A stretch of DNA of 63,413 bases, filler included, from Aduncisulcus paluster (taxonomy: Eukaryota): NCBI GenBank assembly GCA_024181965.1. It is 35 parts of 35 records of this genome, joined end to end, with 100 filler letters (N's around TTAATTAATTAA, not from the genome) between each part and the next. Parts side by side here need not be neighbours in the genome. Positions count along the whole stretch, not along the records: positions 31,098 to 32,424 come from BQXS01000570.1; 34 more parts are not named here. The stretch is one strand, 5' to 3'. The notes below the pieces were generated by a model, which was given only the letters and a program-made list of their open reading frames with translations, did not search any database and was not told the origin of the DNA. Made by a program: the position numbers and the translations under genes. This document shows positions 1-63,413 of this stretch, piece after piece; position 1 is the stretch's first letter, and every line of letters starts with the position of its first letter.

Positions 1-2
1 TT

Positions 3-1079
3 TGTCCTGACTTTTGCGCTCCTCCTCCCAAATTTACTGGATGTTTTTCAAGTTCCAAACTCGACCTGGTGGATTCTCCAAGTTCGATTGATTATTCCCA
101 TCCTGTAGATTCTTCTCCTGGAAAACAACGCTATTCTTCTGCTATTTATTCGGATGATCTGTATTATGACAAAATTGAGGACGAAGGAAGGAAAGAAGAG
201 GAAGAAGAACGTTTTCACGATGATTATCATGAAGCACGTACAGATAGACATTCTCGTGACGCTTTTGGGAAAGAGGAAGAAGGGGAAAAAGATCTCTCCG
301 AAGAATCGACTGATGGCCATTCCTCTTCGTCTTCTTCTTCTTCAAGTGATCGCAAGAGTTCTTCTTCCAAATCGTCTCGGTACCAACCAAGAGCTTCATG
401 TGATTGTTCCGGCTGTAGAAATCCCTTTGTCCATTCTAAAAGCTATAGATCTTCTATGGCCCAAAAAGTTCATGAGAATCTGCGTTATCTCCTATACCAG
501 AGCTATAGATTTACTGATATTGGCCGAGGTAACAGTCCTCACCGAGTGATGTTCTTTTCTGGATGTGATTGCAAAAAATGCATAAGTTGGGCCAACAAGT
601 TCTGGACCAACGGAACTGCCCCCCGTGGTTTAGGAGAGAAGAAATGCGAGAAAATTTATGGTAAATTGCGAGACCTGCTTGATAGCCAAAGCGAACGGGG
701 CCAACGGACACTCTCCTCTCTGATGCGTCAAGTTATTCAAGATCCTGGATCACTTTTGGACGATTTTAAAGACGCCGATAAGGATATTTTCTCCAAAGAC
801 ATCCGAGATTCAATGCTTGAAGGTCTTCACCAATTGGAAAAGTTGTTCCCCATGCTCCATGCTGTCCTTCCTTTTACCTATTGGAAAGAAAAGCACAAAC
901 TTGCCCAAATGAACCTTTCAAAAGCCAAATCAAAGAAGTCAGGCAAATCAAAGAAGCCGGCCAAATCAAAGAAGCCAGGCAAATCCAAAGAAAAGCTCCA
1001 TGAAAAACTTGTCTGTTCTGTGTTTGGAGAGGATGGTTTCCCTGAGTGTCTTGCCCCTCAAGATAAGGCTAAAAAATAA
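3..1079 (+). CDS. Hypothetical protein, 5'-partial, acidic/Ser-rich N-half, Cys pairs, basic C-terminal repeat
   Basis: Frame open from the contig edge to TAA at 1079; no recognisable family. Confidence 0.6.
   Translation, partial: CPDFCAPPPKFTGCFSSSKLDLVDSPSSIDYSHPVDSSPGKQRYSSAIYSDDLYYDKIEDEGRKEEEEERFHDDYHEARTDRHSRDAFGKEEEGEKDLSEESTDGHSSSSSSSSSDRKSSSSKSSRYQPRASCDCSGCRNPFVHSKSYRSSMAQKVHENLRYLLYQSYRFTDIGRGNSPHRVMFFSGCDCKKCISWANKFWTNGTAPRGLGEKKCEKIYGKLRDLLDSQSERGQRTLSSLMRQVIQDPGSLLDDFKDADKDIFSKDIRDSMLEGLHQLEKLFPMLHAVLPFTYWKEKHKLAQMNLSKAKSKKSGKSKKPAKSKKPGKSKEKLHEKLVCSVFGEDGFPECLAPQDKAKK
924..990 (+). repeat. 18-bp coding tandem repeat (~3.7 copies; KSKKSG/KSKKPA/KSKKPG)
   Basis: g(c/g)caaatcaaagaag(t/c)c(a/g) units. 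Confidence 0.85.
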
Positions 1080-2118
1080 TTGGAGGATCTTCTTAGTTTT
1101 CTTAGTATTTTTCTTTGTATTGCCGCTCTGATTTTGTTTTTATGCTGCTATATCTGAAGGAATTGTTTTATTGTCCAAATATCGCGATATTTAATGAGAA
1201 AAAAGGATTTTGTGGGATTGTTGGTTCATTATTTTTCTCTTTTCTGTTTTGTTCTATTCTATTTTTATCTATCTCTTTGATTATTTTAATTCCTTCTTTT
1301 TTATTATTGGTTTTATTGTGTTGAATCTATATATATATATATCGAAATTTTTTTTTTGTTGTTGTTGAATTTTGGTTCTTGTTTTTTTTATAATTGCCGC
1401 ATATGCAAGAAATTAGCATGATGACAGTTCTTCTCTCGTTCTACTTAACATCAATGGTTGTTATAGCTGGGACTTATCTGAAGTTTCTGATTATCTTGTC
1501 TAGGCATCTAATGTCTATCTTGTGGTATCAATTGATCTTCAATGTGATTATAAATAAATGGCTACACTTCGAATGAGTGCAAGTTCAACTTTTGCACAAG
1601 TTGCGCAAATTGAGCAAATTTCTTCTAGATACTAATCCTTTAAGAAAAGGGGTTTGGATTAATCTTTTTCAGCGTTAATAATATGTTTAATGGAATGATT
1701 CTGGTCAGGTAGGCATTATAAAACAGCTATTTAAAGGATTATCCGTCTGTCAAGTCGCTCAACGTCTTACCGATCAGAAATATACACTTAAACTGCTGTT
1801 TTTCAGTCAACCAACCCCATTTAAGCTTGTAATTTTCAATGATGTTACCAAAATCCATTCTGATCAAGTCAATCTGAATTGACGATCACAATGGAAATGA
1901 TTATTTAACTCTCAGCAATCTGACAGTTTCTCGGAGAATTCAAGCTGCTAGTCGCCAGTTTAGTGACAATATGGACATTATTACACAGCAAAATACATAA
2001 GATTGTTCGAATGTTCCAAAAACATTTTGTATTTCTTGAAGCTCTTTTTTCCAAGATAATTTATTTGTAGCGATAAAATAACGTCCTTCACAGTTACAAT
2101 AAACCCCATTATGAAATA

Positions 2119-2568
2119 TTATACCTGTTTTGTTCTGTTTGTATTCAATTCTTCGATAGTTTGGCCTTTTTGTTGAGATAATGACAATTGATGATGAAAA
2201 TAATATGCACAATACGCTATATATATCGCCTGTGCAAGAATGGTGTAGATTACAAGTCTCTCAGTGACTCCCATGAAGGGGAAGTTATTACTGATAACTA
2301 TTGGATTAGAAACACCAAAAATTGAAATCAAAATTGCAAAAACTAAAAGAATCTTAGCTTGAGGTAAATGAACTTTGCGATATCCAATTGAAAATGTGAA
2401 AGAAAACCCAATAGAAGTGAAAACAACAATAAAAGTCGTGACAAGATGCATTACATTTCCAAAAGACGATGAACTGGCTTCTTTATCAATTGGAAAAAAA
2501 GAATAACCAATAAAAGAAGCAGAATTCATGATAATATAAAGGCTACATGCAGTTTTCAAGGTGGTAGA
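2119..2568 (-). CDS. Multi-pass membrane protein, DUF998-like, 5'-partial
   Basis: Several hydrophobic helices, H in helix (HLVTT) and GVTERLVIY resembling the G-x-x-ER-L motif of DUF998. Confidence 0.4.
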   Translation of the reverse strand, partial: STTLKTACSLYIIMNSASFIGYSFFPIDKEASSSSFGNVMHLVTTFIVVFTSIGFSFTFSIGYRKVHLPQAKILLVFAILISIFGVSNPIVISNNFPFMGVTERLVIYTILAQAIYIAYCAYYFHHQLSLSQQKGQTIEELNTNRTKQV

Positions 2569-2668
2569 NNNNNNNNNNNNNNNNNNNNNNNNNNNNNNNN
2601 NNNNNNNNNNNNTTAATTAATTAANNNNNNNNNNNNNNNNNNNNNNNNNNNNNNNNNNNNNNNNNNNN
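2569..2668. other. Artificial contig-joining linker (first of 34)
   Basis: N-run + TTAATTAATTAA (stops in all six frames) + N-run, 100 nt, recurring throughout the window. Confidence 0.98.
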
Positions 2669-3716
2669 TGCTGAGAGAACGCAAGGAAGTGTCACATAAT
2701 CCAACAGAATCCAGGATCAATGTCGTCAGAGAGGGCAGGGAGGACAATGTTGTCAGGGAGGAAGATAGTGTTGTGGATAAGGGGTTGCTGCTGAGGTAGA
2801 GTTCTGTTAATGCATTCATGGAGGAGAGGGCAGAAATGTCTGAGATATTATTATTATGAAGATATAAATTTGCTAATTTCGACATCCCTGAGAGGAATGA
2901 AATATCTGAGAGAGTGTTTGAATTTAAATCTAAAGTAAGCAGCTCAAGTTTCTCAGAAAGAACAGAAATGTCTGAGATATTGTTTGTACCAAGGTACAAA
3001 ATCGACAGCTTTGACATTCTAGATAGAGCAGAGATATCAGAGATAGCGTTTGATTGTAATCTAAGGTTAGTGAGATTAGTGATGTTGACAAGAGGTGAAA
3101 CATCTGAAATACTGTTTGAATAAAGATATAGAGTCGTTAAGTTTATCATTCCTGATAGAGCAGAGATATCTGAGATGTTATTGTAATAGAGATACAGAGA
3201 TACTAAATCATCCATATTTGACAAAGAATCAATGGAAGTAATCTGATTAGATCCAAGGTGTAAATATGTCAATTCCACCAAATTTTCCAATGGACTCACA
3301 TCAGATATTTGATTGTTGTACAAATGCAAATAGGTTAGATTCACCATTCCAGATAAATCGGAAATGTCAGATATCTGATTTGAATAAAGGTATAGAATAT
3401 TCATATCATTCATTCCAGATAGAGCAGATATATTTGAAATGTTGTTTGCATGAAGAGCCAAAGTATTGATCTCAGACATCTCAGAAAGATCAGAAATATC
3501 CGAAATATTGTTACTGCCTAGATATAGAATTGACATCTTTGACATTCCAGATAGAGCAGAGATATCTGATATATTGTTATCTCGAAGGTATAGAATATTC
3601 ATATCATTCATGGAGGAGAGGGCAGAAATGTCTGAGATATTATTATTATGAAGATATAAATTTGCTAATTTCGACATCCCTGAGAGGAATGAAATATCTG
3701 AGAGAGTGTTTGAATT
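2669..3716 (-). CDS. Internalin-like 22-aa leucine-rich-repeat protein (partial)
   Basis: ~15 repeats LxxLxLxxNxISDISxLSxMx; 66-bp DNA periodicity. Confidence 0.92.
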
Positions 3717-3816
3717 NNNNNNNNNNNNNNNNNNNNNNNNNNNNNNNNNNNNNNNNNNNNTTAATTAATTAANNNNNNNNNNNNNNNNNNNNNNNNNNNN
3801 NNNNNNNNNNNNNNNN

Positions 3817-4268
3817 GGCCTTGGGATTAGACGTTCGCCAAAGAAGTTTGAAGCTCTAAAGAAGTTCACAGACGTACAAGATCTCTCAGCATTGAGAAGT
3901 TTTATTGGAAGTATGAATTATTTGAAGAGATATATTCCATATTATGCAGAATTGGCCAAACCAATCACCAAGTTGTTAAGTGAAAAGACCAAAAAGTTCC
4001 ACTGGGGGGCCAAACAAAGACAAGCTGCCAAGAAGATTATTGCTGCGCTAGAGAAAAATACATGCTTAGAACATGTAAGAGATGATAGAGAGCTCCATAT
4101 GTTTACTGATGCCAGCACAGTTGGCATTGGTGGTGTGCTAATGCAATATCATCCCAGTGACAAAGGTCTAAAAGAGCCAGCCGTTGTATCATTTATGAGC
4201 AAGACACTGACATCAGTGGAAGCGCGCTATACGATCACAGAGCTAGAGGCCTATGCTATATTCTACTG
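3817..4268 (+). mobile_element. Ty3/Gypsy pol fragment (RT thumb + RNase H), interrupted by a hAT insertion
   Basis: LRSFIGSMNY, FTDASTVGIGGVL, YTITELEAYAIFY; homology stops abruptly at 4268. Confidence 0.9.
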
Positions 4269-5052
4269 CAGAGATTCCGGAAAAAAATCACATCTTCAAA
4301 AAAGAGAATTTTAATAAATAATTTAACCTATACTTTATATTAAGTAATATTTTAAAATTATATCTTAATATTTTCAAAAGTATAACCATGATTCAAATCA
4401 AAAAAATAAGTAAACAAAATGACAAGTCTGTGTTGATGACAGCCGAAATTATTGATGTTATAAAGCCATCTCTGGATGAGAAATATAAAGGAAAAATAAT
4501 ATGGGTTAGATATAAACAAATTAGAAAAATCGACCATACCCTAAAAAAATCAGAAATTTTTGAAATCATGAAAAATGAAATTGAAAAGCATTTTAGGATA
4601 ATAAGTGAGGAAATCCCAATTAAAATTCGTTGTTTGACATGTGATGCTGATCTGACTGGGAAAAAATCACTCTATTCTCATATTCTCAGTCAAGTCCACG
4701 GAACAAATGTGTGTTTAGATGATGATAAGGAGCAAAAAGAACTGCCAATGAAGAGACGGTTTCTAAGAGACTTGTGCGTATCTAAAGCAATGTTTTCAGG
4801 TATTCCTATCCCAGCGTTAATTAAGTTCCTTGATGAAGAACTGCAAGAAGAAATTGCCGAATGGTACCTGTCGACAAAACGAGCTTTGAAATTATGTCTA
4901 TCAACGAGTTATGATTCAGCACACAGAATAGGCCGCACGTCTTTAATTAAGGATCGAAAAGAGGCGTTGGTTGGTTGTTATTCCATTATTATGGACAAGA
5001 CTATCAGCAGGGGCAAAAACATATTGGCTATCCTGGTCCACAATCATAAAAC
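4269..5052 (+). mobile_element. hAT-type DNA transposon left end with transposase N-terminus (CDS 4388 to contig end; C2H2/BED-like finger, first catalytic Asp region)
   Basis: Starts CAGAGATTCCGG (hAT-like TIR); CLTC..HILSQVH finger; SGIP and YSIIMDKT..GKNILAIL resemble hAT/CGGBP1-like transposases. Confidence 0.65.
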
Positions 5053-5294
5053 NNNNNNNNNNNNNNNNNNNNNNNNNNNNNNNNNNNNNNNNNNNNTTAA
5101 TTAATTAANNNNNNNNNNNNNNNNNNNNNNNNNNNNNNNNNNNNNNNNNNNNCCACTCGTTGAACACATATTTCTTCGTGAAATAAGTTATGAGTTCTTT
5201 TCGTATTGATCAGAAGTAATTTCTTTCTTTCCGACAGAGTGGTATTTTCTTTCTTCAGGTGTCTTGCGTTTCGGCTTTGGATATTTGATCATAT

Positions 5295-5338
5295 TGTTAT
5301 AAATTTAACCCCACTACACTGGGGTACCCATGGCCACA
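5295..5338 (-). mobile_element. Putative 44-bp LTR (TGTGG...TAACA), preceded by a polypurine tract at 5339-5358
   Basis: Minus strand ggggaggaaggggggtagga|TGTGGCC...TTAAATTTATAACA|atatgatcaaat. Confidence 0.55.
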
Positions 5339-6356
5339 TCCTACCCCCCTTCCTCCCCAAACTATTCATTTCGGCTAATCCAGCGAAACCTTTGGGTGGG
5401 AGGACATGCAGCGGATAACAGCGATAGAATCGGGCTTCATATGCTTTTCGAGCAGCCTCCCGCCATAGGCAACATGATTGTGACCACTGCTTTGCGTATT
5501 CGGACAGGGCTTGACTAACACCTTTGTAAAACCCGTATAGTATTGGGTGCTCGCAATCTTTCCATACTCTATGTAAAAGGTATACAGTGCCGGGGTCTTA
5601 CGTTCAGATCAAACCTCTACTCCACGACCATTAGACTTCTCTTGTGATAACACCAACAAAAAGAAGCCAAGTCCTTGTTGTGACAATCTTCCTCTTTATT
5701 ACTTTTGTTTTCATCGCCAAGAAAGAATGTTATTTGATCCTCTCCGCCTTCATTGTGGTGAAGTGCTTCATGACCTGCAACTGGGACACACACACACAAT
5801 TTCGAAAATTTGAAATCAGCAAAATCTTACAAAATGTGAATTTTGCCGCATTTGAATGTTTCTTTAAAGTCGAAGTTTATAAATTTATAATCACTCTCTA
5901 TTGCGGTTATTTCCCTTACTAAATCTATTTAATATATTTTATAGATTCTTAGATAAGGCATGATGAGTTGTTATCTCCTGATCAGGTGGTGCCACAGCGA
6001 TATTAATAGTGTTTTTGAAGACTCTTCTGCCCATTCATTATATTTTGCCTAGTTATTCTCTGATCTTTGTGAATGTATTAGAAGATGATTTCTTCAAAGT
6101 ATTCCCATCGATCTCGATGATTTAGTTCTAAATAGAAATTGTATTGAGAGTTTTTTGTCAATATTTCAATAGGAATATTCACTAATATCATTACCCTACC
6201 CGTCTTCATCTCCTAACTCTTCCTTCAGCTTTGGATGTTCCTTGAGATAGTCGTCGNNNNNNNNNNNNNNNNNNNNNNNNNNNNNNNNNNNNNNNNNNNN
6301 TTAATTAATTAANNNNNNNNNNNNNNNNNNNNNNNNNNNNNNNNNNNNNNNNNNNN

Positions 6357-6613
6357 CTACCCTTCCTCTTCCCCTTCCCTCTTGTTCTCTCCCAATGTCA
6401 CACAAAGAAGAACCACAAGTAATAGATGCATCGAGTCAATTACAAGCATCACCACATCTTGTGGATGCCAGTCGTGGTAATGAGATGGCACAAGAATGTT
6501 ATCGTGAACATGGACATTTAACTGAAAGATCATCTCAGTCACAAATATATAAACCCCTTCGATCTAAACATCCAAAGAAAGGGTCAACAATAACAAACCC
6601 AACCACTGCATTA

Positions 6614-6648
<35 letters not shown>

Positions 6649-7705
6649 TTCTTCCTCTTCTTCCTCTTCGATAACTCTTACTTCAGAAATATTAACAAGT
6701 TCTGCAGCCTTTCTTTCTGAGCTCCTTTTGGCTGCAAGGATAGAAAGGATGATCTCAAGGCACATCAAAAAAGAAGTGAACAATGAAAAGGGGGATATAT
6801 GGTTATCTCAGAACAAAGAAATCGGTGTTGAGGATTCTTTGAAGGGGAAAAATTTTCCCAATTTAGAACATATTAATCCTTCAGATCATCCCCTTGTTGA
6901 ATACAAAAGTGTTGAAGAGTGTGAACTCATTGAAGAGGAAGAAGAAACTAACGATAAAGAAGGAGAAATATCCAGCCAAACCTCCACTAAATGTGTACAA
7001 AAAGCAAGGAAAGGTCATGAAGAACAAGAAGAAACTGATGAAGAAGAAGATAAGCATCAATTGGATCCCCCAGCCATCCATGAAGTCTCTTTCTCTCTCT
7101 CTGATGAATTGTCCTTCTCTGATATCGATCTTGATGTCGGAAGAGCAGTTGACTATTACTATGAACATCGAAAGGATAAAGATGCTTTGCGAGCCCTTTT
7201 CCCATCGTTGTATGAGAAGTTTCAGCTATTTAAAACTCCTTCAAATATTATGGGTGGAGAAGGACTGAAAAGGAAGGAGGGGATTAATGCAAATGAATCA
7301 GCAACATCATATCATCACAGTTCAGAAATTAGCACTCATCCGTCAATAGCTATAACAAATAAGTTTCTGAGAGCTATTTTTAGAATGAGAAAGTCGATGA
7401 AGGATATGATTGGTGAGGTTTCAAGACTTCGTACTCGGTTAGCGGAAAGGGAAGAATATTGCGTTTCAATGGAATCTCGGCTTAACGGATCCATCCAAAA
7501 GTTACAGCTTGAGGCTAAAAATAGATCAGTGCACGGGGATCTGGGTGATACTGATTCTATTCCAATGAAGAAGAAAGAAGAGAGTGATGATGGTGAGTGT
7601 AGTCAACCAGAATTTGAAGGATTATCTCGCAAAGAGCTTCGACATCGTTTGTCCGAGACTGAAAAGAAATTGTCCGAAACACAAGAACGAATGGATAGTG
7701 TAATT
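6357..7705 (+). CDS. Hypothetical poly-Ser/acidic coiled-coil protein (partial)
   Basis: Long ORF with C-terminal heptad-like segments. Confidence 0.65.
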
Positions 7706-8061
7706 NNNNNNNNNNNNNNNNNNNNNNNNNNNNNNNNNNNNNNNNNNNNTTAATTAATTAANNNNNNNNNNNNNNNNNNNNNNNNNNNNNNNNNNNNNNN
7801 NNNNNTATCAGAAACAATTATAATATTACTAATTATGGATTATTTATAATATTATCCTTCATCAATATGTTTACTAAGTGATTTAAAATACAACTCATTA
7901 TTAGAGCATATTATTCCTAAATTATGCAAAAAAAATATATATATACTATTTATTATACCAATAATCTTAAATTATAATATTATATTTCTCCCGTCAACCA
8001 TTCGGTGTAATTTTCACATATGCGCCCTTTTATTTTGACAACACTGCCATTATATAAAGCT

Positions 8062-8201
8062 GTTCCCCTGGGTCTGATCAACCCGGGGGAGCGTAAGTCT
8101 TATGATTTATTTGTTCATGTTCCGTTTTTGGCCCCTTGGTTGTCCCCCCCCATATCTCACTGTCATTGTCTCAAAATGGGGGGGGGACTCCAACGATTTT
8201 T
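8062..8201 (+). other. Two GC-rich hairpins plus conserved G8-ACTCCAACGATTTTT motif
   Basis: Stem 8062-8073/8081-8092; stem C8AT(8144-8153)/ATG9(8176-8186); 23-nt identity to the minus strand at 57311-57333. Confidence 0.7.
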
Positions 8202-8547
8202 ATTTTTTTGTTTGTAAATTAAGAAAAATTATAAAGTAAAAGATTTTTTATAGCGTTTAGTATATATTTTTTATCTACCGTAATACAGCAAGTATTATAC
8301 GTTGTACAATATGTTTAAACTCAGATAGGGACTGTTTTACATATATGTATTTACATATGTGAAAACAATATGTTGAACACATGTGCTACAGAAAATTTTA
8401 TTCGTTGTGACAGATCATATTCTCGGTAAAATAAATACTCTCTCATATGTTTTTATTGCTTAGATAATATTAATTTGCATTTTAATATGTAGATTTTATA
8501 CTTTGTAGGCTGATCAATATAAAATTTCAAATTTCCTTGTAAAAGAT

Positions 8548-8864
8548 ATGGCAAGAACCAAAACAAGGAAAACCAGAGCTGCAGTTGCAACCGAAGCTTG
8601 CATTCAAGCCTTTACCTCCCTCCAGGAGAAGAAACCCAAGGATTTTTGGGCGGCCCTTCACACCGTCCTCCCCGGGACAAAAGACGGGGAAATACCTCCT
8701 TCCCGTGAATCCGTGATTGCCCTGATTGGGCTTATGATCGACGATGCCCACTTTAAACACATAGTGGCCTGCAAGACCCCCCGAAAGCCCCTCCTGGCCA
8801 GACTGCTCTGCATCACAGGGAAACTTTTTCTCAGGATCGAACCCGCGGCGGGAGACTTTGTGAT
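8548..8864 (+). CDS. Divergent histone H3-like / H3-tail-mimic protein (3'-partial)
   Basis: Begins MARTKTRK; FW..L..V...E.P.S....IAL.G.MI motif shared with 49268-49822. Confidence 0.55.
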
Positions 8865-8964
8865 NNNNNNNNNNNNNNNNNNNNNNNNNNNNNNNNNNNN
8901 NNNNNNNNTTAATTAATTAANNNNNNNNNNNNNNNNNNNNNNNNNNNNNNNNNNNNNNNNNNNN

Positions 8965-10690
8965 AATCTGACATTCCAATTGTTCTGGAAACAATGTACG
9001 GATAAGACATCTTGGGCCAGAATAATTTGAGAATAAATACCTCCAATAGGCATTGTTTGAAGCTGGATAAAAACATGATAATGACTTGACAATTTCTCTC
9101 ACTGCATTTCCTGGAAGTGATTGCAGACAATCATCATCTTCTTCAAACTCAAAAGCATCCATGGCACATGTGGAAAAGGGTAATATTTGGACATCTTTTT
9201 CTCTATATCGAAGGAATGAAGGAGAAAATGAAGATTTTCCACTGAAATTTGAAGATAAAAGTATCGGTTTTGTATTGGTTGGATCGAGATGTACTGGACC
9301 ATTGTAACGGAATTTCTTTGAATATCCAGAATAATTTGAAAATGGTTTTGCTCCAAGAATCCAGAGAGAATCGCTATCTTCCTCAAGTGGGGTACACAAC
9401 AACTTGGCAACTAATAAATCAGGAGAAGTTATCATAAGAATCTCTTCTTGGACTGAACCATGTCTTAGAACACCACCTCCAATCCTTTTGTTGGCAAAAT
9501 CTGTAACATTATACTTGATTTGACTTTCCACGGTCAACATCGAATCTTCAGGATCCGCAATGCTTATAATAGAGCTGAGATCATCATCAAAGCGTAAATA
9601 TTCATGATTGTGTTTGGAAGAAGAAGATTTTTTTCTGGATTGAGAGCGAAAAAATTCTTTGGAAATATTTTCGGGAGAGTATCTTGCAGGATCCTGTGAA
9701 TATTCATCATGAGAGGGGGCCTTTTTCCTGAAATACCGACGGATATCGACTTTCGAGATTGTTTTATAGATGAGAATAACATGATTTTCAGTCAAATGTT
9801 TTGATTTACCGTTGATATTGAGAGATAGGAAATATTGTAAAATGCAAGCACATTTTTCAACCTGACAAAGTGNNNNNNNNNNNNNNNNNNNNATCATCAA
9901 AGCGTAAATATTCATGATTGTGTTTGGAAGAAGAAGATTTTTTTCTGGATTGAGAGCGAAAAAATTCTTTGGAAATATTTTCGGGAGAGTATCTTGCAGG
10001 ATCCTGTGAATATTCATCATGAGAGGGGGCCTTTTTCCTGAAATACCGACGGATATCGACTTTCGAGATTGTTTTATAGATGAGAATAACATGATTTTCA
10101 GTCAAATGTTTTGATTTACCGTTGATATTGAGAGATAGGAAATATTGTAAAATGCAAGCACATTTTTCAACCTGACAAAGTGGAGATGAAGATGAACTTT
10201 TGGGGGTAGAATAAAGCATAAATTCCATGTCATTGTTTGGATGTGGAAATAAGTTGAAGAAAGAAGCTGCAACCAAACCAGCACACTCGAGAAGACTGAG
10301 GATCATAATAGGATGGTCTCTATCAACCATATCAAAAAGAATTGGTGCTCTAGAGGAAGATTTTGATTTTGATAATGATCGTAGAAATGAAAATAATGCA
10401 TAAAGACAAGATCTGAGAGCATTCTTCAAGATGTCACTCTTTGACATTACTGGTGATGATTTCTCATATATACGTTCAGTGGCTTGAGAAATAAGGGACA
10501 TTAATGAAGTTTTGTTTGCCTCGAGTAATGGGCATAAGCCCTTGAATACCTTAACAAAAAAATCCACAAATCTACCCTTATAATATTTGAGAGATTCAAT
10601 ATATTCCTGACATTTTGTACAAGCAGCAACGATATCTCCCCTTGAAATAAATTTTAAGTTCATAATTGCCACAAAAACAATATTTCTCAT
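8965..10690 (-). CDS. PARG: Poly(ADP-ribose) glycohydrolase (3'-partial; split by an assembly overlap)
   Basis: DFANKRIGGGVLRHGSVQEEI = PARG GGG-x-QEE catalytic signature; FSNYSGYS and AMDA motifs. Confidence 0.9.
9583..10182. repeat. Identical 290-bp duplication flanking a 20-N gap (assembly artefact)
   Basis: 9583-9872 equals 9893-10182. Confidence 0.9.
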
Positions 10691-11119
10691 CCAACCGATG
10701 TAAAAGGTTGCTTAGTGGACTGATTTATTCGGGCTGGATCAAAATTCATCGATAAATTTATTCAAAAATCCTTATTTTTGTTCTGAGTTAATTTGTTTCT
10801 ATCATTATCCTTCTTGAGGTGTGTGGATTTCCAAGCCAACCAAATGATTCGTAGAACTGCCTCCTCAATCGTTGAAGACTTGGGATCATTAATTATAGCA
10901 ATCAATACATTCGATAAATTGCATTGGCTAGTCTATTTGCAGCACAAAACTATCGTTACAGCCATTTCTTCATTCCAGAGGGAATCTGTATAAAATAGCC
11001 AAGTGTTTTAATGTTTTCATTAATAACAATACAGATCTAAGAAAATATGATTTATATTTTCGTAAATGATCTCAGTTCAAAATTTCAGTCAAGGCGCTTT
11101 GTAATTTTCTCGTATTATA

Positions 11120-14100
11120 ATGAAATTAAAGCACGATAAAACGATATATTCTGGTGGTAAGAGTTGGAAGATCATTTCTAAATTAGAATTTAGTGGAAAC
11201 TCTAAAAAACTTGCTGCTGTTTGTGATAAATTCATCAATATATTCGATGAGAAAGGAGAACGGAAGGATAAGTTTTTTACAAAACCAGCAAACAAAGGTC
11301 CTAAGAATTTTTTTATTACAGATTGTGCTTTTTATCATGATGGGTCGCGATTGGCCACTTGCCAAACTGATGGAGCTGTATTTGTGTTTAAGTTTGGAAA
11401 GGAGAAGAAATCCATTGGAAATCGGTTTCTTTTAGAAGTTCCGGCAACATGCATGTGTTGGCCAAAAGCTCTTGATAAGAATCTTCTCGTTGGTACTGCT
11501 ACTGGTGAGATAAAGCTTTGTGTTTCAAAAGGAAATACCATTGAAACAATATATTCTCCTTGCCCTGAGCCTGTAACGTGTATGAGTTATATCCCCGACT
11601 CTTCGACTGTCTTTGCTGGGTTTGCCAATGGTGATCTTCATATTCTGTCTCCTGATTCAAAAGATAAGAAAGCAACAAAATTATATTCATTCCCATGCCC
11701 AATCACGCACCTTAAATGTACCAAACATTCAGTATTGATTGGTCTTGCAAATGGTAGTCTTCTTGCGATGACTCCTAAGAATTCCCTAAGTTATCACTCA
11801 ATTATGCACTGTGAACCATGGGAAATCGAAATGCCTCGCTCCCAAAAACCTATTCAGGCCATATGTTGTGACCCTTCTGCTATGAGTTGTCTTGTTTTAC
11901 GCTCTCATACTTGTCTCATGCTTCGCTTTGGCTCTTCTCGGCAATGGGAATGTGCACGTGATGTGACGGTTCGGGATGGATTCTTTTCAGCCGCTGCTTG
12001 GAGAAATGATGGTGCTGTGTGCGTTATTGGAACAGTATATGGAGATATTGATATGTTTAGCGCTCGAATGCGCACTGTTCGTCTTGGGGACTATGAAGCC
12101 ACTTTTTCAACTCCCTCGTCGTTTATTCTCAGCAAGGAAGCAGAAGATATTGAAGGCGAGGATGGTGAGGGTCTCGGTCGTTGGGTCATCACCTCATCAG
12201 CTTCCGAGATATCCTCTGTCAAAGTTGTTCGTGACCGGTTTTTGGTTGCTCGGACACCCACTTCCCTCCTTGTCGGTGATTTGCTCGGTGGAGAGGAAGG
12301 AAGAGGAGTCTGGGGAGAAGTTCCCTGGAGAGGAGGAGGAAAAGAGAAATTCCTCTTCGACACTCCCGGAGTGGTTCTTATTCATAATGCTGGAGAAATT
12401 GTCGTTATTCCGTATGGGTCTGAGAATGTCCTCTGTACGGTCAGAACCGAACATGCCTCGCCGGCTCTCCTCAGTGTCCGTCTCGGAGTTGACGATGAAG
12501 TGATGGTTGAGAAAGGAGTGGCCTGTCTCCAGCCATCATCCACTCCGGATGATGATGAAGACCAATATCGATTCAAACGTTTCGCTTGTCTTGCTGATAG
12601 ATGTACCATTTCTGTTACATCCCTTGAAGGTTCCTCATTCATGCCCATATTCACTGTACAACATGACACTCCTATTGACTGGGTTGAGTTAAATGACCTT
12701 GCTAACCTCATGCTCTTTAGGGATCGTAAGAGACGTCTGTTCATGGTGGCCATCCCTCCTTCAATGGAAGAACAAGAAGCGATGAGGAAGTTCTACCTCG
12801 TTCATCCTCAGGCTCGACAGTTCTCTTCTGGCTCTGGCATGGCTTTTGAGGCTCATAACGCGACTCGATTACTGCTTGATAGCGTGGGTTACGTACAATG
12901 GGTTCCTGGATCTGATGTCTGTGTGGCTCAGAGTGGGGATCAGCTCTTTGTTTTCTACTCTTCTTCCGCTTCTGCCCATTCCAGACCTACCCAGATCATG
13001 GTCAAAGGAGAGGCTGTTGCTATCGAACGTGAGAGTGGTATGACGGTGGTTCTCGTTGAAGAGGAAGGAGAAGTGGCAGAGTATCAGCTCAGTGAACCAC
13101 TTATTCTCTTTGGGACTGCTCTGGATCGTGGGAATATGCACGGAGCAATCGCTGCACTCGAAGATCTCCCTATTGCCGATGCTGTTCCCCTGTGGAAACG
13201 ATTGGCCTCTGTCGCTATCGCTTGTCGCGACCTTGCCGCTGCCCAGGAAGCCTTTTCTGCCCTTGGTTTCACTACAAAAGCCAGGATGCTCCGCCAGTTG
13301 ATGTGGAAGGTCGAGAAGATGAGAGTGAAAGACCAGAAGAGTGATGGCGAGATTGATGCTGTCATTCAAAGCACTCTTGTTCTTCTTGAAGATAGTGATG
13401 TTGGAAGGACTCTTAGTGGTACAGTTAGTGGATCGATGGGGACTTCTGGGGATTCTTCCTCTTCATCTCCTTCTTCCTCCACTTCGATCTCAGCTTCTGT
13501 CTCTCTTCTTCTGTCCTTTGGACGTGTTGATGACGCCATTGCACTTAAAAAGACTGTTCTCGATTATAAGGGAGCTCTCGAGATTGCTGAGCAACATTTG
13601 GCTCCTTCTGAGGTATCTACAATGCGTGTGGAATTCGAAGAATGGCTCAAACGTACTGGTCAACAAGCTGAGCTAGGTCGTTTAAGCGAGAAGAGTGGAG
13701 ACTTCGAGGGTGCCGCTTCTCTATATCTTAAGGGTGGGGCCATCCCTCAGGCATGTGAACTCGTGAAGAAGCACGGCGTCTCTATGTTTTCCTCTGGAAT
13801 TATTGAGAACATTATCCAAAGGCTCAAACAGGGCAGGATGTATGGAACCTGTGGTGAGTTCTTGACTTTCTTGGGAAGATTCAATGAGGCGCTTGAGGAG
13901 TACAAGCGTGGAAAAGAATATCGGAACGCATTGACCCTTGCCCGTCAACGTTTCCCAGATCGTGTTCGTTTCCTTGAAAGTGAATGGGGAGACTATCTCG
14001 TTGCCCAACAAAGCCCTGACATTGCTGTTGGACATTACATTGAAGCAGGGGAAGGTATGAAAGCCCTTGAAGCTGCTCTTGCTGCCAGACAGTGGAAGAG

Positions 14101-15727
14101 CATTGTTCGTATCTTGCCCTCTCAAGACGTTGACAGTATTCAGGTCAAGGAATTCACAGGACGTCTTGCTGAGGCGATGGTTTCTGTTGGACGTGTGAAA
14201 GAAGGTATATCATTCTTTTTGAAGGCTGGTCTACTCAAACGTGCGGTTGATGTTTGTGTCCGTGAAGGTGAGTTCGCTGAAGCCAAGAAGATTGCCTCAT
14301 CCATGTCTCCTTCTGAGGCCTCTGCGTTGTTGTCTGAACATGCTCATGTATTTGTGAAGAAAGGAAAGATTCATGAAGGGTGTGACATGTTGGTCACAAT
14401 TGGACACATTGATGATGCTCTGTCTCTCTGTTTGAAGAATGGAGCCTACGATCATGCAGTCACTGTTGCCAAGAGATATAAGCCTGATGCCCTCGAGGAT
14501 GTGAGTATCAGCGTTAGTAATTCTCTCGCTAAGGAAGGCAAATATGACCATGCCGAACAGATTCTTTTGAGTGGAGGGTATTCCAAGGCTGCTGTCGATA
14601 TGTATGTCAAATTCAGGATGTTTAGAGAGGCTTTAAGAATTGGGAGGGGAATGTGCAACGATACTGTTCCCAGCACTGCTTATATATGGTACAAAACTCT
14701 TGGAGAATCACTTGATTCAATGGAAATTGTTGCCAAGGAAGGATGTGCCAACGAGTTGATGAACTATGCAATCAATATGGAAGACTTCGATACCGCTGCT
14801 TTGGCTGCCCAACACACTGATAACCCTGTAATCAGTGCTGAGAAAGTTGAAGTGGGCAAAGCAGTGTGGCTCGAGGAACAAGGAAGACACACTGAGGCTG
14901 AAGCGTCATTCATTGAAGCCAAGAAACCAAGGGAGGCCGTCTTGATGTGGATCCATGTTGGAGACTTTGAGTCTGCCATGCGTGTTGCTTCCGACCATTG
15001 TCCTTCCTCCGTTCAGGAGGTCAAGGTTGCAGAAGCTGAGGAACTTATTCGTAGTGGAGATGTTGGTGGTGGAGCTCGTCTTCTTGTCCAAGCTAACAAG
15101 GCCCACGAGGCTGTGATCGTCTTGAAAGAATCTCACATGTGGAGTGCTGCTCTTGCTGTTGCCAAAGCCCATGTTCCTCACATGGTCAGTGAACTTGCTG
15201 CCGCCTATGCTCATTCTGAAGGAAGTGTTCAGCGTGCTTCCTCACCCACTCGTGTTGACTCTCAGCCTGTGCGTTCTCAGATGACAATGAATGTTGATGA
15301 AGATGAAGATGACATGTTAGCATCCAGAACAACGTCAAAGGCTGCGGAATCAAAGAGGGGTGAAGCTGCGCGTCAGCATGAAACTCACGATTCTTTGATC
15401 AGTCAGAGGAAATGGGTGGAAGCCTTCGAGGTTGCTGCCAGTGAGTCTCCTCAGGCCATTGCCCATGTTGGAGGTGCTCTGTGCACGGAGCTTATACATG
15501 CCAAACAGTACATTGCTGCTCTGTGTGTGATGTTGGATAGTTCATTCAAACCTCATTCAAACAAGGAGTTTGTTATGATGTCAGATGCTTTGAAAAATGT
15601 CGCAGGTCAGTGTATTTCAAGTGCTCAGACTTATCCAAAACCTTTCCTCGAGAGTGTGTCTGCTCTTCCTGATGAAGCTTTCCCAAAACAATTGTATTCT
15701 ATTTTTGGAGCTGAGAACACTTTATTG
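11120..15727 (+). CDS. IFT172: Intraflagellar transport protein 172 (WD40 + TPR/alpha-solenoid), 3'-partial
   Basis: GERKDKFFTKPA, HDTPIDWVELN, YVQWVPGSDVCVAQSG, LESEWGDYLV, AEASFIEAKKPREAVLMW motifs. Confidence 0.95.
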
Positions 15728-15827
15728 NNNNNNNNNNNNNNNNNNNNNNNNNNNNNNNNNNNNNNNNNNNNTTAATTAATTAANNNNNNNNNNNNNNNNN
15801 NNNNNNNNNNNNNNNNNNNNNNNNNNN

Positions 15828-16471
15828 GAAGGAGTCTTTTGTATCCATAAATCCCGATTCCAATCCTTCAAAAGATCACATTTGTTTAGAAATACAACGA
15901 CACTAACCTTCTTTACATGCATTTCTTTCTTTGTAAATGAAACGATTGGCCATACGTAACCTCTCTTGGGATGAAATATTAGGGTAGAAATATGATCAGG
16001 CGTAATAATAGATTTTGGGGGGATTTTGAGAATCCTCGCGGCAATATCATGTCTATACACTCTATCTTCAGACAATCTGGCACCCAGGGCATCGACTCCG
16101 ACCATACAGACAAAACAAGATTTGTATTTCTTGGAGGATTGTGATTGATACTGGTATGAGAAGGAATGAGGAAATTTCGTAGGAATAACGGGATCTCTAT
16201 ATGATAATGCAGCTTTTAAAGGCTTTCCACGGGCGCCATCAGCTTCAACAATGACTACGTCGACCAAATTACTATCCAAAAGATCGCATGCCAATTGCGG
16301 ACTTGTACCCTGTTCTTTACCATCATATAGACCCGAAGAAATGAAACCAACGATGCCCAATGGTATTTCCAATAATTCTTCTGACGAACTCGTTGAAACC
16401 AGCTCAATTCTCGGACGTTCGCGAGTTTCTCTCGTATTCGCAGTTCTGGTCAGTTGATTCTCGCCCTGCAA
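15828..16471 (-). CDS. yqeC: YqeC-like selenium-dependent molybdenum hydroxylase accessory protein (partial)
   Basis: DVVIVEADGARGKPLKA..DPVIP, VGVDALG..L...VYR, VFLNKCD. Confidence 0.75.
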
Positions 16472-17111
16472 GGCGGATACATGGCATCTTGCAATCCGTC
16501 CCTGCTACAATTGCAACCCATGTTGCTGTAGCGCTGAATCCTCTATTTGACCGTGCTGTGACCGCATACATAGTGCGTGCTAAATCTCGTGCTCTCAAAT
16601 GCGTGTCAGCTCGGATGACCGTGGCTCAAGGTGTTCTTTTTTCCGGTGACATACCCATCGATCCCCCCCTTGATGTTCAATCTAGTGATCTTCCAACTAC
16701 ACCAGCCGATGTCCCTCAGGCATCAACTACTACCACACAACAAGAACCTCCTTCCTCTTTTACTGTTCCGTCTCCCTCAGTCCCTCAACCAACCTCACAT
16801 CGTCATCGTATGATATCTTCCTGATCACAATCGCTCTGGAGCCATCTCAACCCTTATCTCCACTTTTGCTGACATCGATCGTAGGATTCGTACTCATGGT
16901 CATAGTGAAATCAACAAGGGTCTTGAACGCCTTCTAACGTGTACTCAGTGCTACTTAGTAGGGCGTAAAAGGAAGCGTGGCAGAAAAGGAAAAGGGGATG
17001 GTAAATACCGTNNNNNNNNNNNNNNNNNNNNNNNNNNNNNNNNNNNNNNNNNNNNTTAATTAATTAANNNNNNNNNNNNNNNNNNNNNNNNNNNNNNNNN
17101 NNNNNNNNNNN

Positions 17112-18551
17112 GGACAATTCAGAAGGGACAGAAATATCGCTGACATCAGAGAGCATGTCAATCACATCCTTCAATAGCTTCCCAAACGAATACATATCAC
17201 TTGCAGGGGTAGGATGTGGACGTGAATGTTCCTTGATTGCTTCACTCAACTCGGGGGCAATGTAACCTGGAGTACCAACGTACATGGTTTGGCTCAACAG
17301 ACGCATTGTTCGTTCACTACAGTCAATAGATCCCTCAAAGTCACACAGAATACCATTGCCAGAAGGATCAATCAAAATGTTTGTCGGTTTCAGGTCACAG
17401 TGAACAATTGATTGGCTGTGAAGGTGGGCGATAGCAGAAAGAACACAAATAAAGACATGAATAACTGAAGAAAGATCAGGACGTGTATTCCTAACCCATG
17501 AGAACATATCTCCTTGTGGATAGTATGGAAACACGAGATACGCACCTTTTCTTGATGGATTATGAACATGCTCATCGTGGAATATGCACTGAAGTGGAAT
17601 GATGTATGGACACGATCCAGACATTCGAGGAGCAAGGGCAGAACGCAACAGGGTCCTGTAGTTAGCAGATAAGGAGGAAGGTAAGGAAGAGGAATATGAG
17701 GTTGAATTTGGACCGAAATGGATGTATTTCAATACGACTTTTTCTTGAAGAATCCCGATATCCAATCCAACATGTTTTTGCCACAGGGCGGTGAATATAT
17801 TTCCTTGGTTTCGACTTGGCCCAAGCCCAAGTGAGGTCGCACCAGTTATTGATATTCCACAGAGATCTTGGATATTACTGAACATTTCCAAGGAAACCCC
17901 GGCATTGAAGAGGAAGGGAAGAGAAGAAAAATCACTGGATGAGACAGAAGGGGAGGAAGGAATTGTTGACAAATCGTGATCAAGGATGTTGGAGACATTC
18001 AAACGGGTCGGAATAACGAATCCAACATTGGACAGGTGAGTGGCATGTTGTTGAAGTTCAACACATCGATGGAACCGTTTGTTCATTTTTGAACGAATGG
18101 AATTGATTTTCTTGGTTATTTTCTCAGAATTCAAAACGAGTCTCTGGATTTTAATCTTCAAATCATCCACATTTTCTTTTTTGTAATCCTCACTCAATGA
18201 ATCATCATCACTCTCCGAATCATCGAAAGATTCAGACTCAGATTCTTCACAAGAATCGGCATTTGCAATCAAATCGGATAACTTTTGGCGCAGCATTTCA
18301 ATTTCGTGATCAATAGCTGCGACTTTAATCTTCTTACCTTTTATCTCGCTCTTCATTCTCTTCATGCTCACATCTATTTTATCAACCTCAGCAACACTCC
18401 TTTCGATCTCACGAACACTTTCACGCCACTCTGAGAGTTCACACACTCGTAGAACACAACACAATACTGCACGACGATATTCATTGGCCGTATGGATGTA
18501 TTCAGTGCATTGCTCGAGGAGAGAGCAAATTCCATGGGCAGCATTTACAAT
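17112..18551 (-). CDS. Ser/Thr protein kinase with N-terminal coiled coil (partial)
   Basis: VVLK, IVHCDLKPTNIL, DFE, GTPGYIAPE, SDMYSFG. Confidence 0.9.
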
Positions 18552-19706
18552 NNNNNNNNNNNNNNNNNNNNNNNNNNNNNNNNNNNNNNNNNNNNTTAAT
18601 TAATTAANNNNNNNNNNNNNNNNNNNNNNNNNNNNNNNNNNNNNNNNNNNNATTGCCAATGACTCGGTCGTTTTGATGTTCTCAATGGTGAATACGACAG
18701 AGGATTGGTCAAATGGCCGGGATATAATTGACATACAATAAAATAAACGGTCTTTGTGTGTCCAGGAAAGAACGAAAGGAGACAAAATCGAAAAACAAAA
18801 ATGGTCGATCCATTTCATTTCATTTTGGACCCATTCCCGACCTCCCATGTCCGAATGTTTTATGCTACTAACCATAACTATGTAAAATGATTGCATTGGG
18901 TGTGTTTTCCAAGAAGAGATTTCTCGATATTAGTATATAACCTTCCAGAACTTCCGATAGTCGCTACAACTTCCATTACTCCCTAAGTTGTCAACATGAT
19001 GTCCATATATCCATTTATTATGATTTGTATAAACGCGATTAGTTGCCGATTTTATCATTCTTTTAAAGACTTTGTCTCTGTAGAAAATGGAATCCGATTC
19101 GAAATTCGAATCTTCAAAACATGGTTGTTTGGGGATCTAAATGCCCCATTATCTGGGTTATTGTAACGATGGTCAAATCGATTTTAAGAAGTGGATTGCT
19201 GACGAGACATGGATAAGTAACTCTACTGTTGGTGAGTTTAATCGTCATTAACAGATCTTATTATGGTCTTTATCGAAGAACAAATGGTTTATATTTTATC
19301 TGTAAATGAACAAAAAAGTATGTTGTGTTCCCCGCAGCAGTATAATGTGGATGTATTGGAACAGATCCATCAGAAATCTTCCTTACCATATTCTACTCCT
19401 TAAAACCGCGGTATATATTTGTTTATCCAATTTTATTTCCTTGATTTGAAATGTACTTCAACAAACTAACCGAAAAAATCTAGTTCAACCAAAGCCAAAA
19501 AAGTCAAAATCTGTTGTCGTGAATACAAGGAAGAATAATCAATTTGAAACAGAATTAAATTATAAAATTAAAAAATAATTAATTATAGAAGACATTTTTT
19601 ATTTTCTGAGACCATTTAAAAGCATAAGAATCCTGAGGGAAATATCTGTTTCTCAGGACAAAAATACCATTTTTTTTCCATTTTTGACTGAATTAAAATT
19701 ATTAAA

Positions 19707-19933
19707 ATGTTTAAGACAAATCATTTTAATCCCCCTTGGTCCAGAACTATTGCTGGTTATAATAATTCCAGCCATTCTAAGACCAAGCTGAGATTCACTT
19801 CTGCTTGCCTCAGCCCCATTGCTTCCCTGCACATTATTTGGGTATTATTCGCTATTATGCTTGTCCTTCCCATTTATGGTTCCTCTGATGTCATTCCAGA
19901 TTCTTTCCTCCTGAATGACGTCTGCCTTGCCCT
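19707..19933 (+). CDS. N-terminus of an LRR surface protein, near-identical paralog of 34081-34307
   Basis: MFKTN(H/N)FNPPWSRTIAG...DVCLA almost identical at DNA level. Confidence 0.8.
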
Positions 19934-20574
19934 NNNNNNNNNNNNNNNNNNNNNNNNNNNNNNNNNNNNNNNNNNNNTTAATTAATTAANNNNNNNNNNN
20001 NNNNNNNNNNNNNNNNNNNNNNNNNNNNNNNNNCTATTCTCACTCAAGGAAACAGTACCAAAGGAAAGAGTACCATCAACTGTTACATCTTCATCAAATG
20101 AAGCACTGTTACCAACATTCAATACACGATGTATCTTGTTCACGATCACAGGAGTGGAGATAGACAGACTTGAGTTGGCTGCACTGTATAAAATGGCTTT
20201 ATATGTCAATAGAAACAGAATATCCTGAATAAAATGACCCGTAGTACTTGTTATACAGAGCATTCCTGAAGAATTTGATGGGTAAGGGAGGATATTTGAA
20301 TCAACAGTATCATACTATGATAGCTTAGGAAGGATCATTAATATCAAGACCTTTGGTACTTCTGACTAATATTCTCTCATTTTCAAAGACCAATACCGAG
20401 AGAATCTAGTGAAATGGATGTATAATGCAGATTCTGATCCGAAAATAAAGTAATGAGCTGGTCAGAAGGATGAGACATAATATCTTTGATACTAACTGTG
20501 AATAGTGTAGATATGGTGTGATTAACAGTTTTTTGGTCCTCAACGAAGCGACACTGAAAAGGGATGATCATCTA

Positions 20575-20627
20575 TGATAAAATAAAAATATAAATAAATT
20601 CGTGAGCAAAATATTATTATTATTACA
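20575..20627 (-). mobile_element. Putative 53-bp 3' LTR (TGTAAT...TTATCA) after PPT 20628-20637
   Basis: 28 nt after the chromodomain stop: ggtgggggaa|TGTAATAAT...TTATCA|tagatgatcatc. Confidence 0.6.
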
Positions 20628-20655
20628 TTCCCCCACCAATGGGCGATTAAATCGC

Positions 20656-21264
20656 TCAATCTTCCAAACCCAATTCTTCTCTAAGTCCTGGGACAATGTC
20701 AAGATACCTTTCGAAGGCTTCTGTGTCCTTGACATTCTCAAACTCTTCCCAGGTCTCATCTTCTTCACTGTAATCTTTCCAGTGAACCTTGAATTTCATA
20801 ATCTTACCGACTTTTCCGTGGGCTTTGATTGACTCGACTTCATATAACTCACCATCCTTTCCTGATAAATTTAACAGCTCAGAATCCGATGCTGTTCCTT
20901 GGTCACATAATCTTAGACGGGAAATATGGGTTCTGAATCTTCTTCTTTTGTCCAAGCTTTCAATCCAGCAAAAGAAATCATCTTCTACTTCCACGACCTT
21001 GAACGGACCCATGTTTCTCGTTACATTCTTTCCCATTATTCTGCTAGTTTCTCTCACTAACCAAACTAGCTGACCAACTATAACTCCTTCTCCCCACTCA
21101 TGAAGACTTCCTAAAGTTTCTTCGCTCCTTCCTCTCGCCTTATCTTGAATCGTTGTCAACAATTCAGAAAGCTTAGTAACATATTCCGAGGATAATTGTT
21201 GTTGTTCTTCTTCTTCTTCTGAACCAATACAGGGAGTCCATAATTCTTCCAGAGATCCTCTACC
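20656..21264 (-). mobile_element. Chromovirus-type Gypsy integrase C-terminus (GPF/Y + chromodomain)
   Basis: GPFKVV...THISRLR; YEVESIKAH..FKVHWKDYSEEDETWE. Confidence 0.9.
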
Positions 21265-22004
21265 NNNNNNNNNNNNNNNNNNNNNNNNNNNNNNNNNNNN
21301 NNNNNNNNTTAATTAATTAANNNNNNNNNNNNNNNNNNNNNNNNNNNNNNNNNNNNNNNNNNNNATCCAAATAATCCAAAACAGAAAACAGTCATTCTCG
21401 TGCTGATTGTGAAATAAAATTCAAATATTGTGGAATAGTATTTATATCCAGATGTATTTAGAAAGATTGACATTTGAAATCATCTCAATTCTCGACAATT
21501 ATGAAAATCATCCTTTCCCCGATGGTCTAAGAATAATATTCCACCCTTTTTGAAAATATTATCCTTTCAAATTAATTATATTCCCCCACCGATGAAAACA
21601 ACCCCGTTTCAAGCATTTTCTATGTGGGACATTTTCCATCTCCCTCTATTGAACGATTCCCGATGTTTTTTCGCGAACCTGTTGAATCATTTTATTTTCC
21701 TTTTGTTGGCATTGATGATGTCCTCCTTATCGTTTCTAGACGACTCCAATCCCATCCTTTCTTCTCTTCCCTTTTCCCAATGTCCTTATTGTGCCGTCGT
21801 TGTTGTTGAAAGCTCTGTTGGGACTGACCTTGGACAAGTCTCGTTTACTGATGTGTCCATATGTCATGATCATTGTTTCATGCCATCCTATTCCATGAGC
21901 ATGTCTTCTTTCTCTTCTGGCGTGCAGGTCGGACCATTGTCTGGTTCCACGAGAAATACTCTTCCACGGCATTCCCATCCTTCATTGTGTTCTTCATGTT
22001 GCAG

Positions 22005-22544
22005 TATTGACCATGATGGAATTCTGTCTCGAGTGGAACCATCAGACATGATGTTTCTGCCGTTTCTGCCGTTTCTGCCTTCTCGGCTGTCTCTACCATC
22101 TGGATCTTTTTATTTCTACCCCTGACATTCTTTCTTTCCCCATTCATGTAATTATTTTACTTGTAAAGAATCACACAATACAACTTTCGAAGGCGCTCAG
22201 AAATTAATTAATTGTGGCGAATTCGTTGGAACAGATAATGATATTTCTAACATTAATTCTCTTTNNNNNNNNNNNNNNNNNNNNTATTGACCATGATGGA
22301 ATTCTGTCTCGAGTGGAACCATCAGACATGATGTTTCTGCCGTTTCTGCCGTTTCTGCCTTCTCGGCTGTCTCTACCATCTGGATCTTTTTATTTCTACC
22401 CCTGACATTCTTTCTTTCCCCATTCATGTAATTATTTTACTTGTAAAGAATCACACAATACAACTTTCGAAGGCGCTCAGAAATTAATTAATTGTGGCGA
22501 ATTCGTTGGAACAGATAATGATATTTCTAACATTAATTCTCTTT
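22005..22544. repeat. Identical 260-bp duplication flanking a 20-N gap (assembly artefact)
   Basis: 22005-22264 equals 22285-22544. Confidence 0.9.
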
Positions 22545-23862
22545 CTTCACTTACTCAACTGTCCCTTTTGCACATTTATCATAAGACTCTAATCTATGGC
22601 CATAATGTTTATAACATTGAAACTCTGTATTCACTACACAGATTGAATTCTTTGGCGATATTTGGCAATGAGCGGATTTATGATGTATCTGTATCGTATC
22701 GGAATATTGGAATGACCATGCTCATGATTGCTCATTCTTATATTACAATTGGTATAATTCCTATGTGTCGATCAGAAGATGACGGTGATTATATGGATTA
22801 TATTAGGAATATATTTCCTTCAATTTCTGATAATTACAACAATAGAACAACTCACTTTTTACCTAATAGCTGCCCCCTTAACGCCGATAATAATGAATAC
22901 TGTGATCCCGATACTTACTCGTCATGTCCTTCAATTGTTCTGAACGAGGTGTACAACAGCACTGCTGATGAAGTGACGAGAAACAATGTGCATTCATTGC
23001 GAAGACAAGTGGATCTGTTGATACTGAAGATCTTACATGTTACACTATCCATGATGATAATATTAGGGCTTATTTATCCGACCCCACGAATGGGTGTCTG
23101 GGTAGTTCTGATATTGAAACTAATGGAGTGATCAGTGTTGCCACATTGAGGAGTTCTCTGTCATGTCCTTCTTCCTCATTGTCTCTCTCATCCATTGCAA
23201 CCGATATGCTTTTATCCTCTGTGAATTCCATTACGACTCTGCAAGGTCTTGAGTATGCCACTTCATTGACGTCTCTGACTGTTGATGGGTATGACTTGAG
23301 TAATGTGAACGATTCATACGAGTACGATAAGCTGGTTATCCAGATCCTGGCGAAGGCCGTGACATCTGGAACTATTGATTCCGGTCTAAAATCATTATCT
23401 GCGAGTGGATGTAACTTGAGTGCTGTGAGTGATGTGCTCGACCTGACCCCGATTAATGAAAATGATACTGCCACACAACCCTTCAAGCTGACATCCCTTG
23501 ATCTCTCCAATAACTCCATCTCGGACGTGTCAGTTCTCATCACCTCTGATCTATTCCCCGCGGATACTCTCACAACCCTTGACATCAGTGGTAATTCTAT
23601 TTGTAACATTGACAATGTTGTGAGTGCTCTCCAGACCAAATTCACGAACTTGTCATCCGTGACATATTCTGACCAAACATGCCATTGTTCCGCGTCCGTG
23701 TCTTCTTCGTCTTTCCAAGTGTGTCGTGAAGTGTATCCCGATCGTTGGGCCGTTGAGTGCTGGAATGGATACTACCTTGACAAAGCGAGTGGAGAGTGTG
23801 TTGCAGCATGTCCGAGTGGCACTGTACTTGATACCTCTGAAAGCTGTACAGGAGCTCAATAA
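22448..23862 (+). CDS. LRR + Cys-rich surface protein (frameshift near 22980; possible pseudogene)
   Basis: LRRs (LTSLDLSNNSISDV) and QTCHCS..QVCREVYPDRWAVECWNGYYLDK module shared with 50663-52128. Confidence 0.75.
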
Positions 23863-24321
23863 TAAAATGGAAGATTTAAAACTTTTAGGGTTTCTTTGTG
23901 GTTACGTTTGAAGTATGTGAATGGAGATAAAGGAAATATTGCTAATCAAAATGAACAGATAGTTATGAACATATACCGATGAAAGAAATGGAACAGCTTC
24001 ATAGATTATTATACGAAAATAAACTACAACAACAATCATATGAATTCCCAACAAGCAAACAAAATGACATAAATTAGCAAAATTCCAACCATCACAATTT
24101 ATAAAACATAATGAATTAACATGAAATGATTAAAGGCAAACCTCAACCCAAATAAAGCAAAGAAAAGATTCTATTACAACATGAAGAATGTTGCCAATCG
24201 GAATTATCGAAGAGGAAATAACAACAAAAAGGAAACCACCTCCCAAAAACAAAATAAAAAAGCAAAATTAACATCACACAAGAGAATAATAAATAAAATA
24301 AAATGTATATAGATAAACAAT

Positions 24322-26786
24322 TCAAAAGAAACTATATGGCCTCTGTGAACCCGAATATCTCCTCTCACAAGCTCTTCCGTACCATCCTTCCTTGCATTTA
24401 CAAGCTCTGGACCCATCACTGATCGTGGCACATCCATACGAAGATTCAGTTTCACACAAACAAATGTCACGATCACAGAACATTCCACCCCAACCTACCT
24501 TACACGAACAGTAGAAGGGAGGCTCATTCTTGGAGGAATCACCAGCAATACACGAACCATGGTCGAAACATTCGGAGTCATGTCCATACTCACCGTATCC
24601 AATGGCACACATGTTCCACTGACATGCATCTCCACTGAATCCCCATGCACACAGACACGAGTGAGTGAGAGGGTTGCATACACCAAGACCTGAACAGAGA
24701 ACGTCACTTGAAGGGTGTGATAGACATTCATGGGTACAAGCATCTCCATACCAAATGTATTGTGGATTCGTGCCATCTTCATCACTTGTGTCCACCACAC
24801 ATTCACATTCACCTGTAGCTGTGTCACACTCACCATGCCCACCACACAAAACTCCATCCGAAGAAATTGGGCAAATATTCGCATCACAATACGAACCGTT
24901 CCAACCATGTTCGCATGAACAAGAAGCAACCATGGTCTCCTCATTCAACTCACAAACACCATGGCTCGAATCAGAGGTGCCACATTCAGAGCATGCTGTA
25001 TCATTTCCAGGTATATCACGATAATCTGGGTGTGTTGCAGGATCAATGCATGTCCCAGAAGACGAACTCAGAGCAAGGCCATGTGGAGCACATTCACATG
25101 TGGATGATGATTCATTCGCATATGCAGAATAGCTTGCGGTTGTGGGATCAGAACTATCGGAATAAGAATAGTCTCTACCACAAGGATAGTCCTCAGCATC
25201 TCCATCAGAAGATACAAATACATCGGTGGGAATTGTTGAGAAACATGATGATCCATACCATCCTGAGGAACATTCACATACAATAGCTTCAGAAGACACA
25301 GAAGAAGGATCAGAAGAGGATGGATCAAGGAAGGATCCAACAGAACATGTTCCATTCCCCTCACAAGAATCTTCGTCAGAACAACTCAATTGGCATGCTG
25401 ACCCATAATACCCTGATTCACACACACATGTATGGGTGGCAGCATCACATGTTCCACGAGAAGATCCACTGCACAAACCAAGATCGTCAGAAACAGGACA
25501 AAGGGACGCACAATCAGTTCCATACCATCCATCTGAACACTCACAGAATAGTGGGGAGGATTCATCACCAGAGTCAAAGTCAGCATCATACACACATGTA
25601 CCACGCTCACCACCACAGTTGGAGCATGCAGAAGAAGAAGAAGAAGCTAACACACATTCACCAGAGGATATGTCTTCATAGTATCCTGACCCACAGATGC
25701 ATGCCAACTCAGTGTCATCCACATCATCCACAGAGTAATCAACTCCACACACACGATGATCTTCCAGATATGAACATGATGAAGAAGAGGAAGATGATGA
25801 AGAAGAGTCAGATCCACATGCAGACGTCGTATCCTGGGAAACAAGTCCGGACGGGTCAGAACCATCCACATCTCCGAACACAATTTCAACACCATCTTCT
25901 GACAAATCCCGTTCACACAGTTCATCAAGGGTTTCGAAACACTCAGACACAGTCGACCCACAATCAAGTCTATTGTCACTCACATCAACATATGCGACAT
26001 TCCCAAGACCATCAATGGCTTGTTGCAACAGAGCAAGGTCAGAGATGGAGTTGTCACTCAGAGTCAGATGTGTCACACCAGAGAGACCAGGCTGCAGTGA
26101 AACGATGGTAGGGTCAGAGATGCCATTGGAGGACAGATCAAGATGTGTCAGAGTGGATGACAATGGATACACTTTCGTCCCATCAGAAGAAGAGGCATCA
26201 TCATAACTGTCGACACACTGACCACTGCACATGGCAATGTTGTTCAGCAAAGAAGTGAATGATGACAGGTCGGAACCAATGGAATCATCACTCCCACTGA
26301 TCTCCAAGGAACGCAACGAACACAGACCAACACAGTACGATTCAGACGTTCCATTCCAGCGTGAAGTGTCAGACTCAAGATCCATCTTCAGAGCACCGAC
26401 AGCATCCGTCAATGTGCTCAGAAGTGATACATCCATATTTTCAAGGGAATCGAGCTCAAGCACATACAACGAGGATAAGGATGCAATGGGTGATAGATCA
26501 GAGATGAGAGTGTTCCCAGGCTCAAACGAAAGGATTTCAAGGTGCTCGGCATCTTCAAGCCCTGAGAGGGAAGCCACGGTGGTTGGGATGGTGAGAGATG
26601 TGATGGTGGAGAGATCATCCACAGTCAGTGAGGAGAGAATGTTTTCAGCAGCAGAAGAAGAACATAACGATTGAACAGCTGCATCATCAACATACATGGA
26701 TTCACATATAGCTTCAACGAGGGCAACATCCATCCCAAGAGAAGACAGTAGTGTCACTCCACTCTCAATCTCACACAGGTCACCAG
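24322..26786 (-). CDS. LRR + tenascin/laminin-type EGF-repeat surface protein (5'-partial)
   Basis: N-terminal LRRs followed by ~10 CxCxxGWxGxxC repeats. Confidence 0.88.
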
Positions 26787-27589
26787 NNNNNNNNNNNNNN
26801 NNNNNNNNNNNNNNNNNNNNNNNNNNNNNNTTAATTAATTAANNNNNNNNNNNNNNNNNNNNNNNNNNNNNNNNNNNNNNNNNNNNTCTATAAATGGAGA
26901 TTACATATGATACACTTGTTGATACTCGATATTATGCAATAAATTCATTCTGAAATGGGATGATCAGTATAGAACGAAATCTTGGATATTAATCAAGAAG
27001 TCGAGTGGATTCATGAATTGTGAATGCAGCTTTACATGACTGCATGGACTCAACATTTCCACTATGTTGCCAAATTCGGGAGATATGAAGAGATTTCGTG
27101 TCATGCGTGTAATTCAAACACTAGCAATGGATATATGCTTTCAATGTAAATAATAATAAACATTTATCATTTGATTGTCCAATATTATCTTCAATTTGTA
27201 TTAAGCTAACTTTGCAACTTCAATATCCCGTTCTTGGTGCTTTACAGACCTTCACAGTATTTATAGTATGTCAAAGTAGCACATTTAATGAGCAGAAAAT
27301 TCTATTTTATGCATCACTGTTCAATATTATTTACATGTTATGTTCTTTTCTTCCTGTTGTCTCGTTCTCCTTGAAATTACCATATTTTTCGCTTCTTTTA
27401 TTTATTATCGTGATTGTTATTATTTTAACCTTACACTAAATGTTTTCTCATAAGTACTCTTTCCATTGCTGATCTAGAAACACAATGGATCCAATATCGA
27501 GCTCAGAAAGTGCATCAGTATGTTTCAAATGACAAATTTCTTTATTTAAATGCAATGTATTTTCTAAATTTTGTAATGATTTCATCCAG

Positions 27590-28053
27590 ATCATCACCAT
27601 CACTCCAAAATTCATTCATGAAGGGTCATCTTCTTGTATACCAATTCCTCGCGATGATCCGTTAATTATTGAACCAGACTTTGATTGTATTGAAGCGAGG
27701 AATCTTACATATGATGAACATTCTCATATGTATGACCAGAGTTTCTCAGCACGAAAAATGTTGGAACAAGACTATGGTGGATGGTTTACCCATGTTTTCA
27801 TTCCCTTCTTTCCATCCAATAGAATGAAAGGTGCATATATTTCAATCATGGAATCGAATTTATTTTACTCTCCTCCATCACATCTTTTTTTCACTTTCAA
27901 AGCGTCAAATGGCAAAATAATAACCTCAAAGAAATTTAAATTCCCAGAATTAACACATAAAACGTGGTACTATCTCCCTATTGATCTCTTTGATGTGAGT
28001 ATGTGTGTGATTGAAGGGAAAGGACGAAGAGCTGGAAAGGAAGATTTTATTTT
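27590..28053 (+). CDS. Lineage-specific 'PIPRDDP' domain protein (partial)
   Basis: PIPRDDP..YDQS..A.KML..MKGAYI..FTF..W..LPI.L..V..C.IEGKG, homologous to 32525-33191. Confidence 0.7.
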
Positions 28054-28153
28054 NNNNNNNNNNNNNNNNNNNNNNNNNNNNNNNNNNNNNNNNNNNNTTA
28101 ATTAATTAANNNNNNNNNNNNNNNNNNNNNNNNNNNNNNNNNNNNNNNNNNNN

Positions 28154-28546
28154 TTCAGCCAGCTTTTCATCATAGTCACTGTAAGCTCCTAATGTTCCGG
28201 CAATTATGACCTTCTTGCCCTGCTTCTGCTGATGGATCAGCCAATTAAGGAACTCGTCAGGATTATTCATCATGTCAGCGGAAAAAGAGGTGAAGACCGC
28301 CCGGTATTCTTCCATGGCTTTGTCAGAAGGCAAAGGACGCTGCGCAACATCACGCACCTCGTACAAGAAACCGAGGTAGTTAAGGGGGGCGGCAAAGCCT
28401 TCAATAAAATTATTATCCACTGCGGTGCGGTCTTCCGCTCCGTTATAGAGCACCAAGACCTTACGCTTGACCGGCTCGGCATAAGCGCAGGACAAAGCAA
28501 GGATGACAATCAAGAGTGCAACAATAAGCCTATTCAGCAACTGCAT
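28154..28546 (-). CDS. Bacterial PelA-like / polysaccharide deacetylase-associated secreted protein N-terminus
   Basis: Signal peptide, RKVLVLY, PLNYLG, GAGGTG RBS; operonic overlap with the upstream gene. Confidence 0.6.
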
Positions 28547-29486
28547 GAATAAACACCTCATTTAATGCCGGAGTGCTGACATAAGGAATAAAACCAAGAC
28601 TTCGAGAAAAATCGTAAGCTTTGCTGATTTCCTGTCTCTCTCCAGCAGGAACGTAATCAAGGGTCAATACCACCAGTTTGGGGTTGGCTTTCAAAGCGGA
28701 ATTCGCCTTGGCAATAAGAAAACTACGATCTGCTTCCGGAACATCTTTACGAGTGGAAGTTGCCAAGTCCATGGAGCTGCTCAACCCTTCAATCAACAGG
28801 TAATTGATATACGGAGCTGTCCGCCGCACAATTTCAAATCCCCTGTTCTGGCAAAGAAGCATCTTAGGAAATTTTTCCCTGATTGCACGGACCAAAGCAA
28901 CGCAAGAACGTTCAGTTCCCTTGTAGGTCTCGGGGTCGCGTCGCTGCATATCAATCGGGGAATCAAGCGTATCAAAAAAAAGCCCGTCATATCCGGCCGA
29001 AAGGACATCGGGGATAATTCGGGCAAAAAGCAATTCGCTCCATTCCGGACGGCGCACATCCACCACCCATGAATCCCAATTCTCATTATATCTTACAAGC
29101 AGATTAAGATGCCTGGCTTCCTCGTAATAAGGTCCGTTAGCCGCAACCTCACCAAGGCTGACATAAGCCAAAACCTTTACCCCTTTTGCGCGTAAAGGGG
29201 TTGGGTCCTGTCCTTCGGGATCAGAGACCAGTAGATCAAAACCGGACAGTTCATCCGTCCGGTCCTCACTTCCGTAATAACAGGCCCACGATTCGACATC
29301 ATGACTCTTGCCAAAGACGAAAGTCCTGCCGAAAAACGAAAAAGTAATCACAAGCAGCGCGACTATTGCGCAGAAACGGAAGACATTGCTTCTACCATTT
29401 CCGCAAGGGTTTCCTGCGCTACACTGTTCAGGGATTCCGTACATCCGAAAAAGCACCCCCCACTCTTGGAAGAAGATGAAGCCCAA
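28530..29486 (-). CDS. Bacterial endo-alpha-1,4-polygalactosaminidase-like glycoside hydrolase (GH114/GH166, PelA-hydrolase-like); true start probably ~29350
   Basis: LAYVSLGE, NENWDSWVVD, GYDGLFFDTLDS, QNRGFE, TLDY. Confidence 0.85.
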   Translation of the reverse strand: MGFIFFQEWGVLFRMYGIPEQCSAGNPCGNGRSNVFRFCAIVALLVITFSFFGRTFVFGKSHDVESWACYYGSEDRTDELSGFDLLVSDPEGQDPTPLRAKGVKVLAYVSLGEVAANGPYYEEARHLNLLVRYNENWDSWVVDVRRPEWSELLFARIIPDVLSAGYDGLFFDTLDSPIDMQRRDPETYKGTERSCVALVRAIREKFPKMLLCQNRGFEIVRRTAPYINYLLIEGLSSSMDLATSTRKDVPEADRSFLIAKANSALKANPKLVVLTLDYVPAGERQEISKAYDFSRSLGFIPYVSTPALNEVFIHAVAE

Positions 29487-29593
29487 AGCACATTACCGGA
29501 AGAAACATCAATCATGCGCAGGTTGATACCTACTGAAGGACTCTGGTTAACACCGCGCTTATATTGGTACTCGGTAACAGAACCATAAATAAC
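29363..29593 (-). CDS. Bacterial PelC-like lipoprotein C-terminus (missing from ORF track)
   Basis: Translated manually: VIYGSVTEYQYKRGVNQSPSVGINLRMIDVSSGNVLWASSSSKSG...ESLNSVAQ...*. Confidence 0.7.
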   Translation of the reverse strand, partial: VIYGSVTEYQYKRGVNQSPSVGINLRMIDVSSGNVLWASSSSKSGGCFFGCTESLNSVAQETLAEMVEAMSSVSAQ

Positions 29594-30673
29594 CNNNNNN
29601 NNNNNNNNNNNNNNNNNNNNNNNNNNNNNNNNNNNNNNTTAATTAATTAANNNNNNNNNNNNNNNNNNNNNNNNNNNNNNNNNNNNNNNNNNNNTAATAT
29701 TGGTATAAATAAAACACAATTAAACTATAAACCGATATTATATACTTTTGGTATATAACATCCTGCTCTTCCTAAAATAGAGCCTCTCACCCTAAGAAAG
29801 CCTTAATTATTGCGCATAACAAATATTGTTACTTTGTTCAAATTTCATTAAAATTAATATGAATTTTTGTGCAATAGTTTAATATTATTCCATCTTAATA
29901 CGGCTCATTATTGCTCTATTATTCAAGATTTTGTTGAAATAAATTAATAAATTATTTCATATATATTTTTTTTATAAAATTCTATTTTTAGGTATTTTTT
30001 TTCTTTTGACTTGGAGTTCATTAATTTTTCCAAGTTTCCAGGTATACTTTTGAATTCAACAAGATTGTCGATTTAATACGTTTTTTTATCGTAAAAACTG
30101 AAATTTTTTGGTCCCAACCTCTTCTTGGCCTTTCAAAGTATTCTTTTCCCTGCCTCACCATGAATTAATAAAAATTTTGGAACTTTCTTTTATGCAAAAA
30201 TGTTTTCTAGCAATATCATGAATAATATTGTTTTTATAGCGAAATCTGTCGAGTATTTCTCTCGATATGAAAAAAATTTCTTGTTATTCGGAAGTTTTCA
30301 TAATAAGGAACAAAATAAAAGAAAATATATTCTTTTGAATCATTTTTATAAAAGATTTGTTCAAGAAAACCTTAATAAATCGATAATATTCTCGAAACCT
30401 AAATTTTTCGAGTTTTGCTTGATTTCCCTCTGTATATGGCGTAAAAATCGATAAAAATCGTCGTATGTTTTGTAATTTTTCTCATTCTTTCGACTTATTA
30501 TCATTATATTAATATTATTTTCCTATTTCCATTTTCTGATTTTGCTTTGTGGTAGGTCAGATTCCCCATAAGTAAATTGTATCACATTACCCCTAGGAAG
30601 GTATACCACAATTTAATTAAATTGCGATAAGATACTATCTACCTTTATTTTTGCTACCTATTACTAAGCCATT

Positions 30674-30997
30674 ATGAGCCCCAAGGGAATCAAAAGCGCC
30701 AAAACCGCCAAAGCCGTTGCTCCATCAAAAGATGGGTCAGAAAAAGTAATTTTGATTACGAAAAAGATCAAACAAAAGTTCGTTACTCCTAAAAGTGTTG
30801 AAGAAAAGTTTGATTCTGCACCTGTTGAAATCGACAAATTTGACACTGTCGAATCTGCACCAATCGCTCCAAAGGACTCCAAAGATGAAGATACCGAAGA
30901 GCCCCGCACCAACAGTGATGTGCAAGAAGTCCTGAAATGCTCTGAAGATGAAGAAGTTGAAATCGGGTCTGCACCCCAAAAGACTGTCTCCCCAACG
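30674..30997 (+). CDS. Orphan Lys/Glu-rich low-complexity protein (3'-partial)
   Basis: ATG after a long AT-rich region, coding-like composition. Confidence 0.5.
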
Positions 30998-31097
30998 NNN
31001 NNNNNNNNNNNNNNNNNNNNNNNNNNNNNNNNNNNNNNNNNTTAATTAATTAANNNNNNNNNNNNNNNNNNNNNNNNNNNNNNNNNNNNNNNNNNNN

Positions 31098-31519
31098 ACA
31101 ATAATGTCCTCATTTAGGGGATCTTCCGGGTCCACAGTATCAAGTAGTTGATGTAGGCGCTGTACAAAAAAACTGACAGAACGTTCGTCCGCCTTGCGGA
31201 GTTTTAAACGTTGTAATTCATATAATACGTCCAACGCGGATTTTTTTCCATAAAAATCCGATATTTTTTTCAAGAAAACCTTCTCGGTAGCGACAGGAAG
31301 TCCATCATCAGCAGGATTTGGAATAGCTGGGTTCACAAGTTGACATTTCCCGATACTCTCGTAGATCTTCCGGATTGGTGCTGTAATACACACAAATAGG
31401 GCAGCTTTTCCATTCAGAGCTCGGTATCTACGAAATTTTTCAAGAAATGACCGGAAGGCTGCTTCTCCGTATTTTGCCAATAAAGGCACTCGAAAAAGGT
31501 CAGTTTCAGGGCTTATCAT
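31098..31519 (-). mobile_element. Gypsy gag N-terminus
   Basis: PLLAKYG..F..F...YRALNGK..LF shared with the gag at 43592-44714, which carries CCHC and protease. Confidence 0.8.
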
Positions 31520-31542
31520 CTACCTTTGTTTTTGATCAAAAA

Positions 31543-31612
31543 TGTTGCGGTAGCAAATTTACTAAAAAGAAATCTTCTATGTGTATTCTATTTTTAGAAC
31601 TGGGCCATAACA
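31543..31612 (-). mobile_element. 70-bp 5' LTR (TGTTATGG...CCGCAACA) nested in another element's RT
   Basis: Imperfect terminal inverted repeat, AGTAAAT, bounded by RT coding sequence on one side and palindrome+gag on the other. Confidence 0.75.
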
Positions 31613-32424
31613 ACGTGAAGGGCTTGCTGGAGGAAGGCCTAATCGCCGAGTCAGACTCTCCTTGGTCGGCTCCAGCCTTACTAACCGATAAAAAGGGCAA
31701 CGACACACGACTGTGTGTGGATTACTCTGCTCTCAACAGGAATACACTTCCGTTGCCTTTTCCAATCCCAATGATTGCAAAGATGCTGACTCGACTGGGA
31801 GGCAAAAAGTGGTATGCCACTCTAGATCTCCGCTCGGGATTCCACCAAATTAATATAAAGGAGGATTCGACAAAATACACAGCATTCACAACACCATCTG
31901 GGCATTATGAGTACAGGAGACTTCCATTCGGACTCAAGAATGCACCAACCCATTTCCAGGGCCAGATGTCCAGGGCATTCAGAGGTCTTATTCCAGAGGT
32001 CTGTGAGATCTATATTGACGACATCATCATCGCCGCAAACAGCCTGGAACAATTGGTAGAGAAGTTACGACAAGTTTTCGACAGACTAAACAACCTCAAT
32101 CTCCGCCTCAAGGCGAAGAAGTGTGTCATAGGTGCGAAGAAAATAGAATATCTGGGGATGGAACTAAGCGAAAAAGGACAGACTATTGCTGAGTCCAGAC
32201 TTCAGGGAATCAGAGATTTAAAACACCCCACAAACAAGAAACAATTGAAGACTTTACTGGGGTTCTTGGGATACTTTAGGCAGTTCATACGGAACTACGC
32301 CACAATCGCGTCACCGCTTATCGAGATGACAGCAAAACAGAAGAGCTTCGTGTGGAAGGAACCACAGGAGGGAGCCTTCAAGAAACTCAAGGAATTACTC
32401 CTGAAAAGACCAGTACTAACTCAC
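31613..32424 (+). mobile_element. Ty3/Gypsy reverse transcriptase (partial)
   Basis: SPWSAP, RLCVDY, LDLRSGFHQ, LPFGLKNAP, YIDD. Confidence 0.95.
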
Positions 32425-32524
32425 NNNNNNNNNNNNNNNNNNNNNNNNNNNNNNNNNNNNNNNNNNNNTTAATTAATTAANNNNNNNNNNNNNNNNNNNN
32501 NNNNNNNNNNNNNNNNNNNNNNNN

Positions 32525-33191
32525 TGAGATTGAAGGGAAAGGAAGAGATGAATTGTTTTTTGAAATCGAATCCCTTGTGTTCATTAGAGATGAAACTCCT
32601 GAAGAAATCAAAGCTCGTGAAGACAGAAAGAAAATATGGTCTACTCAAATTGTGAAACCAGAGTTTGTTAAAGAAGGAGATGAAGAATCTAAAGGTAGAA
32701 AATCTCTTCCTATTCCACGAGATGATCCAAAGCTTGTAGATCCTTTATTCTCAATGGTTAAGTGTAAAGATGATGCGTTTTGTAAGGAATCTGTGTATTA
32801 TGATCAGAGTTCAGATGCACAAAGAATGTTAAAAGGGGAATGTGATGTATGGTTATCCCATCTTTCTATCCCTTTCCCATCACCTAGTCATATGAAAGGT
32901 GCTTATATATGTGTTCATAAGGGTCATAGTTCACCCTCTCTTCTCTTCACTTTCACTGATTGTGATGGTAAGAAGATAAACAAAAAGTATGAATTCACAC
33001 AACCTGAACATAAATATGAATGGCACTTCCTTCCTATTGAATTGTATAATGTTGTATCGTGTGAGATTGAAGGGAAAGGGATGTGGAAAGAGAAGAATAG
33101 TCGATATTTTTGGATCAACTCCCTTGTATTTACTCCCGTTCCAGAAGAAACCATTGCAGCTGAACGATTATCGCTATTTCCATGGAAATAA
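32525..33191 (+). CDS. Tandem 'PIPRDDP' domain protein C-terminus
   Basis: End of one repeat (EIEGKG..FEIESLVF) followed by a full repeat. Confidence 0.75.
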
Positions 33192-34080
33192 TGCAAGGAT
33201 AGTGATATTGTTTTCCAAAGGGGAAATGATTCTTTTGTTCCCTTGAATATCTTCTCAGGATAATACTCTTCCCAATTTCTGATTATTCGCTTTTGCATCG
33301 AAGATGAAGAAAGGCATCTCCATGTTGGCTTGAAATCTCAACACGACGCTAATAAGAGATCTCTCTTAGCGAGACTCGCTAGATCCGATCTAGAATGATA
33401 TGATAGGCTATGATCGAGAGAAAAGTAATATTTTTACTCGAAATAAAGGGAACAGTAAGTATGGAAACAAATTATCAGTGGAAAGCAACGAAAAGGATGA
33501 TCCTTGAAGGATCAAAAGTAAAGAATGGAGAGAAATGAAATGATACAGCGAAAATAATGTTTTGATGAACCTCAACAACTTGTTAGACACTGTTTAACAC
33601 CTCCAACAGATCTAGTATAGTAAACAACGCGGCGTTTCCCACTGGGAAATTCCCAAGGATTGATGGGAGACTCCATCTGAGATATAAGAATATAAATGAC
33701 GACTCACAATTTATAACATGTTTTTGGGTGGGCTTGGAGCCGGTATAGTAGCATAATACAGGCCTGACCAGAGTCGTTTTGTTTTTCTACCCAAAAAGTA
33801 AATATATCCGCCACTTAAAACATTTTATCTCATTCAATACATTTTGTTATCAAAGTATTATTTATAAATGATCANNNNNNNNNNNNNNNNNNNNNNNNNN
33901 NNNNNNNNNNNNNNNNNNTTAATTAATTAANNNNNNNNNNNNNNNNNNNNNNNNNNNNNNNNNNNNNNNNNNNNCCAAGAATGAGATAAACACTTGAGGG
34001 AAGTATTTATAATAATTTCTCTTGAGCAACAAATGGATTTGTTTTGCAAAATTTGTTTTGACACAATTAAAATCATTAAA

Positions 34081-35312
34081 ATGTTTAAAACAAATAATTT
34101 TAATCCCCCTTGGTCCAGAACTATTGCTGGTTATAATAATTCCAGCCATTCTAAGACCAAGTTGAGATTCACTTCTGCTTGCCTCAGCCCCATTGCTTCC
34201 CTGCACATTATTTGGGTATTATTCGCCATTATGCTTGTCCTTCCCATTTATGGTTCCTCTGATGTCATTCCAGATTCTTTCCTCCTGAATGACGTCTGCC
34301 TTGCCCTTGACCATGGAGCTCATTGTGACGACCTGACTTCTGACGACCTCCAAGATCTGACCTCCCTGAACACGTACTTTGTTGACTCCTTCGCTGGGCT
34401 TGGTGGTGCGACGAACCTCACGACGCTGTATGTGAGCAACACGGACTCTGTGTCCAAACAGATGGGCACCAGTGACATCGAGCAGCTTCCCACGAGTCTT
34501 GAGACGCTGACGCTGAATAACATCGACATTGCGCCGAACACGGATTTCTCGCGTCTGACGTCTCTGCGTGCATTGTACTTGACCGTTGGTGACGTTTCTT
34601 CTGGCGACTACTGGGCAACTCAGCTGTCCTCCTTGAGTCCTCTGTTCGACTCTGACAATCACTATGATGTCACTGTGCAAGGCATGTTCCCAGCCTCACT
34701 CACCACGCTTTCCGTTGCTGGACGCACGAGTGTCACGTTCCCCGCCTTCTTCACGAGTCTCGTCCTGTCCGATGGGTCTGCACTCCCGGCGTTGACGACG
34801 TTGGATCTGAGTGGCACCAATGTGGTCGACCTCTCACCTTTGCCTTCGACTGTAATATCTTTGAACATTAAACAGAAATATATTGATGGAAATAATACAC
34901 TATATCATGAAACATATAATACCCGAGACTTCAACTCCATTCCATCCACTGTGACTGAGCTTATCATAGGATTCATGGCTTATACATATCTAGATTTTCT
35001 TGACAACCTTCCGAACCTTATTCATCTTGAAATCTCAAGTTGTACTGTTTATCTTTCCAAGCTCATTCAAGTCAAAGATACACTGGAGTATCTTAGTTTC
35101 CGGGATGTTTTGATAATGACAGATTTTTCTATCTTGGGTGAACTTCAACACCTCAAGTATTTGGAACTTTATGATGTTGAATCATATAGTCCTGATTGTC
35201 CTGATCTTTCATCCCTTTCAAGTTTATCACATTTGATTCTTCATAGATTCTATCCAGATTATGGAGAATGGGAAATATCTTGGCTCTCTGCCTTAACTCA
35301 GTTAGAATATTT
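34081..35312 (+). CDS. LRR surface protein with N-terminal hydrophobic segment (3'-partial)
   Basis: IIWVLFAIMLVLPIYG followed by irregular LRRs. Confidence 0.8.
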
Positions 35313-35413
35313 NNNNNNNNNNNNNNNNNNNNNNNNNNNNNNNNNNNNNNNNNNNNTTAATTAATTAANNNNNNNNNNNNNNNNNNNNNNNNNNNNNNNN
35401 NNNNNNNNNNNNT

Positions 35414-36737
35414 GATATCTTCGGGAATCTGTACATCTCGCCAGCCCAGAGCTTTGTTGATGACAGTGATTCGTGGGCGTCGTATGATTCGCGTCTGACG
35501 ATGTCATACAACTCGATCAGCACGAAAGGGTTCCGTCGTGGAATTGTGATCTTTATCGATACGTTTGCCGATTCTGCTCTCGCGGAAGTGATCGAGGACA
35601 CCGACGATGGTGCCTATGTTCTGCAACTCATGGGTCGTCTCGTTGACCGTCTCGTGTCGACCTTCGGAGACAACGATTATGTGAGCATTGTGAGTTCTGA
35701 TGGAGTGTATGATGGCCATCCTCTTATCGTTGATGACTCGATGTCCGACTACAAGGGTCTCGGGAACACTCACAAGGAGACGTTGAATGCCATTCGTGAC
35801 AACTTGGACTCATACTTCTCGGACACCGTATCTGTCGAGGTTGTTCCAAACAACTTGATCAATGACAAGCGTGAGGAAAAACTTCTCCTGTCCATGCTTC
35901 TTTTGAACAACTCTGTCGATACATCCGTTAGCCTTGAAACGATCCTAGAAGAGCGTCTTGCCAATAACTTTGGGTTCTCCGCCACCCAAGCTGCTCTCTC
36001 CGACAGCACACATCCACTCCCGAATGGATCTCCTCTCTATCTGTTCCACGTGTCCCTTGGTGCCTTCACTGCCTCCCACACGACTCTGCTGAATAACCTT
36101 TTGTATGGGAAGTCTGAATACGATGGCAAGAAGTTCCAGGGCATCGGGATTGGAATCACGCCATTCTTGTTCCGTTTGAACACTGAGACATTGCTGTCCT
36201 CCTCCAGCACGACTCGTGTGCACAGCATGAGTGAGGAGAATGCCCGTGAAAGTCTGTGTGTTAATGAGGGTTTCTACACTTCCATTGATGTGCTTTACTA
36301 TATCGACAACATTGCCATGGATGCGTCGACGCTTCCTTCCGAGAGCATTTCATCGCTGTTCATCTCGAATGATGCCGTTGAGCAGGTCCATGAGGCTGTG
36401 TTCGAAGCCCAAGGCTTTTGCATCAACCATGCCCACTCCATGATGCGCTATTACGTCTCTCGTTTCATGGATGTCCCAGAGTCTGACTTGACTGCTGAGA
36501 GCATTGTCGACTCGACCCCCGTCACGATGCGCATGCACTGGGATCCCATCCTTGAGGAGCAAGTGTTTGAGTTCGGTATTGCGGCCTTCTCATCTTTTGC
36601 AGGTATCGAGAGTGTTGTGAGCGTATATGTGAGTGGAAACTGGGTGAACGATCAGATCTTTGACTGGGACTCCTCGAACTTCAACACAGACATGTCATAC
36701 TCCTTCCTGCTGTCAAAGGATGGAAGCATTTTGTTCC
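35414..36737 (+). CDS. VWA_N/VWA/Cache (calcium-channel alpha2delta-like) extracellular protein fragment
   Basis: YDSRL..Y....RGIVIFID, LVSTFGDNDYVSIV, later YSFLLSKDGSILF (Cache-like). Confidence 0.6.
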
Positions 36738-36911
36738 NNNNNNNNNNNNNNNNNNNNNNNNNNNNNNNNNNNNNNNNNNNNTTAATTAATTAANNNNNNN
36801 NNNNNNNNNNNNNNNNNNNNNNNNNNNNNNNNNNNNNAATCAAAACTCCGCGAGAGAATAGATTATTCATCTCAAGAAACAAGAACTCGAAATTTTTCAT
36901 TAAAACTATTT

Positions 36912-38375
36912 TTGTATTCATTCCTCATACACACCATTCCATTTGTTTTAGGGACTGTATTCCATGCGTATTGTGGCTCATGGACTCTCATTTTCCCTCT
37001 AATCTTCCTCTCTCTCGGATTTCTACTTGGAATAGTTGATATCTTTCTATCTCTGTGTGATTTTACAATTGGAGTTTCACCGCTTCGAATTGCTTCAACC
37101 TTTACTTGGCTTATCTTCAATATCTTGTCTTCTTGCATCGTTGCCCAACTTTTTGATCTAGCATACAATCAAGGGAAAGAGCATTATGGATTTGTCTGGA
37201 TGTTATTTGCGAAAATACCCTTGTTTTCACTCTTTGGATTCTTTTATTCGATCAGAGCATTCCATATGAGGAGAAATATGTCCGAGGGAAAGTATAATAT
37301 TGTATCGTTTGTTATGTTCTTTGTATTTCTCTTTATGATGATTGGTATGGACATCATGGCATGGATATTTGGACCATTGGGATTCAGTGCTGTTTCAGGT
37401 TTTGTAAAATTTGAGTTTTATTGTGTTATGATAACTTCATTTCTCTTGGATATTGTCATTCCTGTGGTGGGATTTATTGGATGGTTTTATCAAACGGAAG
37501 GTTTAGGTGACCGTTTGTATGACATGTTTCAACTCTCAAAAGAACCTTTGTGGAGGGCTATATCGCTTGTCCGAGTTCTTGAGGATGAACCTTTGGAATA
37601 TTTTGCATTCTTGATAATTATGGGTCTCGGATCGATCGTTATTCTTGTTTCATCCTTTATGTTGTGGATTATTGCTATCCTTGTTTTATTGTTCGTGATT
37701 TTAGCTGTCCAAGAACTTTTACAGGGTGTTGAAAACGTCTTTGATGCAATTGACAGTGAATATTAATTCTTGCTCAGTGTGTGTTATCGAATAATCCATT
37801 GGGTCAAGCAGATTCATTCACAATATAAACGGTGTACGAGAAGTCAAGACTGGCTCTATTGGGTGTACACAGAGGGTGTTAGATTGTGGATAGATGTTGG
37901 CCTGATACCAACAGTTGAGTCAAGATCTAAAACATTATTCCTCGAGCTAAAAGATGTTCCAATAACGTTGAGGCATGTTGTGGATGGGATAGTCCTCTGT
38001 GGTGGAGCTATTCTGTCTGTCGTATTCCAAATTGCCCTCATGTCTACTGTGGATATTGTGCCAATGGTATCGATGGTAAAATGGACACAGCAGTTGATAC
38101 CTCAAATAGAATTTATCCCACCGAGCTCTGTTATCATTTCTGCCCTGCTGTATGAATTCTTCTCGTTAAACCATTTCTCCTTGTGTGCCCAATCTTGTGG
38201 AGTTTTCCTTGAATATTCTTCAAGCTCTGAACTTATAAACGTGTTTTGTTCTTCAATTCCTGGCTATCATTGGAGACAATTTATTGGGAAAATGTTCTAT
38301 TCAAACTTATATTCATCAGAAAAACACAAATTTATTGTTTTACCGAAGAAACGTTCTGAGAAAGGTGAATGCTAA
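36912..38375 (+). CDS. Polytopic membrane protein frame interrupted by a single in-frame TAA (37764-37766)
   Basis: ORFs 36912-37766 and 37770-38375 are in the same frame; many TM segments. Confidence 0.55.
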
Positions 38376-39061
38376 AGAGAACAAACGAGGAAATCCGAGT
38401 TGAGAATAATAATACCCTGCATTGAATGGATAACATGATGCACCCAATGGGAAAATAAGTCCATAGCAACATGATGATTTATATGTTGTGATAGTGAAGG
38501 TGACACGAAGCAAAGAGAAATAATAGAAAAAAAAAATTGTCAGTTTATAGAGCGACTTTGGACTGCTGATTTCTTGTATTTGAAGTCGAACAGATAAACC
38601 AAAAATAAAAACAGATGAATTCTGAACAGAAATACCAGACCTCTAAAAAAATATAAATATAAATGAATTGTTTGGCATTAGATTCAATTGATAGAAACCT
38701 AAAGTCAAAGAAAACAGACAAGAAAATGGAAGATACAATTATTAATAAGAAAAGCAGGCTGAATATGGAAAATTTCTCATTACTGACAGAAGTTGAATCT
38801 GATAACATCGAGAACCTGATGAGAAAAGCCTTTAAAATCAATGTATAATGTAACAATAGCATACCTTTTGTGACACATAAGTTATAATAATATGAGTTCT
38901 GGTGGGATACTCTGGAGAAATAGAAAACATAAAAACTTTTAAAAAAAATCAACATAAAATAAGTAGTAAGGATCTAAAAGATCGAAATAATTTGAAAATA
39001 AATAACTTTGATGATAAGAAATAAATAATAATAGAAAAACGGATCAAACAACTGAAAGATC

Positions 39062-40647
39062 TCATAGCACAACAACAGCACGACATGATCCATCACAGCA
39101 TGAGATAAATTTTTCCTCAACTGATGAAAATACGAGGTAACATCCTTGTTCAGCTGTCTTAGATTGGTATTTAGATAAAACAAGATCAGAAGTATAAAGT
39201 TGGGATGAAAAGGATGTATTGTTCTTTTCACCAGAAAAATTATCCACAACAAACCGAACTAACCCAAATTCATTCAGTCCACTCTCTTGAATCTTATCAT
39301 AATCCAAAGTAATGGGACCGAACATATTACTGAGAAAATCGATGCTATTTTCGTCATCTCCAAGATCAAGTTCGGACACGGCATTACTCTCCTGGGCAAG
39401 AGGTCTCCATAATATTCCGACGCAGAGATATATTGTATCATCGAAAAGAATGATTGACCCATTGACATCCATTGTGCATTCATAAGGGAGTGCAGAAACA
39501 CTTGAAAGACAGACCGAAGAGGAAATATGATCGTGGGGAATATTAATGAAGGATTTTCTACCGAGAGGATTTGATGAATCCGATAGAGGAGAGTTGTGGG
39601 ATGCAATGATAGATTTGGTTGAAAATAAAGAAGACAAGGAAGATGAAGTGACACTGGAACTATTTGAAACAACACTTACATTCGGCGTATAATATTCAAT
39701 CGAATCCACTAACACATCACTCTCAACAACAACATGGGTGCAGAATGATCCAATACACTGAACAAGATAATGTTCAAGGTCAGTGCAACCAGTCGACATT
39801 TCCTGTTCCTCACAAGAAACTGGCTCACGAGAGAAAGTGTGGAAACCATTGCATAAAGTTGATGATGAGGATGATTGCAATGCAGCGACTTCATTAGTTC
39901 CTTTGGGAATAATAAATAATGAACCCTGGACAATATATTGACCAATGACAAAAGGATCAAAGTCAAGAGAGGAATTTGGACGGTGATTTACATGAAGATC
40001 AGAAATATTATCACCTGTCTCGACCAAAACTCGTTTCCCATCAAAGATAGTCACGCAATCACTTCCACAGATATCAACGGAACAATCATCACCATCCCAA
40101 CCTGAAATGCATTCACATATCAAAGATCCACTCTCTTGAAGGATACATTCACCCCGTTCTCCACAATCACAAGATGCTTCAGAACACGATGGTCCAATCC
40201 ATCCCTCATGGCACAAGCAGACTCGCTCACCTGTATCAGAATCAGTTTCACACATTGACCCATGATTTGAATCACATGTACAGATATCAATTTCACAAAA
40301 TAGCCCATACCAACCCTCATTACAAATACACTCGCTAGCTCCTGTACTAATATTAGTTGTCAAGCAAGTTCCATGATTCACAGAGCATAATGAAGCAGGA
40401 TCCACTCCACAATCGCCATTCACAACTTCACAATAAGAATAGACATCCCATCCGGGATCACACTCACAATAGTTTTCATAACTCTCTGAATCTTGAACAC
40501 ACACTCCATTGCCATAACAGGATGTCTCTCCTGAATTGGCAGCTCCACAGCCTTCTTCAGAACAAGTCGGACCGTTCCAACCAAGATTGCATTCACATTG
40601 GTGTAATGTGTAAGTAATTCGAATACATTCTCCATGATCATTGGAGC
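39062..40647 (-). CDS. EGF-repeat (tenascin-like) protein, 5'-partial
   Basis: Multiple CxCxxGWxGxxC repeats. Confidence 0.85.
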
Positions 40648-40974
40648 NNNNNNNNNNNNNNNNNNNNNNNNNNNNNNNNNNNNNNNNNNNNTTAATTAAT
40701 TAANNNNNNNNNNNNNNNNNNNNNNNNNNNNNNNNNNNNNNNNNNNNGGCACAAAAAGGTTAATAAGCAAACAGACGATATTTCTGAGTAATTATCCCAG
40801 TAATAATTCCCCAGAAGGAGAGGGGGGAAGAGTTTGAGGGTATTTGCTTAATCTAAGGTAAAAGATCAAGGGAAAAGGAATAATATAATGGCTAGAAAGG
40901 GAACCAGAGGGAATTACACGGTTCTAAGGCAGCGCTAAGGAAGTTAACCAAAAACAAGGATTTTGGTAAAAATA

Positions 40975-41056
40975 TGAGAAAGTTGGGATTCGAACCCACG
41001 CGCTTAAATTGGCAAAGGAGGCATGACCGGAGTCATACCCGCTGAGCCATCGAGCT
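40975..41056 (-). pseudogene. tRNA-like cassette (A box + B box/T arm; acceptor stem unpaired)
   Basis: TGGCTCAGCGG ... GTGGGTTCGAATCCCA. Confidence 0.7.
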
Positions 41057-41183
41057 GTTATAAGAAAAGAAAGAAAATAATAATAATAATAAGGAATCTA
41101 GAATTTGAGGAATTGTATTATACCTACGAATAAGGTTTGATTAAAAGAAGGATTGAGCGGGTAGTCCAGTTCTAGGGGGGAAG

Positions 41184-41266
41184 TGTGAAGTTCTCAATGA
41201 TCTATTTATAGAACTGACCCACTCCGATCACATTTATTCAATAAATTGCTAACGTCATACACGGCA
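41184..41266 (+). mobile_element. 83-bp LTR preceded by PPT (41174-41183) and followed by gag
   Basis: AGGGGGGAAG|TGTGAAG...TATTTATA...AATAAATTG...GGCA|ttggacatcATG. Confidence 0.65.
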
Positions 41267-41275
41267 TTGGACATC

Positions 41276-42060
41276 ATGTCAAAAGCAATTCTTAGGCTAA
41301 CGAACAAAGTGGAGTTATTAGAAGCTCGAACTTACACTGAATCAAAAAATTCACTGGAGACGTCCAGTGATACTGCTTCACCTGGTAAATTCGTAAAATT
41401 TCCTATTTTTAAAACTGAGAAAGAAAAAATGTCCATTTCCACTCATCCCCATGAACCCATTTTCGGTGAGAAAAAATTTATCAGCGACACCGAGACTCGA
41501 ACCCAGGCCCCTGCCGCAGCAAACCCTGTAAGTGACCCATTAGATTTCGCTGATCCTCACGAGCAAAAGAAACTTCCCCCACCCGTATGTGGAACTCTAC
41601 CGAGGTATCCATCACCCCTAAAGACCCATCATGCCCTAGCATCAGATGAATTTCTCACAGAGGCATTCGCAAGCCCACTAACAAGAACAGGTCTTGAACG
41701 AAAGCAGATGACACCTGCAATGTTCGATGCAAGAACACACACTCTTCACTCACCCGCAGTTATCTCGGAAGTGGGCAAACCACCGATCCTAGAAGTATTA
41801 AGTTTCAAGGCTTTTGAGACCTTTATCTCCAGATACAAAGCATACGAGAGCAGAGGGGGAACTCGCCCCATTCACGCTTGCATACCTGATTGCGTCGCCA
41901 GAACTGTTATCGCGTACCATCCAGACTCTTCTAAGGATGTCTTTACCCTTGTCAAAGAGGAAGTCGCCCCAAAGACCTTAGAGGAATTCGTCGCACGTTT
42001 GAGCACGTACAAGTTATACTATGACAATACGATGACATCAATGCACAAGTACAATATCAA
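41276..42060 (+). mobile_element. Gypsy gag (3'-partial) with N-terminal extension
   Basis: PILEVLSFKAFETFISRYKAYESRGGTRPIHACI homologous to the other gags. Confidence 0.7.
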
Positions 42061-42160
42061 NNNNNNNNNNNNNNNNNNNNNNNNNNNNNNNNNNNNNNNN
42101 NNNNTTAATTAATTAANNNNNNNNNNNNNNNNNNNNNNNNNNNNNNNNNNNNNNNNNNNN

Positions 42161-43491
42161 AGGAGTTGAGCTAAGACCACAGCTATTGAATTCATAAAGA
42201 ACATCCTGTGTGATCTCACCAACCCATGAAGCCAACTCAATGTCTTCAGCCATCATTCCACATCCACCTGCACCACATGTACACTGATTGAACGTACATG
42301 GAGAGGCAGCAGTCTGGAGATCGACAATTAAGTACTCGGTGTACAAACCACCGGCATATTGAACGGCAGAACAGTTCTTGAATTCGGTACCAGAGAGATC
42401 AAGCTGGGTGTAAGAAGAGGAAAAGACACCCTTGGGTTTGGTGAGGTACACAGCACCACCACTTCCACCACTGGAACAGTTAGTAAAGGAACATCCAGAA
42501 ATATTGACGAAAGGAACAGTAAGGTATATGGATCCACCATCACTGCCAGCAGAAGATCCAGAGAACTCAGCATCAAGGATCATGTAATCTGGATTCATGA
42601 GAAGACTCATGGTCAAGGTGAAGTGGAAATCACCTCCCTTACCACCGGCACTGTTGTGATCAAACTGACCAGCAATCACCTCGAAGGCAGTCACTCCATC
42701 AGTATCGAGACATCCACCATTACCACCGGCACTGTTGTTGTCAAAAGTTACCTCTTGGAGGATCACTTCTTCACAGTCGGAGGATAACACACCTCCATTT
42801 CCATCAGCATGGTTGGCAGTGGCATAGACCTCATAGAATACAAACTCAGTGTACTCGGTAACATACAGAGCACCACCATCCCCACTAGCACTGTTACGGC
42901 TGAAGGTGAGACCTTCAAGAGTAATTTGCTGTTGGTTTCCAGAGCTAGCTTCTCCAGAGATGTAAATGGCACCTCCATTTCCAGCAGAAGCAGTATTGTT
43001 GGTGAAATAGCCATTGTCGAGAGTAAAGTTCTCAGCACCAACAGTCTGTTCATTGACATACATACATCCACCATTTCCAGCAGCAGTGTTGCCATCACAG
43101 GTTACATTGACAAACTTGGGCTTGGCGACATCTTGCAAGTACAAGGCACCACCATCACCACCGGTACACTCGTTATCCTCAAAAGCACTGTAAGTAAATG
43201 TGATGGATCCAGCGTTTTCAAGGTGGAAGACAGCTCCAGAACCAACGGATGTACAGTTGCTGAACTCACCATATTCAAGAGCGATAGACTCTTCCCCAGT
43301 TCCAATAACACATGCAACAGCACCACCAGGACAGTCTCCAGAGTCAGCTGTCTTCACAATGTTCGTGTAGCCACCAAAGTAAGACTTGAACTGGGTACAT
43401 TCGAACATGGAATGGGATCCAAGCGTGATGTTAGAGAATTCATTCATAGCAATGTTTCCGAAAACAGTGGCACTGAACAAAGGAGTGTCTG
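42161..43491 (-). CDS. Pmp-like (GGA[ILV]/FxxN) beta-helix repeat protein fragment
   Basis: Repeated FxxNxAxxxGGA[LIV]Y motifs. Confidence 0.85.
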
Positions 43492-43591
43492 NNNNNNNNN
43501 NNNNNNNNNNNNNNNNNNNNNNNNNNNNNNNNNNNTTAATTAATTAANNNNNNNNNNNNNNNNNNNNNNNNNNNNNNNNNNNNNNNNNNNN

Positions 43592-44714
43592 TGGGCATTA
43601 CGTAGGCTGAGAAGGCAAAGCACAAAGCTTTCCTCCCCGGTAACTCAGGAAACTCTGCCTTAAGTTTAACTTTCTTTTGCAGGTCCAAATTCGAACCATC
43701 CGCCAATTCCAATGATATTGGCACCGAACTACTCCTGATAGACTGATTTTGCTGCAATCTATCAACCACCTTAAAACTAATAAAATTTTCTTCAGCTCCG
43801 GTATCCAAAAGAGTTTGTACAGAATGTTTAGCCTTATAATTATCACACCATAGGAACGTTGACAAACAAGGAGAAGCTGCTTTACTAGGGAGAGAAACAG
43901 CCTTAGCGGATCTTCGTTTATCCGTTCCATTTGGACAGTCTCGGGCATAGTGTCCCATTTCATGACACTTATAACATTCTACATCCTCGATTCGAATTGT
44001 GGGTCTTGAAGTTACGTGAGGCCCCATCTTCTTCCTGTCTTTCATGAAAGAACGCTTTCTTCCATCAGAGTTGGTCCCCTTGAACGAGGATAATTCACGA
44101 CGTGAATCATGTTTGTGGAACTTCTTACTTGTTGATTGAGAGTAACCCTGATATTGGGCTGCGTCCTCGCGAGACTCCTTGACGATTTGAAGTTGACTGA
44201 AGACCACTTTAGTGAGATTAGCCAAAGAACGCTTCTCCTTCTGAAGGGCAGCTTCCATACGCGTTTTAAACGCTTGATGTTCAATTCCTTTGAGAAAATA
44301 CTTGCCAATCGTCTCCTCAGTGAGAATTTCGTCTTTGTCTAGGCGACGGATTGTGGATCGGTACCGCTTCACATAAGCTGCGATTGCATCCTCGGTTACT
44401 CGTGTAAGCTTTGTCTTTGACAAAATGTTGAGAACATCGAGAGCAGAATAATGACCAAAGTAAAGATCCACGGCGTTCAAGAAGTCCTCTTCGCTTGATT
44501 TCACCAAATCATCAGATTCAAGATCGGCCGGGTTAGGAAGCTCATTTTCGGTTACATCCTCATAAATAGCACGTGTGTCCGGATTGATTAACGCAAACAA
44601 GGGCGTCTTCCCTCCCAGGGCACGATAACTTTCAAAGGACTGCTGGAATGCAGTAAAATACTTCTGCCCGAACTTAGACAGTAACGGTCTTTCTTTGTCG
44701 ATTAGTCTTTCCAT
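43592..44714 (-). mobile_element. Gypsy gag-protease (single ORF, 3'-partial)
   Basis: CYKCHEMGHYARDC knuckle; LLDTGAEENFIS protease. Confidence 0.92.
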
Positions 44715-44737
44715 AAAACGACGTAATTGATCAATTA

Positions 44738-44785
44738 TGATGTGTTCTTAGGAAACGGAACAAATTTACTCAATAAAGAAAAACA
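44738..44785 (-). mobile_element. Putative 48-bp 5' LTR (TGTTTT...ACATCA)
   Basis: Contains AGTAAAT; followed by a 14-bp palindrome, 9 nt, then the gag ATG. Confidence 0.6.
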
Positions 44786-45162
44786 CCGGTTGATGTCTAA
44801 AAATAGAATCTCTGAGAATGATACCTTGGGATCATAACACTAGCACGATCAACAACAGTAAATCCAGGTCCTTCCAATCTCCAATTCAATATAGTCAGCA
44901 CTTCAGTAGTCATAAGATTAGCGATAGGTGGTATCATAATATCAGGATACGTCTCAATAATAGAGATAAGTTGATTACAAAAAGCAAGAGCGGCATCTTT
45001 ATCAGCAGATTTCAATTTCACAACATAAACACNNNNNNNNNNNNNNNNNNNNNNNNNNNNNNNNNNNNNNNNNNNNTTAATTAATTAANNNNNNNNNNNN
45101 NNNNNNNNNNNNNNNNNNNNNNNNNNNNNNNNCATAGAATATTGTGGTAATCGCAATAAAAA

Positions 45163-45374
45163 TGATTTGGTGTGGTTCACAATTTACTTCTTTTATACCA
45201 TTCCTATGACAAGCCTTGTCAACCAACCTGTGACAACTGTTGCCTGTCAACTTTACAATAAAGCGACCGTGTGGGACTTGAACCCACAACCATGGCATTG
45301 TTAGTACAACGCCATAACGTCTCGTCCATGAATGCACATTTGTACATTTTATGGTAATAATACACATCACAACA
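45163..45374 (-). mobile_element. ~212-bp 3' LTR containing a tRNA-like cassette, TATAAAA and AGTAAAT; PPT at 45375-45392
   Basis: aaaggagaaagggaagga|TGTTGTG...; right end at ...AAATCA inferred from spacing after AGTAAAT. Confidence 0.65.
45263..45335 (-). pseudogene. tRNA-derived sequence (Ile/Val-like, CT-AAC-AA) inside the LTR
   Basis: Perfect T arm GTGGG-TTCAAGT-CCCAC; acceptor and D arms do not pair. Confidence 0.7.
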
Positions 45375-46179
45375 TCCTTCCCTTTCTCCTTTGAGCTTAT
45401 AAATCATGTTCAAGGAAGAATATTATCAAACAAATAAACAAAACTTAACTTATATAACATAATAAAGATATTATATCTAATATATACGATAATATCATGT
45501 TATTGCAATGGATCTCTCTGACCGGCAAACTAAAGTCGTTTTAGCTCATTCAATTAATATTATATCTAGAGGTATCACATACCTACTCATGGCTATAATA
45601 TGAGCTTCTTTCAAGAAACTTTCAAAACAAACTTTTCCAACAACTTGAACCAAGTCATATCTTTCGATCCATTAATAATTAAATAAACCCAATATTTTTT
45701 GCATAAGGTTCAGTTACCTAGCATAAATAATTCACAATAACATTTCTAAACATTTCACAATTGCAATCAAAACCAAGGTTTTGAATCCAGACCATCATGG
45801 GTCAAAAATCCTTTTCAGGAAATATAAATATTATTTTTCACAAGCCCTATAATAAGGCTTCTTCATTTCATATACAATTCTTCATTCTAAGGCTTCTAAG
45901 CCGACAACTTTCTTGAGCCAAAAATCTGCTCACGGACGTAGACCTTAAGTCTACCTAATTCTACTAGAATTAACTAGTAGTTGGTCGCCTCTCATTCTCC
46001 ATTAACAAGCTCTTTAATACTACCGTCATCTTTTCCTTCTTTGATTGTTCAGGAAGGAACAACTTCCCTACCTTTTTCCTTGAAAAAGAAGACCAAGTTT
46101 TTCAAAATAAAACAATTAAAATTAAAACAAAATCACTAAAATACTAACAAAAACCTCTTCTAACATGAAATATTCATCT

Positions 46180-46376
46180 TCATTTCCGTATTTCATGTTC
46201 CAAATTGTACTTCTGTACTGCTGACTTGACATCAGGATTCGCTTCCAAGAATACTTTAAAAGCTTCTAAATCTTTTAAGGTATCGGGATATTCCCATGAC
46301 GAATCTTCAGTTGGCCACCCAAACCACTTCACTAAGAATTTGGGGTCACCTTCCTCATCCGTCTGGTATTTCAATA
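46180..46376 (-). mobile_element. Integrase-terminal chromodomain
   Basis: KFLVKWFGWPTEDSSWE. Confidence 0.85.
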
Positions 46377-46476
46377 NNNNNNNNNNNNNNNNNNNNNNNN
46401 NNNNNNNNNNNNNNNNNNNNTTAATTAATTAANNNNNNNNNNNNNNNNNNNNNNNNNNNNNNNNNNNNNNNNNNNN

Positions 46477-49167
46477 GGACTACCCTTGTGGAACCAAGCC
46501 TGTTAAAAACCTTGCGATTAACGGCTAGGATTGGCGAGGAAGCGACCCCGGAAGAGTTGCATGAAGCACTGAACAAGAAGTTTGCCGCGTCCACGACCCA
46601 GGCTTATTATGACCAATTAAAAGAAATGAAACTTGAGGTTCTGACTCCGACCGCTCTGGTGAAGTACACTGCCGACTTCCAGGAGATTGTGGACCGTCAT
46701 CCAGACTTTGGTGATGATGAGCATGTGGCTGCGATGTTTTTACGAGGATTAAAGATTCCCCGTCTTTCGGAGCGGACTCGATCTGAAGTTGACACGGCTG
46801 GGAAGAAGAGTGACCTCGAATTCGTAATTCAACAAACATTCACTGAACTGGAAGAAATGGTTGCCATAAAAGACGAGGTTCTCAAATATTCCAAGTCTTT
46901 CGGATTAAGCGTCCGTCAATTCAAACCCTCCTGGACTGGAGGCAAGCGTAGACGTGCCGAGGAACCCCTAGATAGGAAACCGATTAGATGCCATCGATGT
47001 GGCAAACTTGGGCACAAGGCTGCAAATTGTAGAAGCTTACCCGACAAACCTTCACAATCCACTAAAACAACATCAAACGAAAAGAGACATTCCTTCACCA
47101 AGTCAACAGGGAATAAAAACTTTTCGGTCTATCTGGCGTTATGCTTAAACGAATTTTAGAAAGGTTTTGACACCCCTGGACTGGTAGACACTGGTTCTGA
47201 GCTCAACATAATGAGTCGGGAACTGTGGGAAATGTTGGATCCAAAAGGTAAGATAGAAAAAGAGATAACAGATATTATTTTGGAACTCGCCGATGGATCA
47301 ACTCGGAAAGTATCCGAGAGAGTTAGGATACTGGTGAAAATGGTTGGAGCGATGGATAAGCAAATTGAATTCTGGGCAGATTTCATTTTGCTAGACATTA
47401 AATCAGAAGCCAGACATAAAGTAATAATTGGTTCGGAAACTGCTTCAAATGTTGGTTTGATAGACCTGACATTACCAATTAAGACTGATAAATATATCCC
47501 GGAAGATTGGGAAGAATGTGATTTCGATAGTTGGGACAAAGGTAATCTGGAGTGCGATAAACCAGAACTCGATGACGAGATTGGGCCGATCTTACGTCAT
47601 TACGAGGAACGGGATTCCCTCAACAGAGCAGCCAGCGTCGAGCCGATGAAAATCATATTGAAACCAGAGAGTAATCCAGTTGCTCAACCACCAAGGAATT
47701 TACCTTACAAGAAGGAAAAATATGTAACTGAAGAGATTCAGGACTTGTTGGAAAAAGGCTACATAACACCGTCATGCAGCCCATGGTCCTCGCCAGTTGT
47801 GGTGGTAGGAAAGAAAGATGGTGGGTTCAGATTGTGCGTAGACTACAGATTAGTCAAGAACACATAATTGAAGATAGGTTCCACTGCCTAGAATAGATGA
47901 TGTTTGGGCAACATTGGAAGGCTCAATAATTTTCGCGGTATTGGATTTAAAGTCCGGATACCATCAGATGCCCTTGGCCGAAGAATCCAGACAGATAACA
48001 GCTTTCGTTACTCGTGACGGATTATTCGAGTTTACAAGGGTACCATTCGGTATTAAAACAGCTCCGGCGTTTTTCCAAAGAACGATGGTGTCAATACTAC
48101 ATGATTTATTATATTCAGCATGCTTGGTCTACCTAGACGATATCATTATTTTTGGCAAAACATATGATGAATTCGTGGCCAACTTGAAGAAGATTTTGAC
48201 GAGATTGTCGGAGGTGGGGCTGTCCTTGAACAGGAAGAAATGTCAGATCGGCGTGGGAGACGTCGAGTATCTGGGAATGCTTATCAACAAATATGGGAAA
48301 AAGATTTCGCCGTCAAGGTTGAGAGCGTTGAGATTAATAGATACTCCCAGGACAAAGAAAGGTATAAGAAGAATAATGGGGCGTTAAACTATATGAGGGA
48401 GTTTATTGATCACTACTCAGAAGTAACCGAACCAATATCAAGACTTCTGTCCGGACCAGAACATAATATACAATGGGGACAAGAACAAGAATCTGCTTGG
48501 GAGGAAACGCTGGACCTCCTCGAGAAAAATATCACTTTAGTACATTTTGATGACGAAGCAGAAATTTTTGTAAGGACAGATGCGTCAACTATAGGGGCTG
48601 GTGGAATGCTGGGTATGATGAAGGATGGAAAAGAATACCCGATAGCATTTTACAGCCACAAATTCACGGAAACCCAGAAGCATTGGTGTACTCTGGAACA
48701 AGAGGCTTTTGCTCTTTTCTGGGTCCTTACAAAGGCGAGGAAATATCTGTGGGGTCGAAGTTTCACGGTGGAAACTGACCATAGAAACCTCACCTTTATG
48801 CTAAAATGTGAATCAGCAAAGGTCCAAAGATGGAGGATGTCGGTGGCTGACTTCAACTTTGTCATTAAACATATTCCAGGAAAACTTAATAAGGTAGCTG
48901 ACACATTGTCAAGAGGTTTCCATAAGACCAGTATAACACCCTCGAGCTGTAAACTCAGCAGCCCAATTCAGTCAGATAATCATCAACTCAATATCTTATT
49001 GAAAATCAAAGATGCACAGGAATCAAGTTTATCGGATACAGAAAAGAAAAACTTGTTTTTGCTTGATGAATTCTGGGTGACTGCAGAAGACAAAATCTTC
49101 ATCCCAGCCAAGGAGACCAAACTGCAAGATGATCTCGCCAAGATGGCACACAGGCACCCTCTGGGGG
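46477..49167 (+). mobile_element. Degenerate Ty3/Gypsy gag-PR-RT-RNaseH (in-frame TAG at 47157, frameshifts near 47865 and 48380)
   Basis: CHRCGKLGHKAANC; LVDTGS; LDLKSGYHQ, YLDD; TDAST, ETDHRNL, HIPGKLNKVADTLSR. Confidence 0.95.
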
Positions 49168-49267
49168 NNNNNNNNNNNNNNNNNNNNNNNNNNNNNNNNN
49201 NNNNNNNNNNNTTAATTAATTAANNNNNNNNNNNNNNNNNNNNNNNNNNNNNNNNNNNNNNNNNNNN

Positions 49268-49822
49268 CCATGAGGCACAGAGCAAGGCTAACTTAATGAT
49301 AACTTCATCTTCTGAGGGCACAGCAGTTATCACCACAAGAAGGGCAGCCAGAGTGTGGGCCCTGGAGTAGAGGCTTGGGGAGAGGTCGGCAGAGATCTCT
49401 ATCATCTCTCCGGCGAGAGCGATGAGGAGGTCAACGGAGGGGAGCTCGTAATCCTCGGCATGGGCATCAGCCACTACACCGAGGTTCCTCCAGAAGGTCG
49501 GAATATCACGGGGCCTACGGTGGAGGGCGGCGACTGCGGCTGTGGCGGCGTTACTTGCTGATATCGCAAGTGGAGCTGTGGCAACCCTTCTCTTTCCCGT
49601 TCCTTTTCCCCCGCGAGAGGAACTGGAGGAGGACCGGGAGGAACTGGAGGAGGACCGGGAGGAACTGGAGGAGGACCGGGAGGAAGAGCTGCCAGCTCCA
49701 GTGGAGGAAGTGCGGGAAACCTTGACGGCTATCTGCCTCTTCTTCGTGCCAGTGGCAGCCGCCACGGTCTTATCAGCGGTTTGTTGGCTAGTCTTTTTAC
49801 CAGTTTGTTTGGTGCGTGCCAT
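49268..49822 (-). CDS. Divergent histone H3-like protein with Ser-rich tail insertion (3'-partial)
   Basis: MARTKQTGKKTS; KRQIAVKVSRTS resembles RKQLATKAARKS; possible degenerate alpha1-L1-alpha2. Confidence 0.6.
49617..49679. repeat. 21-bp perfect tandem repeat x3 (encodes SSSSSSR)
   Basis: GAGGAACTGGAGGAGGACCGG x3. Confidence 0.95.
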
Positions 49823-50077
49823 TTTGTTACAAAATTTAAGAATTTTTATATTCTTTCTGTATTCGTTTGTCCGTACAATAAATTTAGGTAAATTATATCG
49901 TATATATATCCACTGTCTTATGAATTTATTTTATCGCCCAGTTCTTATATGGAAATTCTGATGTTGCGGGGTGTAAAATTTGAATGAATTTCTCAGAACA
50001 CCAAAGTTTTCATATGCATAAAAATCGAAATTGCAAAAATTTTGTTTTATTTAATGCTTATTATTCGTGGTAACTAT

Positions 50078-50521
50078 TTATTGTTTGTAAGCGAGCCACG
50101 GAAGGTCGGCGAAGTAGGATGTGTACAATTCAAGGACTTTGACATCTGGCCATCTCTCAATGCGAGTTCTAAACTTCTCATCAGCTCTAAGTTCTTCACA
50201 TATTATCCTCTTCCTCTCGCTATCAGGCAACCTGCGGTTGTTTTTCACGTCTTTTCTATCATACTCATACTGACAGAGGGCATCGAGTAATCTCACAGCA
50301 ATCTTTTTGGAAGTGAGCTCGATGCTTGTGAAGAAGGATTTAGCAGTGGATAGGAAGGCTTCGAGGTTCTCAGCAGTAACAGTTAACTCTCCAGTTATGA
50401 GGGCTGGAATAGTGGACTGGATCATTGTGTCCATCTGAGAAAACCTACGTTTTGTTAACTGATAGACCCTTTTTAGGTTCTTATTGACCTTAACGAGTTG
50501 CTGATGATGAGTCGTTTCCAT
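50078..50521 (-). CDS. Orphan helical protein immediately upstream of the H3-like gene
   Basis: AAAATG start, 147-aa ORF, no family recognised. Confidence 0.55.
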   Translation of the reverse strand: METTHHQQLVKVNKNLKRVYQLTKRRFSQMDTMIQSTIPALITGELTVTAENLEAFLSTAKSFFTSIELTSKKIAVRLLDALCQYEYDRKDVKNNRRLPDSERKRIICEELRADEKFRTRIERWPDVKVLELYTSYFADLPWLAYKQ

Positions 50522-50662
50522 TTTCTTATACAAAAATGATAGTAGTTTTTGTGGCCATATTANNNNNNNNNNNNNNNNNNNNNNNNNNNNNNNNNNNNNN
50601 NNNNNNTTAATTAATTAANNNNNNNNNNNNNNNNNNNNNNNNNNNNNNNNNNNNNNNNNNNN

Positions 50663-52128
50663 ACATCCCTCGACCTTTCCAACAATTCCATCTCTGATGT
50701 GTCGGTTTTGATTACATCTGACTTATTCTCTGCTGATACCTTGACATCCCTCGACATCAGTGGCAACTCTATCTGTGATATCGATACTATTATTTCTCAT
50801 TTAAAATTGAAGTTTACTGCTTTAACCTCTTTAATATATTCTGAACAAACATGTTACTGCTCTTCTACTGTGTCATCTTCATCTCATCAGGTATGCCGTG
50901 AAGTTTATCAAGGTCGTTGGGCTGTTGAATGTATGCTCGGGTATTATTTAGATAAAAGCTCTGGAAAATGTATTAAAGCTTGTGATATTGGATATGAAGC
51001 TAATCAGGATGGGGAATGTTCCCTTATTTCATCATCTTCTTTATCTTATCCCAACACGGATATTTTTGCTGGAGTTAATGTTAAATCAACATCAGTGTCC
51101 AATCTATCTCGTTGTTTAGTGTGTGAAAATGATCCTTACCGTATGGCTGTTCTTGAAATTGGAGAATTATATGTTAAATGTATATGTCGTAGTGTGTTTG
51201 AAGGAAGTGATTGTTCAAATTTGACTCCCATTATTGATTCTTCTCCAAAATCCAATATATGGATATATATTCTTTCTGGGGCTATTGTTGTTATATTGAT
51301 TATTATTGGGTGTTTATTTTGCAAATATCGAAAGAAGCGTATCGTATCAAGATTATATTTGCATGATGGTATTCGAGATTCTTTACCCACTTTACCGATC
51401 AAGCCTCCGGTTGAAGAAAAAGGCCATCCTGGTTTGATTTTGGAAATTGGAAAAGATGAAGGGATCGAAATGGGTCCAGTTATTTTTGATCCTGAAAGTG
51501 CAATAATTGCGAAATCCACTGAAATTATGATTGAAACCACTGGTAACGAAATATCCCCCAAACCAAATGTTGATGATTTTCAACCGCCTCTCCAAACAAT
51601 TTCCTTGTCACAGCCTATTTCCTCAACATCTACTTCTTTGAAACCAAAATCTGTTAATATTGATTTAAAGCCAATTGAAAGACGAACCTCGGATGTTTCG
51701 CCTTCATTTTCGATTTCTTCTCCTACCCATGTGCCCAAATCTGATTCCATGACTCTAACTTCCACGTCTTCCATCACCCCCTTGGGCACCATTGGCAAGG
51801 GTGGTTTCGGTGAAGTGCAACTTGTGAAGGTCGATGGTCTCGCTTTCCCGTGTGTTTTGAAGAAGATGCTTCGTGTTGCCGATGAAAAACTTGTGAAAGA
51901 TTGTCGAAAGGAGTTCAAAATGCAGCTCAAGTTGTTTAACAATCCCAAATGTTTCAACCGAATCCCACGTCCTCTATATATCCTCGATCTTCTTGACGCA
52001 AACTTCAAGGGAAGCTTTGGATTCATCATGGAATTCTGTGTTGGAGGGAGTGTGAGTGCATTTGCAAAGACCTGGTGTGCCGATAGTAAGTATTATTCTG
52101 TCTCTCCCGATTCAAGTTCTGATGATGC
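50663..52128 (+). CDS. LRR/Cys-rich/EGF-TM-kinase receptor-like kinase (partial)
   Basis: LRR+Cys module, TM IWIYILSGAIVVILIIIGCLF-KYRKKR, IGKGGFGEV..VLKK. Confidence 0.85.
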
Positions 52129-52228
52129 NNNNNNNNNNNNNNNNNNNNNNNNNNNNNNNNNNNNNNNNNNNNTTAATTAATTAANNNNNNNNNNNNNNNN
52201 NNNNNNNNNNNNNNNNNNNNNNNNNNNN

Positions 52229-52882
52229 CAACAAGATCATACAAGGAGGCTGCTCACTATTTAAAAGAGCTTCTTGATGTCTATTATGTAATCGTATTTT
52301 TTAAGCCCCATGAATGGACTGAACAATTGGAAATTGACAAATTAAGGATCAGAAGGGGATTAAATATTCTTTCTATAGAAGTAACAACGCAACAATTGAA
52401 GCAATTAAATGAATATTGTGATAAAGTTTCGATGGGCTCCACAATTAATTTCAAAAAGCAATATTTCCATTTGAACCAAATAGTTCAACAATTTTCAACC
52501 TTGCCAATGTCTGGCGCAGCAATTGAACGCTTTTTTAGCGTCGTACATCATTGTAATATTCCGTCAAGAGCCAGTCAAACGGTATCTACACTTATGTTAA
52601 ATTCAATGAAGAAATTCAACAAAAAGCTTGGTGGACGGTTAGAAGCATATTCAGATAAGGAAGAATAAAAATAATATTTAAAATCAATAAAATATTTTTA
52701 TATATTAAAAATAACATTCCTTTTTTCAAGGAAAACAATACAATTGAATGTGGAAATGCTAACTCTAAGTGATTGACAATTAGAAAAATAAAAACAAAAT
52801 ATTTATTCATAATAGTAAAAATTATTCATATTTTCGTAATTAATTTTGTATTAGAAGCGTTATTAAAAATTAGAACCCACTG
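52229..52882 (+). mobile_element. hAT transposase C-terminal dimerisation domain (stop 52668) and putative right TIR ending 52882
   Basis: LPMSGAAIERFFS..R motif; terminal AAAAATTAGAACCCACTG (reverse complement CAGTGGGTTCTAA). Confidence 0.75.
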
Positions 52883-53780
52883 TATTTATGAGTAAAAAGA
52901 CATATATTCCACAGGAAAAAAATTAATTGGTCGAGCTCTCCTCTCTCTGATGTTCTGAAGAATGCTATAAATTATAGATAGGATTTGAAGAGCGATTCTG
53001 GGCTGGTGTGAAAGGTATATTCAAACTCTTCAAAAGGAAATCACAATGAAAAAGAGGATATGGATGCGGATCATAACATAACATCAAAAGAGAAAATCAC
53101 CTCGAGAGATATCATCTCATGGATGCCGATATCGCTGCGTTGGTGTGAAAATAAGTTTGGAACATATTGTATCTAATTTATGAGAACCTTATGAGTAAAT
53201 GTTACATTTAAAATTGATCTTTATGATAGAGCTGATGATTGCTATCGCTACTCAGGTGAAAATTTTGATCATATCTTTTTCCAGCAAGGGGATTATGAGA
53301 AATTTGCATAACAGGTGCTGGATGCATTATAGGAGCAATGGAATACAATTGCCTACCAGCTTTAGACCCCTTCTCCCCCTTCGAAGAACAGCAACAACAC
53401 TTCACGATGATCACAATTGCAACAACAACAACTGCAACACCTCCNNNNNNNNNNNNNNNNNNNNNNNNNNNNNNNNNNNNNNNNNNNNTTAATTAATTAA
53501 NNNNNNNNNNNNNNNNNNNNNNNNNNNNNNNNNNNNNNNNNNNNCAACGAAACAAGTATTAATACTGTGGGTTAATGATACCCTATTGGATATAGCGCAC
53601 AAATTTACTGAATATAATACACTCATATCGAGTTCCGGCAATGTTCCATATGCCACATTATCACTTTTTAAGCATAATTTCACACAGACACAGGATCTAC
53701 AGCATCCGCACAAAATTTCAACAAGTTAACATACAAATATTTATTGCAAATATAAAAGCATCAGTTTATTTGTATTAAAA

Positions 53781-54757
53781 ATGGATATTTCAACTCGAAT
53801 ACCACCAACTAACCAAATGATCACAAAAATCCATATGTGGTCGACAAGGGACCCAAATCCCAATGAAAACATTAACTTCCTAATCGGGATGTTTGAATCC
53901 GAAAGGATAACCCCTTGTTCTGGGATGTTCAAGAGGCCAGCGATTCAACATCGCGTTTTGCTATCAAAGGCGGCTAAAATCTTACATGATAATGGAGTTT
54001 TCGTGTTAAAACCAGTATGTAGGGATCTTAAAGTCGAACAAAGTTTGTTTGACATGAATTATATAGCACAAAACTACAAAATCGATGATAGAACGACAAA
54101 CGAACGTTTGATCGAATTATTAGCATGTGTTTTTGCTAAAATAATTATCCCCAAAAATATAGGAAAGCTCAACAACGTTGATTGTAAAAATATTGCGGCA
54201 TATCGCGTTTTGGTAGCTCTACCATGGATAAGGATGACAATTTCGGAGGATACAGAAACATGGGACTCATATCCCAACCGTTATATGGGAATAACACCCC
54301 AGTTGTGTGCCCATTTTATACGTCTAATGTGCAAGCGAATTATCCTCCCAAATACCCTCGAACGACAGGGTCCATCAGTCGACGACCTCAAAATGCGACG
54401 TCGTCAATCCGCTTCAGCCTTTGAAGAAAGGTTTGCTAACTTCGAGGGAAATGGACGAGCATGGACCCTGACATGGGGAAATTGTTACAAAATGAAGCGA
54501 ACCCCACTCTCCCAGCAGAAGATTGGAGAAATATGGCTTTCAACCCCATCTTGCCATGGTGGTTCGCTTTTCAGTTTGCCATACGCTCAAGCTCATCAAG
54601 GACAAAGGGAAGTTTGACTGTGGCTCAGCTCAAACATGCTCATAGAGCGTTCGATGAGCTCTTTATCAATGAGATCAAGCCAGCACCCAAATCTTTGAAT
54701 GTACTTAAGGCATTCGTGGGTAAGAGAATGGCTGTATCACTGTGGTACAGGTTCAAG
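53781..54757 (+). CDS. Orphan ORF, probably frameshifted (53781-54617 / 54461-end)
   Basis: Long overlapping ORFs, no family recognised. Confidence 0.4.
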
Positions 54758-54857
54758 NNNNNNNNNNNNNNNNNNNNNNNNNNNNNNNNNNNNNNNNNNN
54801 NTTAATTAATTAANNNNNNNNNNNNNNNNNNNNNNNNNNNNNNNNNNNNNNNNNNNN

Positions 54858-55435
54858 CATCCTATGTGGGACCTGAAAATATCGTGAATGATGACTGGGA
54901 AACGTCTGACGAAGTAGATATCACGGTGCGCTTACTGAAAGCAGTGCTGAATAAGTACAGCATTGATGAGAACAGGCTTTATACCACCGGGCAGTCTATG
55001 GGCGGAATGGTCTCGTTCTATCTGAATTCCAAATATACGGACCTGTTTGCCGCATCCATATTCGTCGGCAGCCAGTGGGACATCAATGTCCTCGCGCCCC
55101 TTGCCAACGATAAATTCTTTTATATTGTCTCGGCTGGTGACCCCAAGGCCTCCGGCGGTATGCGTGAACTGGGTGCTCTCTTGAAGAAGAAAGGAGTATC
55201 TTATGGCGAGACCGAATTTTCCGCCAAACTCCCGCAAAATGAACAGGAAAAGCTCATCCATGACCTTCTACGCCAAGGGCACCGTATCAATTTTGTTCAG
55301 TTCTCCAAGAATACGGTTATCCCTGAAGGCACCCATGATCGCGGCGGGGAACATCTTTATTCTTTCGATTACGCATATCAGCTCAAAGCCGTAAGGGACT
55401 GGCTCTTCCAAAAAAAAAGGAATACGCGCCAATGA
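54858..55435 (+). CDS. Bacterial alpha/beta hydrolase (predicted peptidase/esterase) C-terminus
   Basis: IDENRLYTTGQSMGG nucleophile elbow; H..F..AY...VRDWLF. Confidence 0.85.
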
Positions 55436-55505
55436 CCTTTTTGAGAAAGGCTCGTCAGCCAAGGATGACAAATCAGCCTTCACCTTTTATCTGCAATCCG
55501 CTCAA

Positions 55506-55911
55506 TTGGGATATGGTCCTGCTCAGGATAAGGTTGGATACGCATATCAGCACGGAAAAGGAGTGGCTAGAGACATCAAGGAGGCGGTCAAATGGTACCG
55601 GAAAGCGCTGGAACGTGGGGTTGAACGATCCCGTTTGAACCTTGGAATAATTTATCTAACTAGCGAAGGGATTATGAAAAATTACGAGAATGCCCTGAAA
55701 TTATTTACACAGTCATGTCAGCATGGTGACATGAAGGCCCCCCGATATCTTGGAATCATGTACGAAGATGGTTTGGGAGTTAAAATGGATTATGCCAAGG
55801 CCTATGAATATTACAAAGCTGCTTCCGATGCCGGAGATATAACCGCTGCCGCTAGACTTGGATACTTGTGTGAGAGAGGGCTGGGTGTGGAACAAAGCTA
55901 TTCAGAAGCAT
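55506..55911 (+). CDS. Bacterial Sel1-repeat protein (partial)
   Basis: AQ..VGYAYQHGKGVARD..EAVKWY, LGIMYEDGLGV repeats. Confidence 0.88.
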
Positions 55912-56011
55912 NNNNNNNNNNNNNNNNNNNNNNNNNNNNNNNNNNNNNNNNNNNNTTAATTAATTAANNNNNNNNNNNNNNNNNNNNNNNNNNNNNNNNN
56001 NNNNNNNNNNN

Positions 56012-56965
56012 TTCTTCCTTCACAGAAGCTCTTCGGGCTTTTCCAGGTTTCTTCCCTTCAGTAGCCTGAGGGGTGGAGTGTTTCTCCGGGGTAGCCGTCT
56101 TCTTGTCATCCGGCACCTCTGTCGTCCTCTCGGAGACTTCTCCCATGGCTTTGATGTCCTCAGCCGTTTGCTCAGCTGCCTTTTGGGCAACTTCCTCAGC
56201 CATCTTCTTCTTCAGAGCTTCTAGCTCTGTGGCTTGAGCCTTGAGAGCTTCAACTTCCTCGTCAGTCAGCTTGTGAGACCGAGGTGACTCTGAGAAGTCT
56301 TCTGGAGCCTCTTCGAACGATACCAGTTCGAGCATCTCGGCTTCCGCAGCGCTCTCTGATCTCCTCTTGGGATCTTCTGACTTCTGGGAAGGCTGTTTGT
56401 CTTCCCCCTCCTCAGGAGTCTTTTCAGACCCTCCATCTTGACCAGAGCTCTCTGAGCCCTCTTCATCTGACCTTCCAGGTGTCCTGGATGGATTCATTCT
56501 GGCTTTCCTCTGGGCAGCCCGACTTCCAATCGTTGACGTCTTCGTCTTCGATTTCTTCGCAGGACAGGCCATGTATACATGGCTTTTATCGACAGCTAAA
56601 GCTGTTTCGCCAGGTTCTGTTGAACCTGGGAGACCTGGTGACACATTCCCCTTCCGGGTGATGTCATGAACCAGATCTCCTCTGATGGCTTTACCTGTGC
56701 CCCCAACCTCCGTGGAGGAAGGGATGAGCACAGCACCACCAGATGGGTTAGCTTGCCGAAGGGTTCTGACCCCGGATACTGAGCTATCTTCAACGAGATG
56801 ACTCATTGTCAAATCCAGGGGAGTCTTTGACTTCCTTTTATCAGTTAACATGATAAACTTTTGTTTATCTCTGGAATCCCTTTGGGATTCGCTCGTGCCT
56901 AGAGGTTTTCCTCTTTCGGCCATCAAATCAAAAGTAAGACTATTATCACGTACAGTAAAATGCAT
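56012..56965 (-). CDS. Orphan charged low-complexity protein (3'-partial)
   Basis: AAAATG start, >300 aa open frame. Confidence 0.6.
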
Positions 56966-57310
56966 TTTGTGGTAGTACTTGCAATATAAAATAATAAAAT
57001 CTTTACAACGGATCGTAACGGTTCCACAATTTATTAAATATCTGATCGGGCGGTAATCAACCGGTACCGCCTGTGCCCAGCCGCCGCCAACATTAAAAAC
57101 TATATTTTACAACTTAAAATTAAAAATACGTTTTAATGGGTATCTAATAAATTTTATTGTCTTATTTTCTTAAATTTAATGTTGAAATGCTATTTAATGC
57201 ATTCTACGAGCAGGAAAAAGAAAAATAAAATGACTGAAACAGATTTGCCTTTATTTTACTATAAAAATTTCTTAAATAATGAAAAATGAAAAATAAAAAC
57301 AAAAAAAATG

Positions 57311-57370
57311 AAAAATCGTTGGAGTCCCCCCCCTTTTTTACATTGTAAGACAGATTAAGGGGGGGGTGTG
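57311..57370 (-). other. Second copy of the C8/G8 hairpin + ACTCCAACGATTTTT motif
   Basis: Minus strand C8TT-21nt-AAG8ACTCCAACGATTTTT. Confidence 0.75.
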
Positions 57371-57665
57371 GCGATCTCTATGGAGAAGATGCAGACAAAT
57401 TTACTCAATAAAATCTAGGCTACCACATCCTCCTCTTTCTGAAGGCGATGGGCAGAGACTTTTTCAAGCGTGAAAAATAATTACTTGTGGGATCTGGTTA
57501 GCGCAATAAGATGGCTCTAGTGGAAAACCCATAGGAAAGAATAGAATAAGAAAACCTACAAACCNNNNNNNNNNNNNNNNNNNNNNNNNNNNNNNNNNNN
57601 NNNNNNNNTTAATTAATTAANNNNNNNNNNNNNNNNNNNNNNNNNNNNNNNNNNNNNNNNNNNNC

Positions 57666-58916
57666 CACAAAATATTTATAAAATTTTCAAGGCCTATTTT
57701 TGTTAAGTCTTTCTACGTTCACACGTCAAATGGGGACGGAAATTACCAACCAGATCGTCTTAAAATTACTTTTTCTGAAGAAGGTGGTGTGGAACATGCG
57801 ACTACCCCAGATAGTACAGCAAGAAATGATGGGTGGTCTGTCATTCCCTGCCCATCTCGGAGAAAGATAGAGAGAATTGAACTCTCTATCGAGTCAAACC
57901 ATGATGGAGGATGTGATTGTCGAGTTCGTAATATCGCCGTTGAACAACTTAAGGGTGTGTTAGAAGAAGATAAAAAACAAATCCACTTGAAATCTCTCGC
58001 CAAAGACTTTCTCAAAATTATTCCTTCCGTCATTCTTGGAAAAGATGAAAAAGAGGAGAAACCACAGTTGATTGCTGAGGAAAAGGAAGGTATTCCTCCT
58101 GATTGTTCTGTAAAGTGTTCTTCAATCTCTCTCCCTGCTCACGAAATCATTCTCCGTTGCAGAATCTCCAATTTTGACAAATTCTGGGATGATTCTGCAC
58201 GTGTTCTTGATCTTAGTCAGTATGATGATGTCTCTATCCGTGGAATATTGATGTACGTCTACAGCGGATGTGCTGACTTGATCATTGCTTCTCTCTTGAA
58301 GTCAATGGCTGAGGTTGAGGATGAAAAATGTGAAGATAAAGCTGATATGGTGTCCTCAGTGTCCTCGGAGCTTCTTAAAAAGGCGATCAAGTCCACCCAA
58401 CATCTCTACTCCATCGCCAAGGATCTTGGTGTTATTGGAGTCCTTGAATTCTGTCACGATTTCATTGCTCGTAATCTCAAACCCTCAGAGCTCGACATTG
58501 AGACCGTAAAGTTTGTGATTGAGACCAAGAGTGAGATCTTACATGAGATTGTTGCTGCCTTCATTCTCCACCTTCCGTTTCCAAAAATGAAGGCCTTATT
58601 GGCACAAATTGACGATTCTTCCGTTCGAAAAATGGTTGAACTTCATCTCAAGAGTGAAATTAAGGTTGATGAAGATGAAAGCGCTGCCTCCAGTACAGGC
58701 GAGCAGGATATTATTGGTGATGTCATTGTCAAACCTTGGGATGATTTCAAGGAAGGAATGCGTGTGCATTTAAGATTGTCATCACTCACTAATGAGAATT
58801 TATTCTACGGTATCGGAACAATTTCATCAATATCAGAGAGCGATGTTATTGTCGATTTCATTGATATCAAACAAGTTACTATTCCAAAGATTGAGCTTGG
58901 AAAGGTCGTTGAATGA
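57666..58916 (+). CDS. DOC/APC10 + BTB + C-terminal SH3-like (Mib/HERC2-type) protein, 5'-partial
   Basis: HKIFIKFSRP..DGNYQP..GW..SNHDGGCDCRVRNI (DOC); LPAHEIIL..ILMYVYSG (BTB); FKEGMRV..GTI..VIVDF. Confidence 0.7.
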   Translation, partial: HKIFIKFSRPIFVKSFYVHTSNGDGNYQPDRLKITFSEEGGVEHATTPDSTARNDGWSVIPCPSRRKIERIELSIESNHDGGCDCRVRNIAVEQLKGVLEEDKKQIHLKSLAKDFLKIIPSVILGKDEKEEKPQLIAEEKEGIPPDCSVKCSSISLPAHEIILRCRISNFDKFWDDSARVLDLSQYDDVSIRGILMYVYSGCADLIIASLLKSMAEVEDEKCEDKADMVSSVSSELLKKAIKSTQHLYSIAKDLGVIGVLEFCHDFIARNLKPSELDIETVKFVIETKSEILHEIVAAFILHLPFPKMKALLAQIDDSSVRKMVELHLKSEIKVDEDESAASSTGEQDIIGDVIVKPWDDFKEGMRVHLRLSSLTNENLFYGIGTISSISESDVIVDFIDIKQVTIPKIELGKVVE

Positions 58917-59105
58917 TATTGTGATTGTCTTAAAATAGTAATTAACAATTATTTTCTCAAATATATATAGAATCTTATCGTCATATTTTTCCTCTTTTTG
59001 ATTTTNNNNNNNNNNNNNNNNNNNNNNNNNNNNNNNNNNNNNNNNNNNNTTAATTAATTAANNNNNNNNNNNNNNNNNNNNNNNNNNNNNNNNNNNNNNN
59101 NNNNN

Positions 59106-59621
59106 GGCAGATGATTCGGTCTTAACCAATGCTCTAGCAAGGCCAAAGTCGCATATCTTGATGATTGAATCGCTTCCAATGAGGATATTGGAGGGTTTGA
59201 GGTCACGATGGAGTAACCCACCACTATGGAGGAAAGACACGGCAAGGAACATCTGGTAGCTCACATATTCAAGATGCTGTTCCTGCATAATGTTATGACG
59301 AATCACAGAATGCAGATCCGCAGCCATATAAGGGAAAACCAGGTACAAATCGTGGGGATTGGAGGATTTATGAATATTCAAAAGAGGAATCACGTTAATA
59401 TGTTTCAATAAACGTAAATAATATATTTCACGATACGAGCGTTGGGCATCATGCTCATTCTGAAACACACCGATGCAACGTTTGATGGCAACAATCTTGC
59501 CGTTCCGCACATCCCTGGCCTTATAGACAACACCATAAGCTCCTTTTCCAATTTCTCTAATAATAGAATACCGCTTTGAGAGGTGAGAATCATCAGGAAG
59601 AGACATAGATTTTGGATCCAT
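59106..59621 (-). CDS. MAP kinase, ERK7/8 (MAPK15)-like, 3'-partial
   Basis: IGKGAYGVV, FQNEHDAQRSYREI, DLYLVF, DLHSVIR, HRDLKPSN, DFGLAR. Confidence 0.9.
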
Positions 59622-60021
59622 TATGCAAAAAAAATAATATTAATCGAGTGACCAAGCAGAAGGAAATAAAATAGTCGAAGTAGATCCGGATAGATTCCAA
59701 CTAAAAAACAAAGCTAGGTTTGTCTTAATCGTCAAAAAGGAGAAAGGATTCCAGAAAATCAGTGGATTACCATTTACAAAATAGATCCATTTGGAAATTT
59801 CCTTGCGTTATCAATATGATCTTCAATTTGGTTTTTATTCTCGTTCATAATGTTCTTGATTGGTAGATATGGGAAGTTGGAAAAATTTGAAATGATTTCG
59901 AGGGTCAAAAATCGACTCTGATGAAACAAAAATCCATATATTAAACAAAAAAATGAATTGAGACATACTTTATTCAACAATCATTAATAAGGCTACCCAT
60001 CATTACACACACAAAGAAATT

Positions 60022-60558
60022 CTAAGGATATTGGTGGAGCATTCGTTGCTGCTGTTGAATCAAGAACTCTTGTCGCATTGACTCTCTGATCTTTTCTTCT
60101 TTTGCCTTGTCTTCCTTTTCTTTCCTCTCACGTTCCTCTTTCTCTCTTGCTTGTCTCGCGAGATATTCCTTCTCCTTCTGTGCCTGTTTGATCGTCTCTT
60201 GCTGCTGATGAAGCAACTGTTGGGTCATTTGTGCTTGCTGTGACTGTTGAACAGCCCGTTGTGTGATAGAACTCTGGACAAATTGAGCAAGGAGAGGATC
60301 ACTAGCAACAGGAGCAGAAGTGCCTTGGTAAGCTGTCTGATGAATGACAGTCTTGGGTTGTGTTAGCAATGCGTTCATCTCTCTGATTTTGCCAGGGATA
60401 ATGCAGAGATCAATGATCCATCCAATCCCAAAGAAACCCAGAGTGCAGAAGTATAGAATACCCATACAGAAATCTCCAACATAAAACCTCTGAAGTCCTA
60501 GAATTCCAAAGGGGGGGAGACACAAAATTAATCCACAACAGGGACTTTTGAGTGACAT
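60022..60558 (-). CDS. TM2-domain protein with Gln-rich coiled coil
   Basis: GILGLQRFYVG...GILYFCTLGFFGIGWIIDL. Confidence 0.88.
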   Translation of the reverse strand: MSLKSPCCGLILCLPPFGILGLQRFYVGDFCMGILYFCTLGFFGIGWIIDLCIIPGKIREMNALLTQPKTVIHQTAYQGTSAPVASDPLLAQFVQSSITQRAVQQSQQAQMTQQLLHQQQETIKQAQKEKEYLARQAREKEERERKEKEDKAKEEKIRESMRQEFLIQQQQRMLHQYP

Positions 60559-60765
60559 TATGACAGGAAAATTGGCAGTTTGAGAAGAGGAATAGATGTC
60601 CCCAATTAATATTTTTGGGGAGGATCATGTCTCATGGAATGCCAGTGCCAGGGGACATTTCTGGANNNNNNNNNNNNNNNNNNNNNNNNNNNNNNNNNNN
60701 NNNNNNNNNTTAATTAATTAANNNNNNNNNNNNNNNNNNNNNNNNNNNNNNNNNNNNNNNNNNNN

Positions 60766-62114
60766 AAAGGGACAGAAATACTTTGCTGCCCTAGATCTTA
60801 TTCATGGATATCACCAGCTACCTCTTGCTCCTCAATGTCGAAGGTTCACAGCCTTCACCACTCCATTGGGACTCTATGAGTGGACAGTCCTGCCGTTTGG
60901 GCTCAAATCGGCTCCAGCAATCTTTCAAAAGACCTTGCAAACATTGTTCAGTGAGTTGTTATTCCATGGAGTACTCGTTTATTTGGATGACATCATAGTA
61001 TATGCCAAGGACAAAGACCAGTTTCTCGCTCGCTTGAGGGAGGTATTCAATCGCCTCAATGCTTTTGGTTTAACGCTGAACAAGGAGAAGTGCACCTTGG
61101 GTTGTTCTAAGGTGGATTATTTGGGTTGGGAAATCAGTGAACATGGTCAAAGGATCTCAGAATCGCGTTTGCAGGGTATTAAGGACCTTGAGAGAGCTCA
61201 TGGAGCACACTGGAACAAGAGGCCTTTGGCGTGGTCTGGTGCTTGAGGAAAGCGAGGCAATTCGTTTCCGGAAGATCATTTACCATAGAGACCGACCACA
61301 GAAACCTTACCTTTGTTCTCAAGAATACCTCACCAAAGGTTATGAGATGGCGTCTAGAATTGGCAGAATATCAATTTGAAATTCGACACATTGCCGGTAA
61401 ACAGAACGTTGTGGCGGATACTCTTTCCCGTGGCACAGAAGAACCAAAGCAATCGATAATTGCTGCAAGAGCCGAGATTCAGAAAACATTGGATCCTGAT
61501 GAGGTGTTTAAAACTGACCTGTAGTGAAAGAAGATGAGGCTGATGTGAGATATTTAGTCGTAATCGTTGATAATTTCTCGCGGTTCACCGAACTGGTCCC
61601 CACCATAAGCACCACAGGGGAAGAAGCAGCGGATGCCCTCATTGCAGCAGTAGTGTCACGCCATGGAGTTCCAGAATGCATACGATCAGACTCTGGCAGA
61701 CAGTATGACAATGGTTTGCTGAAGAGGTTGTGTGAAAGGTTAAAGATCGTTCAGTCTTTTACACACCCCCACCATCACGAATCTAATGGGATTGTTGAGC
61801 GGAAGAATCAAGACATCGGCAAGCATTTAAGGAAAATGTACTCCGAAGGGTTGAGAAAACAGGAGTGGGTCGATGCTGTTCCATTGATCATGTCCTTGCT
61901 AAATGATACTCCATGTTCAACAACTGGAATGTCACCAAGAGAACTACTATATGGAACGGACAGTGGGAAGTTTAGTTTGTTGAAAAGGTTAACAAAAGAG
62001 GATAGTGAAAATCCTTCGACGGATGATGAATTGAAAACGATTTACAAGAACTATCTCTCACTTCTGGATCACAGACTCAAACAAAAACGGAGCACGGCTT
62101 CAAGGAAACAGGAG
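60766..62114 (+). mobile_element. Internally deleted Gypsy pol (RT / RNase H / integrase core)
   Basis: LPFGLKSAP, YLDD; ETDHRNL; VIVDNFSRF, IRSDSG, SNGIVER; junctions near 61190 and 61510. Confidence 0.92.
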
Positions 62115-62214
62115 NNNNNNNNNNNNNNNNNNNNNNNNNNNNNNNNNNNNNNNNNNNNTTAATTAATTAANNNNNNNNNNNNNNNNNNNNNNNNNNNNNN
62201 NNNNNNNNNNNNNN

Positions 62215-62748
62215 GCGGCAGTGACACTCCAAGGGATTTCACGAAAGATCGCCGCGATATTGCAAGAAAGGAAGCTGCACGTCGTGCCGGTGCATATCCC
62301 AGGCGTCACCAACGTTATAGCCGACAAGTTATCCAGACCACTTCAACCCCCAACACAAGACGAGTCGTCTCTTCTGTCTTGGTGCATCGAGAGGTTCGGA
62401 CCATTGGAACAGGCCAGCGACCTAACCCCGCCGTTTTATCAGAAATGGTGGAGGGGAAGATGGTTTGTTCACATCATTCCCCGCCACTCAATCCAAGCAG
62501 CGGCACATCTGTTAGAGGGGACAGATGTCCTTCCGAGGACGGGGAGGATGTCGGTGCCAGTGCGGAGACGACCGGAGCTAACTCTTTGGCTCGACTCCCC
62601 CCTGCACGCGGCAGCCACGCTCTCGTTGGCTCACCTGTTGAGCGAATCCTTCACTCCGCCCTGGCCTCTTGTCCCTCCCTATTTAAGGAGATGGTCAGAG
62701 ACGAGGGGCTGCAGACCGCAGTGCAGAATCTATGTGCTGCTCACTTGA
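62215..62748 (+). mobile_element. DIRS-type RNase H C-terminus
   Basis: VHIPGVTNVIADKLSR. Confidence 0.8.
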
Positions 62749-63413
62749 TTCAGGATGATATTTATGCTTTTGCGACGCAAAAGTCACGGGCCCGACTCCG
62801 GAGCGATATTCTCACGGCGGTCGGAAATGCATCTTCGATAATGCTGTTACTATCCAACCTAGTAGACACATGGGCGTCGAGAATGGGACCAAAAGGTGTC
62901 GGGACAAAGGTAATGGAAACCTCAAACCTTCTGGCTCTGGCTTTCCCACGGATAACAGCACGAGCTGTCGCCAGAACCCTGCAAGGCCAGGGAATGAGGA
63001 CGGCAACGAGGACCCTACGCGTGGCGTCTTTTGAGGACTGTGAAAAACTGGTTAGAAACACAAGATCATCCAACCCGGAGTTGGCTTTGGCCATATCGCT
63101 GGCTTTCCTGACCCTGGCGCGCTTAGATAGCTTGTTACTTCTGAGAGTTGTCGACGTGGAAGTCTCGAAAGGAAGTCTGCTGATCCAGTTCCCGAAGACT
63201 AAAACCCGACCTACGGGGTTCAACATCAGGGTTCCACCCTCAGCCCCCATGTTTCCCAGCTCCCTTATCTCCCGTTTGAGCTACAAAGCAGCTCTGTCAC
63301 CTATTTTCCAACTGCCAGAGGAAAACGATAAACAAACGAGATATCGTCTCGTTTCCGACTTGAGACAAAAGGCCCAGTGTCTCCTTGGGCATGAGATCAC
63401 TTTTCATGCGATT
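62217..63413 (+). mobile_element. Tyrosine recombinase ORF of a DIRS/Ngaro-like retroelement (missing from ORF track)
   Basis: Manual translation open throughout; LAFLTLARLDSLLLLR (R), FPKTKT (K), ITFHAI (start of HxxR). Confidence 0.82.

Follow-up and report, generated by a model that had tools for sequence, protein, structure and literature searches.

An LTR has to accommodate a promoter, a poly(A) signal, the R repeat on which strand transfer depends, and the two ends that integrase recognizes. Very short examples have been described among the Ty1-copia elements of Oryza brachyantha: according to the available part of PMC3281118, the putative autonomous FRetro64 has LTRs of 76 and 90 bp, the non-autonomous FRetro129 (SMART) has an 85-bp LTR, and their relatives have LTRs of 105–117 bp; short LTRs on autonomous elements are already known to 76–90 bp. 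LTR finders may be set at a 100-bp minimum, as in the accessible text of PMC6317226. Among fornicates, the Hexamita inflata genome study, in its available portion, goes no further than counting 727 LTR elements with RepeatMasker (PMC11787283), and the Carpediemonas and retrotransposon literature, as far as its text is available, holds no description of fornicate LTR structure. A literature search for Aduncisulcus and retrotransposon found nothing, and the matches for "Fornicata" concerned molluscs and other invertebrates.

The DNA analyzed here (the window, 63,413 nucleotides) comprises 37 contigs of 900–5835 bp each, joined by N44+TTAATTAATTAA+N44 spacers. Its gag is 99–100% identical to partial proteins that NCBI assigns by name to Aduncisulcus paluster, which supports a fornicate host. 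The coding Ty3/Gypsy chromoviruses proposed for this DNA are likewise supported by Pfam matches to RVT_1, RNase H, rve, Chromo, and zf-CCHC on the relevant contigs. The contig at 60766–62114 carries RVT_1, RT_RNaseH, and rve on one strand, in the order RT, RNase H, integrase, while that at 46477–49167 carries a CCHC gag, a protease-like region, RVT_1, and RNase H. A chromodomain at the integrase C-terminus is found twice (Pfam Chromo, E 4.3e-8 at 20659–21264 and E 1.3e-7 at 46183–46374).

A first-pass annotation had proposed six TG..CA segments, most of them ultra-short, as the LTRs of these elements (candidates 1–6). All six are present where proposed, begin TGT, and end CA on the element sense strand, which is minus for five segments and plus for 41184–41266. 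A G-rich purine run directly precedes TGT in candidates 1, 2, 4, and 6. TG..CA alone is weakly discriminating because CA turns up every few bases, and the picking of boundaries by this means is shown to be weak, since two of the six segments had a wrong one (the 5′ end of candidate 5 and the 3′ end of candidate 4). LTRs well short of the usual size best explain candidates 3 (70 bp), 5 (102 bp), and 4 (at most 53 bp), and are probable for candidates 1 and 2. The short LTRs are probably real, and we favor, with moderate confidence, a reading in which this fornicate genome holds several autonomous Ty3/Gypsy chromovirus families with LTRs of ~70, ~102, at most 53, and probably 44 and 53 bp. In each family, both ends would carry one and the same short LTR, presumably laid out as U3/R/U5.

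The alternative that survives best, which we nonetheless consider unlikely, is that the real LTRs reach the usual size (at least 200 bp), and that short, partly chimeric contigs, truncation of copies, or nesting of insertions leave only their terminal pieces visible as the short segments. The two misplaced boundaries fit this alternative, as do the contigs themselves: those bearing transposable elements are all 1.1–2.7 kb, each holds a single end of any insertion, and, as the first reading had conceded, none shows both LTRs of one element (0 of 6 segments recur in the window by all-vs-all blastn). PPT-linked and gag-linked copies of the same LTR were found for no family in the window and the run contigs listed, and external scans found no relatives. 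Evidence on the other side is offered by candidates 3 (~70 bp) and 5 (~102 bp), the two best-delimited families. The features of candidate 3 are as follows.

31613–32424, plus strand: 5′-truncated Gypsy RT of another element, in opposite orientation (RVT_1 E 8.4e-36)
31543–31612, minus strand: 5′ LTR, 70 bp, TGTTATGG...GCAACA, containing AGTAAATTTG
31529–31542, no strand: perfect 14-nt palindrome TTTTTGATCAAAAA, adjoining the LTR, with 9 nt between it and the gag ATG
31100–31519, minus strand: gag N-terminus, starting at 31519 and reaching the contig end

Candidate 3 stands as originally delimited. The truncated RT, whose homology begins at amino acid 77 of its ORF (nt 31615), adjoins one side and is the sequence into which the nested element inserted; on the other side, gag starts 93 bp from the terminus. 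The antisense RT fixes the outer terminus, and the distance to the ATG argues against an LTR of ordinary length. Candidate 5 has these features.

44840–45032, no strand: flank, a very high-copy repeat holding the element insertion (summed word depth 400,000–500,000, against ~3,500 for gag)
44738–44839, minus strand: revised LTR, 102 bp, TGTTATGATCC...AACACATCA, with variable neighbors at both edges
44724–44737, no strand: perfect 14-nt palindrome TAATTGATCAATTA, adjoining the LTR, with 9 nt between it and the gag ATG
43593–44714, minus strand: gag (CCHC) running into protease (zf-CCHC E 5e-6)

The original segment (44738–44785, 48 bp) had the correct 3′ end, but its 5′ end was misplaced: the repeat unit starts at 44839, giving 102 bp. 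This revision relies on a second genomic copy and on contigs from two public runs (X1 and X2), which come from one sample, possibly the source data of the assembly itself, and are therefore not independent of the assembly. Run contigs have loose ends at 44839/44840 and at 44737. At the former, the host repeat continues in six X1 contigs and one X2 contig, uninterrupted copies that diverge at 44839, and one X1 and one X2 contig have a different flank. At the inner edge, X2 record 10, a sister copy, consists of 172 nt of flank, the LTR, and 65 nt beginning TGGTAGTCGAA (TGG-type, PBS-like), with the TGG-type sequence standing one base, a T, past CA; and in another copy the LTR end is joined to internal position 43895. 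Word depth is ~16,300 for the LTR versus ~3,600 for gag. The gene model P0008, from that second genomic copy on another contig, has sequence in common from TGTTATG onward only. P0007 is 62% identical to the candidate 5 gag with the same start codon, and P0009 continues this gag into a DTG protease and RT. Among the matches listed, none is a purine-rich (PPT-linked) loose end of the unit. The variable neighbors at both edges, the outer terminus fixed by a host repeat that is uninterrupted elsewhere, and a gag ATG merely 125 bp from that terminus all speak against ordinary-length LTRs; moreover, candidates 3 and 5 both start TGTTATG and so are not random truncations.

In candidate 4, the short segment lies just before gag-like coding sequence, probably that of another element.

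41174–41183, plus strand: PPT-like AGGGGGGAAG, directly before TG
41184–41232, plus strand: revised TG..CA segment, 49 bp, at most 53 bp to the homology breakpoint
41237–42058, plus strand: 5′-truncated gag-like gene (96% identical to P0011, 43% to P0012)

The proposed end at 41266 (83 bp) was rejected, as the last third of that segment is conserved gag-like coding sequence. The copy P0011 matches this contig only from nt 41237, and 41237–41275 is conserved coding sequence, so that both the former end and its AATAAATTG fall within the gag-like gene, which matches the gag N-terminal motif by hhalign (E 5e-5, probability 67%). The junction of PPT and TG and the breakpoint at 41237, the latter at the protein level against predicted gene models, make an LTR of at most 53 bp the best reading; the segment is probably a 3′ LTR of an element nested in the gag-like gene of another element.

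Candidates 1 and 2 are approached from the pol side.

6199–6255, minus strand: candidate 1 pol ORF C-terminal tail (...DDYLKEHPKLKEELGDEDG, then stop), by direct reading
5339–5358, minus strand: candidate 1 PPT-like run GGGGAGGAAGGGGGGTAGGA, immediately preceding TG
5295–5338, minus strand: candidate 1 TG..CA segment, 44 bp, with a credible start and an end taken from TGATCA only
5286–5291, no strand: candidate 1 TGATCA, in the imperfect palindrome ATATGATCAAAT, 3 nt past CA
20659–21264, minus strand: candidate 2 integrase C-terminus and chromodomain (Pfam Chromo E 4.3e-8)
20628–20637, minus strand: candidate 2 PPT-like GGTGGGGGAA, directly before TG, beginning 18 nt past the pol stop
20575–20627, minus strand: candidate 2 TG..CA segment, 53 bp, with an end taken from the following palindrome only
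20563–20572, no strand: candidate 2 perfect 10-nt palindrome GATGATCATC, with TGATCA starting 4 nt past CA

The start of candidate 2 is well supported by the succession of the chromodomain ORF, its stop (20656–20658), and GGTGGGGGAA joined to TG; the proximity of the PPT to the pol stop and the leader-type palindrome after the 53-bp segment again weigh against ordinary-length LTRs. In candidate 1, a G-rich purine run (5344–5358) precedes the segment start, and the pol tail lies ~840 bp upstream on the same strand. This tail resembles that of the candidate 2 chromodomain ORF (...YLDIVPGLREELGLED, then stop), and the contig has no Pfam match. No gag-like sequence was seen after the palindrome of either candidate, and the DNA downstream may be decayed or foreign. 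Contigs running from PPT through LTR to palindrome could arise where short-read assembly crosses a repeat that fits within a single read, or could reflect real tandem or one-LTR-circle forms; under either alternative, the span from PPT to palindrome would equal one LTR length.

Candidate 6 has the following features.

46183–46374, minus strand: end of the chromodomain ORF (Pfam Chromo E 1.3e-7)
45375–45392, minus strand: PPT-like AAAGGAGAAAGGGAAGGA before TGTTGTG, ~790 bp past the pol stop
45163–45374, minus strand: candidate segment, ~212 bp, containing AGTAAATTG, with a plausible start

If the end chosen in the first-pass annotation is right, the LTR of candidate 6 may measure at least 212 bp. 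In candidates 1 and 6 the PPT-like run stands ~800 bp past the pol stop; an LTR that begins further upstream, and is longer, is therefore possible in both, and this non-coding interval could itself be LTR. A tRNA-like piece at 45271–45328 scores 20.7 bits in Rfam, below the gathering score of 29 (E 0.23), and ARAGORN reports no tRNA in candidate 6.

The motif claims fared unevenly. TAAATT near the 3′ end is found in five of the six segments (candidate 2 lacks it on the sense strand), but that of candidate 4 is gag coding, forming the codons N-K-L. AGTAAAT occurs in three of the six, as proposed; these are candidates 3, 5, and 6. The window background per kb per strand is 0.59 for TAAATT and 0.11 for AGTAAAT. 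The suggested link to the Giardia-type poly(A) signal gained no support in host genes: AGTRAA lies within 80 nt of the stop in 0 of 17 ORF ends with readable downstream sequence (23 listed), a set in which some ORFs are possibly bacterial or partial. As a putative poly(A) signal, the (A)GTAAATT motif 7–25 nt before the LTR end would leave a tiny R/U5. The further suggestion in the first-pass annotation, of a U3-R-U5 compressed in keeping with the short promoters and UTRs of the host, is conjectural.

TGATCA follows the LTR end by 3–4 nt in candidates 1, 2, 3, and 5. The window contains 28 TGATCA sites, four of them 3–4 nt past the LTR ends originally proposed, and drawing five sites at random, repeated 200,000 times, never gave three or more such placements; this placement is non-random. 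Only four sites extend to a perfect palindrome of at least 10 nt, three of which are at candidates 2, 3, and 5. Candidates 3 and 5 have in common TGTTATG, AGTAAATTTG, CA followed by 4 nt and TGATCA, and 9 nt from the 14-nt palindrome to the ATG, a layout kept although their gags are only 37–38% identical (37% and E 1e-23 in the comparison of the two). The palindrome arms differ between the two candidates and both changes are compensated, which indicates selection for symmetry. A TGG-type tRNA PBS just past the LTR is absent in candidates 1, 2, 3, and 5, where CA, 3–4 nt, and TGATCA are found instead. Self-priming through pairing of the R 5′ end with the PBS gained no support, as pairing of each LTR with its own leader (RNAduplex, scanning the whole LTR) was no better than shuffles, with 37, 243, 107, and 283 of 300 LTR shuffles at least as good. 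No stable intramolecular hairpin was seen from the palindromes (z-scores −1.4 to +0.8).

In the layout that we propose, the LTR would begin TGT directly past a G-rich polypurine tract in 3′ copies, or at the outer terminus in 5′ copies, and would end CA. The internal region of four families would open 3–4 nt past the LTR with a TGATCA-centered palindrome rather than a TGG-type tRNA PBS; in the two gag-linked copies this palindrome is a perfect 14-mer, separated by 9 nt from the gag ATG. The palindrome may serve priming or dimerization. The boldest form of this proposal, that fornicate chromoviruses have LTRs cut to 44–53 bp and a TGATCA palindrome with co-varying arms that replaces the tRNA PBS, acting as a duplex of two paired genomic RNAs or a symmetric DNA site, is speculative and more probably wrong than right by a wide measure; if true, it implies an undescribed start of reverse transcription, or genome dimerization. 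Novelty lies more in the palindrome that occupies the PBS position than in the short LTRs.

For the palindrome only, a role as an AT-rich initiator or promoter of host type just before gag, or as a favored site of integration, in place of one in priming or dimerization, is distinctly unlikely. Fornicates such as Giardia have very short 5′ UTRs and AT-rich initiators, and the position of the palindrome in candidates 3 and 5, 9 nt short of the gag ATG, would suit a promoter; the lack of stable hairpins within one RNA also favors this reading. However, the TGATCA palindrome occurs in 0 of the 19 host first-ATG upstream regions listed, ~8 of which resemble real gene starts. An integration target should flank the element, whereas the palindrome sits between LTR and gag in candidates 3 and 5, whose 5′ flanks have none, and the compensated arm changes point instead to selection for symmetry. 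That the segments before gag are leaders/5′ UTRs or small mobile units, with no matching 3′ repeat or with another terminal structure, is very unlikely: the absence of a PPT-linked copy of the candidate 3 or 5 unit (window and run contigs listed) and the palindrome in place of a TGG-type PBS would fit, but the candidate 5 unit is found detached from gag with other 3′ neighbors, one of them TGG-type and PBS-like as expected of an LTR, the order of unit, palindrome, and gag is kept between families with 37%-identical gags, the integrase encoded by the elements is a chromodomain-bearing DDE enzyme, which acts on LTR ends, and candidates 1, 2, 4, and 6 show the classic junction of PPT and TGT. A non-autonomous TRIM/SMART miniature was also rejected, as gag and gag-protease ORFs come straight after the segments in candidates 3 and 5 and an intact chromodomain ORF precedes candidate 2.

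LTRs of 50–100 bp on autonomous elements show how small the functional package of an LTR can be. Finders with a 100-bp minimum would miss these families entirely, and the LTR content of fornicate and similar protist genomes is possibly under-counted. A conserved palindrome where a tRNA primer site would be expected poses a concrete, testable question on the priming of reverse transcription.

Compared with known systems, the elements share with Ty3/Gypsy chromoviruses (Metaviridae) the CCHC gag, protease, RT, RNase H, DDE integrase, and C-terminal chromodomain, as well as a polypurine tract adjoining TGT...CA terminal repeats, but differ in LTRs of ~50–100 bp rather than hundreds of bp, and, in four families, in a TGATCA palindrome where the TGG-type tRNA PBS would stand. 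The self-priming chromoviruses Tf1/Sushi and Tcn1 likewise have no tRNA-complementary PBS; in the available text of PMC6317226 it is the 5′ end of their own RNA that pairs with the PBS, whereas here shuffles pair equally well. Helenus TRIMs, as presented in the accessible part of PMC10886601, have a tRNA-like sequence in the LTR, as candidate 6 has such a piece within its post-PPT segment; the match here is below threshold and has no acceptor stem, and the element is coding rather than miniature. FRetro64 and FRetro129 resemble the present elements in their very short LTRs and TGT...ACA boundaries; they are plant Copia elements rather than Gypsy chromoviruses, have both LTRs and a target-site duplication of 5 bp on display where only single ends are seen here, and, unlike these families, have no palindrome at the PBS position mentioned in the available part of PMC3281118. 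Should the 44–53-bp candidates hold, they would undercut the 76–90 bp of FRetro64, the shortest autonomous case found in the literature consulted (PMC3281118, available part).

The window consists of 37 contigs of 900–5,835 bp, separated by spacers of N44 + TTAATTAATTAA + N44, and contains two further 20-N scaffold gaps; its 63,413 bases therefore do not form one continuous stretch of the genome. GC content varies between 0.30 and 0.535 from contig to contig. Scanning 96 ORFs against Pfam, followed by a lenient rescan of 22, revealed the retrotransposon domains listed below with the six TG..CA segments that the first-pass annotation had proposed as LTRs (candidates 1–6, with their sense strands).

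Candidate LTR segments and retrotransposon domains (E values from Pfam)
3817–4311, RNase H
5295–5338, minus strand, candidate 1
20575–20627, minus strand, candidate 2
20659–21264, chromodomain (E 4.3e-8)
31387–32424, RVT_1 (E 8.4e-36)
31543–31612, minus strand, candidate 3
41184–41266, plus strand, candidate 4
43593–44747, CCHC gag
44738–44785, minus strand, candidate 5
45163–45374, minus strand, candidate 6
46183–46374, chromodomain (E 1.3e-7)
46477–49167 (contig), gag, protease-like region, RT and RNase H
60766–62114 (contig), RT, RNase H and integrase

The gag at 43593–44714 has three database protein matches (62%, 99% and 100% identity), all named Aduncisulcus paluster by NCBI, which bears out the proposed fornicate host. 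Other contigs carry ordinary eukaryotic genes by Pfam (IFT172-like, PARG, kinases). Bacterial-type families (DUF998, YqeC, GH114, Chlamydia PMP repeat, Sel1) occur at 2122–2568, 15830–16504, 28533–29492, 42161–43489 and 55395–55910; together with the GC spread, they may reflect prey or contaminant bacterial DNA in the assembly, or transferred genes. Exact duplications of 290 bp (9583–9872 = 9893–10182) and 260 bp (22005–22264 = 22285–22544) lie beside the two 20-N gaps and are probably scaffolding overlaps left unresolved rather than biological repeats. A 252-bp stretch is common to two contigs at 97% identity (19682–19933 and 34056–34307); since the second copy lies inside an LRR-protein gene, it probably reflects a recently duplicated gene family.

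In an all-against-all blastn of the window contigs, no candidate LTR recurs, so paired LTRs cannot be shown by the window, and any statement of what bounds a candidate holds inside a single contig of 1.1–1.4 kb. Candidate 3 is bounded on both sides. Reading along the minus strand gives antisense RT, TGTTATGG...GCAACA, TTTTTGATCAAAAA, 9 nt and an ATG; the ORF from 31519 is a gag, sharing 37% identity (E 1e-23) with the candidate-5 CCHC gag. In the opposite-strand RT, homology is lost at ORF residue 77 (nt 31615); the stretch preceding this breakpoint in the intact element on contig 46477 is missing from it. One element was therefore inserted, oppositely oriented, into another element's RT. The outer terminus is placed at 31612, within approximately 3 nt. 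The proposed 70 bp were thus confirmed, with truncated antisense RT outside and the gag ATG 93 bp from the terminus.

For candidate 5, the 3′ end of the proposed 48-bp segment stands, whereas its 5′ end falls 54 bp short. P0008, a predicted protein on another contig, shares sequence starting at TGTTATGATCCCAAG (protein CYDPK, nt 44839 downward) and is unrelated upstream. Contigs of X1 and X2, two coded public sequencing runs of one sample (both Logan contigs) that may be the data from which the assembly itself was built, were compared with the contig of candidate 5 alone among the six candidates. At 44839, six X1 contigs and one X2 contig run on from the flank (44840–45032) with different, mutually consistent sequence; these uninterrupted copies are the empty site of the insertion. 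In one contig of each run, the LTR stands next to another 5′ flank at 44840. X2 record 10 (345 nt) comprises 172 nt of flank, 44840–44737 with a 4-nt insertion, and a further 65 nt; in the sense orientation, TGGTAGTCGAA starts one base past the CA and is TGG-type and PBS-like. In another X1 contig, a diverged LTR end gives way to other sequence, and a further one joins an LTR end straight to internal position 43895. Word depth is approximately 16,300 for the LTR versus 3,600 for the contig running gag into the LTR. None of the runs listed is recorded as RNA; X2, a putative RNA run, covers the candidate-5 contig with three contigs, none spanning most of gag, and no purine-rich loose ends were found among those listed. 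Based on the P0008 divergence and the loose ends in the run contigs, the repeat unit is 44738–44839, a 102-bp LTR-like sequence with variable neighbours at both edges. A 30-nt loose end after the sister-copy LTR was rejected as a full tRNA 3′ arm: it can form a stem of 5 bp, yet 11 of 200 shuffles reach an equally good fold, and only its first dozen or so bases are therefore taken as PBS-like.

The flank 44840–45032 is itself a very high-copy repeat, with a summed word depth of 400,000–500,000 versus approximately 3,500 for gag. An open frame within it, about 77 codons long, matches no Pfam family, and a 918-nt X2 contig spans the flank and extends beyond both sides. In total, 314 X1 contigs match the candidate-5 contig as a whole. 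P0008 and P0011, a gene model discussed below, are public models in which predicted introns bridge flanking sequence and retrotransposon gag; the P0008 splice runs from within the LTR to gag codon 25. These fusions are annotation artefacts, still useful as a record of the flanks of other copies.

Candidate 4 had been drawn as 83 bp. Its boundary was assessed by protein-level comparison against predicted gene models. The ORF that follows it is 96% identical to P0011 from another contig, with the similarity beginning only at nt 41237. Upstream of this point P0011 is unlike the candidate-4 contig, yet it aligns (E 0.001) with P0012, a full-length protein, 43% identical, from a 14.4-kb contig. In view of both observations, 41237–41275 is conserved coding sequence of a gag-like gene, 5′-truncated on this contig; hhalign against the gag N-terminal motif gave E 5e-5 and 67% probability. 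Both the AATAAATTG "core" (residues N-K-L) and the proposed LTR end at 41266 fall within this coding stretch. At 41183/41184, the AGGGGGGAAG|TG junction resembles the boundary between PPT and LTR in candidates 1 and 2. Candidate 4 is best read as the 3′ end of an element nested in the gag of another, with a putative LTR of at most 53 bp (TG..CA 41184–41232). An adjoining tRNA gene was rejected, as neither Rfam (E up to 1) nor ARAGORN gave a tRNA match.

In candidate 2, the chromodomain ORF end (20659) is followed by the stop, a small palindrome, GGTGGGGGAA and TGTAATA..., an order that makes the LTR start secure. The palindrome between stop and PPT is a 13-nt sequence, GCGATTAAATCGC (20643–20655). 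Candidate 1 comes directly after GGGGAGGAAGGGGGGTAGGA. The contig opens with a pol tail similar to the one in candidate 2, and approximately 840 bp separate the tail from the PPT-like run. The 3′ ends of both have no recognisable bounding sequence, with no gag or other homology beyond; six-frame reading, Pfam (E up to 1) and tblastn (E up to 5) gave no gag after their palindromes. We infer that both contigs have the arrangement PPT-LTR-leader, and that 44 and 53 bp each measure one LTR. Such contigs could arise from a de Bruijn path through a multicopy repeat longer than k; tandem copies or one-LTR circles could also produce them. The candidate-1 contig has a second TGATCA palindrome, CCTGATCAGG, which follows TGGCACCACC in the minus sense at 5973–5990. 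The two combined resemble a TGG-type PBS of 18 nt, approximately 620 bp upstream of the PPT, and may form the leader of a different element, possibly a non-autonomous one.

In candidate 6, the chromodomain ORF ends at 46183 and, approximately 790 bp on, AAAGGAGAAAGGGAAGGA precedes TGTTGTG at 45374. The segment contains AGTAAATTG approximately 18 nt before the proposed CA, and the contig stops 30 nt past the claimed LTR end, with no TGATCA in those 30 nt. A tRNA-like piece on the minus strand (45271–45328) has D, anticodon and T arms and no acceptor stem, scoring 20.7 bits in Rfam, below the gathering score of 29.

The TAAATT motif said to lie near most 3′ ends is present in five of the six segments as drawn and in four once candidate 4 is revised, and AGTAAAT occurs in three of six, as claimed. 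Against window backgrounds of 0.59 and 0.11 per kb per strand, respectively, both motifs are above chance in the candidates, though candidates 3 and 5 are related. A putative poly(A) signal may reasonably be placed 7–25 nt before the LTR end. Its equation with a Giardia-type host signal is unsupported, since, among 23 ORF ends inspected, none of the 17 whose downstream sequence could be read has AGTRAA within the next 80 nt.

Four candidates share a TGATCA located 3, 4, 4 and 4 nt past the CA of candidates 1, 2, 3 and 5, respectively. This marker, which the first-pass annotation had not used, is what supports the 3′ ends proposed for candidates 1 and 2.

TGATCA-centred palindromes 3–4 nt past the LTR end
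5286–5291, at candidate 1
20563–20572, at candidate 2
31529–31542, at candidate 3
44724–44737, at candidate 5

The window contains 28 TGATCA sites, and 200,000 draws of five random sites yielded at least three such placements in none and two in five. A perfect palindrome of at least 10 nt surrounds only four of the TGATCA sites, three of which are those of candidates 2, 3 and 5; for candidate 5, the run contigs put the palindrome just outside the LTR. Alignment of candidates 3 and 5 from terminus to ATG revealed three conserved blocks: TGTTATG at the outer end, AGTAAATTTG, and CA + 4 nt + TGATCA. In both, TGATCA lies inside a perfect 14-nt palindrome ending 9 nt from the ATG. This architecture is common to them despite gags of only 37–38% identity. 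The arms differ (TTTT/AAAA against TAAT/ATTA) with both changes compensated, which points to selection for symmetry. Since palindromes with arms of at least 7 nt are frequent in general (26 versus approximately 10 in shuffles), the case is built on the TGATCA core and where it lies rather than on palindromy alone.

The palindrome occupies the PBS position and is not TGG-type. Its symmetry fits a duplex of two genomic RNAs (dimerisation, priming in trans) or a symmetric DNA-binding site, and a putative role in priming or dimerisation is favoured with low confidence. Shuffles formed a self-duplex at least as good in 15, 11 and 6 of 300 cases for candidates 2, 3 and 5, a trivial consequence of palindromy. 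No TGATCA-type palindrome was found at host gene starts (19 first-ATG upstream regions, approximately eight resembling real starts). Tf1-type self-priming found no support, LTR-leader pairing being no better than in shuffles, and a hairpin within one RNA is not stable. An element-encoded Dam-like methyltransferase acting on GATC was discarded, as Pfam found no such domain in the TE ORFs of the window; the available portion of the preprint behind this idea mentions neither GATC nor fornicate elements (bioRxiv 10.64898/2026.05.21.726589). Searches for external relatives by gag alignment confirmed none of 116 pattern matches in metagenome contigs and none of 55 in genome contigs, and the exact LTR-palindrome junction had no match in metagenome contigs.

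Collectively, the first-pass observation was confirmed in part and its interpretation supported in part: very short LTRs are the best reading for candidates 3 (70 bp), 5 (102 bp) and 4 (at most 53 bp) and are probable for candidates 1 and 2, with two of the original boundaries wrong. With moderate confidence, we take the best explanation to be coding chromoviruses of a fornicate host that bear short LTRs; this falls short of proof because no family shows both LTR ends, either in the window contigs or in the run contigs listed for candidate 5. We found no paper treating both Aduncisulcus and retrotransposons, and the Hexamita inflata genome paper, in the part available, gives LTR elements as a count only (PMC11787283). 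The main interest lies in possible record-short LTRs and a conserved palindrome at the PBS position. As described in part of one study, Tf1/Sushi and Tcn1 chromoviruses have no tRNA-type PBS and self-prime, and LTR-FINDER was used with a 100-bp minimum (PMC6317226), a setting that would miss fornicate elements with such short LTRs. The tRNA-like piece after the candidate-6 PPT, sub-threshold in Rfam, recalls the Helenus TRIMs, whose LTRs are described in the available text as carrying tRNA-like sequences (PMC10886601). According to the available text on FRetro129, a non-autonomous element, its LTRs measure 85 bp, and those of FRetro64, the Copia element regarded as its putative autonomous partner, measure 76 and 90 bp (PMC3281118). 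LTRs of 70–102 bp are therefore rare and not unprecedented, whereas the 44–53 bp of candidates 1 and 2 would be below those of both FRetro elements.

Follow-up and report, generated by a model that had tools for sequence, protein, structure and literature searches.

A hairpin module with a self-complementary loop in the left ends of CMCT transposons of Aduncisulcus paluster, a candidate transposon-borne RNA gene

The DNA considered here (the window; 63,413 nucleotides from Aduncisulcus paluster) is made up of 37 short contigs with N spacers between them, taken from a fragmented assembly (29.6 Mb in 23,235 contigs) in which chimeric joins are possible. A C-run/G-run hairpin occurs in it twice and, because the window is contigs joined by spacers, the two copies lie on different contigs. 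Copy 1 (plus strand) reads C8 (8144–8151), AT, 22 nt, AT, G9 (8178–8186) and the tail ACTCCAACGATTTTT up to 8201; copy 2 (minus strand) reads C8 (57366–57359), TT, 21 nt, AA, G8 (57333–57326) and the tail ACTCCAACGATTTTT up to 57311. These letters and coordinates, given in a first-pass annotation of the window, were all correct on re-reading, and the 23-nt identity that it reported between the copies is borne out (two matches to the 23-mer in the window versus 0.00 expected from 100 shuffles). The genome search that it called for, carried out with a 20-mer of the G-run motif at up to two mismatches, returned 39 matches versus 0 for the reversed control, far more than chance would give.

A further 12-bp hairpin with two G-U pairs, which the annotation placed upstream of copy 1 and treated as an extra, is real on refolding and is the best-conserved and most informative part of the locus rather than a secondary one; 64 copies were tallied in the genome. 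It is called hairpin 1 below, and the C-run/G-run element hairpin 2 (Table 1); L-numbers (L001, L013 and so on) label individual genome loci extracted for comparison. A supposed weaker counterpart at 57422–57456 does fold (−15.5 kcal, z −3.2) but is not a homologue of hairpin 1, whose model matches the window at 8054–8104 only; copy 2 lacks hairpin 1. The compensatory change claimed for the inner closure of hairpin 2 (AT/AT versus TT/AA) holds in part, the first inner pair being kept in 14 of 17 distinct variants and the second in 11 of 17, while the pair immediately outside the C and G runs covaries better (T-A in 7 of the 17, A-T in 7, broken in 3).

Table 1. Features of the two copies and of their surroundings, in window coordinates
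Feature	Position	Strand	Remarks
Left end of a CMCT (EnSpm/RAG-like) DNA transposon	7806–8409	−	L001 and L013 shared to 8409, then diverging; contig ends at 7806
Upstream motifs (TGCG-like, TTTG-N-CAAC-like), candidate promoter of an outward transcript	8021–8043	+	12 subfamilies lined up on hairpin 1 by eye, no statistics
Hairpin 1, 12–13 bp stem with U-G wobbles	8062–8092	+	Most conserved part of the module
Self-complementary loop hexamer TGATCA (elsewhere TGGCCA, TGCGCA, TAGCTA)	8075–8080	+	Candidate kissing-loop site
GTAAG-N-CTTA, second small palindrome, 5' splice site-like	8093–8102	+	Absent in the TGCGCA subfamily
Hairpin 2: C-run/G-run stem, large loop, then CCAACGA and T-run	8138–8201	+	Element of the first-pass annotation
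T-rich tract, TTAAG (8219–8223), AGTAAA (8235–8240)	8196–8240	+	Candidate transcript 3' end
H3-tail-like ORF	8548–8864	+	Flank, outside the element
Different repeat starting TGTTGGCGGCGG, carrying the orphan ORF at 56965	56012–57092	−	Interrupts the transposon end; outside the element
Truncated copy 2: hairpin 2 (57366–57311), T tract, TTAAG, AGTAAA, part of the subterminal region	57093–57366	−	Terminus and hairpin 1 lost
Foreign sequence before the C-run, including the non-homologous hairpin 57422–57456	57367–57456	−	57367–57418 identical to extra-terminus flank in L039

Element boundaries and downstream genes

The distances of 362 and 361 nt from the G-run ends to the ATGs at 8548 and 56965 had been measured correctly. 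The fixed spacing to cargo genes that was read into them is a coincidence, because both downstream genes lie beyond the element boundaries; the distances break up as 223+139 (copy 1) and 234+127 (copy 2). Related copies are identical downstream to a sharp end, followed by unrelated flanks, and the sharp ends, read inward, start with CACA(A/G)CG, CACAG(G/C) or TA-CAT(G/A)G. The terminus of copy 1 at 8409, read on the minus strand, is CACAACGAA, and the L013 contig carries the same transposon end beside another flank. Of the other copies of the H3-like gene, three have a located start and enough sequence ahead of it, and all three are free of the transposon at that point; since such empty-site copies exist, the gene is flank and not cargo. 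It belongs to a repeat gene present in many copies (11 matches over 9 contigs, 74–100% identity), for which Pfam shows no histone fold. Another ORF, which opens with MARTKQT (49268–49930, minus strand), is similar to it by eye in its C-terminal part, and the two H3-tail-like ORFs are possibly histone-tail mimics of another mobile element.

Across 274 bp, copy 2 shares 99.6% identity with nine listed loci from the commonest subfamily, and the repeat that begins at 57092 is seen in six different left contexts. This repeat (57092–56012, minus strand) has a sharp, LTR-like TG start and is also present at L036, L037, L045, L046 and L106, often in or beside other transposons.

Module anatomy and the loop palindrome of hairpin 1

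Read on the plus strand, the module consists of the upstream motifs, hairpin 1, GTAAG-N-CTTA, a variable linker rich in U, hairpin 2, a T tract of 25–45 nt, TTAAG and AGTRAA. Hairpin 1 is the constant element across subfamilies, while hairpin 2 takes three main forms (a C/G-run stem, a different GC stem and a 14-bp palindrome) and is replaced in two subfamilies. In L040/L010 (1050–1106) the 5' arm of hairpin 2 is now a perfect 16-nt complement of the 3' arm, and this conversion in L010 is likely a template-switch event. At the 3' side, all 38 distinct ends have TTAAG, and 33 of them have AGTRAA (3.6 expected from shuffles). According to the accessible text of two articles, AGURAA is the poly(A) signal of Giardia (PMC9014877) and WGURAA has so far been found only in that genus (PMC11529991). 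Within A. paluster, AGTRAA occurs in 5 of 33 3' flanks of long ORFs versus 2 of 33 reversed flanks, and is not clearly the host's poly(A) signal.

The loop of hairpin 1 is laid out as two bases, a hexamer and an A; the HIV-1 DIS loop has a 2+6+1 layout. Of the 64 copies, 63 have a perfectly palindromic hexamer (TGATCA in 33, TGCGCA in 13, TGGCCA in 12 and TAGCTA in 5), and the remaining copy, GCGCGA, still has a palindromic inner tetramer. When the letters and the length of the loop were left free, 36 of 37 loci had perfect palindromes, with identical spacing in all. By comparison, a palindromic loop was found in 0 of 14 same-stem matches from metagenomes and in 0 of 28 other GC-rich hairpins of the extracted loci. 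In every aligned row except one, a pyrimidine stands directly 5' of the hexamer; the 3' A is kept.

Across 20 distinct rows, 98.3% of cells pair and three are unpaired. Both sides have changed in 15 cells, all of them Watson-Crick and all in the two inner loop pairs, a result reached by 0 of 500 shuffles, which ignore the relatedness of the copies and let related copies inflate it; because only five loop types exist, the cells amount to about four independent double changes. In the stem, 5 of the 9 pairs vary, by way of U-G on the plus strand (20 cells, each C-A on the minus strand), and none of the 9 shows changes on both sides in the 20 rows. The innermost loop pair cannot close within one hairpin and yet covaries, and its pairing must therefore be sought either between two molecules or in a DNA dyad.

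Computed stabilities favour the plus strand of hairpin 1 over the minus strand in nine of nine variants. Extended dimers are 10–14 kcal more stable than two monomers, also in nine of nine, as would to some extent hold for any hairpin. For UGAUCA, the commonest loop, with its four A-U pairs, the duplex is predicted to be weak (−5.0 kcal). Over the whole region of ~150 nt the plus strand is not consistently favoured, the minus strand having the lower energy in four of the nine variants. A U1-like reading on the minus strand was tried and failed, the loop and the downstream sequence not being conserved.

Carrier transposons and distribution of the module

Both ends were found at four loci, L036 (4.4 kb), L037 (4.2 kb), L045 (0.8 kb, non-autonomous) and L081 (3.5 kb), all of which have 5'-CA..TG-3' terminal inverted repeats (CACA in L045, L037 and L036; CATGG inside TA in L081). 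Target duplications, which in CMCT elements are expected to measure 2–5 bp, are present in three of the four (AT in L045, TT in L037 and TA in L081) and absent from L036; a fifth end pair, L043, has no matching duplication and may be two copies. TA stands on both sides of L081 and before the listed single CATGG/CATAG ends, where the search pattern had required it.

The CACA-ended elements encode an ORF of ~200 aa and a protein of ~900 aa. Alignments of the larger protein give the motifs FMDG, IIxDGK, CPWC, HxGDxLH and AExGERxN, in other words a DDE arrangement that has C(2)C and H(3-4)H after the second D and before the E, by which CMCT transposases are recognized. The best fold match to its predicted model (pLDDT 66) is RAG1 (E 7e-6), and 11 of 20 scanned distant relatives carry Transposase_21, DUF1258 or Plavaka, which are EnSpm/Plavaka Pfam families; a protein search for close relatives outside this genome gave none, only weak EnSpm/Plavaka-type matches. 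The smaller ORF has no Pfam family over the cut-off, only sub-threshold Atlas matches and a model of low quality (pLDDT 42). In the CATGG-ended elements a second transposase is encoded, whose motifs come in the same order and which is only 16% identical to the first (profile comparison, E 6e-4).

The available portion of one article describes the CMCT clade (EnSpm/CACTA, Plavaka, ESTA and Transib) as having CA..TG termini, a 2-bp or TA duplication, D-D-C(2)C-H(3-4)H-E transposases with a RAG1-like predicted fold, and TET/JBP cargo genes that have passed between its lineages (PMC12730594). As far as that portion goes, the A. paluster elements match in termini, duplications and transposase motifs, and their cargo appears to move between lineages as the TET/JBP genes do, but here the cargo is an RNA-like non-coding module. 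Judged by their motifs, both transposases fit the clade, and the CATGG-ended elements resemble the ESTA lineage in their TA sites; TA-targeting CMCT elements are thereby delimited in a fornicate.

TA-flanked elements with CATGG/CATAG ends and the RAG-like motif set include L081 (2129–5587), with single ends at L143 and L147–L151. Ends of this type often abut the starts of hAT-like (DUF659-type) ORFs (L040 at 1404, L081 at 5587 and L143 at 2989), perhaps through a target preference or because they form a composite element. A hAT origin of the TACATGG-ended elements, suspected from these adjacent ORFs, was dropped because L081 has both ends around a CMCT-type transposase.

The module, of ~250 bp, lies in the left ends of the transposons, 220–510 bp inside the CA..TG termini and ~150–350 bp upstream of the first ORF. 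At L036, L037, L039, L073, L081 and L109 it is upstream of the transposase, on the opposite strand, and faces the terminus. Of 48 testable contexts, 40 (28 CACA-type and 12 CATRG-type) have a terminus at 240–640 nt downstream, versus 13% of random stretches, in a test whose pattern was derived from the same loci and which left out 15 contexts that were too short; the eight misses are mostly truncated or rearranged copies. The module is common to the two transposase lineages that are only 16% identical. Between L036 (CACA ends) and L081 (CATGG ends) the sole DNA match is 76 bp (80%) at hairpin 1, and the match of L036 to the TGCGCA subfamily is limited to 31 bp of hairpin 1. A 358-bp version is, in turn, 92% identical between one CACA-ended and one CATGG-ended element, which points to exchange of the module between lineages, assembly chimeras being possible.

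A diverged copy of 265 bp (L075, 4050–4305, minus strand; 71% identical) contains an extra inserted hairpin and is without a transposon terminus, and marks the module as a unit of ~265 bp. Its neighbours are the 3' end of a dynein heavy chain gene and a 90-bp repeat on one side and a gene without a Pfam match on the other; it could be a relic, a domesticated copy or the source gene. In L105, a CMCT element without the module, the slot is filled by a SET-domain gene of the same orientation, consistent with a slot for regulatory cargo. The same locus contains a long inverted repeat (2150–2230) and an intact SET gene (2467–3531), and in L085 a fragment of the module directly abuts a fragment of SET.

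The hairpin-1 model was run on 38 loci and the window and then on 20 and 17 further loci, and may miss very diverged copies. With this model the module is absent from 20 further transposase loci, most of which are without a left end. Searches outside the genome gave 0 matches in viral contigs and 14 in metagenome contigs, taken as chance, and the module is known from one genome only. An independent insert of SINE or Helitron type was rejected, given the constant position of 40 of the 48 testable copies in CMCT ends and the lack of a tRNA in 15 loci, and failed also because left boundaries vary among subfamilies. A Helitron/Helentron end was likewise considered and dropped, the module not having ends of its own.

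Possible nature of the module

The best reading is that the module may be a transposon-borne small RNA gene whose product homodimerizes, to which we give a probability of roughly 0.52. The CMCT left end would then have a gene for a small non-coding RNA as its cargo, and an AT-rich promoter region would fire both ways, giving the transposase mRNA inward and an RNA of ~200 nt outward. The outward RNA would comprise hairpin 1, the U-rich linker, hairpin 2 and the U tract, and would end after the AGURAA-like signal. Two such RNAs could pair loop to loop through the palindrome, and might relax to an extended duplex of 30–38 bp. In favour of this reading stand the place of the module in two distant transposase lineages, the strand-specific wobbles, the loop palindrome maintained by double changes and the conserved 3' motifs. 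Against it count T runs of 4–6 within the linker, which would stop Pol III early, the weak duplex of the commonest loop, the lack of both-side changes in the stem, the mixed strand preference of the whole region, the variability of hairpin 2, the doubtful standing of AGTRAA as a poly(A) signal and the sister elements that lack the module. Of what the first-pass annotation had concluded about the element, a repeated, covarying part of a mobile element stands, and a structured RNA is probable.

Contigs from one presumed-RNA run, possibly of the same sample, compared with L031, cover the module (92–258 and 229–413); they carry no strand, ends or level and weigh on neither side. On the same locus the run gives one joint that matches a GT..AG intron, and no joint at GTAAG is among those listed. 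Rfam returned nine weak matches for 12 loci, all below gathering, and eight in a further scan, again all below.

Several known RNA systems invite comparison. Coronavirus s2m is mobile and is shared by unrelated genomes. In the accessible text of one article, s2m is a hairpin with a palindromic loop that is reported to form kissing and extended dimers (PMC12291111), and to that extent the module is like it in being a small hairpin with a palindromic loop that is present in unrelated elements. It differs in its DNA-transposon setting, in having a hexamer and not a tetramer, and in giving no Rfam match to s2m. The IS10 RNA-OUT is a small hairpin RNA that is directed outward at the transposase end and underlies multicopy inhibition; its partner is the transposase mRNA, so that no palindrome is required, whereas the module lies upstream of the first ORF by the distance given above and has a palindromic loop. 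The omega-RNA of Fanzor/TnpB is a structured RNA transcribed toward the transposon end, which follows the nuclease gene and ends flush with the element. The module, in contrast, stops short of the terminus (by 220–510 bp) and adjoins no nuclease gene, and a reading as omega-RNA was rejected when 0 of 17 Fanzor-type loci were found to carry it.

The layout of the module is that of retroviral dimerization sites. Available passages of one article place a 6-nt palindrome in the apical loops of HIV-1 SL1 and ASLV L3, adjoining the splice donor, and describe selection at the HIV-1 DIS as favouring central G-C pairs and flanking purines (PMC5874298). As far as these passages and those on Ty1 PAL extend, the module resembles the retroviral DIS and Ty1 PAL in its apical-loop hexamer, the occurrence of several alternative palindromes, a possible conversion to an extended duplex, and a donor-like sequence just downstream (PMC5874298, PMC6844567). 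It departs from both in being carried by a DNA transposon and facing outward, with no LTR, primer site or Gag seen. From the retroviral DIS it differs further in that its commonest palindrome (33 of 64 loops) is AU-rich with a central A-U, in 5' flanks that are mostly pyrimidine and not the conserved purines, and in lying opposite to the transposase rather than in the leader of a packaged genomic RNA. A self-pairing RNA loop is unexpected in DNA transposons because there is no RNA genome to package.

Within the open-access literature, as represented by titles, the starts of abstracts and some passages, no description of such an element in DNA transposons was found, and an RNA-like cargo with a retrovirus-style loop in transposons of a known kind appears undescribed. 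There is a fair chance that the module represents a new RNA class. That it typifies an undescribed class of transposon-encoded non-coding RNA, namely a small outward RNA of eukaryotic cut-and-paste transposons that homodimerizes by a retrovirus-style kissing loop, we put forward tentatively. If such a class were real, subfamilies would fall into pairing groups according to their loop sequence, and the elements could use RNA-RNA recognition for copy counting, mutual pairing or the blunting of host RNA silencing. The role is more speculative still: since concentration and loop sequence both govern pairing, the likeliest candidate, by analogy with IS10 RNA-OUT and adenovirus VA RNA, would be a copy-number-sensitive, subfamily-specific regulator or a double-stranded decoy of host RNA silencing, a proposal that we hold to be doubtful. 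Were the RNA and its dimer real, they would add a new RNA-based layer of control or counter-defence to the EnSpm/RAG family, with the four alternative natural palindromes as ready-made specificity controls.

The module could instead act as DNA, in the form of a one-strand hairpin or cruciform (arising, for example, during replication or transcription) or of a dyad for a dimeric protein, and so aid the promoter or the pairing of ends. This is unlikely on balance, although it would account for the fixed place between the subterminal repeats and the first gene, and for a hairpin that is near-palindromic as DNA, where G-T pairs are possible in single strands. Four different hexamers could not be read by one protein, and the loops differ on near-identical ends (TGGCCA/TAGCTA on one end type, TGGCCA/TGATCA on another); the covariation of an innermost pair that is unable to close in one hairpin also weighs against it. 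RAG-like transposases are not known to have a single-stranded phase, which we count against it as well.

We give a rather lower chance to a passenger without a function for the transposon, either a host small RNA gene captured once and spread by recombination of ends or an unselected palindrome refreshed by fold-back copying. The terminus-free copy of L075, the template-switch conversion of hairpin 2 in L010 and the 92% identity of the 358-bp version across CACA- and CATGG-ended elements would all suit it. Fold-back correction, however, would be expected to erase both the G-T wobbles and the off-centre position of the loop, and these are kept in all five loop types. The module also outlasts all other DNA shared between lineages and matches no Rfam family, and the 90-bp repeat that precedes the L075 copy gives that locus a patchwork look and not that of a clean host locus.

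Splicing offers a third alternative, in which hairpin 1 would be a short first exon or spliced leader with GTAAG as donor and the T tract with TTAAG as 3' splice site. GTRAG does follow hairpin 1 in most subfamilies, the T tract and TTAAG close all 38 of the 3' ends, and the sole host intron seen is T-rich (GTATGT..TTTAG). Against this, the TGCGCA subfamily has no GTAAG, the bases there lengthening the stem instead; TAAG does not conform to YAG; two subfamilies have CCAGG where the CCAAC 'branch' would be; and the loop palindrome would be left unexplained, which together make a splicing cassette improbable.

Almost no weight is left for the proposal of the first-pass annotation that the hairpin is a terminus or origin belonging to some unrecognised virus or cargo-carrying element, at a fixed spacing from a cargo gene, which the placement of two copies 361–362 nt before ATGs had suggested, as the module sits well inside the CMCT termini, the true termini fall between hairpin and genes, what other copies face is a host gene, a piece of a retrotransposon or nothing, the viral contigs held no match, and the empty-site copies of the H3-like gene refute it.

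Elsewhere in the window, a glycoside-hydrolase-like ORF (28154–29594) and an esterase-like ORF beside a Sel1-repeat ORF (54858–55911) look bacterial by eye, and the contigs that carry them are possibly assembly contamination.

Follow-up and report, generated by a model that had tools for sequence, protein, structure and literature searches.

Cargo genes of CACTA-type transposons in Aduncisulcus paluster encode proteins with a histone H3-like N-terminus and a predicted solenoid body

The closest described systems are transposons of the CMCT clade that carry chromatin cargo, namely the TET/JBP-carrying EnSpm, ESTA and Plavaka elements of fungi (PMC12730594). They share with the elements described here CAC...GTG ends, a DDE transposase bearing C(2)C and H(3)H motifs, and genes acting on epigenetic marks. 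The cargo differs: here it comprises a SET gene, two OTU/zinc-finger genes, a gene family that we call ORF-X and a fusion of an H3 tail to a predicted solenoid, the host is a fornicate, and no TET/JBP gene was seen. Histone methyltransferase or OTU protease genes are also carried by the SET-containing HarbingerS and MuDR transposons of Phytophthora, as cited in PMC12730594, and by OTU-carrying Helentrons (PMC6431247), but these belong to other superfamilies, and the available excerpts of the two sources do not mention a histone-tail mimic for them. The VANDAL elements of Arabidopsis, whose VANC proteins counteract silencing (PMC5735166), likewise combine accessory proteins with tandem short non-coding motifs, and the function proposed below would be analogous; however, VANC is Mutator cargo acting on DNA methylation, and no relationship in sequence was seen as far as compared, the proteins studied here giving no Pfam match.

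Histone mimicry itself is known from PAF15, whose N-terminal VRTK is read by the PHD finger of UHRF1 (PMC9757060), and from motifs in influenza NS1 and SARS-CoV-2 ORF8 (PMC11738798). The common feature is an H3K4-like motif on a non-histone protein, at the very N-terminus in PAF15 as here. Unlike those mimics, the proteins of this study are encoded by a DNA transposon, apparently derive their tip from host H3, with which they share as many as 8 of 10 residues as well as a second stretch, and have a predicted solenoid body. SET, OTU or TET cargo, large multi-ORF EnSpm elements and viral histone mimics are already in print; a transposon-encoded histone-tail mimic was not found in the open-access literature searched.

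The gene at 8548 and its paralogue

The window, by which we mean the whole 63,413-nt stretch of DNA analysed, is a string of short contigs from a fragmented assembly (29.6 Mb, 23,235 contigs) of the free-living fornicate A. paluster (PMC9933649). The gene under study, which we assign to subfamily A, has the following features.

8548..8864, plus strand: 5' part (105 codons) of a subfamily A cargo gene, H3-tail/armadillo-like by prediction; the contig end truncates the ORF
8548..8577, plus strand: initiator Met and minimal H3-like tip ARTKTRKTR; 5 of the first 10 positions equal host H3
8584..8813, plus strand: beginning of the predicted solenoid, covering the opening helices of the family profile
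8814..8837, plus strand: 24 nt foreign to the family, replacing 15 nt of most copies and encoding 'ITGKLFLRI'
7806..8409, no strand assigned: right part of a ~840-bp non-autonomous element with ends CACAACGAA...TTCGTTGTG; right end at 8401-8409

The preliminary description had read MARTKTRKTR...FWAALHTVLPGTKDGEIPPSRESVIALIGLMID...LLARLLCIT, and this is indeed the translation of 8548-8862 (plus strand). Its final 'IT', which had been matched to the second protein of the window, could not be confirmed as a family feature: four of the six contigs spanning the site read LLCMVSSMDEPAAG, most copies have LLCMVSS where the 8548 protein has LLCIT, and the foreign 24 nt are responsible. That segment recurs in one other contig, where it continues into unrelated DNA, and is either an insertion remnant or an assembly chimera. 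When it is set aside, subfamily A copies diverge by less than 1%, which points to recent spread. Several are damaged, with two 1-nt deletions, one change of ATG to ATT, and insertions. We infer the MARTK start codon from the shift in GC from 0.21 to 0.49 at the ATG and from the lack of an upstream in-frame ATG in all six copies examined; the assignment stays provisional because a possible splice acceptor lies 39 nt 5' of the ATG with the frame open. Judged from overlapping contigs, the whole protein would have roughly 350 aa. The ~840-bp element, whose right part makes up the opening 604 bp of the contig bearing the 8548 gene, is inserted 138 bp upstream of the ATG, beside a 2-bp AC duplication at 8410-8411, as seen against empty sites in four other contigs. 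The element has two internal hairpins, its core is repeated in about 25 contigs, and it is separate from the CACTA-type element discussed below.

The second gene of the window belongs to subfamily B1.

49269..49822, minus strand: 5' part (184 codons) of the subfamily B1 paralogue; the contig end truncates the ORF
49691..49741, minus strand: second H3-like stretch, KRQIAVKVSRTSSTGAG, resembling host H3 RKQIAVKAARKTSTTAAG (p 0.0035, 2000 shuffles)
50078..50533, minus strand: ORF-X, an unnamed cargo gene family, in tandem with and upstream of the B1 gene; 33 genome matches

Its truncated protein, translated from 49822-49271 (minus strand), begins MARTKQTGKK, of which 8 of 10 residues equal host H3, and continues through a Ser/Arg-rich linker into the solenoid body. 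The two proteins had been proposed to belong to one multicopy family. Direct BLASTP finds little similarity between them, at 14/41 identities and an E of 6e-4 for a single comparison. A profile built from six other subfamilies, with every 8548-type sequence left out, recognises the 8548 protein at 11.9 bits (E 4.5e-6; the best of 500 shuffles reached 4.4 bits), and downstream pieces of the 8548 subfamily score up to 81 bits on it. With this profile alignment significant and further members present in the genome, the two ORFs are true homologues. The 8548 protein has 11 matches on 9 contigs, nearly all above 85% identity; the 49822 protein has 17 on 16 contigs, 5 of them at only 31-35%. The suggestion to look beyond this genome yielded family members, 13 relatives among 1.84 billion representative proteins, but none outside A. 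paluster, a free-living relative of Giardia, to which all 13 are traceable, twelve through the name on their records and one through identity with a contig of the family. A separate database search gave five relatives, four named A. paluster and one encoded in the window.

The core was also described as H3-like, and this did not hold. None of the family members tested matches the Pfam histone family (PF00125), and none of the 20 PF00125 matches in the genome falls on a family contig. BLASTP of the 8548 protein against host H3 gives no alignment, and comparison of the family profile with H3 gives a probability of 0.05; the six-subfamily profile does not report host H3 and scores the host H3 variant at -2.1. 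Likeness to H3 ends after 5-10 residues, apart from a second stretch resembling H3 17-30 that some subfamilies have. As a separate observation, the genome holds a diverged true H3 variant of 149 aa with an extended tail (L072, G000:C12414, 1914-1468, minus strand), the canonical H3 genes encoding 139 aa.

Fold of the conserved core

The conserved core of ~320 residues is predicted to be all-helical and armadillo/HEAT-like. The structure was predicted for subfamily E, for which one contig holds the whole body, from 20 mostly partial rows; subfamily E is linked to subfamily A at E 1e-17. The model (pLDDT 76, pTM 0.76) is a 16-helix solenoid, and its best structural matches are Kap60 (importin-alpha; Z 16.2, rmsd 4.3, 281 aligned), beta-catenin (Z 16.0) and Armc8 (Z 15.6), with the predicted body sharing with these armadillo-repeat proteins a superhelical all-alpha fold over ~280 residues at 8-11% identity and an rmsd of about 4 A. 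Foldseek with this model returned no PDB match at E<=0.001, and helical repeats reach high scores easily, so that we claim only the general solenoid class. The ESM neighbours are all of the ARM clan (features 0.90-0.93, low recognition), and 0 of 20 members match an ARM Pfam family at E<=0.1. PDB sequence searches with the body and with the neighbouring OTU1 protein gave nothing below E 0.29. No specific armadillo family can be named for the body.

Selection on this body is purifying. A comparison of dN/dS had been proposed; constraint is seen in the body, at 0.18-0.41 in seven of ten pairs (dS 0.2-0.9; one near-identical pair gave 0.52, and two were saturated), but not clearly in the tail, where codons 1-36 gave 0.95, 0.26 and 0.42 in three B copies. 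Beyond its first residues, the tail is loosely constrained.

Transposon context and neighbouring genes

The family travels in CACTA-type elements, and two contigs display the arrangement best.

C11332 (L088), 7.5 kb: CACTAG end at 679, repeat array, ORF-X, OTU2/zinc finger, MARTK gene, convergent OTU1/zinc finger, transposase C-terminus
C9703 (L187): transposase, SET gene, array, and a CACTAG end of the same subtype as in C11332

The subterminal array of C11332 spans ~500 bp with 44 TACCA/TGGTA motifs, and its MARTK gene, of subfamily E, has a frameshift in the tandem-repeat linker. Across the genome the end motif CACTA[GT]CGTTCCG occurs 45 times, against once for the control; the ends, left and right, have 38 distinct flanks and two internal types, and 18-86 TACCA/TGGTA motifs lie within 260-908 bp behind the four ends examined. 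Terminal inverted repeats of the form CAC...GTG are present, with single contigs showing one end per copy at most. As to a 2-5 bp target-site duplication of the large element, thirteen left/right flank pairs have 3-4 nt in common, and no empty site was found among the loci examined. The transposase aligns with the D, D, C(2)C, H(3)H, E motifs, a signature described for EnSpm, Plavaka and their kin (PMC12730594). It has no match in Pfam; in the ESM Atlas, 42% of the members of its top cluster (0.97) are labelled Plavaka, Transposase_21 is also listed, and recognition was 2210, below the 2300 mark. The MARTK genes are cargo of multi-gene DNA transposons of the CACTA/EnSpm-Plavaka type (CMCT clade).

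A position inside the element is seen directly for subfamily E, where one end lies on the gene's own contig. For subfamily A, a series of 17 overlaps at 94-100% identity connects ORF-X and OTU2 with the MARTK gene, OTU1 and SET; no transposase or terminus was reached from this chain by high-identity overlap, only an 85% match over 314 bp to the C11332 subterminal region, and linking short contigs in this way could combine different copies. The genes are arranged differently from one subfamily to another. In a side observation, the region upstream of the A gene is joined to two different OTU2 contexts (L031 versus L029 and L181), which suggests cassette shuffling between elements. Taken together with the failure to find a histone fold, we are highly confident that this family is non-histone, solenoid-type cargo of a CMCT transposon.

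Other origins were considered. No viral fold match was obtained at E<=0.001, and the context is that of a DDE transposase with CACTA ends, not of a Polinton-like or other viral element; the neighbours give no support to a retrotransposon gag. An element with a tyrosine recombinase was rejected too, as the recombinase/SET ORF beside a gene fragment in C9964 has 2 genome matches and falls outside the recurring gene order. That ORF (L050/L092, G000:C9964, 2407-961, minus strand) is tyrosine-recombinase-like by a Phage_integrase match at E 0.0074, below cut-off; it passes, with a break in frame, into a SET-like C-terminus, and a further fragment is found in C12756. A fusion of recombinase and SET would be unusual.

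Among the cargo genes, a convergent OTU1 gene accompanies the MARTK gene in five of the six contigs that have its 3' end plus more than 600 bp of flank. The structure predicted for OTU1 resembles OTUD1 (Foldseek E 1.1e-5; Z 13.6, rmsd 2.3 over 126), and OTU1 keeps the D-x-x-C motif and the downstream His, which supports a predicted OTU-like deubiquitinase fold. Its C-terminal zinc domain has a weak WRKY/GCM-like match to AFT2 (Z 5.4), and its relatives in the databases number two, both from A. paluster. OTU2 was assigned by motif only. An ORF-X copy 98% identical to that of the window adjoins a transposase gene in L188.

In subfamilies A, B3 and G, overlapping contigs connect the SET gene with the MARTK gene. 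The SETs of the cargo have intact motifs (Pfam SET E 5e-17, 6e-11), are 35-45% identical and multicopy (19 of 27 genome matches at E<=2e-20), and in a SET tree they group together, separately from three host SETs. Their best solved match is MLL1/KMT2A, an H3K4 enzyme (E 3e-18, 2e-17), and by this match they would resemble H3K4-type methyltransferases; against them, however, the score of yeast Set1 does not exceed that of SETD2 or G9a. A further SET type (L144/L193, G000:C11425; L056, G000:C11124) is sister to the cargo SETs (95/93), and one copy of it is truncated by the small non-autonomous element; it is possibly another mobile SET family.

The H3-like tip and what it may do

The start pattern MARTK has 26 matches genome-wide, of which 16 are this family, 4 are H3 genes and 6 are unrelated; a reversed-pattern control gave 9. 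Five subfamilies have a visible start, and four begin exactly with MARTK.

Subfamily A: MARTKTRKTR
Subfamily B: MARTKQTGKK
Subfamily C: MARTKQNARD
Subfamily E: MARTKQTMRE
Subfamily D: MPRIKQKPGK

The proposal that ARTK and the core are kept while tail length varies holds across the diverged multicopy family. The bodies of A, B, C and E are only 18-29% identical; of the 278 columns they share, 19 do not vary, at most 2 of these in succession, with terminal branches of 1.1-1.5 changes per site in the body tree; A-R-T-K is invariant in these four, for a naive expectation of 2e-5. Within ARTK the synonymous codons differ (GCA/GCT, AGA/CGC/CGT, ACC/ACA), and the invariance of the residues in spite of this argues for selection on the protein and, for A and B, against recent re-copying from H3. 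The start of D (MPRIKQ), known from a single frameshifted contig, has lost A1 and T3. The K9 position holds K in B and D, and D/E in C and E. The tip is probably a selected mimic of H3.

Its source can be approached through the second H3-like stretch. Besides B1, shuffle tests gave p 0.02-0.03 for B3, C and D (8 tests per reference, uncorrected); A lacks the stretch (p 0.89), and neither E (p 0.71-0.94) nor B2 (p 0.10) reaches significance. Solved canonical H3s have QLATK at this site, whereas host H3 and B1 both follow QIAVK (RQIAVK in B1). As B1 tracks the H3 of the host lineage, the tip was likely captured from a host H3 gene.

We suggest the following scheme. The 5' end of an H3 gene of the host lineage would have been fused, in an ancestral element, to an armadillo/HEAT-like scaffold. 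Removal of the initiator Met would expose a free A1-R2-T3-K4 end, the kind of end on which H3K4 readers and writers act. R2 is read by WDR5-type proteins. PHD fingers require a free amino group, that of A1 in ARTK or of V1 in the VRTK of PAF15 (PMC9757060). The tip could then act as bait or decoy for such host proteins, or as a substrate for the SET enzyme that the element encodes; the solenoid, for its part, might bind another element protein seated on the repeat-rich element ends, so that the element would keep active chromatin, escape silencing or select targets. Met removal, expression, any binding and the direction of the effect are all conjectured here. Histone mimicry fits best because the tip sits at exact residue 1, the scaffold is of a protein-binding type, a SET gene and two OTU genes lie alongside, and the ends carry motif arrays; we therefore lean, if only slightly, towards an H3-tail mimic on a protein-binding scaffold that acts in anti-silencing or chromatin targeting. 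More tentatively, the cargo could form a whole chromatin toolkit, with an H3 tip on an array-tethered scaffold, an H3K4-type SET and two DNA-binding deubiquitinases, in which the tip would be methylated or read, would recruit or decoy host readers, and the element would be marked active.

The alternative that survives best, though we consider it unlikely, is that capture of the H3 5' end supplied a ready-made NLS or strong translation start, the solenoid serving transposition in a way unrelated to histone marks. Tails and linkers are K/R-rich in all members, importin-alpha is the best structural match, and the basic N-terminus of importin-alpha binds its own groove. H3 residues 1-28 also serve as an NLS in yeast (PMC5677370); however, according to the same source, H3 1-11 is disordered and not critical for Kap123 binding, which weakens this alternative since the family keeps residues 1-4. 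Basic residues alone should have sufficed for an NLS, yet A, B, C and E all keep A1 and T3.

We think it quite improbable that the tip exists solely as a dedicated substrate or activator for the cargo SET, an internal switch not aimed at host chromatin factors. The linkage of SET and MARTK genes in three subfamilies and the H3K4 enzyme as best SET match would suit such a switch, but an enzyme and its private substrate could drift together, and ARTK still equals host H3 among elements whose SETs are 35-45% identical; the second stretch of B1, moreover, follows the host-specific QIAVK. A neutral relic, in which the first codons of an old fusion persist by descent or start-context constraint with no present function, is very unlikely. 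It would account for D having neither A1 nor T3, for the many broken copies and for the tail dN/dS near 1 in one pair, but not for four consecutive invariant residues with synonymous changes beside saturated bodies in which at most 2 invariant positions adjoin. The reading as diverged variants of histone H3 can be dismissed, since the identity of MARTKQT with the N-terminus of host H3 in B and E stands against the failure to match a histone fold by Pfam, BLASTP or profile comparison, a ~320-aa body with a solenoid model, and a host that already has ordinary H3 genes and one variant.

If histone mimicry is correct, a strategy known from viruses and a few cellular proteins would have been turned by a transposon against its host. 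If functional, this would be a new counter-silencing strategy, and the R2/K4 tip kept by the elements would show which H3 residues matter to chromatin control in one deep-branching, poorly studied lineage of eukaryotes. The small defined gene set of tip-scaffold, SET and OTU makes the interplay amenable to in vitro work.

Further sequences came to attention. The window contains a Ty3/gypsy-like pol fragment at 46477-49167, recognised by eye from its RNase H region. At 11120-15727 and 8965-10690 it holds what we take to be a long WD40/TPR-type ORF resembling IFT172 and, on the opposite strand, a PARG-like gene. Elsewhere in the assembly, L115 (G000:C5387) has an ORF that is presumably like a bacterial NADH dehydrogenase subunit N, and is a probable contaminant contig.

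Follow-up and report, generated by a model that had tools for sequence, protein, structure and literature searches.

A 14-bp palindrome in the primer-site position of two compact chromovirus-type elements of Aduncisulcus paluster, and its possible role as a self-complementary primer site

Almost all LTR retroelements and retroviruses start reverse transcription from a host tRNA, and the exceptions (Tf1, the elements using half-tRNA primers, and Skipper) are informative on the way in which reverse transcriptase (RT) and RNase H choose a primer. Aduncisulcus paluster, a free-living flagellate of the Fornicata, harbours two gag-bearing elements in which a perfect palindrome of 14 bp stands between the 5' LTR and gag, and the question raised by these loci is what primes an element whose primer-site position is occupied in this way. 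The DNA analysed here, hereafter the window, has a total length of 63,413 bases and consists of 35 contigs (1.0-6.8 kb) joined via N44-TTAATTAATTAA-N44 linkers; it thus represents several loci and not a single one. The draft genome of the species amounts to 29.4 Mb in 25,863 contigs, and a transposon analysis is absent from the genome note (PMC9933649). A literature search returned no paper combining 'Aduncisulcus' and 'retrotransposon'. The anatomy of the elements was established from the contigs of the window and from one alignment of public-run contigs, in which contigs from two public sequencing runs of one sample (X1 and X2) were aligned to contig 16 of the window at a likeness of at least 80%, contig 23 being outside that alignment.

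Contig 16 (31098-32424) carries the 5' end of the first element, element A, together with an RT fragment that the element has split. Element A lies on the minus strand. Its 5' LTR (31543-31612) is 70 bp long, reads TGTTATGG...GCAACA on the element strand and contains the motifs CTAAAAATAG and AGTAAATTTG. It is followed by the palindrome TTTTTGATCAAAAA, perfect over its 14 bp (31529-31542), by a spacer of 9 nt (31520-31528; CAAAGGTAG on the element strand) and by the N-terminus of gag (31098-31519), of which 140 codons are present before the contig ends; the gag ATG is at 31519-31517, with an in-frame TAG directly upstream. Several run contigs from X1 and X2 match only the 70-bp unit 31543-31612, with an unrelated flank before 31543 in three records and behind 31612/13 in two, and these differing flanks indicate that the unit is a discrete repeat present in several contexts. 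The split RT fragment (31613-32424, plus strand; Pfam RVT_1, E 4.6e-36) belongs to a different gypsy element, and two further run records contain its uninterrupted gene across 31613, in frame as ...EEIEKH/VKGLLEEG (the slash marks the junction). Taken with the breaks in the run contigs, these uninterrupted records set the outer end of element A at 31612. The palindrome of element A starts at the very first base past the LTR. Within it, no variant was reported in the run contigs, vs. three variant sites in the LTR; the contigs of run X2 give no coverage of 31458-31502.

Contig 23 (43592-45032) carries the 5' end of the second element, element B, and the gene that it interrupts, all on the minus strand. 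The 5' LTR (44738-44839) measures 102 bp and reads TGTTATGATCC...ACATCA on the element strand. Next come the palindrome TAATTGATCAATTA (44724-44737), also perfect over 14 bp, a 9-nt spacer (44715-44723; CGTCGTTTT on the element strand) and a single ORF (43592-44714, ATG at 44714-44712) comprising gag, with its CCHC zinc knuckle, and the start of the protease, where it is cut by the contig end. On the other side of the LTR lies a gag-like gene of another retroelement (44840-45032), which matches P0008 and P0009 with 100% and 98% identity, respectively, as far as ...VVDRAS; P0010 begins part-way along it, and the C-terminus of P0009 has a Cys/His knuckle-like character. This flanking ORF departs from its uninterrupted paralogues P0008 and P0009 exactly at the TGTTATG start of the LTR, which places the outer boundary of the element B LTR at 44839. 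The 5' boundary is thereby confirmed, and the 3' boundary is set by homology with element A. As a whole, the anatomy described for the two elements is genuine and its limits are sharply defined, homology having served to place the inner end of the element B LTR. Neither family has a 3' LTR, a polypurine tract or a complete copy in the window, which also contains no LTR sequence common to two contigs, and no target-site duplication was seen in it for element A or B.

As for the lineage, a search among 5.8 billion proteins gave five homologues of gag, all from A. paluster. One of them, P0007, is 38% identical across 97% of the query and carries RVT_1, RT_RNaseH, a zinc knuckle, Integrase_H2C2 and Chromo according to precomputed Pfam annotation; P0003 is a 62% identical homologue of the element B gag with the same start Met, and P0005 extends the element B ORF towards RT. 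Element B itself shows a CCHC knuckle (zf-CCHC, E 4.9e-06) and then, in the same reading direction, an aspartic protease, for which the gag-asp_proteas match is weak and below the cut-off, a DTGA motif being present. Contigs 16 and 23 both end before pol, and the RT, RNase H, integrase and chromodomain expected of a chromovirus pol were seen in the homologue P0007. The contig of element A ends even before the CCHC/protease region, and its lineage assignment passes through the 37% identity of its gag with that of element B over 132 aa. Within these terms, the domain and homology matches support the assignment of both elements to Ty3/gypsy, chromovirus type, and the gypsy lineage proposed in a preliminary description of this DNA is borne out by the chromovirus-type domains of P0007. 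When the gag alignment was compared with metagenome contigs, 116 pattern stretches were matched, and none of them was a relative.

Elements A and B have one layout in common: a short LTR ending in CA, a perfect 14-bp palindrome, 9 nt and the gag ATG, so that the distance from LTR end to ATG is 23 nt (14 + 9) in both. This arrangement in two divergent gag elements had been put forward in the preliminary description, and the positions of the two palindromes and the 9-nt spacing were read directly from the sequence; the palindrome also stands, as had been claimed, in the primer-site position, the 23-nt leader being filled by palindrome and spacer, with no TGG in element A. At 70 and 102 bp, the LTRs are of unequal length; they share a TGTTATG start, a CTA(W5)TAG motif and, 24-26 nt further, the block AGTAAATTTG. 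A reading of this block as a poly(A) signal, by analogy with the AGTAAA given for Giardia in the text of PMC3916229, found no support, AGTRAA being present within 60 nt at none of the 16 long ORF ends in the window.

Between the two palindromes, 10 of the 14 positions are identical, and the four that differ form two complementary pairs; the 9-nt spacers are identical at three positions of nine. The 8-bp core, TTGATCAA, and the outermost positions are the same in both, and the palindromes begin with TTTTTG in element A and TAATTG in element B, each being a mixture of purines and pyrimidines. RNA homoduplexes of -12.4 kcal/mol (A) and -13.4 kcal/mol (B) are predicted, and no hairpin is predicted for the isolated palindromes (0.0 kcal/mol). 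Concerning the covariation of the arms suggested earlier, the two compensating pairs are indeed there, but two sequences are too small a number for a claim of covariation.

How much of this could be expected by chance was evaluated in several ways. In so AT-rich a window, palindromes of 14 bp are not in themselves unusual: the count is 10, including an overlapping pair in a TA run, and 200 shuffles gave 4.7 on average and 13 at most. TGATCA occurs 28 times vs. 41.5 expected and is therefore not enriched but rather under-represented. Extension of TGATCA to 14 bp is seen in two of the 28 occurrences, both at the homologous gag 5' position, and for the other 26, about two palindromes of at least 10 bp are expected and two were seen. 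A background for arm complementarity was provided by the motif frame AGTAAATTTG-gap-TTGATCAA-N12-ATG with free arms, which matched 6 viral-contig and 45 metagenome-contig stretches, none of them with a gag-like ORF; fully complementary arms were found in 3 of these 51 unrelated matches, all three being one distinct sequence. The two compensated pairs are both A/T swaps in AT-rich DNA, and the chance of obtaining them once the left arm had changed is roughly 1 in 10. Taken alone, the compensating changes are only suggestive. Conservation of the motif as a whole is strong, and the combination of a 14-bp extension at a homologous site, a conservation of 10/14 vs. 3/9 and complementary pairs is not explained by chance. 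A library-ligation artefact at GATC was also rejected, since the palindromes stop at 14 bp and occupy homologous positions in two diverged elements, the high-depth bin of run X1 speaking against it as well.

Three further sites had been listed in the preliminary description, at 20575, 5295 and 41266, and none of them is supported as another instance of the layout. The first is actually a palindrome of 10 bp only, GATGATCATC, at 20563-20572; it lies downstream of the chromodomain end of a pol (E 4.3e-08), on the 3' side, at a putative LTR end. The second (5283-5294) is a bare 6-bp TGATCA near 5286 with non-palindromic flanks, again on the 3' side, some 900 bp beyond a pol C-terminus recognised by a matching C-terminal peptide. 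Both are at chance level among the 26 other TGATCA. The third is the odd palindrome GACATCATGTC (GACAT-C-ATGTC) of contig 21, on the plus strand at 41270-41280, which overlaps the start codon, ATG at 41276-41278, of a remotely related gag, contains no TGATCA and belongs to a different layout. Upstream of it is an LTR-like module with TGTTATAAG at 41058, CTATTTATAG and AATAAATTGCT. Residues 173-249 of the contig 21 ORF, which has an N-terminal extension, align to the gag N-terminus (hhalign probability 62.7%, E 7e-5), and this gag relative has no TGATCA palindrome. A tRNA-like stretch beside the LTR-like module was discarded, no tRNA being recognised there by ARAGORN (default) or Rfam and a T-arm-like 15-mer being the sole match.

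In LTR retroelements, the 3'-OH of the minus-strand primer sets the inner (3') edge of the 5' LTR. As this edge lies at 31543, the primer has to anneal to the beginning of the palindrome, and a leader of just 23 nt in both elements leaves no room for another primer site. Several known routes were considered for such a primer. Priming by a tRNA 3' end was rejected on account of the missing TGG in the leader of element A, the sole TGG in that of element B overlapping the ATG. For self-priming of the Tf1 type, the best duplexes between LTR and leader reach -6.4 kcal/mol (A) and -5.9 kcal/mol (B), values equalled or bettered by 42% and 81% of shuffled LTRs, respectively, in a scan of the whole LTR against the leader; this route was rejected too. 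Priming by a poly(A) tail on the TTTTT of element A does not fit element B, which has TAATT, and no Skipper-type polypyrimidine stretch was found directly after the LTR of either element. On these sequences, the canonical tRNA and Tf1-type explanations fail. ARAGORN detected no tRNA gene in the window, and there was no Rfam match at gathering score. The descent of the palindrome from an initiator-tRNA (iMet) primer site, suggested earlier, is not supported, the tetramer ATCA alone being in common and elements A and B differing around it.

We tentatively favour, with somewhat less than even confidence, the reading in which the palindrome is a self-complementary equivalent of the primer site, serving priming, dimer linkage or both, in a fornicate chromovirus lineage with very compact 5' ends. 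The partner of the primer would then be the same palindrome of another genomic RNA molecule (folding back transiently on itself is the less probable case), and two palindromes would form an RNA duplex of 14 bp. In Tf1, RNase H frees the primer by cleaving an RNA-RNA duplex; comparable cleavage of the RNase H type, on the 3' side of one of the palindromes, would leave a 3'-OH paired beside the U5 of the partner. Minus-strand strong-stop DNA would begin at this palindrome 3'-OH, and linkage of the two genomes would come from the very same duplex. If, as in retroviruses, the primer re-copies the primer site in each cycle, perfect symmetry would be regenerated mechanically, and under this proposal such re-symmetrising would explain why diverged families remain perfectly palindromic. 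The primer 3' ends that the sequences require differ between the two families, so that one host RNA serving both would be mismatched near its 3' end; since, in addition, both arms have changed together, the partner would more naturally be sought in the element's own palindrome. Pairing partner, cleavage and priming are all inferred from sequence, and the case for tRNA-independent priming is one of elimination from two copies. In its complete form, with co-packaged genomic RNAs paired through the palindrome, one of them cut at the duplex edge, its own 3'-OH priming the partner and the site re-symmetrised in each cycle, free of host tRNAs, the scheme is possible though doubtful. Its main mechanistic difficulty concerns plus-strand strong-stop DNA, namely the halting point on a long RNA primer that would be a genomic 5' fragment.

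Three other readings of the palindrome were weighed. In the first, it would be a signal for dimerisation or packaging, or would act in the leader in some other capacity, for instance in translation or as the site of a dimeric DNA-binding protein, and a separate primer would bind partly on the same leader or on the gag start. The location fits, since retroviruses and Ty1 have palindromic dimerisation sequences in the 5' leader just before gag, and so do the stable homoduplex predicted in place of a hairpin and the conserved 8-bp core. Any separate primer would nevertheless have to overlap the palindrome, given the 23-nt leader and the verified LTR edge, and element A offers no TGG. For a protein-binding site, the half-site sequence would be expected to be kept, yet both arms have changed in a compensating manner. 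We consider this explanation unlikely.

Somewhat less likely still, in our view, is the reading in which some processed RNA of the host, be it a small RNA or a piece from inside a tRNA as in copia/Ty5, primes conventionally by pairing with the core TTGATCAA, so that the arms would be symmetrical by accident. Each family would require a primer of its own, with other bases at the second and third positions counted from the 3' end. Both arms have changed together, and both palindromes are perfect over 14 bp, vs. 3 of 51 background matches (one distinct sequence) with fully complementary arms. In favour of this explanation, neither the core nor the outermost positions differ between the families, the search for host tRNA genes covered the window and detected none there, and half-tRNA priming is described for other LTR elements (PMC6317226).

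That the palindrome has no role in replication, being an inherited sequence, the remnant of a preferred TGATCA integration target or a target of GATC methylation, is very improbable, for it is internal to the element, is separated from the gag ATG by exactly 9 nt in both cases and is conserved at 10/14 positions vs. 3/9 in the spacer despite a gag identity of 37%, while the two 3'-side sites do not exceed chance. Integration into TGATCA, raised as an alternative in the preliminary description, is contradicted for contig 16, where the target known from the uninterrupted RT contigs, ...GAGAAGC/ACGTGAAGG, does not contain this hexamer. Some observations are in line with the absence of a role: the 10 palindromes of 14 bp vs. 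4.7 expected, the TGATCA-containing strings downstream of two pol 3' ends, and one alternative flank of the element A LTR in run X2, in which TTGATC with non-palindromic arms occurs a few bases past the LTR end (consensus of 2 contigs, agreement 0.65). This flank, which also counts against the priming reading, could represent a degenerate or non-palindromic variant of the leader or a target-site preference. With respect to methylation, bacterial adenine methyltransferases of the kind concerned act on GATC. Relatives among the carpediemonads have prokaryote-derived adenine methyltransferases according to a preprint (bioRxiv 10.64898/2026.05.21.726589), which contains no mention of GATC and is taken here as a lead only.

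The self-complementary primer site favoured here can be compared with what is known from other elements. The text of PMC6317226 describes Tf1/sushi and the plant Tcn1 chromoviruses as self-priming and devoid of a tRNA primer site, the primer of the Tf1 type being the element's own RNA paired with the post-LTR sequence; elements A and B resemble them as members of a chromodomain-bearing Ty3/gypsy lineage without a tRNA primer site. They differ from Tf1 in that the primer site of the latter pairs with the first transcript bases, inside the LTR, whereas here the site is complementary to itself and pairing with the LTR is no better than with shuffles. A second parallel is offered by Skipper, whose LTRs are much longer than those of elements A and B. 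In the account given in the text of PMC5006619, these dictyostelid chromoviruses have lost the TGG site and carry a conserved non-tRNA polypyrimidine motif after the left LTR, self-priming being suspected; the presence of a non-tRNA sequence in the primer-site position is thus shared, but the motif is a degenerate polypyrimidine in Skipper and a palindrome here.

The likeness to the retroviral dimer initiation sites and to the PAL sequence of Ty1 lies in a short self-complementary sequence of the 5' leader, near the gag start, engaged in an intermolecular duplex, which in elements A and B is a predicted one. The retroviral and Ty1 leader palindromes adjoin a tRNA primer site and do not replace one, whereas the palindrome of elements A and B occupies the primer-site position itself. 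With the half-tRNA sites of copia and Ty5, finally, the elements share a candidate primer site without a TGG start; those sites are non-palindromic and conserved in sequence across families using the same tRNA, in contrast to the arms seen here, which differ between families. In a literature search at the level of titles and abstracts, no palindrome was described in the primer-site position of an LTR element.

These data provide a first look at LTR elements in a free-living fornicate. If the palindrome is indeed a self-complementary primer site, dimerisation and priming, which are usually separate, would be merged in one element, and reverse transcription of these LTR retroelements would start in a previously undescribed way. 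It would also show how far the compaction of a retroelement can go, down to an LTR of 70 bp and a leader of 23 nt, in a protist with minimal promoters.

The window is made up of 35 short unrelated contigs, joined by linkers of the form N44-TTAATTAATTAA-N44 (e.g. 30998-31097), and features that are adjacent in it but lie on different contigs have no positional relationship. Within contigs 7 and 12, a 20-N gap is flanked by perfect duplicates, of 290 bp in the former (9583-9872 and 9893-10182) and 260 bp in the latter (22005-22264 and 22285-22544), which look like unmerged scaffolding overlaps rather than biological repeats. Long uninterrupted ORFs were also observed at 11120-15775, 24322-26757, 39062-40504 and 42113-43480; their products include an IFT/WD40-TPR-type protein, EGF/teneurin-like and LRR surface proteins, and a Chlamydia-PMP-repeat protein.

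The short LTRs of the two gag-bearing elements have in common the 14-mer TCTAAAAATAGAAT, a CTA-W5-TAG motif located at 31585-31598 in element A (contig 16) and at 44796-44809 in element B (contig 23), its orientation relative to gag being opposite in the two LTRs. Near-identical copies are present in several unrelated contigs (about 15693-15706, 29979-29991 and 1255-1267), and this 14-mer may serve A. paluster as a core promoter motif or an initiator. As for the 70-bp LTR of element A (31543-31612), the contigs of two public sequencing runs of one sample (X1 and X2) carry three variants, namely T>G at 31582, a 1-nt deletion at 31555 and a T insertion behind 31565, and no variant was reported in those contigs for the palindrome, for the spacer or for the beginning of gag. 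In the same runs, the gag/LTR bins of element A have a word depth 4 to 70 times as high as the flanking RT, depth not being equivalent to copy number.

On contig 11, a perfect 13-nt odd palindrome, GCGATTTAATCGC (20643-20655, minus strand), directly follows the pol stop codon of the chromovirus. The purine-rich tract GGTGGGGGAA (20628-20637) begins 5 nt after this palindrome and is followed by a putative 3' LTR starting with TG. On the minus strand of contig 21, a tRNA-like fragment at 40984-41057 includes a 15-mer that resembles a T-arm, together with a D-arm-like stretch. The fragment adjoins the TGTTATAAG start (41058) of this contig's LTR-like element module and could reflect an insertion next to tRNA-derived sequence; neither ARAGORN (default settings) nor Rfam called a tRNA at 40984-41057.

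Concerning the gag homologues, the predicted A. paluster protein P0004 resembles the contig 15 ORF (30668-30997) at its N-terminus and continues as the gag of this lineage from ...QSFESYRALGGK onward. Either a 5'-truncated gag has inserted into a host gene, or the gene model is chimeric. The insertion site of element B is a minus-strand gag-like gene (44840-45032) that belongs to a further, different retroelement family. Three A. paluster proteins, P0008 to P0010, are uninterrupted paralogues of this gene, the C-terminal end of P0009 being a Cys/His knuckle-like motif. Nested insertions appear to be common in these A. paluster contigs.

Follow-up and report, generated by a model that had tools for sequence, protein, structure and literature searches.

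The open reading frame (ORF) studied here begins with the first residues of histone H3 and lies on the minus strand of an assembly contig of the free-living fornicate Aduncisulcus paluster. Its ATG is at 49820-49822, and the frame stays open to 49268; the N-terminus of the product reads MARTKQTGKKTS and then KRQIAVKVSRTS. Positions count along the window, the whole 63,413-base stretch of DNA that was analysed, and the features of the contig are as follows:

49268 to 50562, no strand: assembly contig with the ORF, 1295 bases, delimited by N runs and the linker pattern at 49168-49267 and 50563-50662
49268 to 49822, minus strand: partial coding sequence of a lineage-specific family, 185 codons, with its 3′ end cut by the contig end
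49793 to 49822, minus strand: codons 1-10, MARTKQTGKK; residues 1-7 equal those of H3, and none of the ten varies across four of four family members
49617 to 49685, minus strand: 21-nt tandem repeat encoding SSSSSSR three times (3.3 copies, 100% matches, repeat family D9), with a copy number that differs between paralogues
49586 to 49612, minus strand: basic Gly/Lys patch GGKGTGKRR, residues 71-79, shortened to GGKRR in the paralogue P0005
49268 to 49582, minus strand: start of a conserved, predicted all-helical domain, residues 81-185, from conservation and low-confidence AF2 secondary structure; contigs of sequencing run X1 pass 49268
49823 to 50077, minus strand: AT-rich spacer of 255 nt upstream of the ATG, from the GC profile and comparison with contigs of runs X1 and X2
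50078 to 50521, minus strand: upstream ORF of 147 aa on the same strand, with its frame open to the contig end at 50560 and no family match

The window consists of 35 pieces, mostly 1.0-1.6 kb, and is no single chromosome stretch. This fragmentation fits the A. paluster draft genome, which was assembled from short reads into 25,863 contigs (N50 4.6 kb; PMC9933649). The linkers between the pieces are identical and artificial, each consisting of 44 N, TTAATTAATTAA and a further 44 N, and they bear stops in three frames on both strands (e.g. 49168-49267 and 50563-50662). As the pieces are unrelated contigs, neighbours give no context: the ORFs with RT/RNase H (47211-49167) and the one that is kinase-like (from 50933) are on contigs separate from that of the H3-start ORF, and therefore say nothing about this gene. 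The chromodomain-retroelement setting proposed in a preliminary description of the locus was a product of contig concatenation, the retroelement ORFs being on a different contig. In the same way, 49268 is the contig end and therefore not the end of the gene. The practical lesson for the scan is that a coordinate beside a run of N does not mark where a gene stops, and first-stage findings in this window that use neighbouring genes or cross a linker need rechecking. The protein search likewise gives 1295 as the longest contig for the window's own protein (P0002), and Rfam returned no matches on the 1295-base contig.

The GC content is 0.25-0.32 upstream of the ATG versus 0.52-0.65 within the ORF. 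Three exact SSSSSSR units are followed by SRGGKGTGKRR, and both elements are present as first described. An open frame of 169 codons also runs on the opposite strand (49452-49958, plus), as one would expect of coding sequence that is rich in GC and carries a repeat. The minus-strand frame is favoured over it by the annotation and by the substitutions between paralogues, which are conservative in that frame (I/V, L/F, Y/F and S/T). The upstream 147-aa ORF has no Pfam or PDB match; the first hit in the protein atlas, a closterovirus coat family (0.91, 144 shared features), was taken to be a chance match.

Searching 5.8 billion proteins through a word index returned four matches: the window's own product and three paralogues (P0003-5), each named in NCBI as 'hypothetical protein ADUPG1_..., partial [Aduncisulcus paluster]'. 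The paralogues are 73-77% identical to the window protein and come from contigs of 812-1072 bases; all are partial, and the two longest reach 228 and 238 aa without a stop. Family members differ at about a fifth of columns, yet MARTKQTGKK opens all four and these ten residues are invariant. Common to the family are a Ser/Arg repeat of variable length and strong conservation from about residue 80 on, and the GGKG.GK motif is found in three of the four, with P0005 having GGKRR instead.

Wider searches returned little beyond these four proteins. Exhaustive HMMER searching of 1.84 billion representative proteins found the family itself and one 3413-aa repetitive bacterial protein; the latter matched 11 times through an Ala-rich stretch and is regarded as spurious. 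When longer relatives were sought with residues 75-228 of P0004, none of 2588 candidates scored at E ≤ 0.01, and a 67-aa C-terminal piece, used to look for a C-terminal extension, matched only P0003-5 among 66 candidates. Pattern searches gave 220 hits in JGI metagenome contigs and 228 in IMG/VR viral contigs, with no confirmed relatives in either, and tblastn detected no further copies within the window. The ten-residue start, sought as a DNA pattern, occurred once in metagenomes, as MASTKQTGKK in a bacterial ORF. Judged by these sequence comparisons, the family is multi-copy and found only in A. paluster. The suggestion that the ORF could simply be the single-copy CenH3 orthologue is contradicted by the four paralogues and by the lack of relatives outside A. 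paluster, while the family-wide conservation of the ARTK tail that had been asked about is borne out by the invariant start.

We compared contigs of two public runs, X1 and X2, neither of which is recorded as RNA, with the 1295-base contig. X1 contributes seven pieces, among them two long contigs (1526 and 1975 letters) that match without difference and cover the contig except for the Ser repeat. These extend past the contig at either end, each time by about 1.1 kb, and the gene therefore continues. X2 contributes 182 contig pieces at ≥90% likeness, and its variants have a summed depth far above that of the window version (e.g. 55103/60727 at 49373-49374), a quantity that sums contig depth and is not a copy number. 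Together, the X1 and X2 contigs point to near-identical versions beyond the four members that are annotated. Other copies diverge from the window copy at 49963-49972, 141-150 nt upstream of the ATG.

A separate observation concerns a short island within the AT-rich spacer at 49930-49965, 108-143 nt upstream of the ATG. Two further X1 contigs contain it with 2 differences, it is present in other X2 contigs as well, and it falls in the X2 bin with the highest summed depth across the stretch. Allowing up to 3 mismatches, a search of the window gave no second copy. The island may serve as a shared promoter element or mark the border of a repeat unit.

We asked whether any member of the family contains a histone fold. 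As reference H3s we used genes from IMG/VR contigs fetched by the MARTKQT pattern, 16 of which were aligned. None of the four family members matches the Pfam histone family PF00125 (E ≤ 10 for the window protein, E ≤ 1 for P0003-5), a model that scores 1.2e-46 with the control H3 L003 and 3.6e-27 with L026, a divergent 212-aa viral H3-like protein. When hhalign set the family profile against that of the 16 H3s, the alignment was confined to columns 1-16 (63% identity, probability 47.7%), with the fold region left unaligned. Neither the protein nor the family profile retrieved a histone in sequence searches of the PDB, phmmer with the first 40 residues found no PDB match at E ≤ 10, and a tblastn search of the window with H3 recovered only 12 N-terminal residues, at E 1.1. 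The stretch FWRNLGVVADAHAEDYELPS, which had been placed without gaps against helix α1 of H3, has a BLOSUM62 score of 5 with 4 identities against L003, equalled by 1000 of 1000 C-terminal shuffles. Even the best ungapped 20-mer anywhere scores only 16, which 821 of 1000 shuffles reach.

Structure prediction agrees with these searches. Two AF2 models, both of low confidence (pLDDT 46.2 and 48.8), show 7-8 helices of 12-22 residues with short loops between them. The predicted helices are alike in length, as opposed to the short-long-short arrangement of the histone fold, so AlphaFold modelling of the protein alone did not bear out the fold first proposed. The partial paralogues, at 228-238 aa, also exceed the histone length of about 100-200 aa. 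Foldseek with the second model gave no hits at E ≤ 0.001; its weak top ranks, to which we attach little weight, are helical-repeat proteins, with no histone among the 50 ranks listed. Look-alikes in the language-model protein atlas are HEAT/ARM-type N-terminal domains at 0.82-0.85, below the 0.9 threshold for a lead. The family protein thus has no histone fold; in the reading that we favour, it is not a nucleosome component. We conclude that a larger helical domain, of no assigned kind, begins in the conserved region; the models hint weakly that this domain may resemble a helical repeat more than a histone fold.

The resemblance to H3 is concentrated at the extreme N-terminus, where the first seven residues are those of H3. 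Numbered without the Met, R2, T3, K4, T6 and K9 are kept, as the preliminary description had stated for K4 and K9, while G, K and T (with I for T in two paralogues) stand in place of A7, R8 and S10. The ARKS motif, of which the H3 tail has two, is absent, the sequence reading GKKT, or GKKI in two paralogues. When residues 8-40 of three members were compared with residues 8-45 of 16 H3 tails, 23, 95 and 83 of 300 shuffles reached the observed mean. Past residue 7, the likeness of the tail to H3 is, as far as these comparisons go, what composition predicts. The previously proposed K27-region alignment accordingly dissolves: as residues 8-40 fare no better than shuffles, this "K27 region" reflects composition and not alignment. 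Of the idea of a histone-tail mimic, the first 7-10 residues stand, being invariant in four of four members, and the remainder of the tail does not.

How much weight can an H3-like heptapeptide bear? Among 118 IMG/VR loci, 55 ORFs start with MARTKQT and 47 of these are at least 45 aa long; 27 of the 47 have an H3 fold, and the other 20, in 11 unrelated clusters and mostly on phage-like contigs, have none. The heptapeptide by itself is thus no proof of H3 descent. Two long viral ORFs with a MARTKQT start and no H3 fold are those at L001:9315-10958 (547 aa) and L056:290-1849 (519 aa), the latter of which reads MARTKQTGVTRQTKQT. A different case is a 145-aa ORF on a 5157-base contig from an IMG/VR giant-virus bin (L074:4525-4959, plus strand), whose first 25 residues are 92% identical to H3. 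Past residue 25 it is acidic and then strongly basic and has no PF00125 match, and the remainder of the contig holds no further H3 segment. This ORF may be a second, independent protein with only an H3 tail, or an H3 gene with an intron or cut by the contig end.

With its architecture, its paralogues and its lack of a histone fold established, the A. paluster protein is probably best described, on our analysis, as a lineage-specific non-histone protein that bears an H3 N-terminal mimic of the M-Z-R-X-K kind, with a function that we infer. The M-Z-R-X-K rule, which describes N-termini enriched among chromatin proteins, is the published rule for H3 N-terminal mimicry proteins (H3TMs; Chen et al. 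2021, PMC8166343). These are human proteins, 48 in number, whose tails bind PHD/Tudor readers after Met removal and whose K4 can be methylated (PMC8166343). The start M-A-R-T-K, present in four of four members, agrees with the iM-Z-R-X-K rule, in which Z is a residue permissive for Met removal.

The protein is laid out as an N-terminus matching H3 residues 1-7 (ARTKQT after the initiator Met), a Lys/Thr/Ala-rich basic tail of ~35 residues, the variable-length Ser/Arg repeat, a short Gly/Lys/Arg patch, and a conserved, predicted all-helical domain extending past the contig end. Ala at position 2 would permit removal of the initiator Met and expose A1-R2-T3-K4. Proteins that recognise K4 and the free N-terminus of H3 could then bind or modify the exposed tail, and this would either link the helical body with regulators of chromatin or set up competition with H3. 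The restriction of the apparent H3 likeness to seven residues is counted against mimicry.

Coincidence has an appreciable, if minority, chance; here the H3-like start would have arisen by chance or from an unrelated cause, for instance a basic signal for nuclear import or one for N-terminal processing, and the protein would have no connection with H3-tail readers. Selection of the finding from a very large scan makes coincidence non-negligible. The 11 unrelated non-histone viral clusters starting with MARTKQT, the bacterial MASTKQTGKK as sole metagenome match to the ten-residue pattern, the failure of the tail after residue 7 to rise above composition in its H3 likeness and the lack of a PDB phmmer match for the first 40 residues at E ≤ 10 all speak in its favour. 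It has to account, however, for ten residues that are invariant in paralogues differing at about a fifth of columns, and for a host that is a eukaryote with chromatin. Moreover, ARTKQT after the Met in any of ~15,000 proteins would be expected with a chance of ~1 in 1000 or less, an estimate from typical residue frequencies. The papers found on ARTKQT in non-histone contexts concern, judging by title and the opening of the abstract, histone modifiers and readers and their substrates, and none has as its subject a protein family that starts with ARTKQT.

We also considered the family as a high-copy selfish repeat, a transposable element or integrated virus, with the H3-like tail as a decoy or chromatin-targeting handle. 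All four contigs of the family are short, at 812-1295 bases, and their breaks fall within about 60 codons of each other; X2 contains 182 pieces at ≥90% likeness, with variants deeper than the window version (55103/60727 at 49373-49374); copy likeness stops 141-150 nt upstream of the ATG, at 49963-49972; and the GC content of the ORF is about twice that of its flank. All of this would suit a repeat, but summed contig depth is not copy number, and the 1295-base contig carries no transposase, reverse transcriptase, integrase, capsid family or terminal repeats, the nearby RT/RNase H ORFs being on another contig. Furthermore, at 73-81% identity the annotated paralogues resemble an old gene family more than they do recent element copies, and no relatives were found in viral contigs. 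We hold this reading to be unlikely. Quite unlikely, too, is its more specific form, in which a selfish element of a free-living metamonad would carry H3(1-7) on a helical-repeat body and so hijack or titrate the host's readers and writers of H3K4 and of the H3 N-terminus. If a selfish element were nevertheless at work, this would be histone-tail mimicry by a genomic parasite, not by a virus of animals, and interest in the family rises if it proves part of a mobile element.

One further candidate is an H3 or CenH3 so diverged that sequence methods no longer see its eroded histone fold. Such a protein would account for a start identical to that of H3, and CenH3s with long, unrelated N-terminal extensions are known (PMC2995078). 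This was the first suggestion of the preliminary description, and the fold tests go against it: none of the four members matches PF00125, the PDB sequence searches give no histone, hhalign aligns columns 1-16 without the fold and the claimed fold pairing is at chance level. The predicted helices are also of like length instead of short-long-short, and the protein runs at least 100 residues beyond the expected end of the fold. In CenH3 proteins the tail diverges and the fold is kept; the pattern here is the opposite. We regard an eroded histone as highly improbable and close to refuted.

Several known systems offer comparisons. Like the H3TMs (PMC8166343), the family is non-histone and has an initiator Met, a small residue and R-x-K at the N-terminus. 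Its match spans seven of seven residues, past the four-residue rule, and the family is multi-copy and known in one metamonad only. The human H3TMs are defined functionally, by reader binding and K4 methylation (PMC8166343); in the family, comparable binding and modification would be expected by analogy. With H3 and CenH3 (PF00125) the family shares residues 1-7, Lys at 4 and 9 and a basic Lys/Thr/Ala-rich tail, but it lacks the histone fold, the ARKS motifs and orthologues, and is longer, with a Ser/Arg repeat and a multi-helix domain. In viral mimics, the influenza NS1 tail among them, a short linear histone-tail motif likewise sits in a non-histone protein; theirs are internal or C-terminal and viral, whereas the family motif is N-terminal and no viral relatives were found (PMC6028506). 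The alpha-solenoid HEAT/ARM-type N-terminal domains resemble the family in a predicted run of helices of similar lengths, with Cnd1_N, HEATR5A, MMS19_N and TAN as the look-alikes at 0.82-0.85; the family differs in scoring below the 0.9 threshold, in having no Pfam match and in models with pLDDT <50.

Mimicry of the H3 N-terminus has so far been studied in human proteins and in animal viruses. If the A. paluster mimic works, it would extend this strategy to a deep-branching free-living protist, and would be the closest copy of the H3 start yet seen in such a protein, at seven of seven residues, within an expanded gene family.
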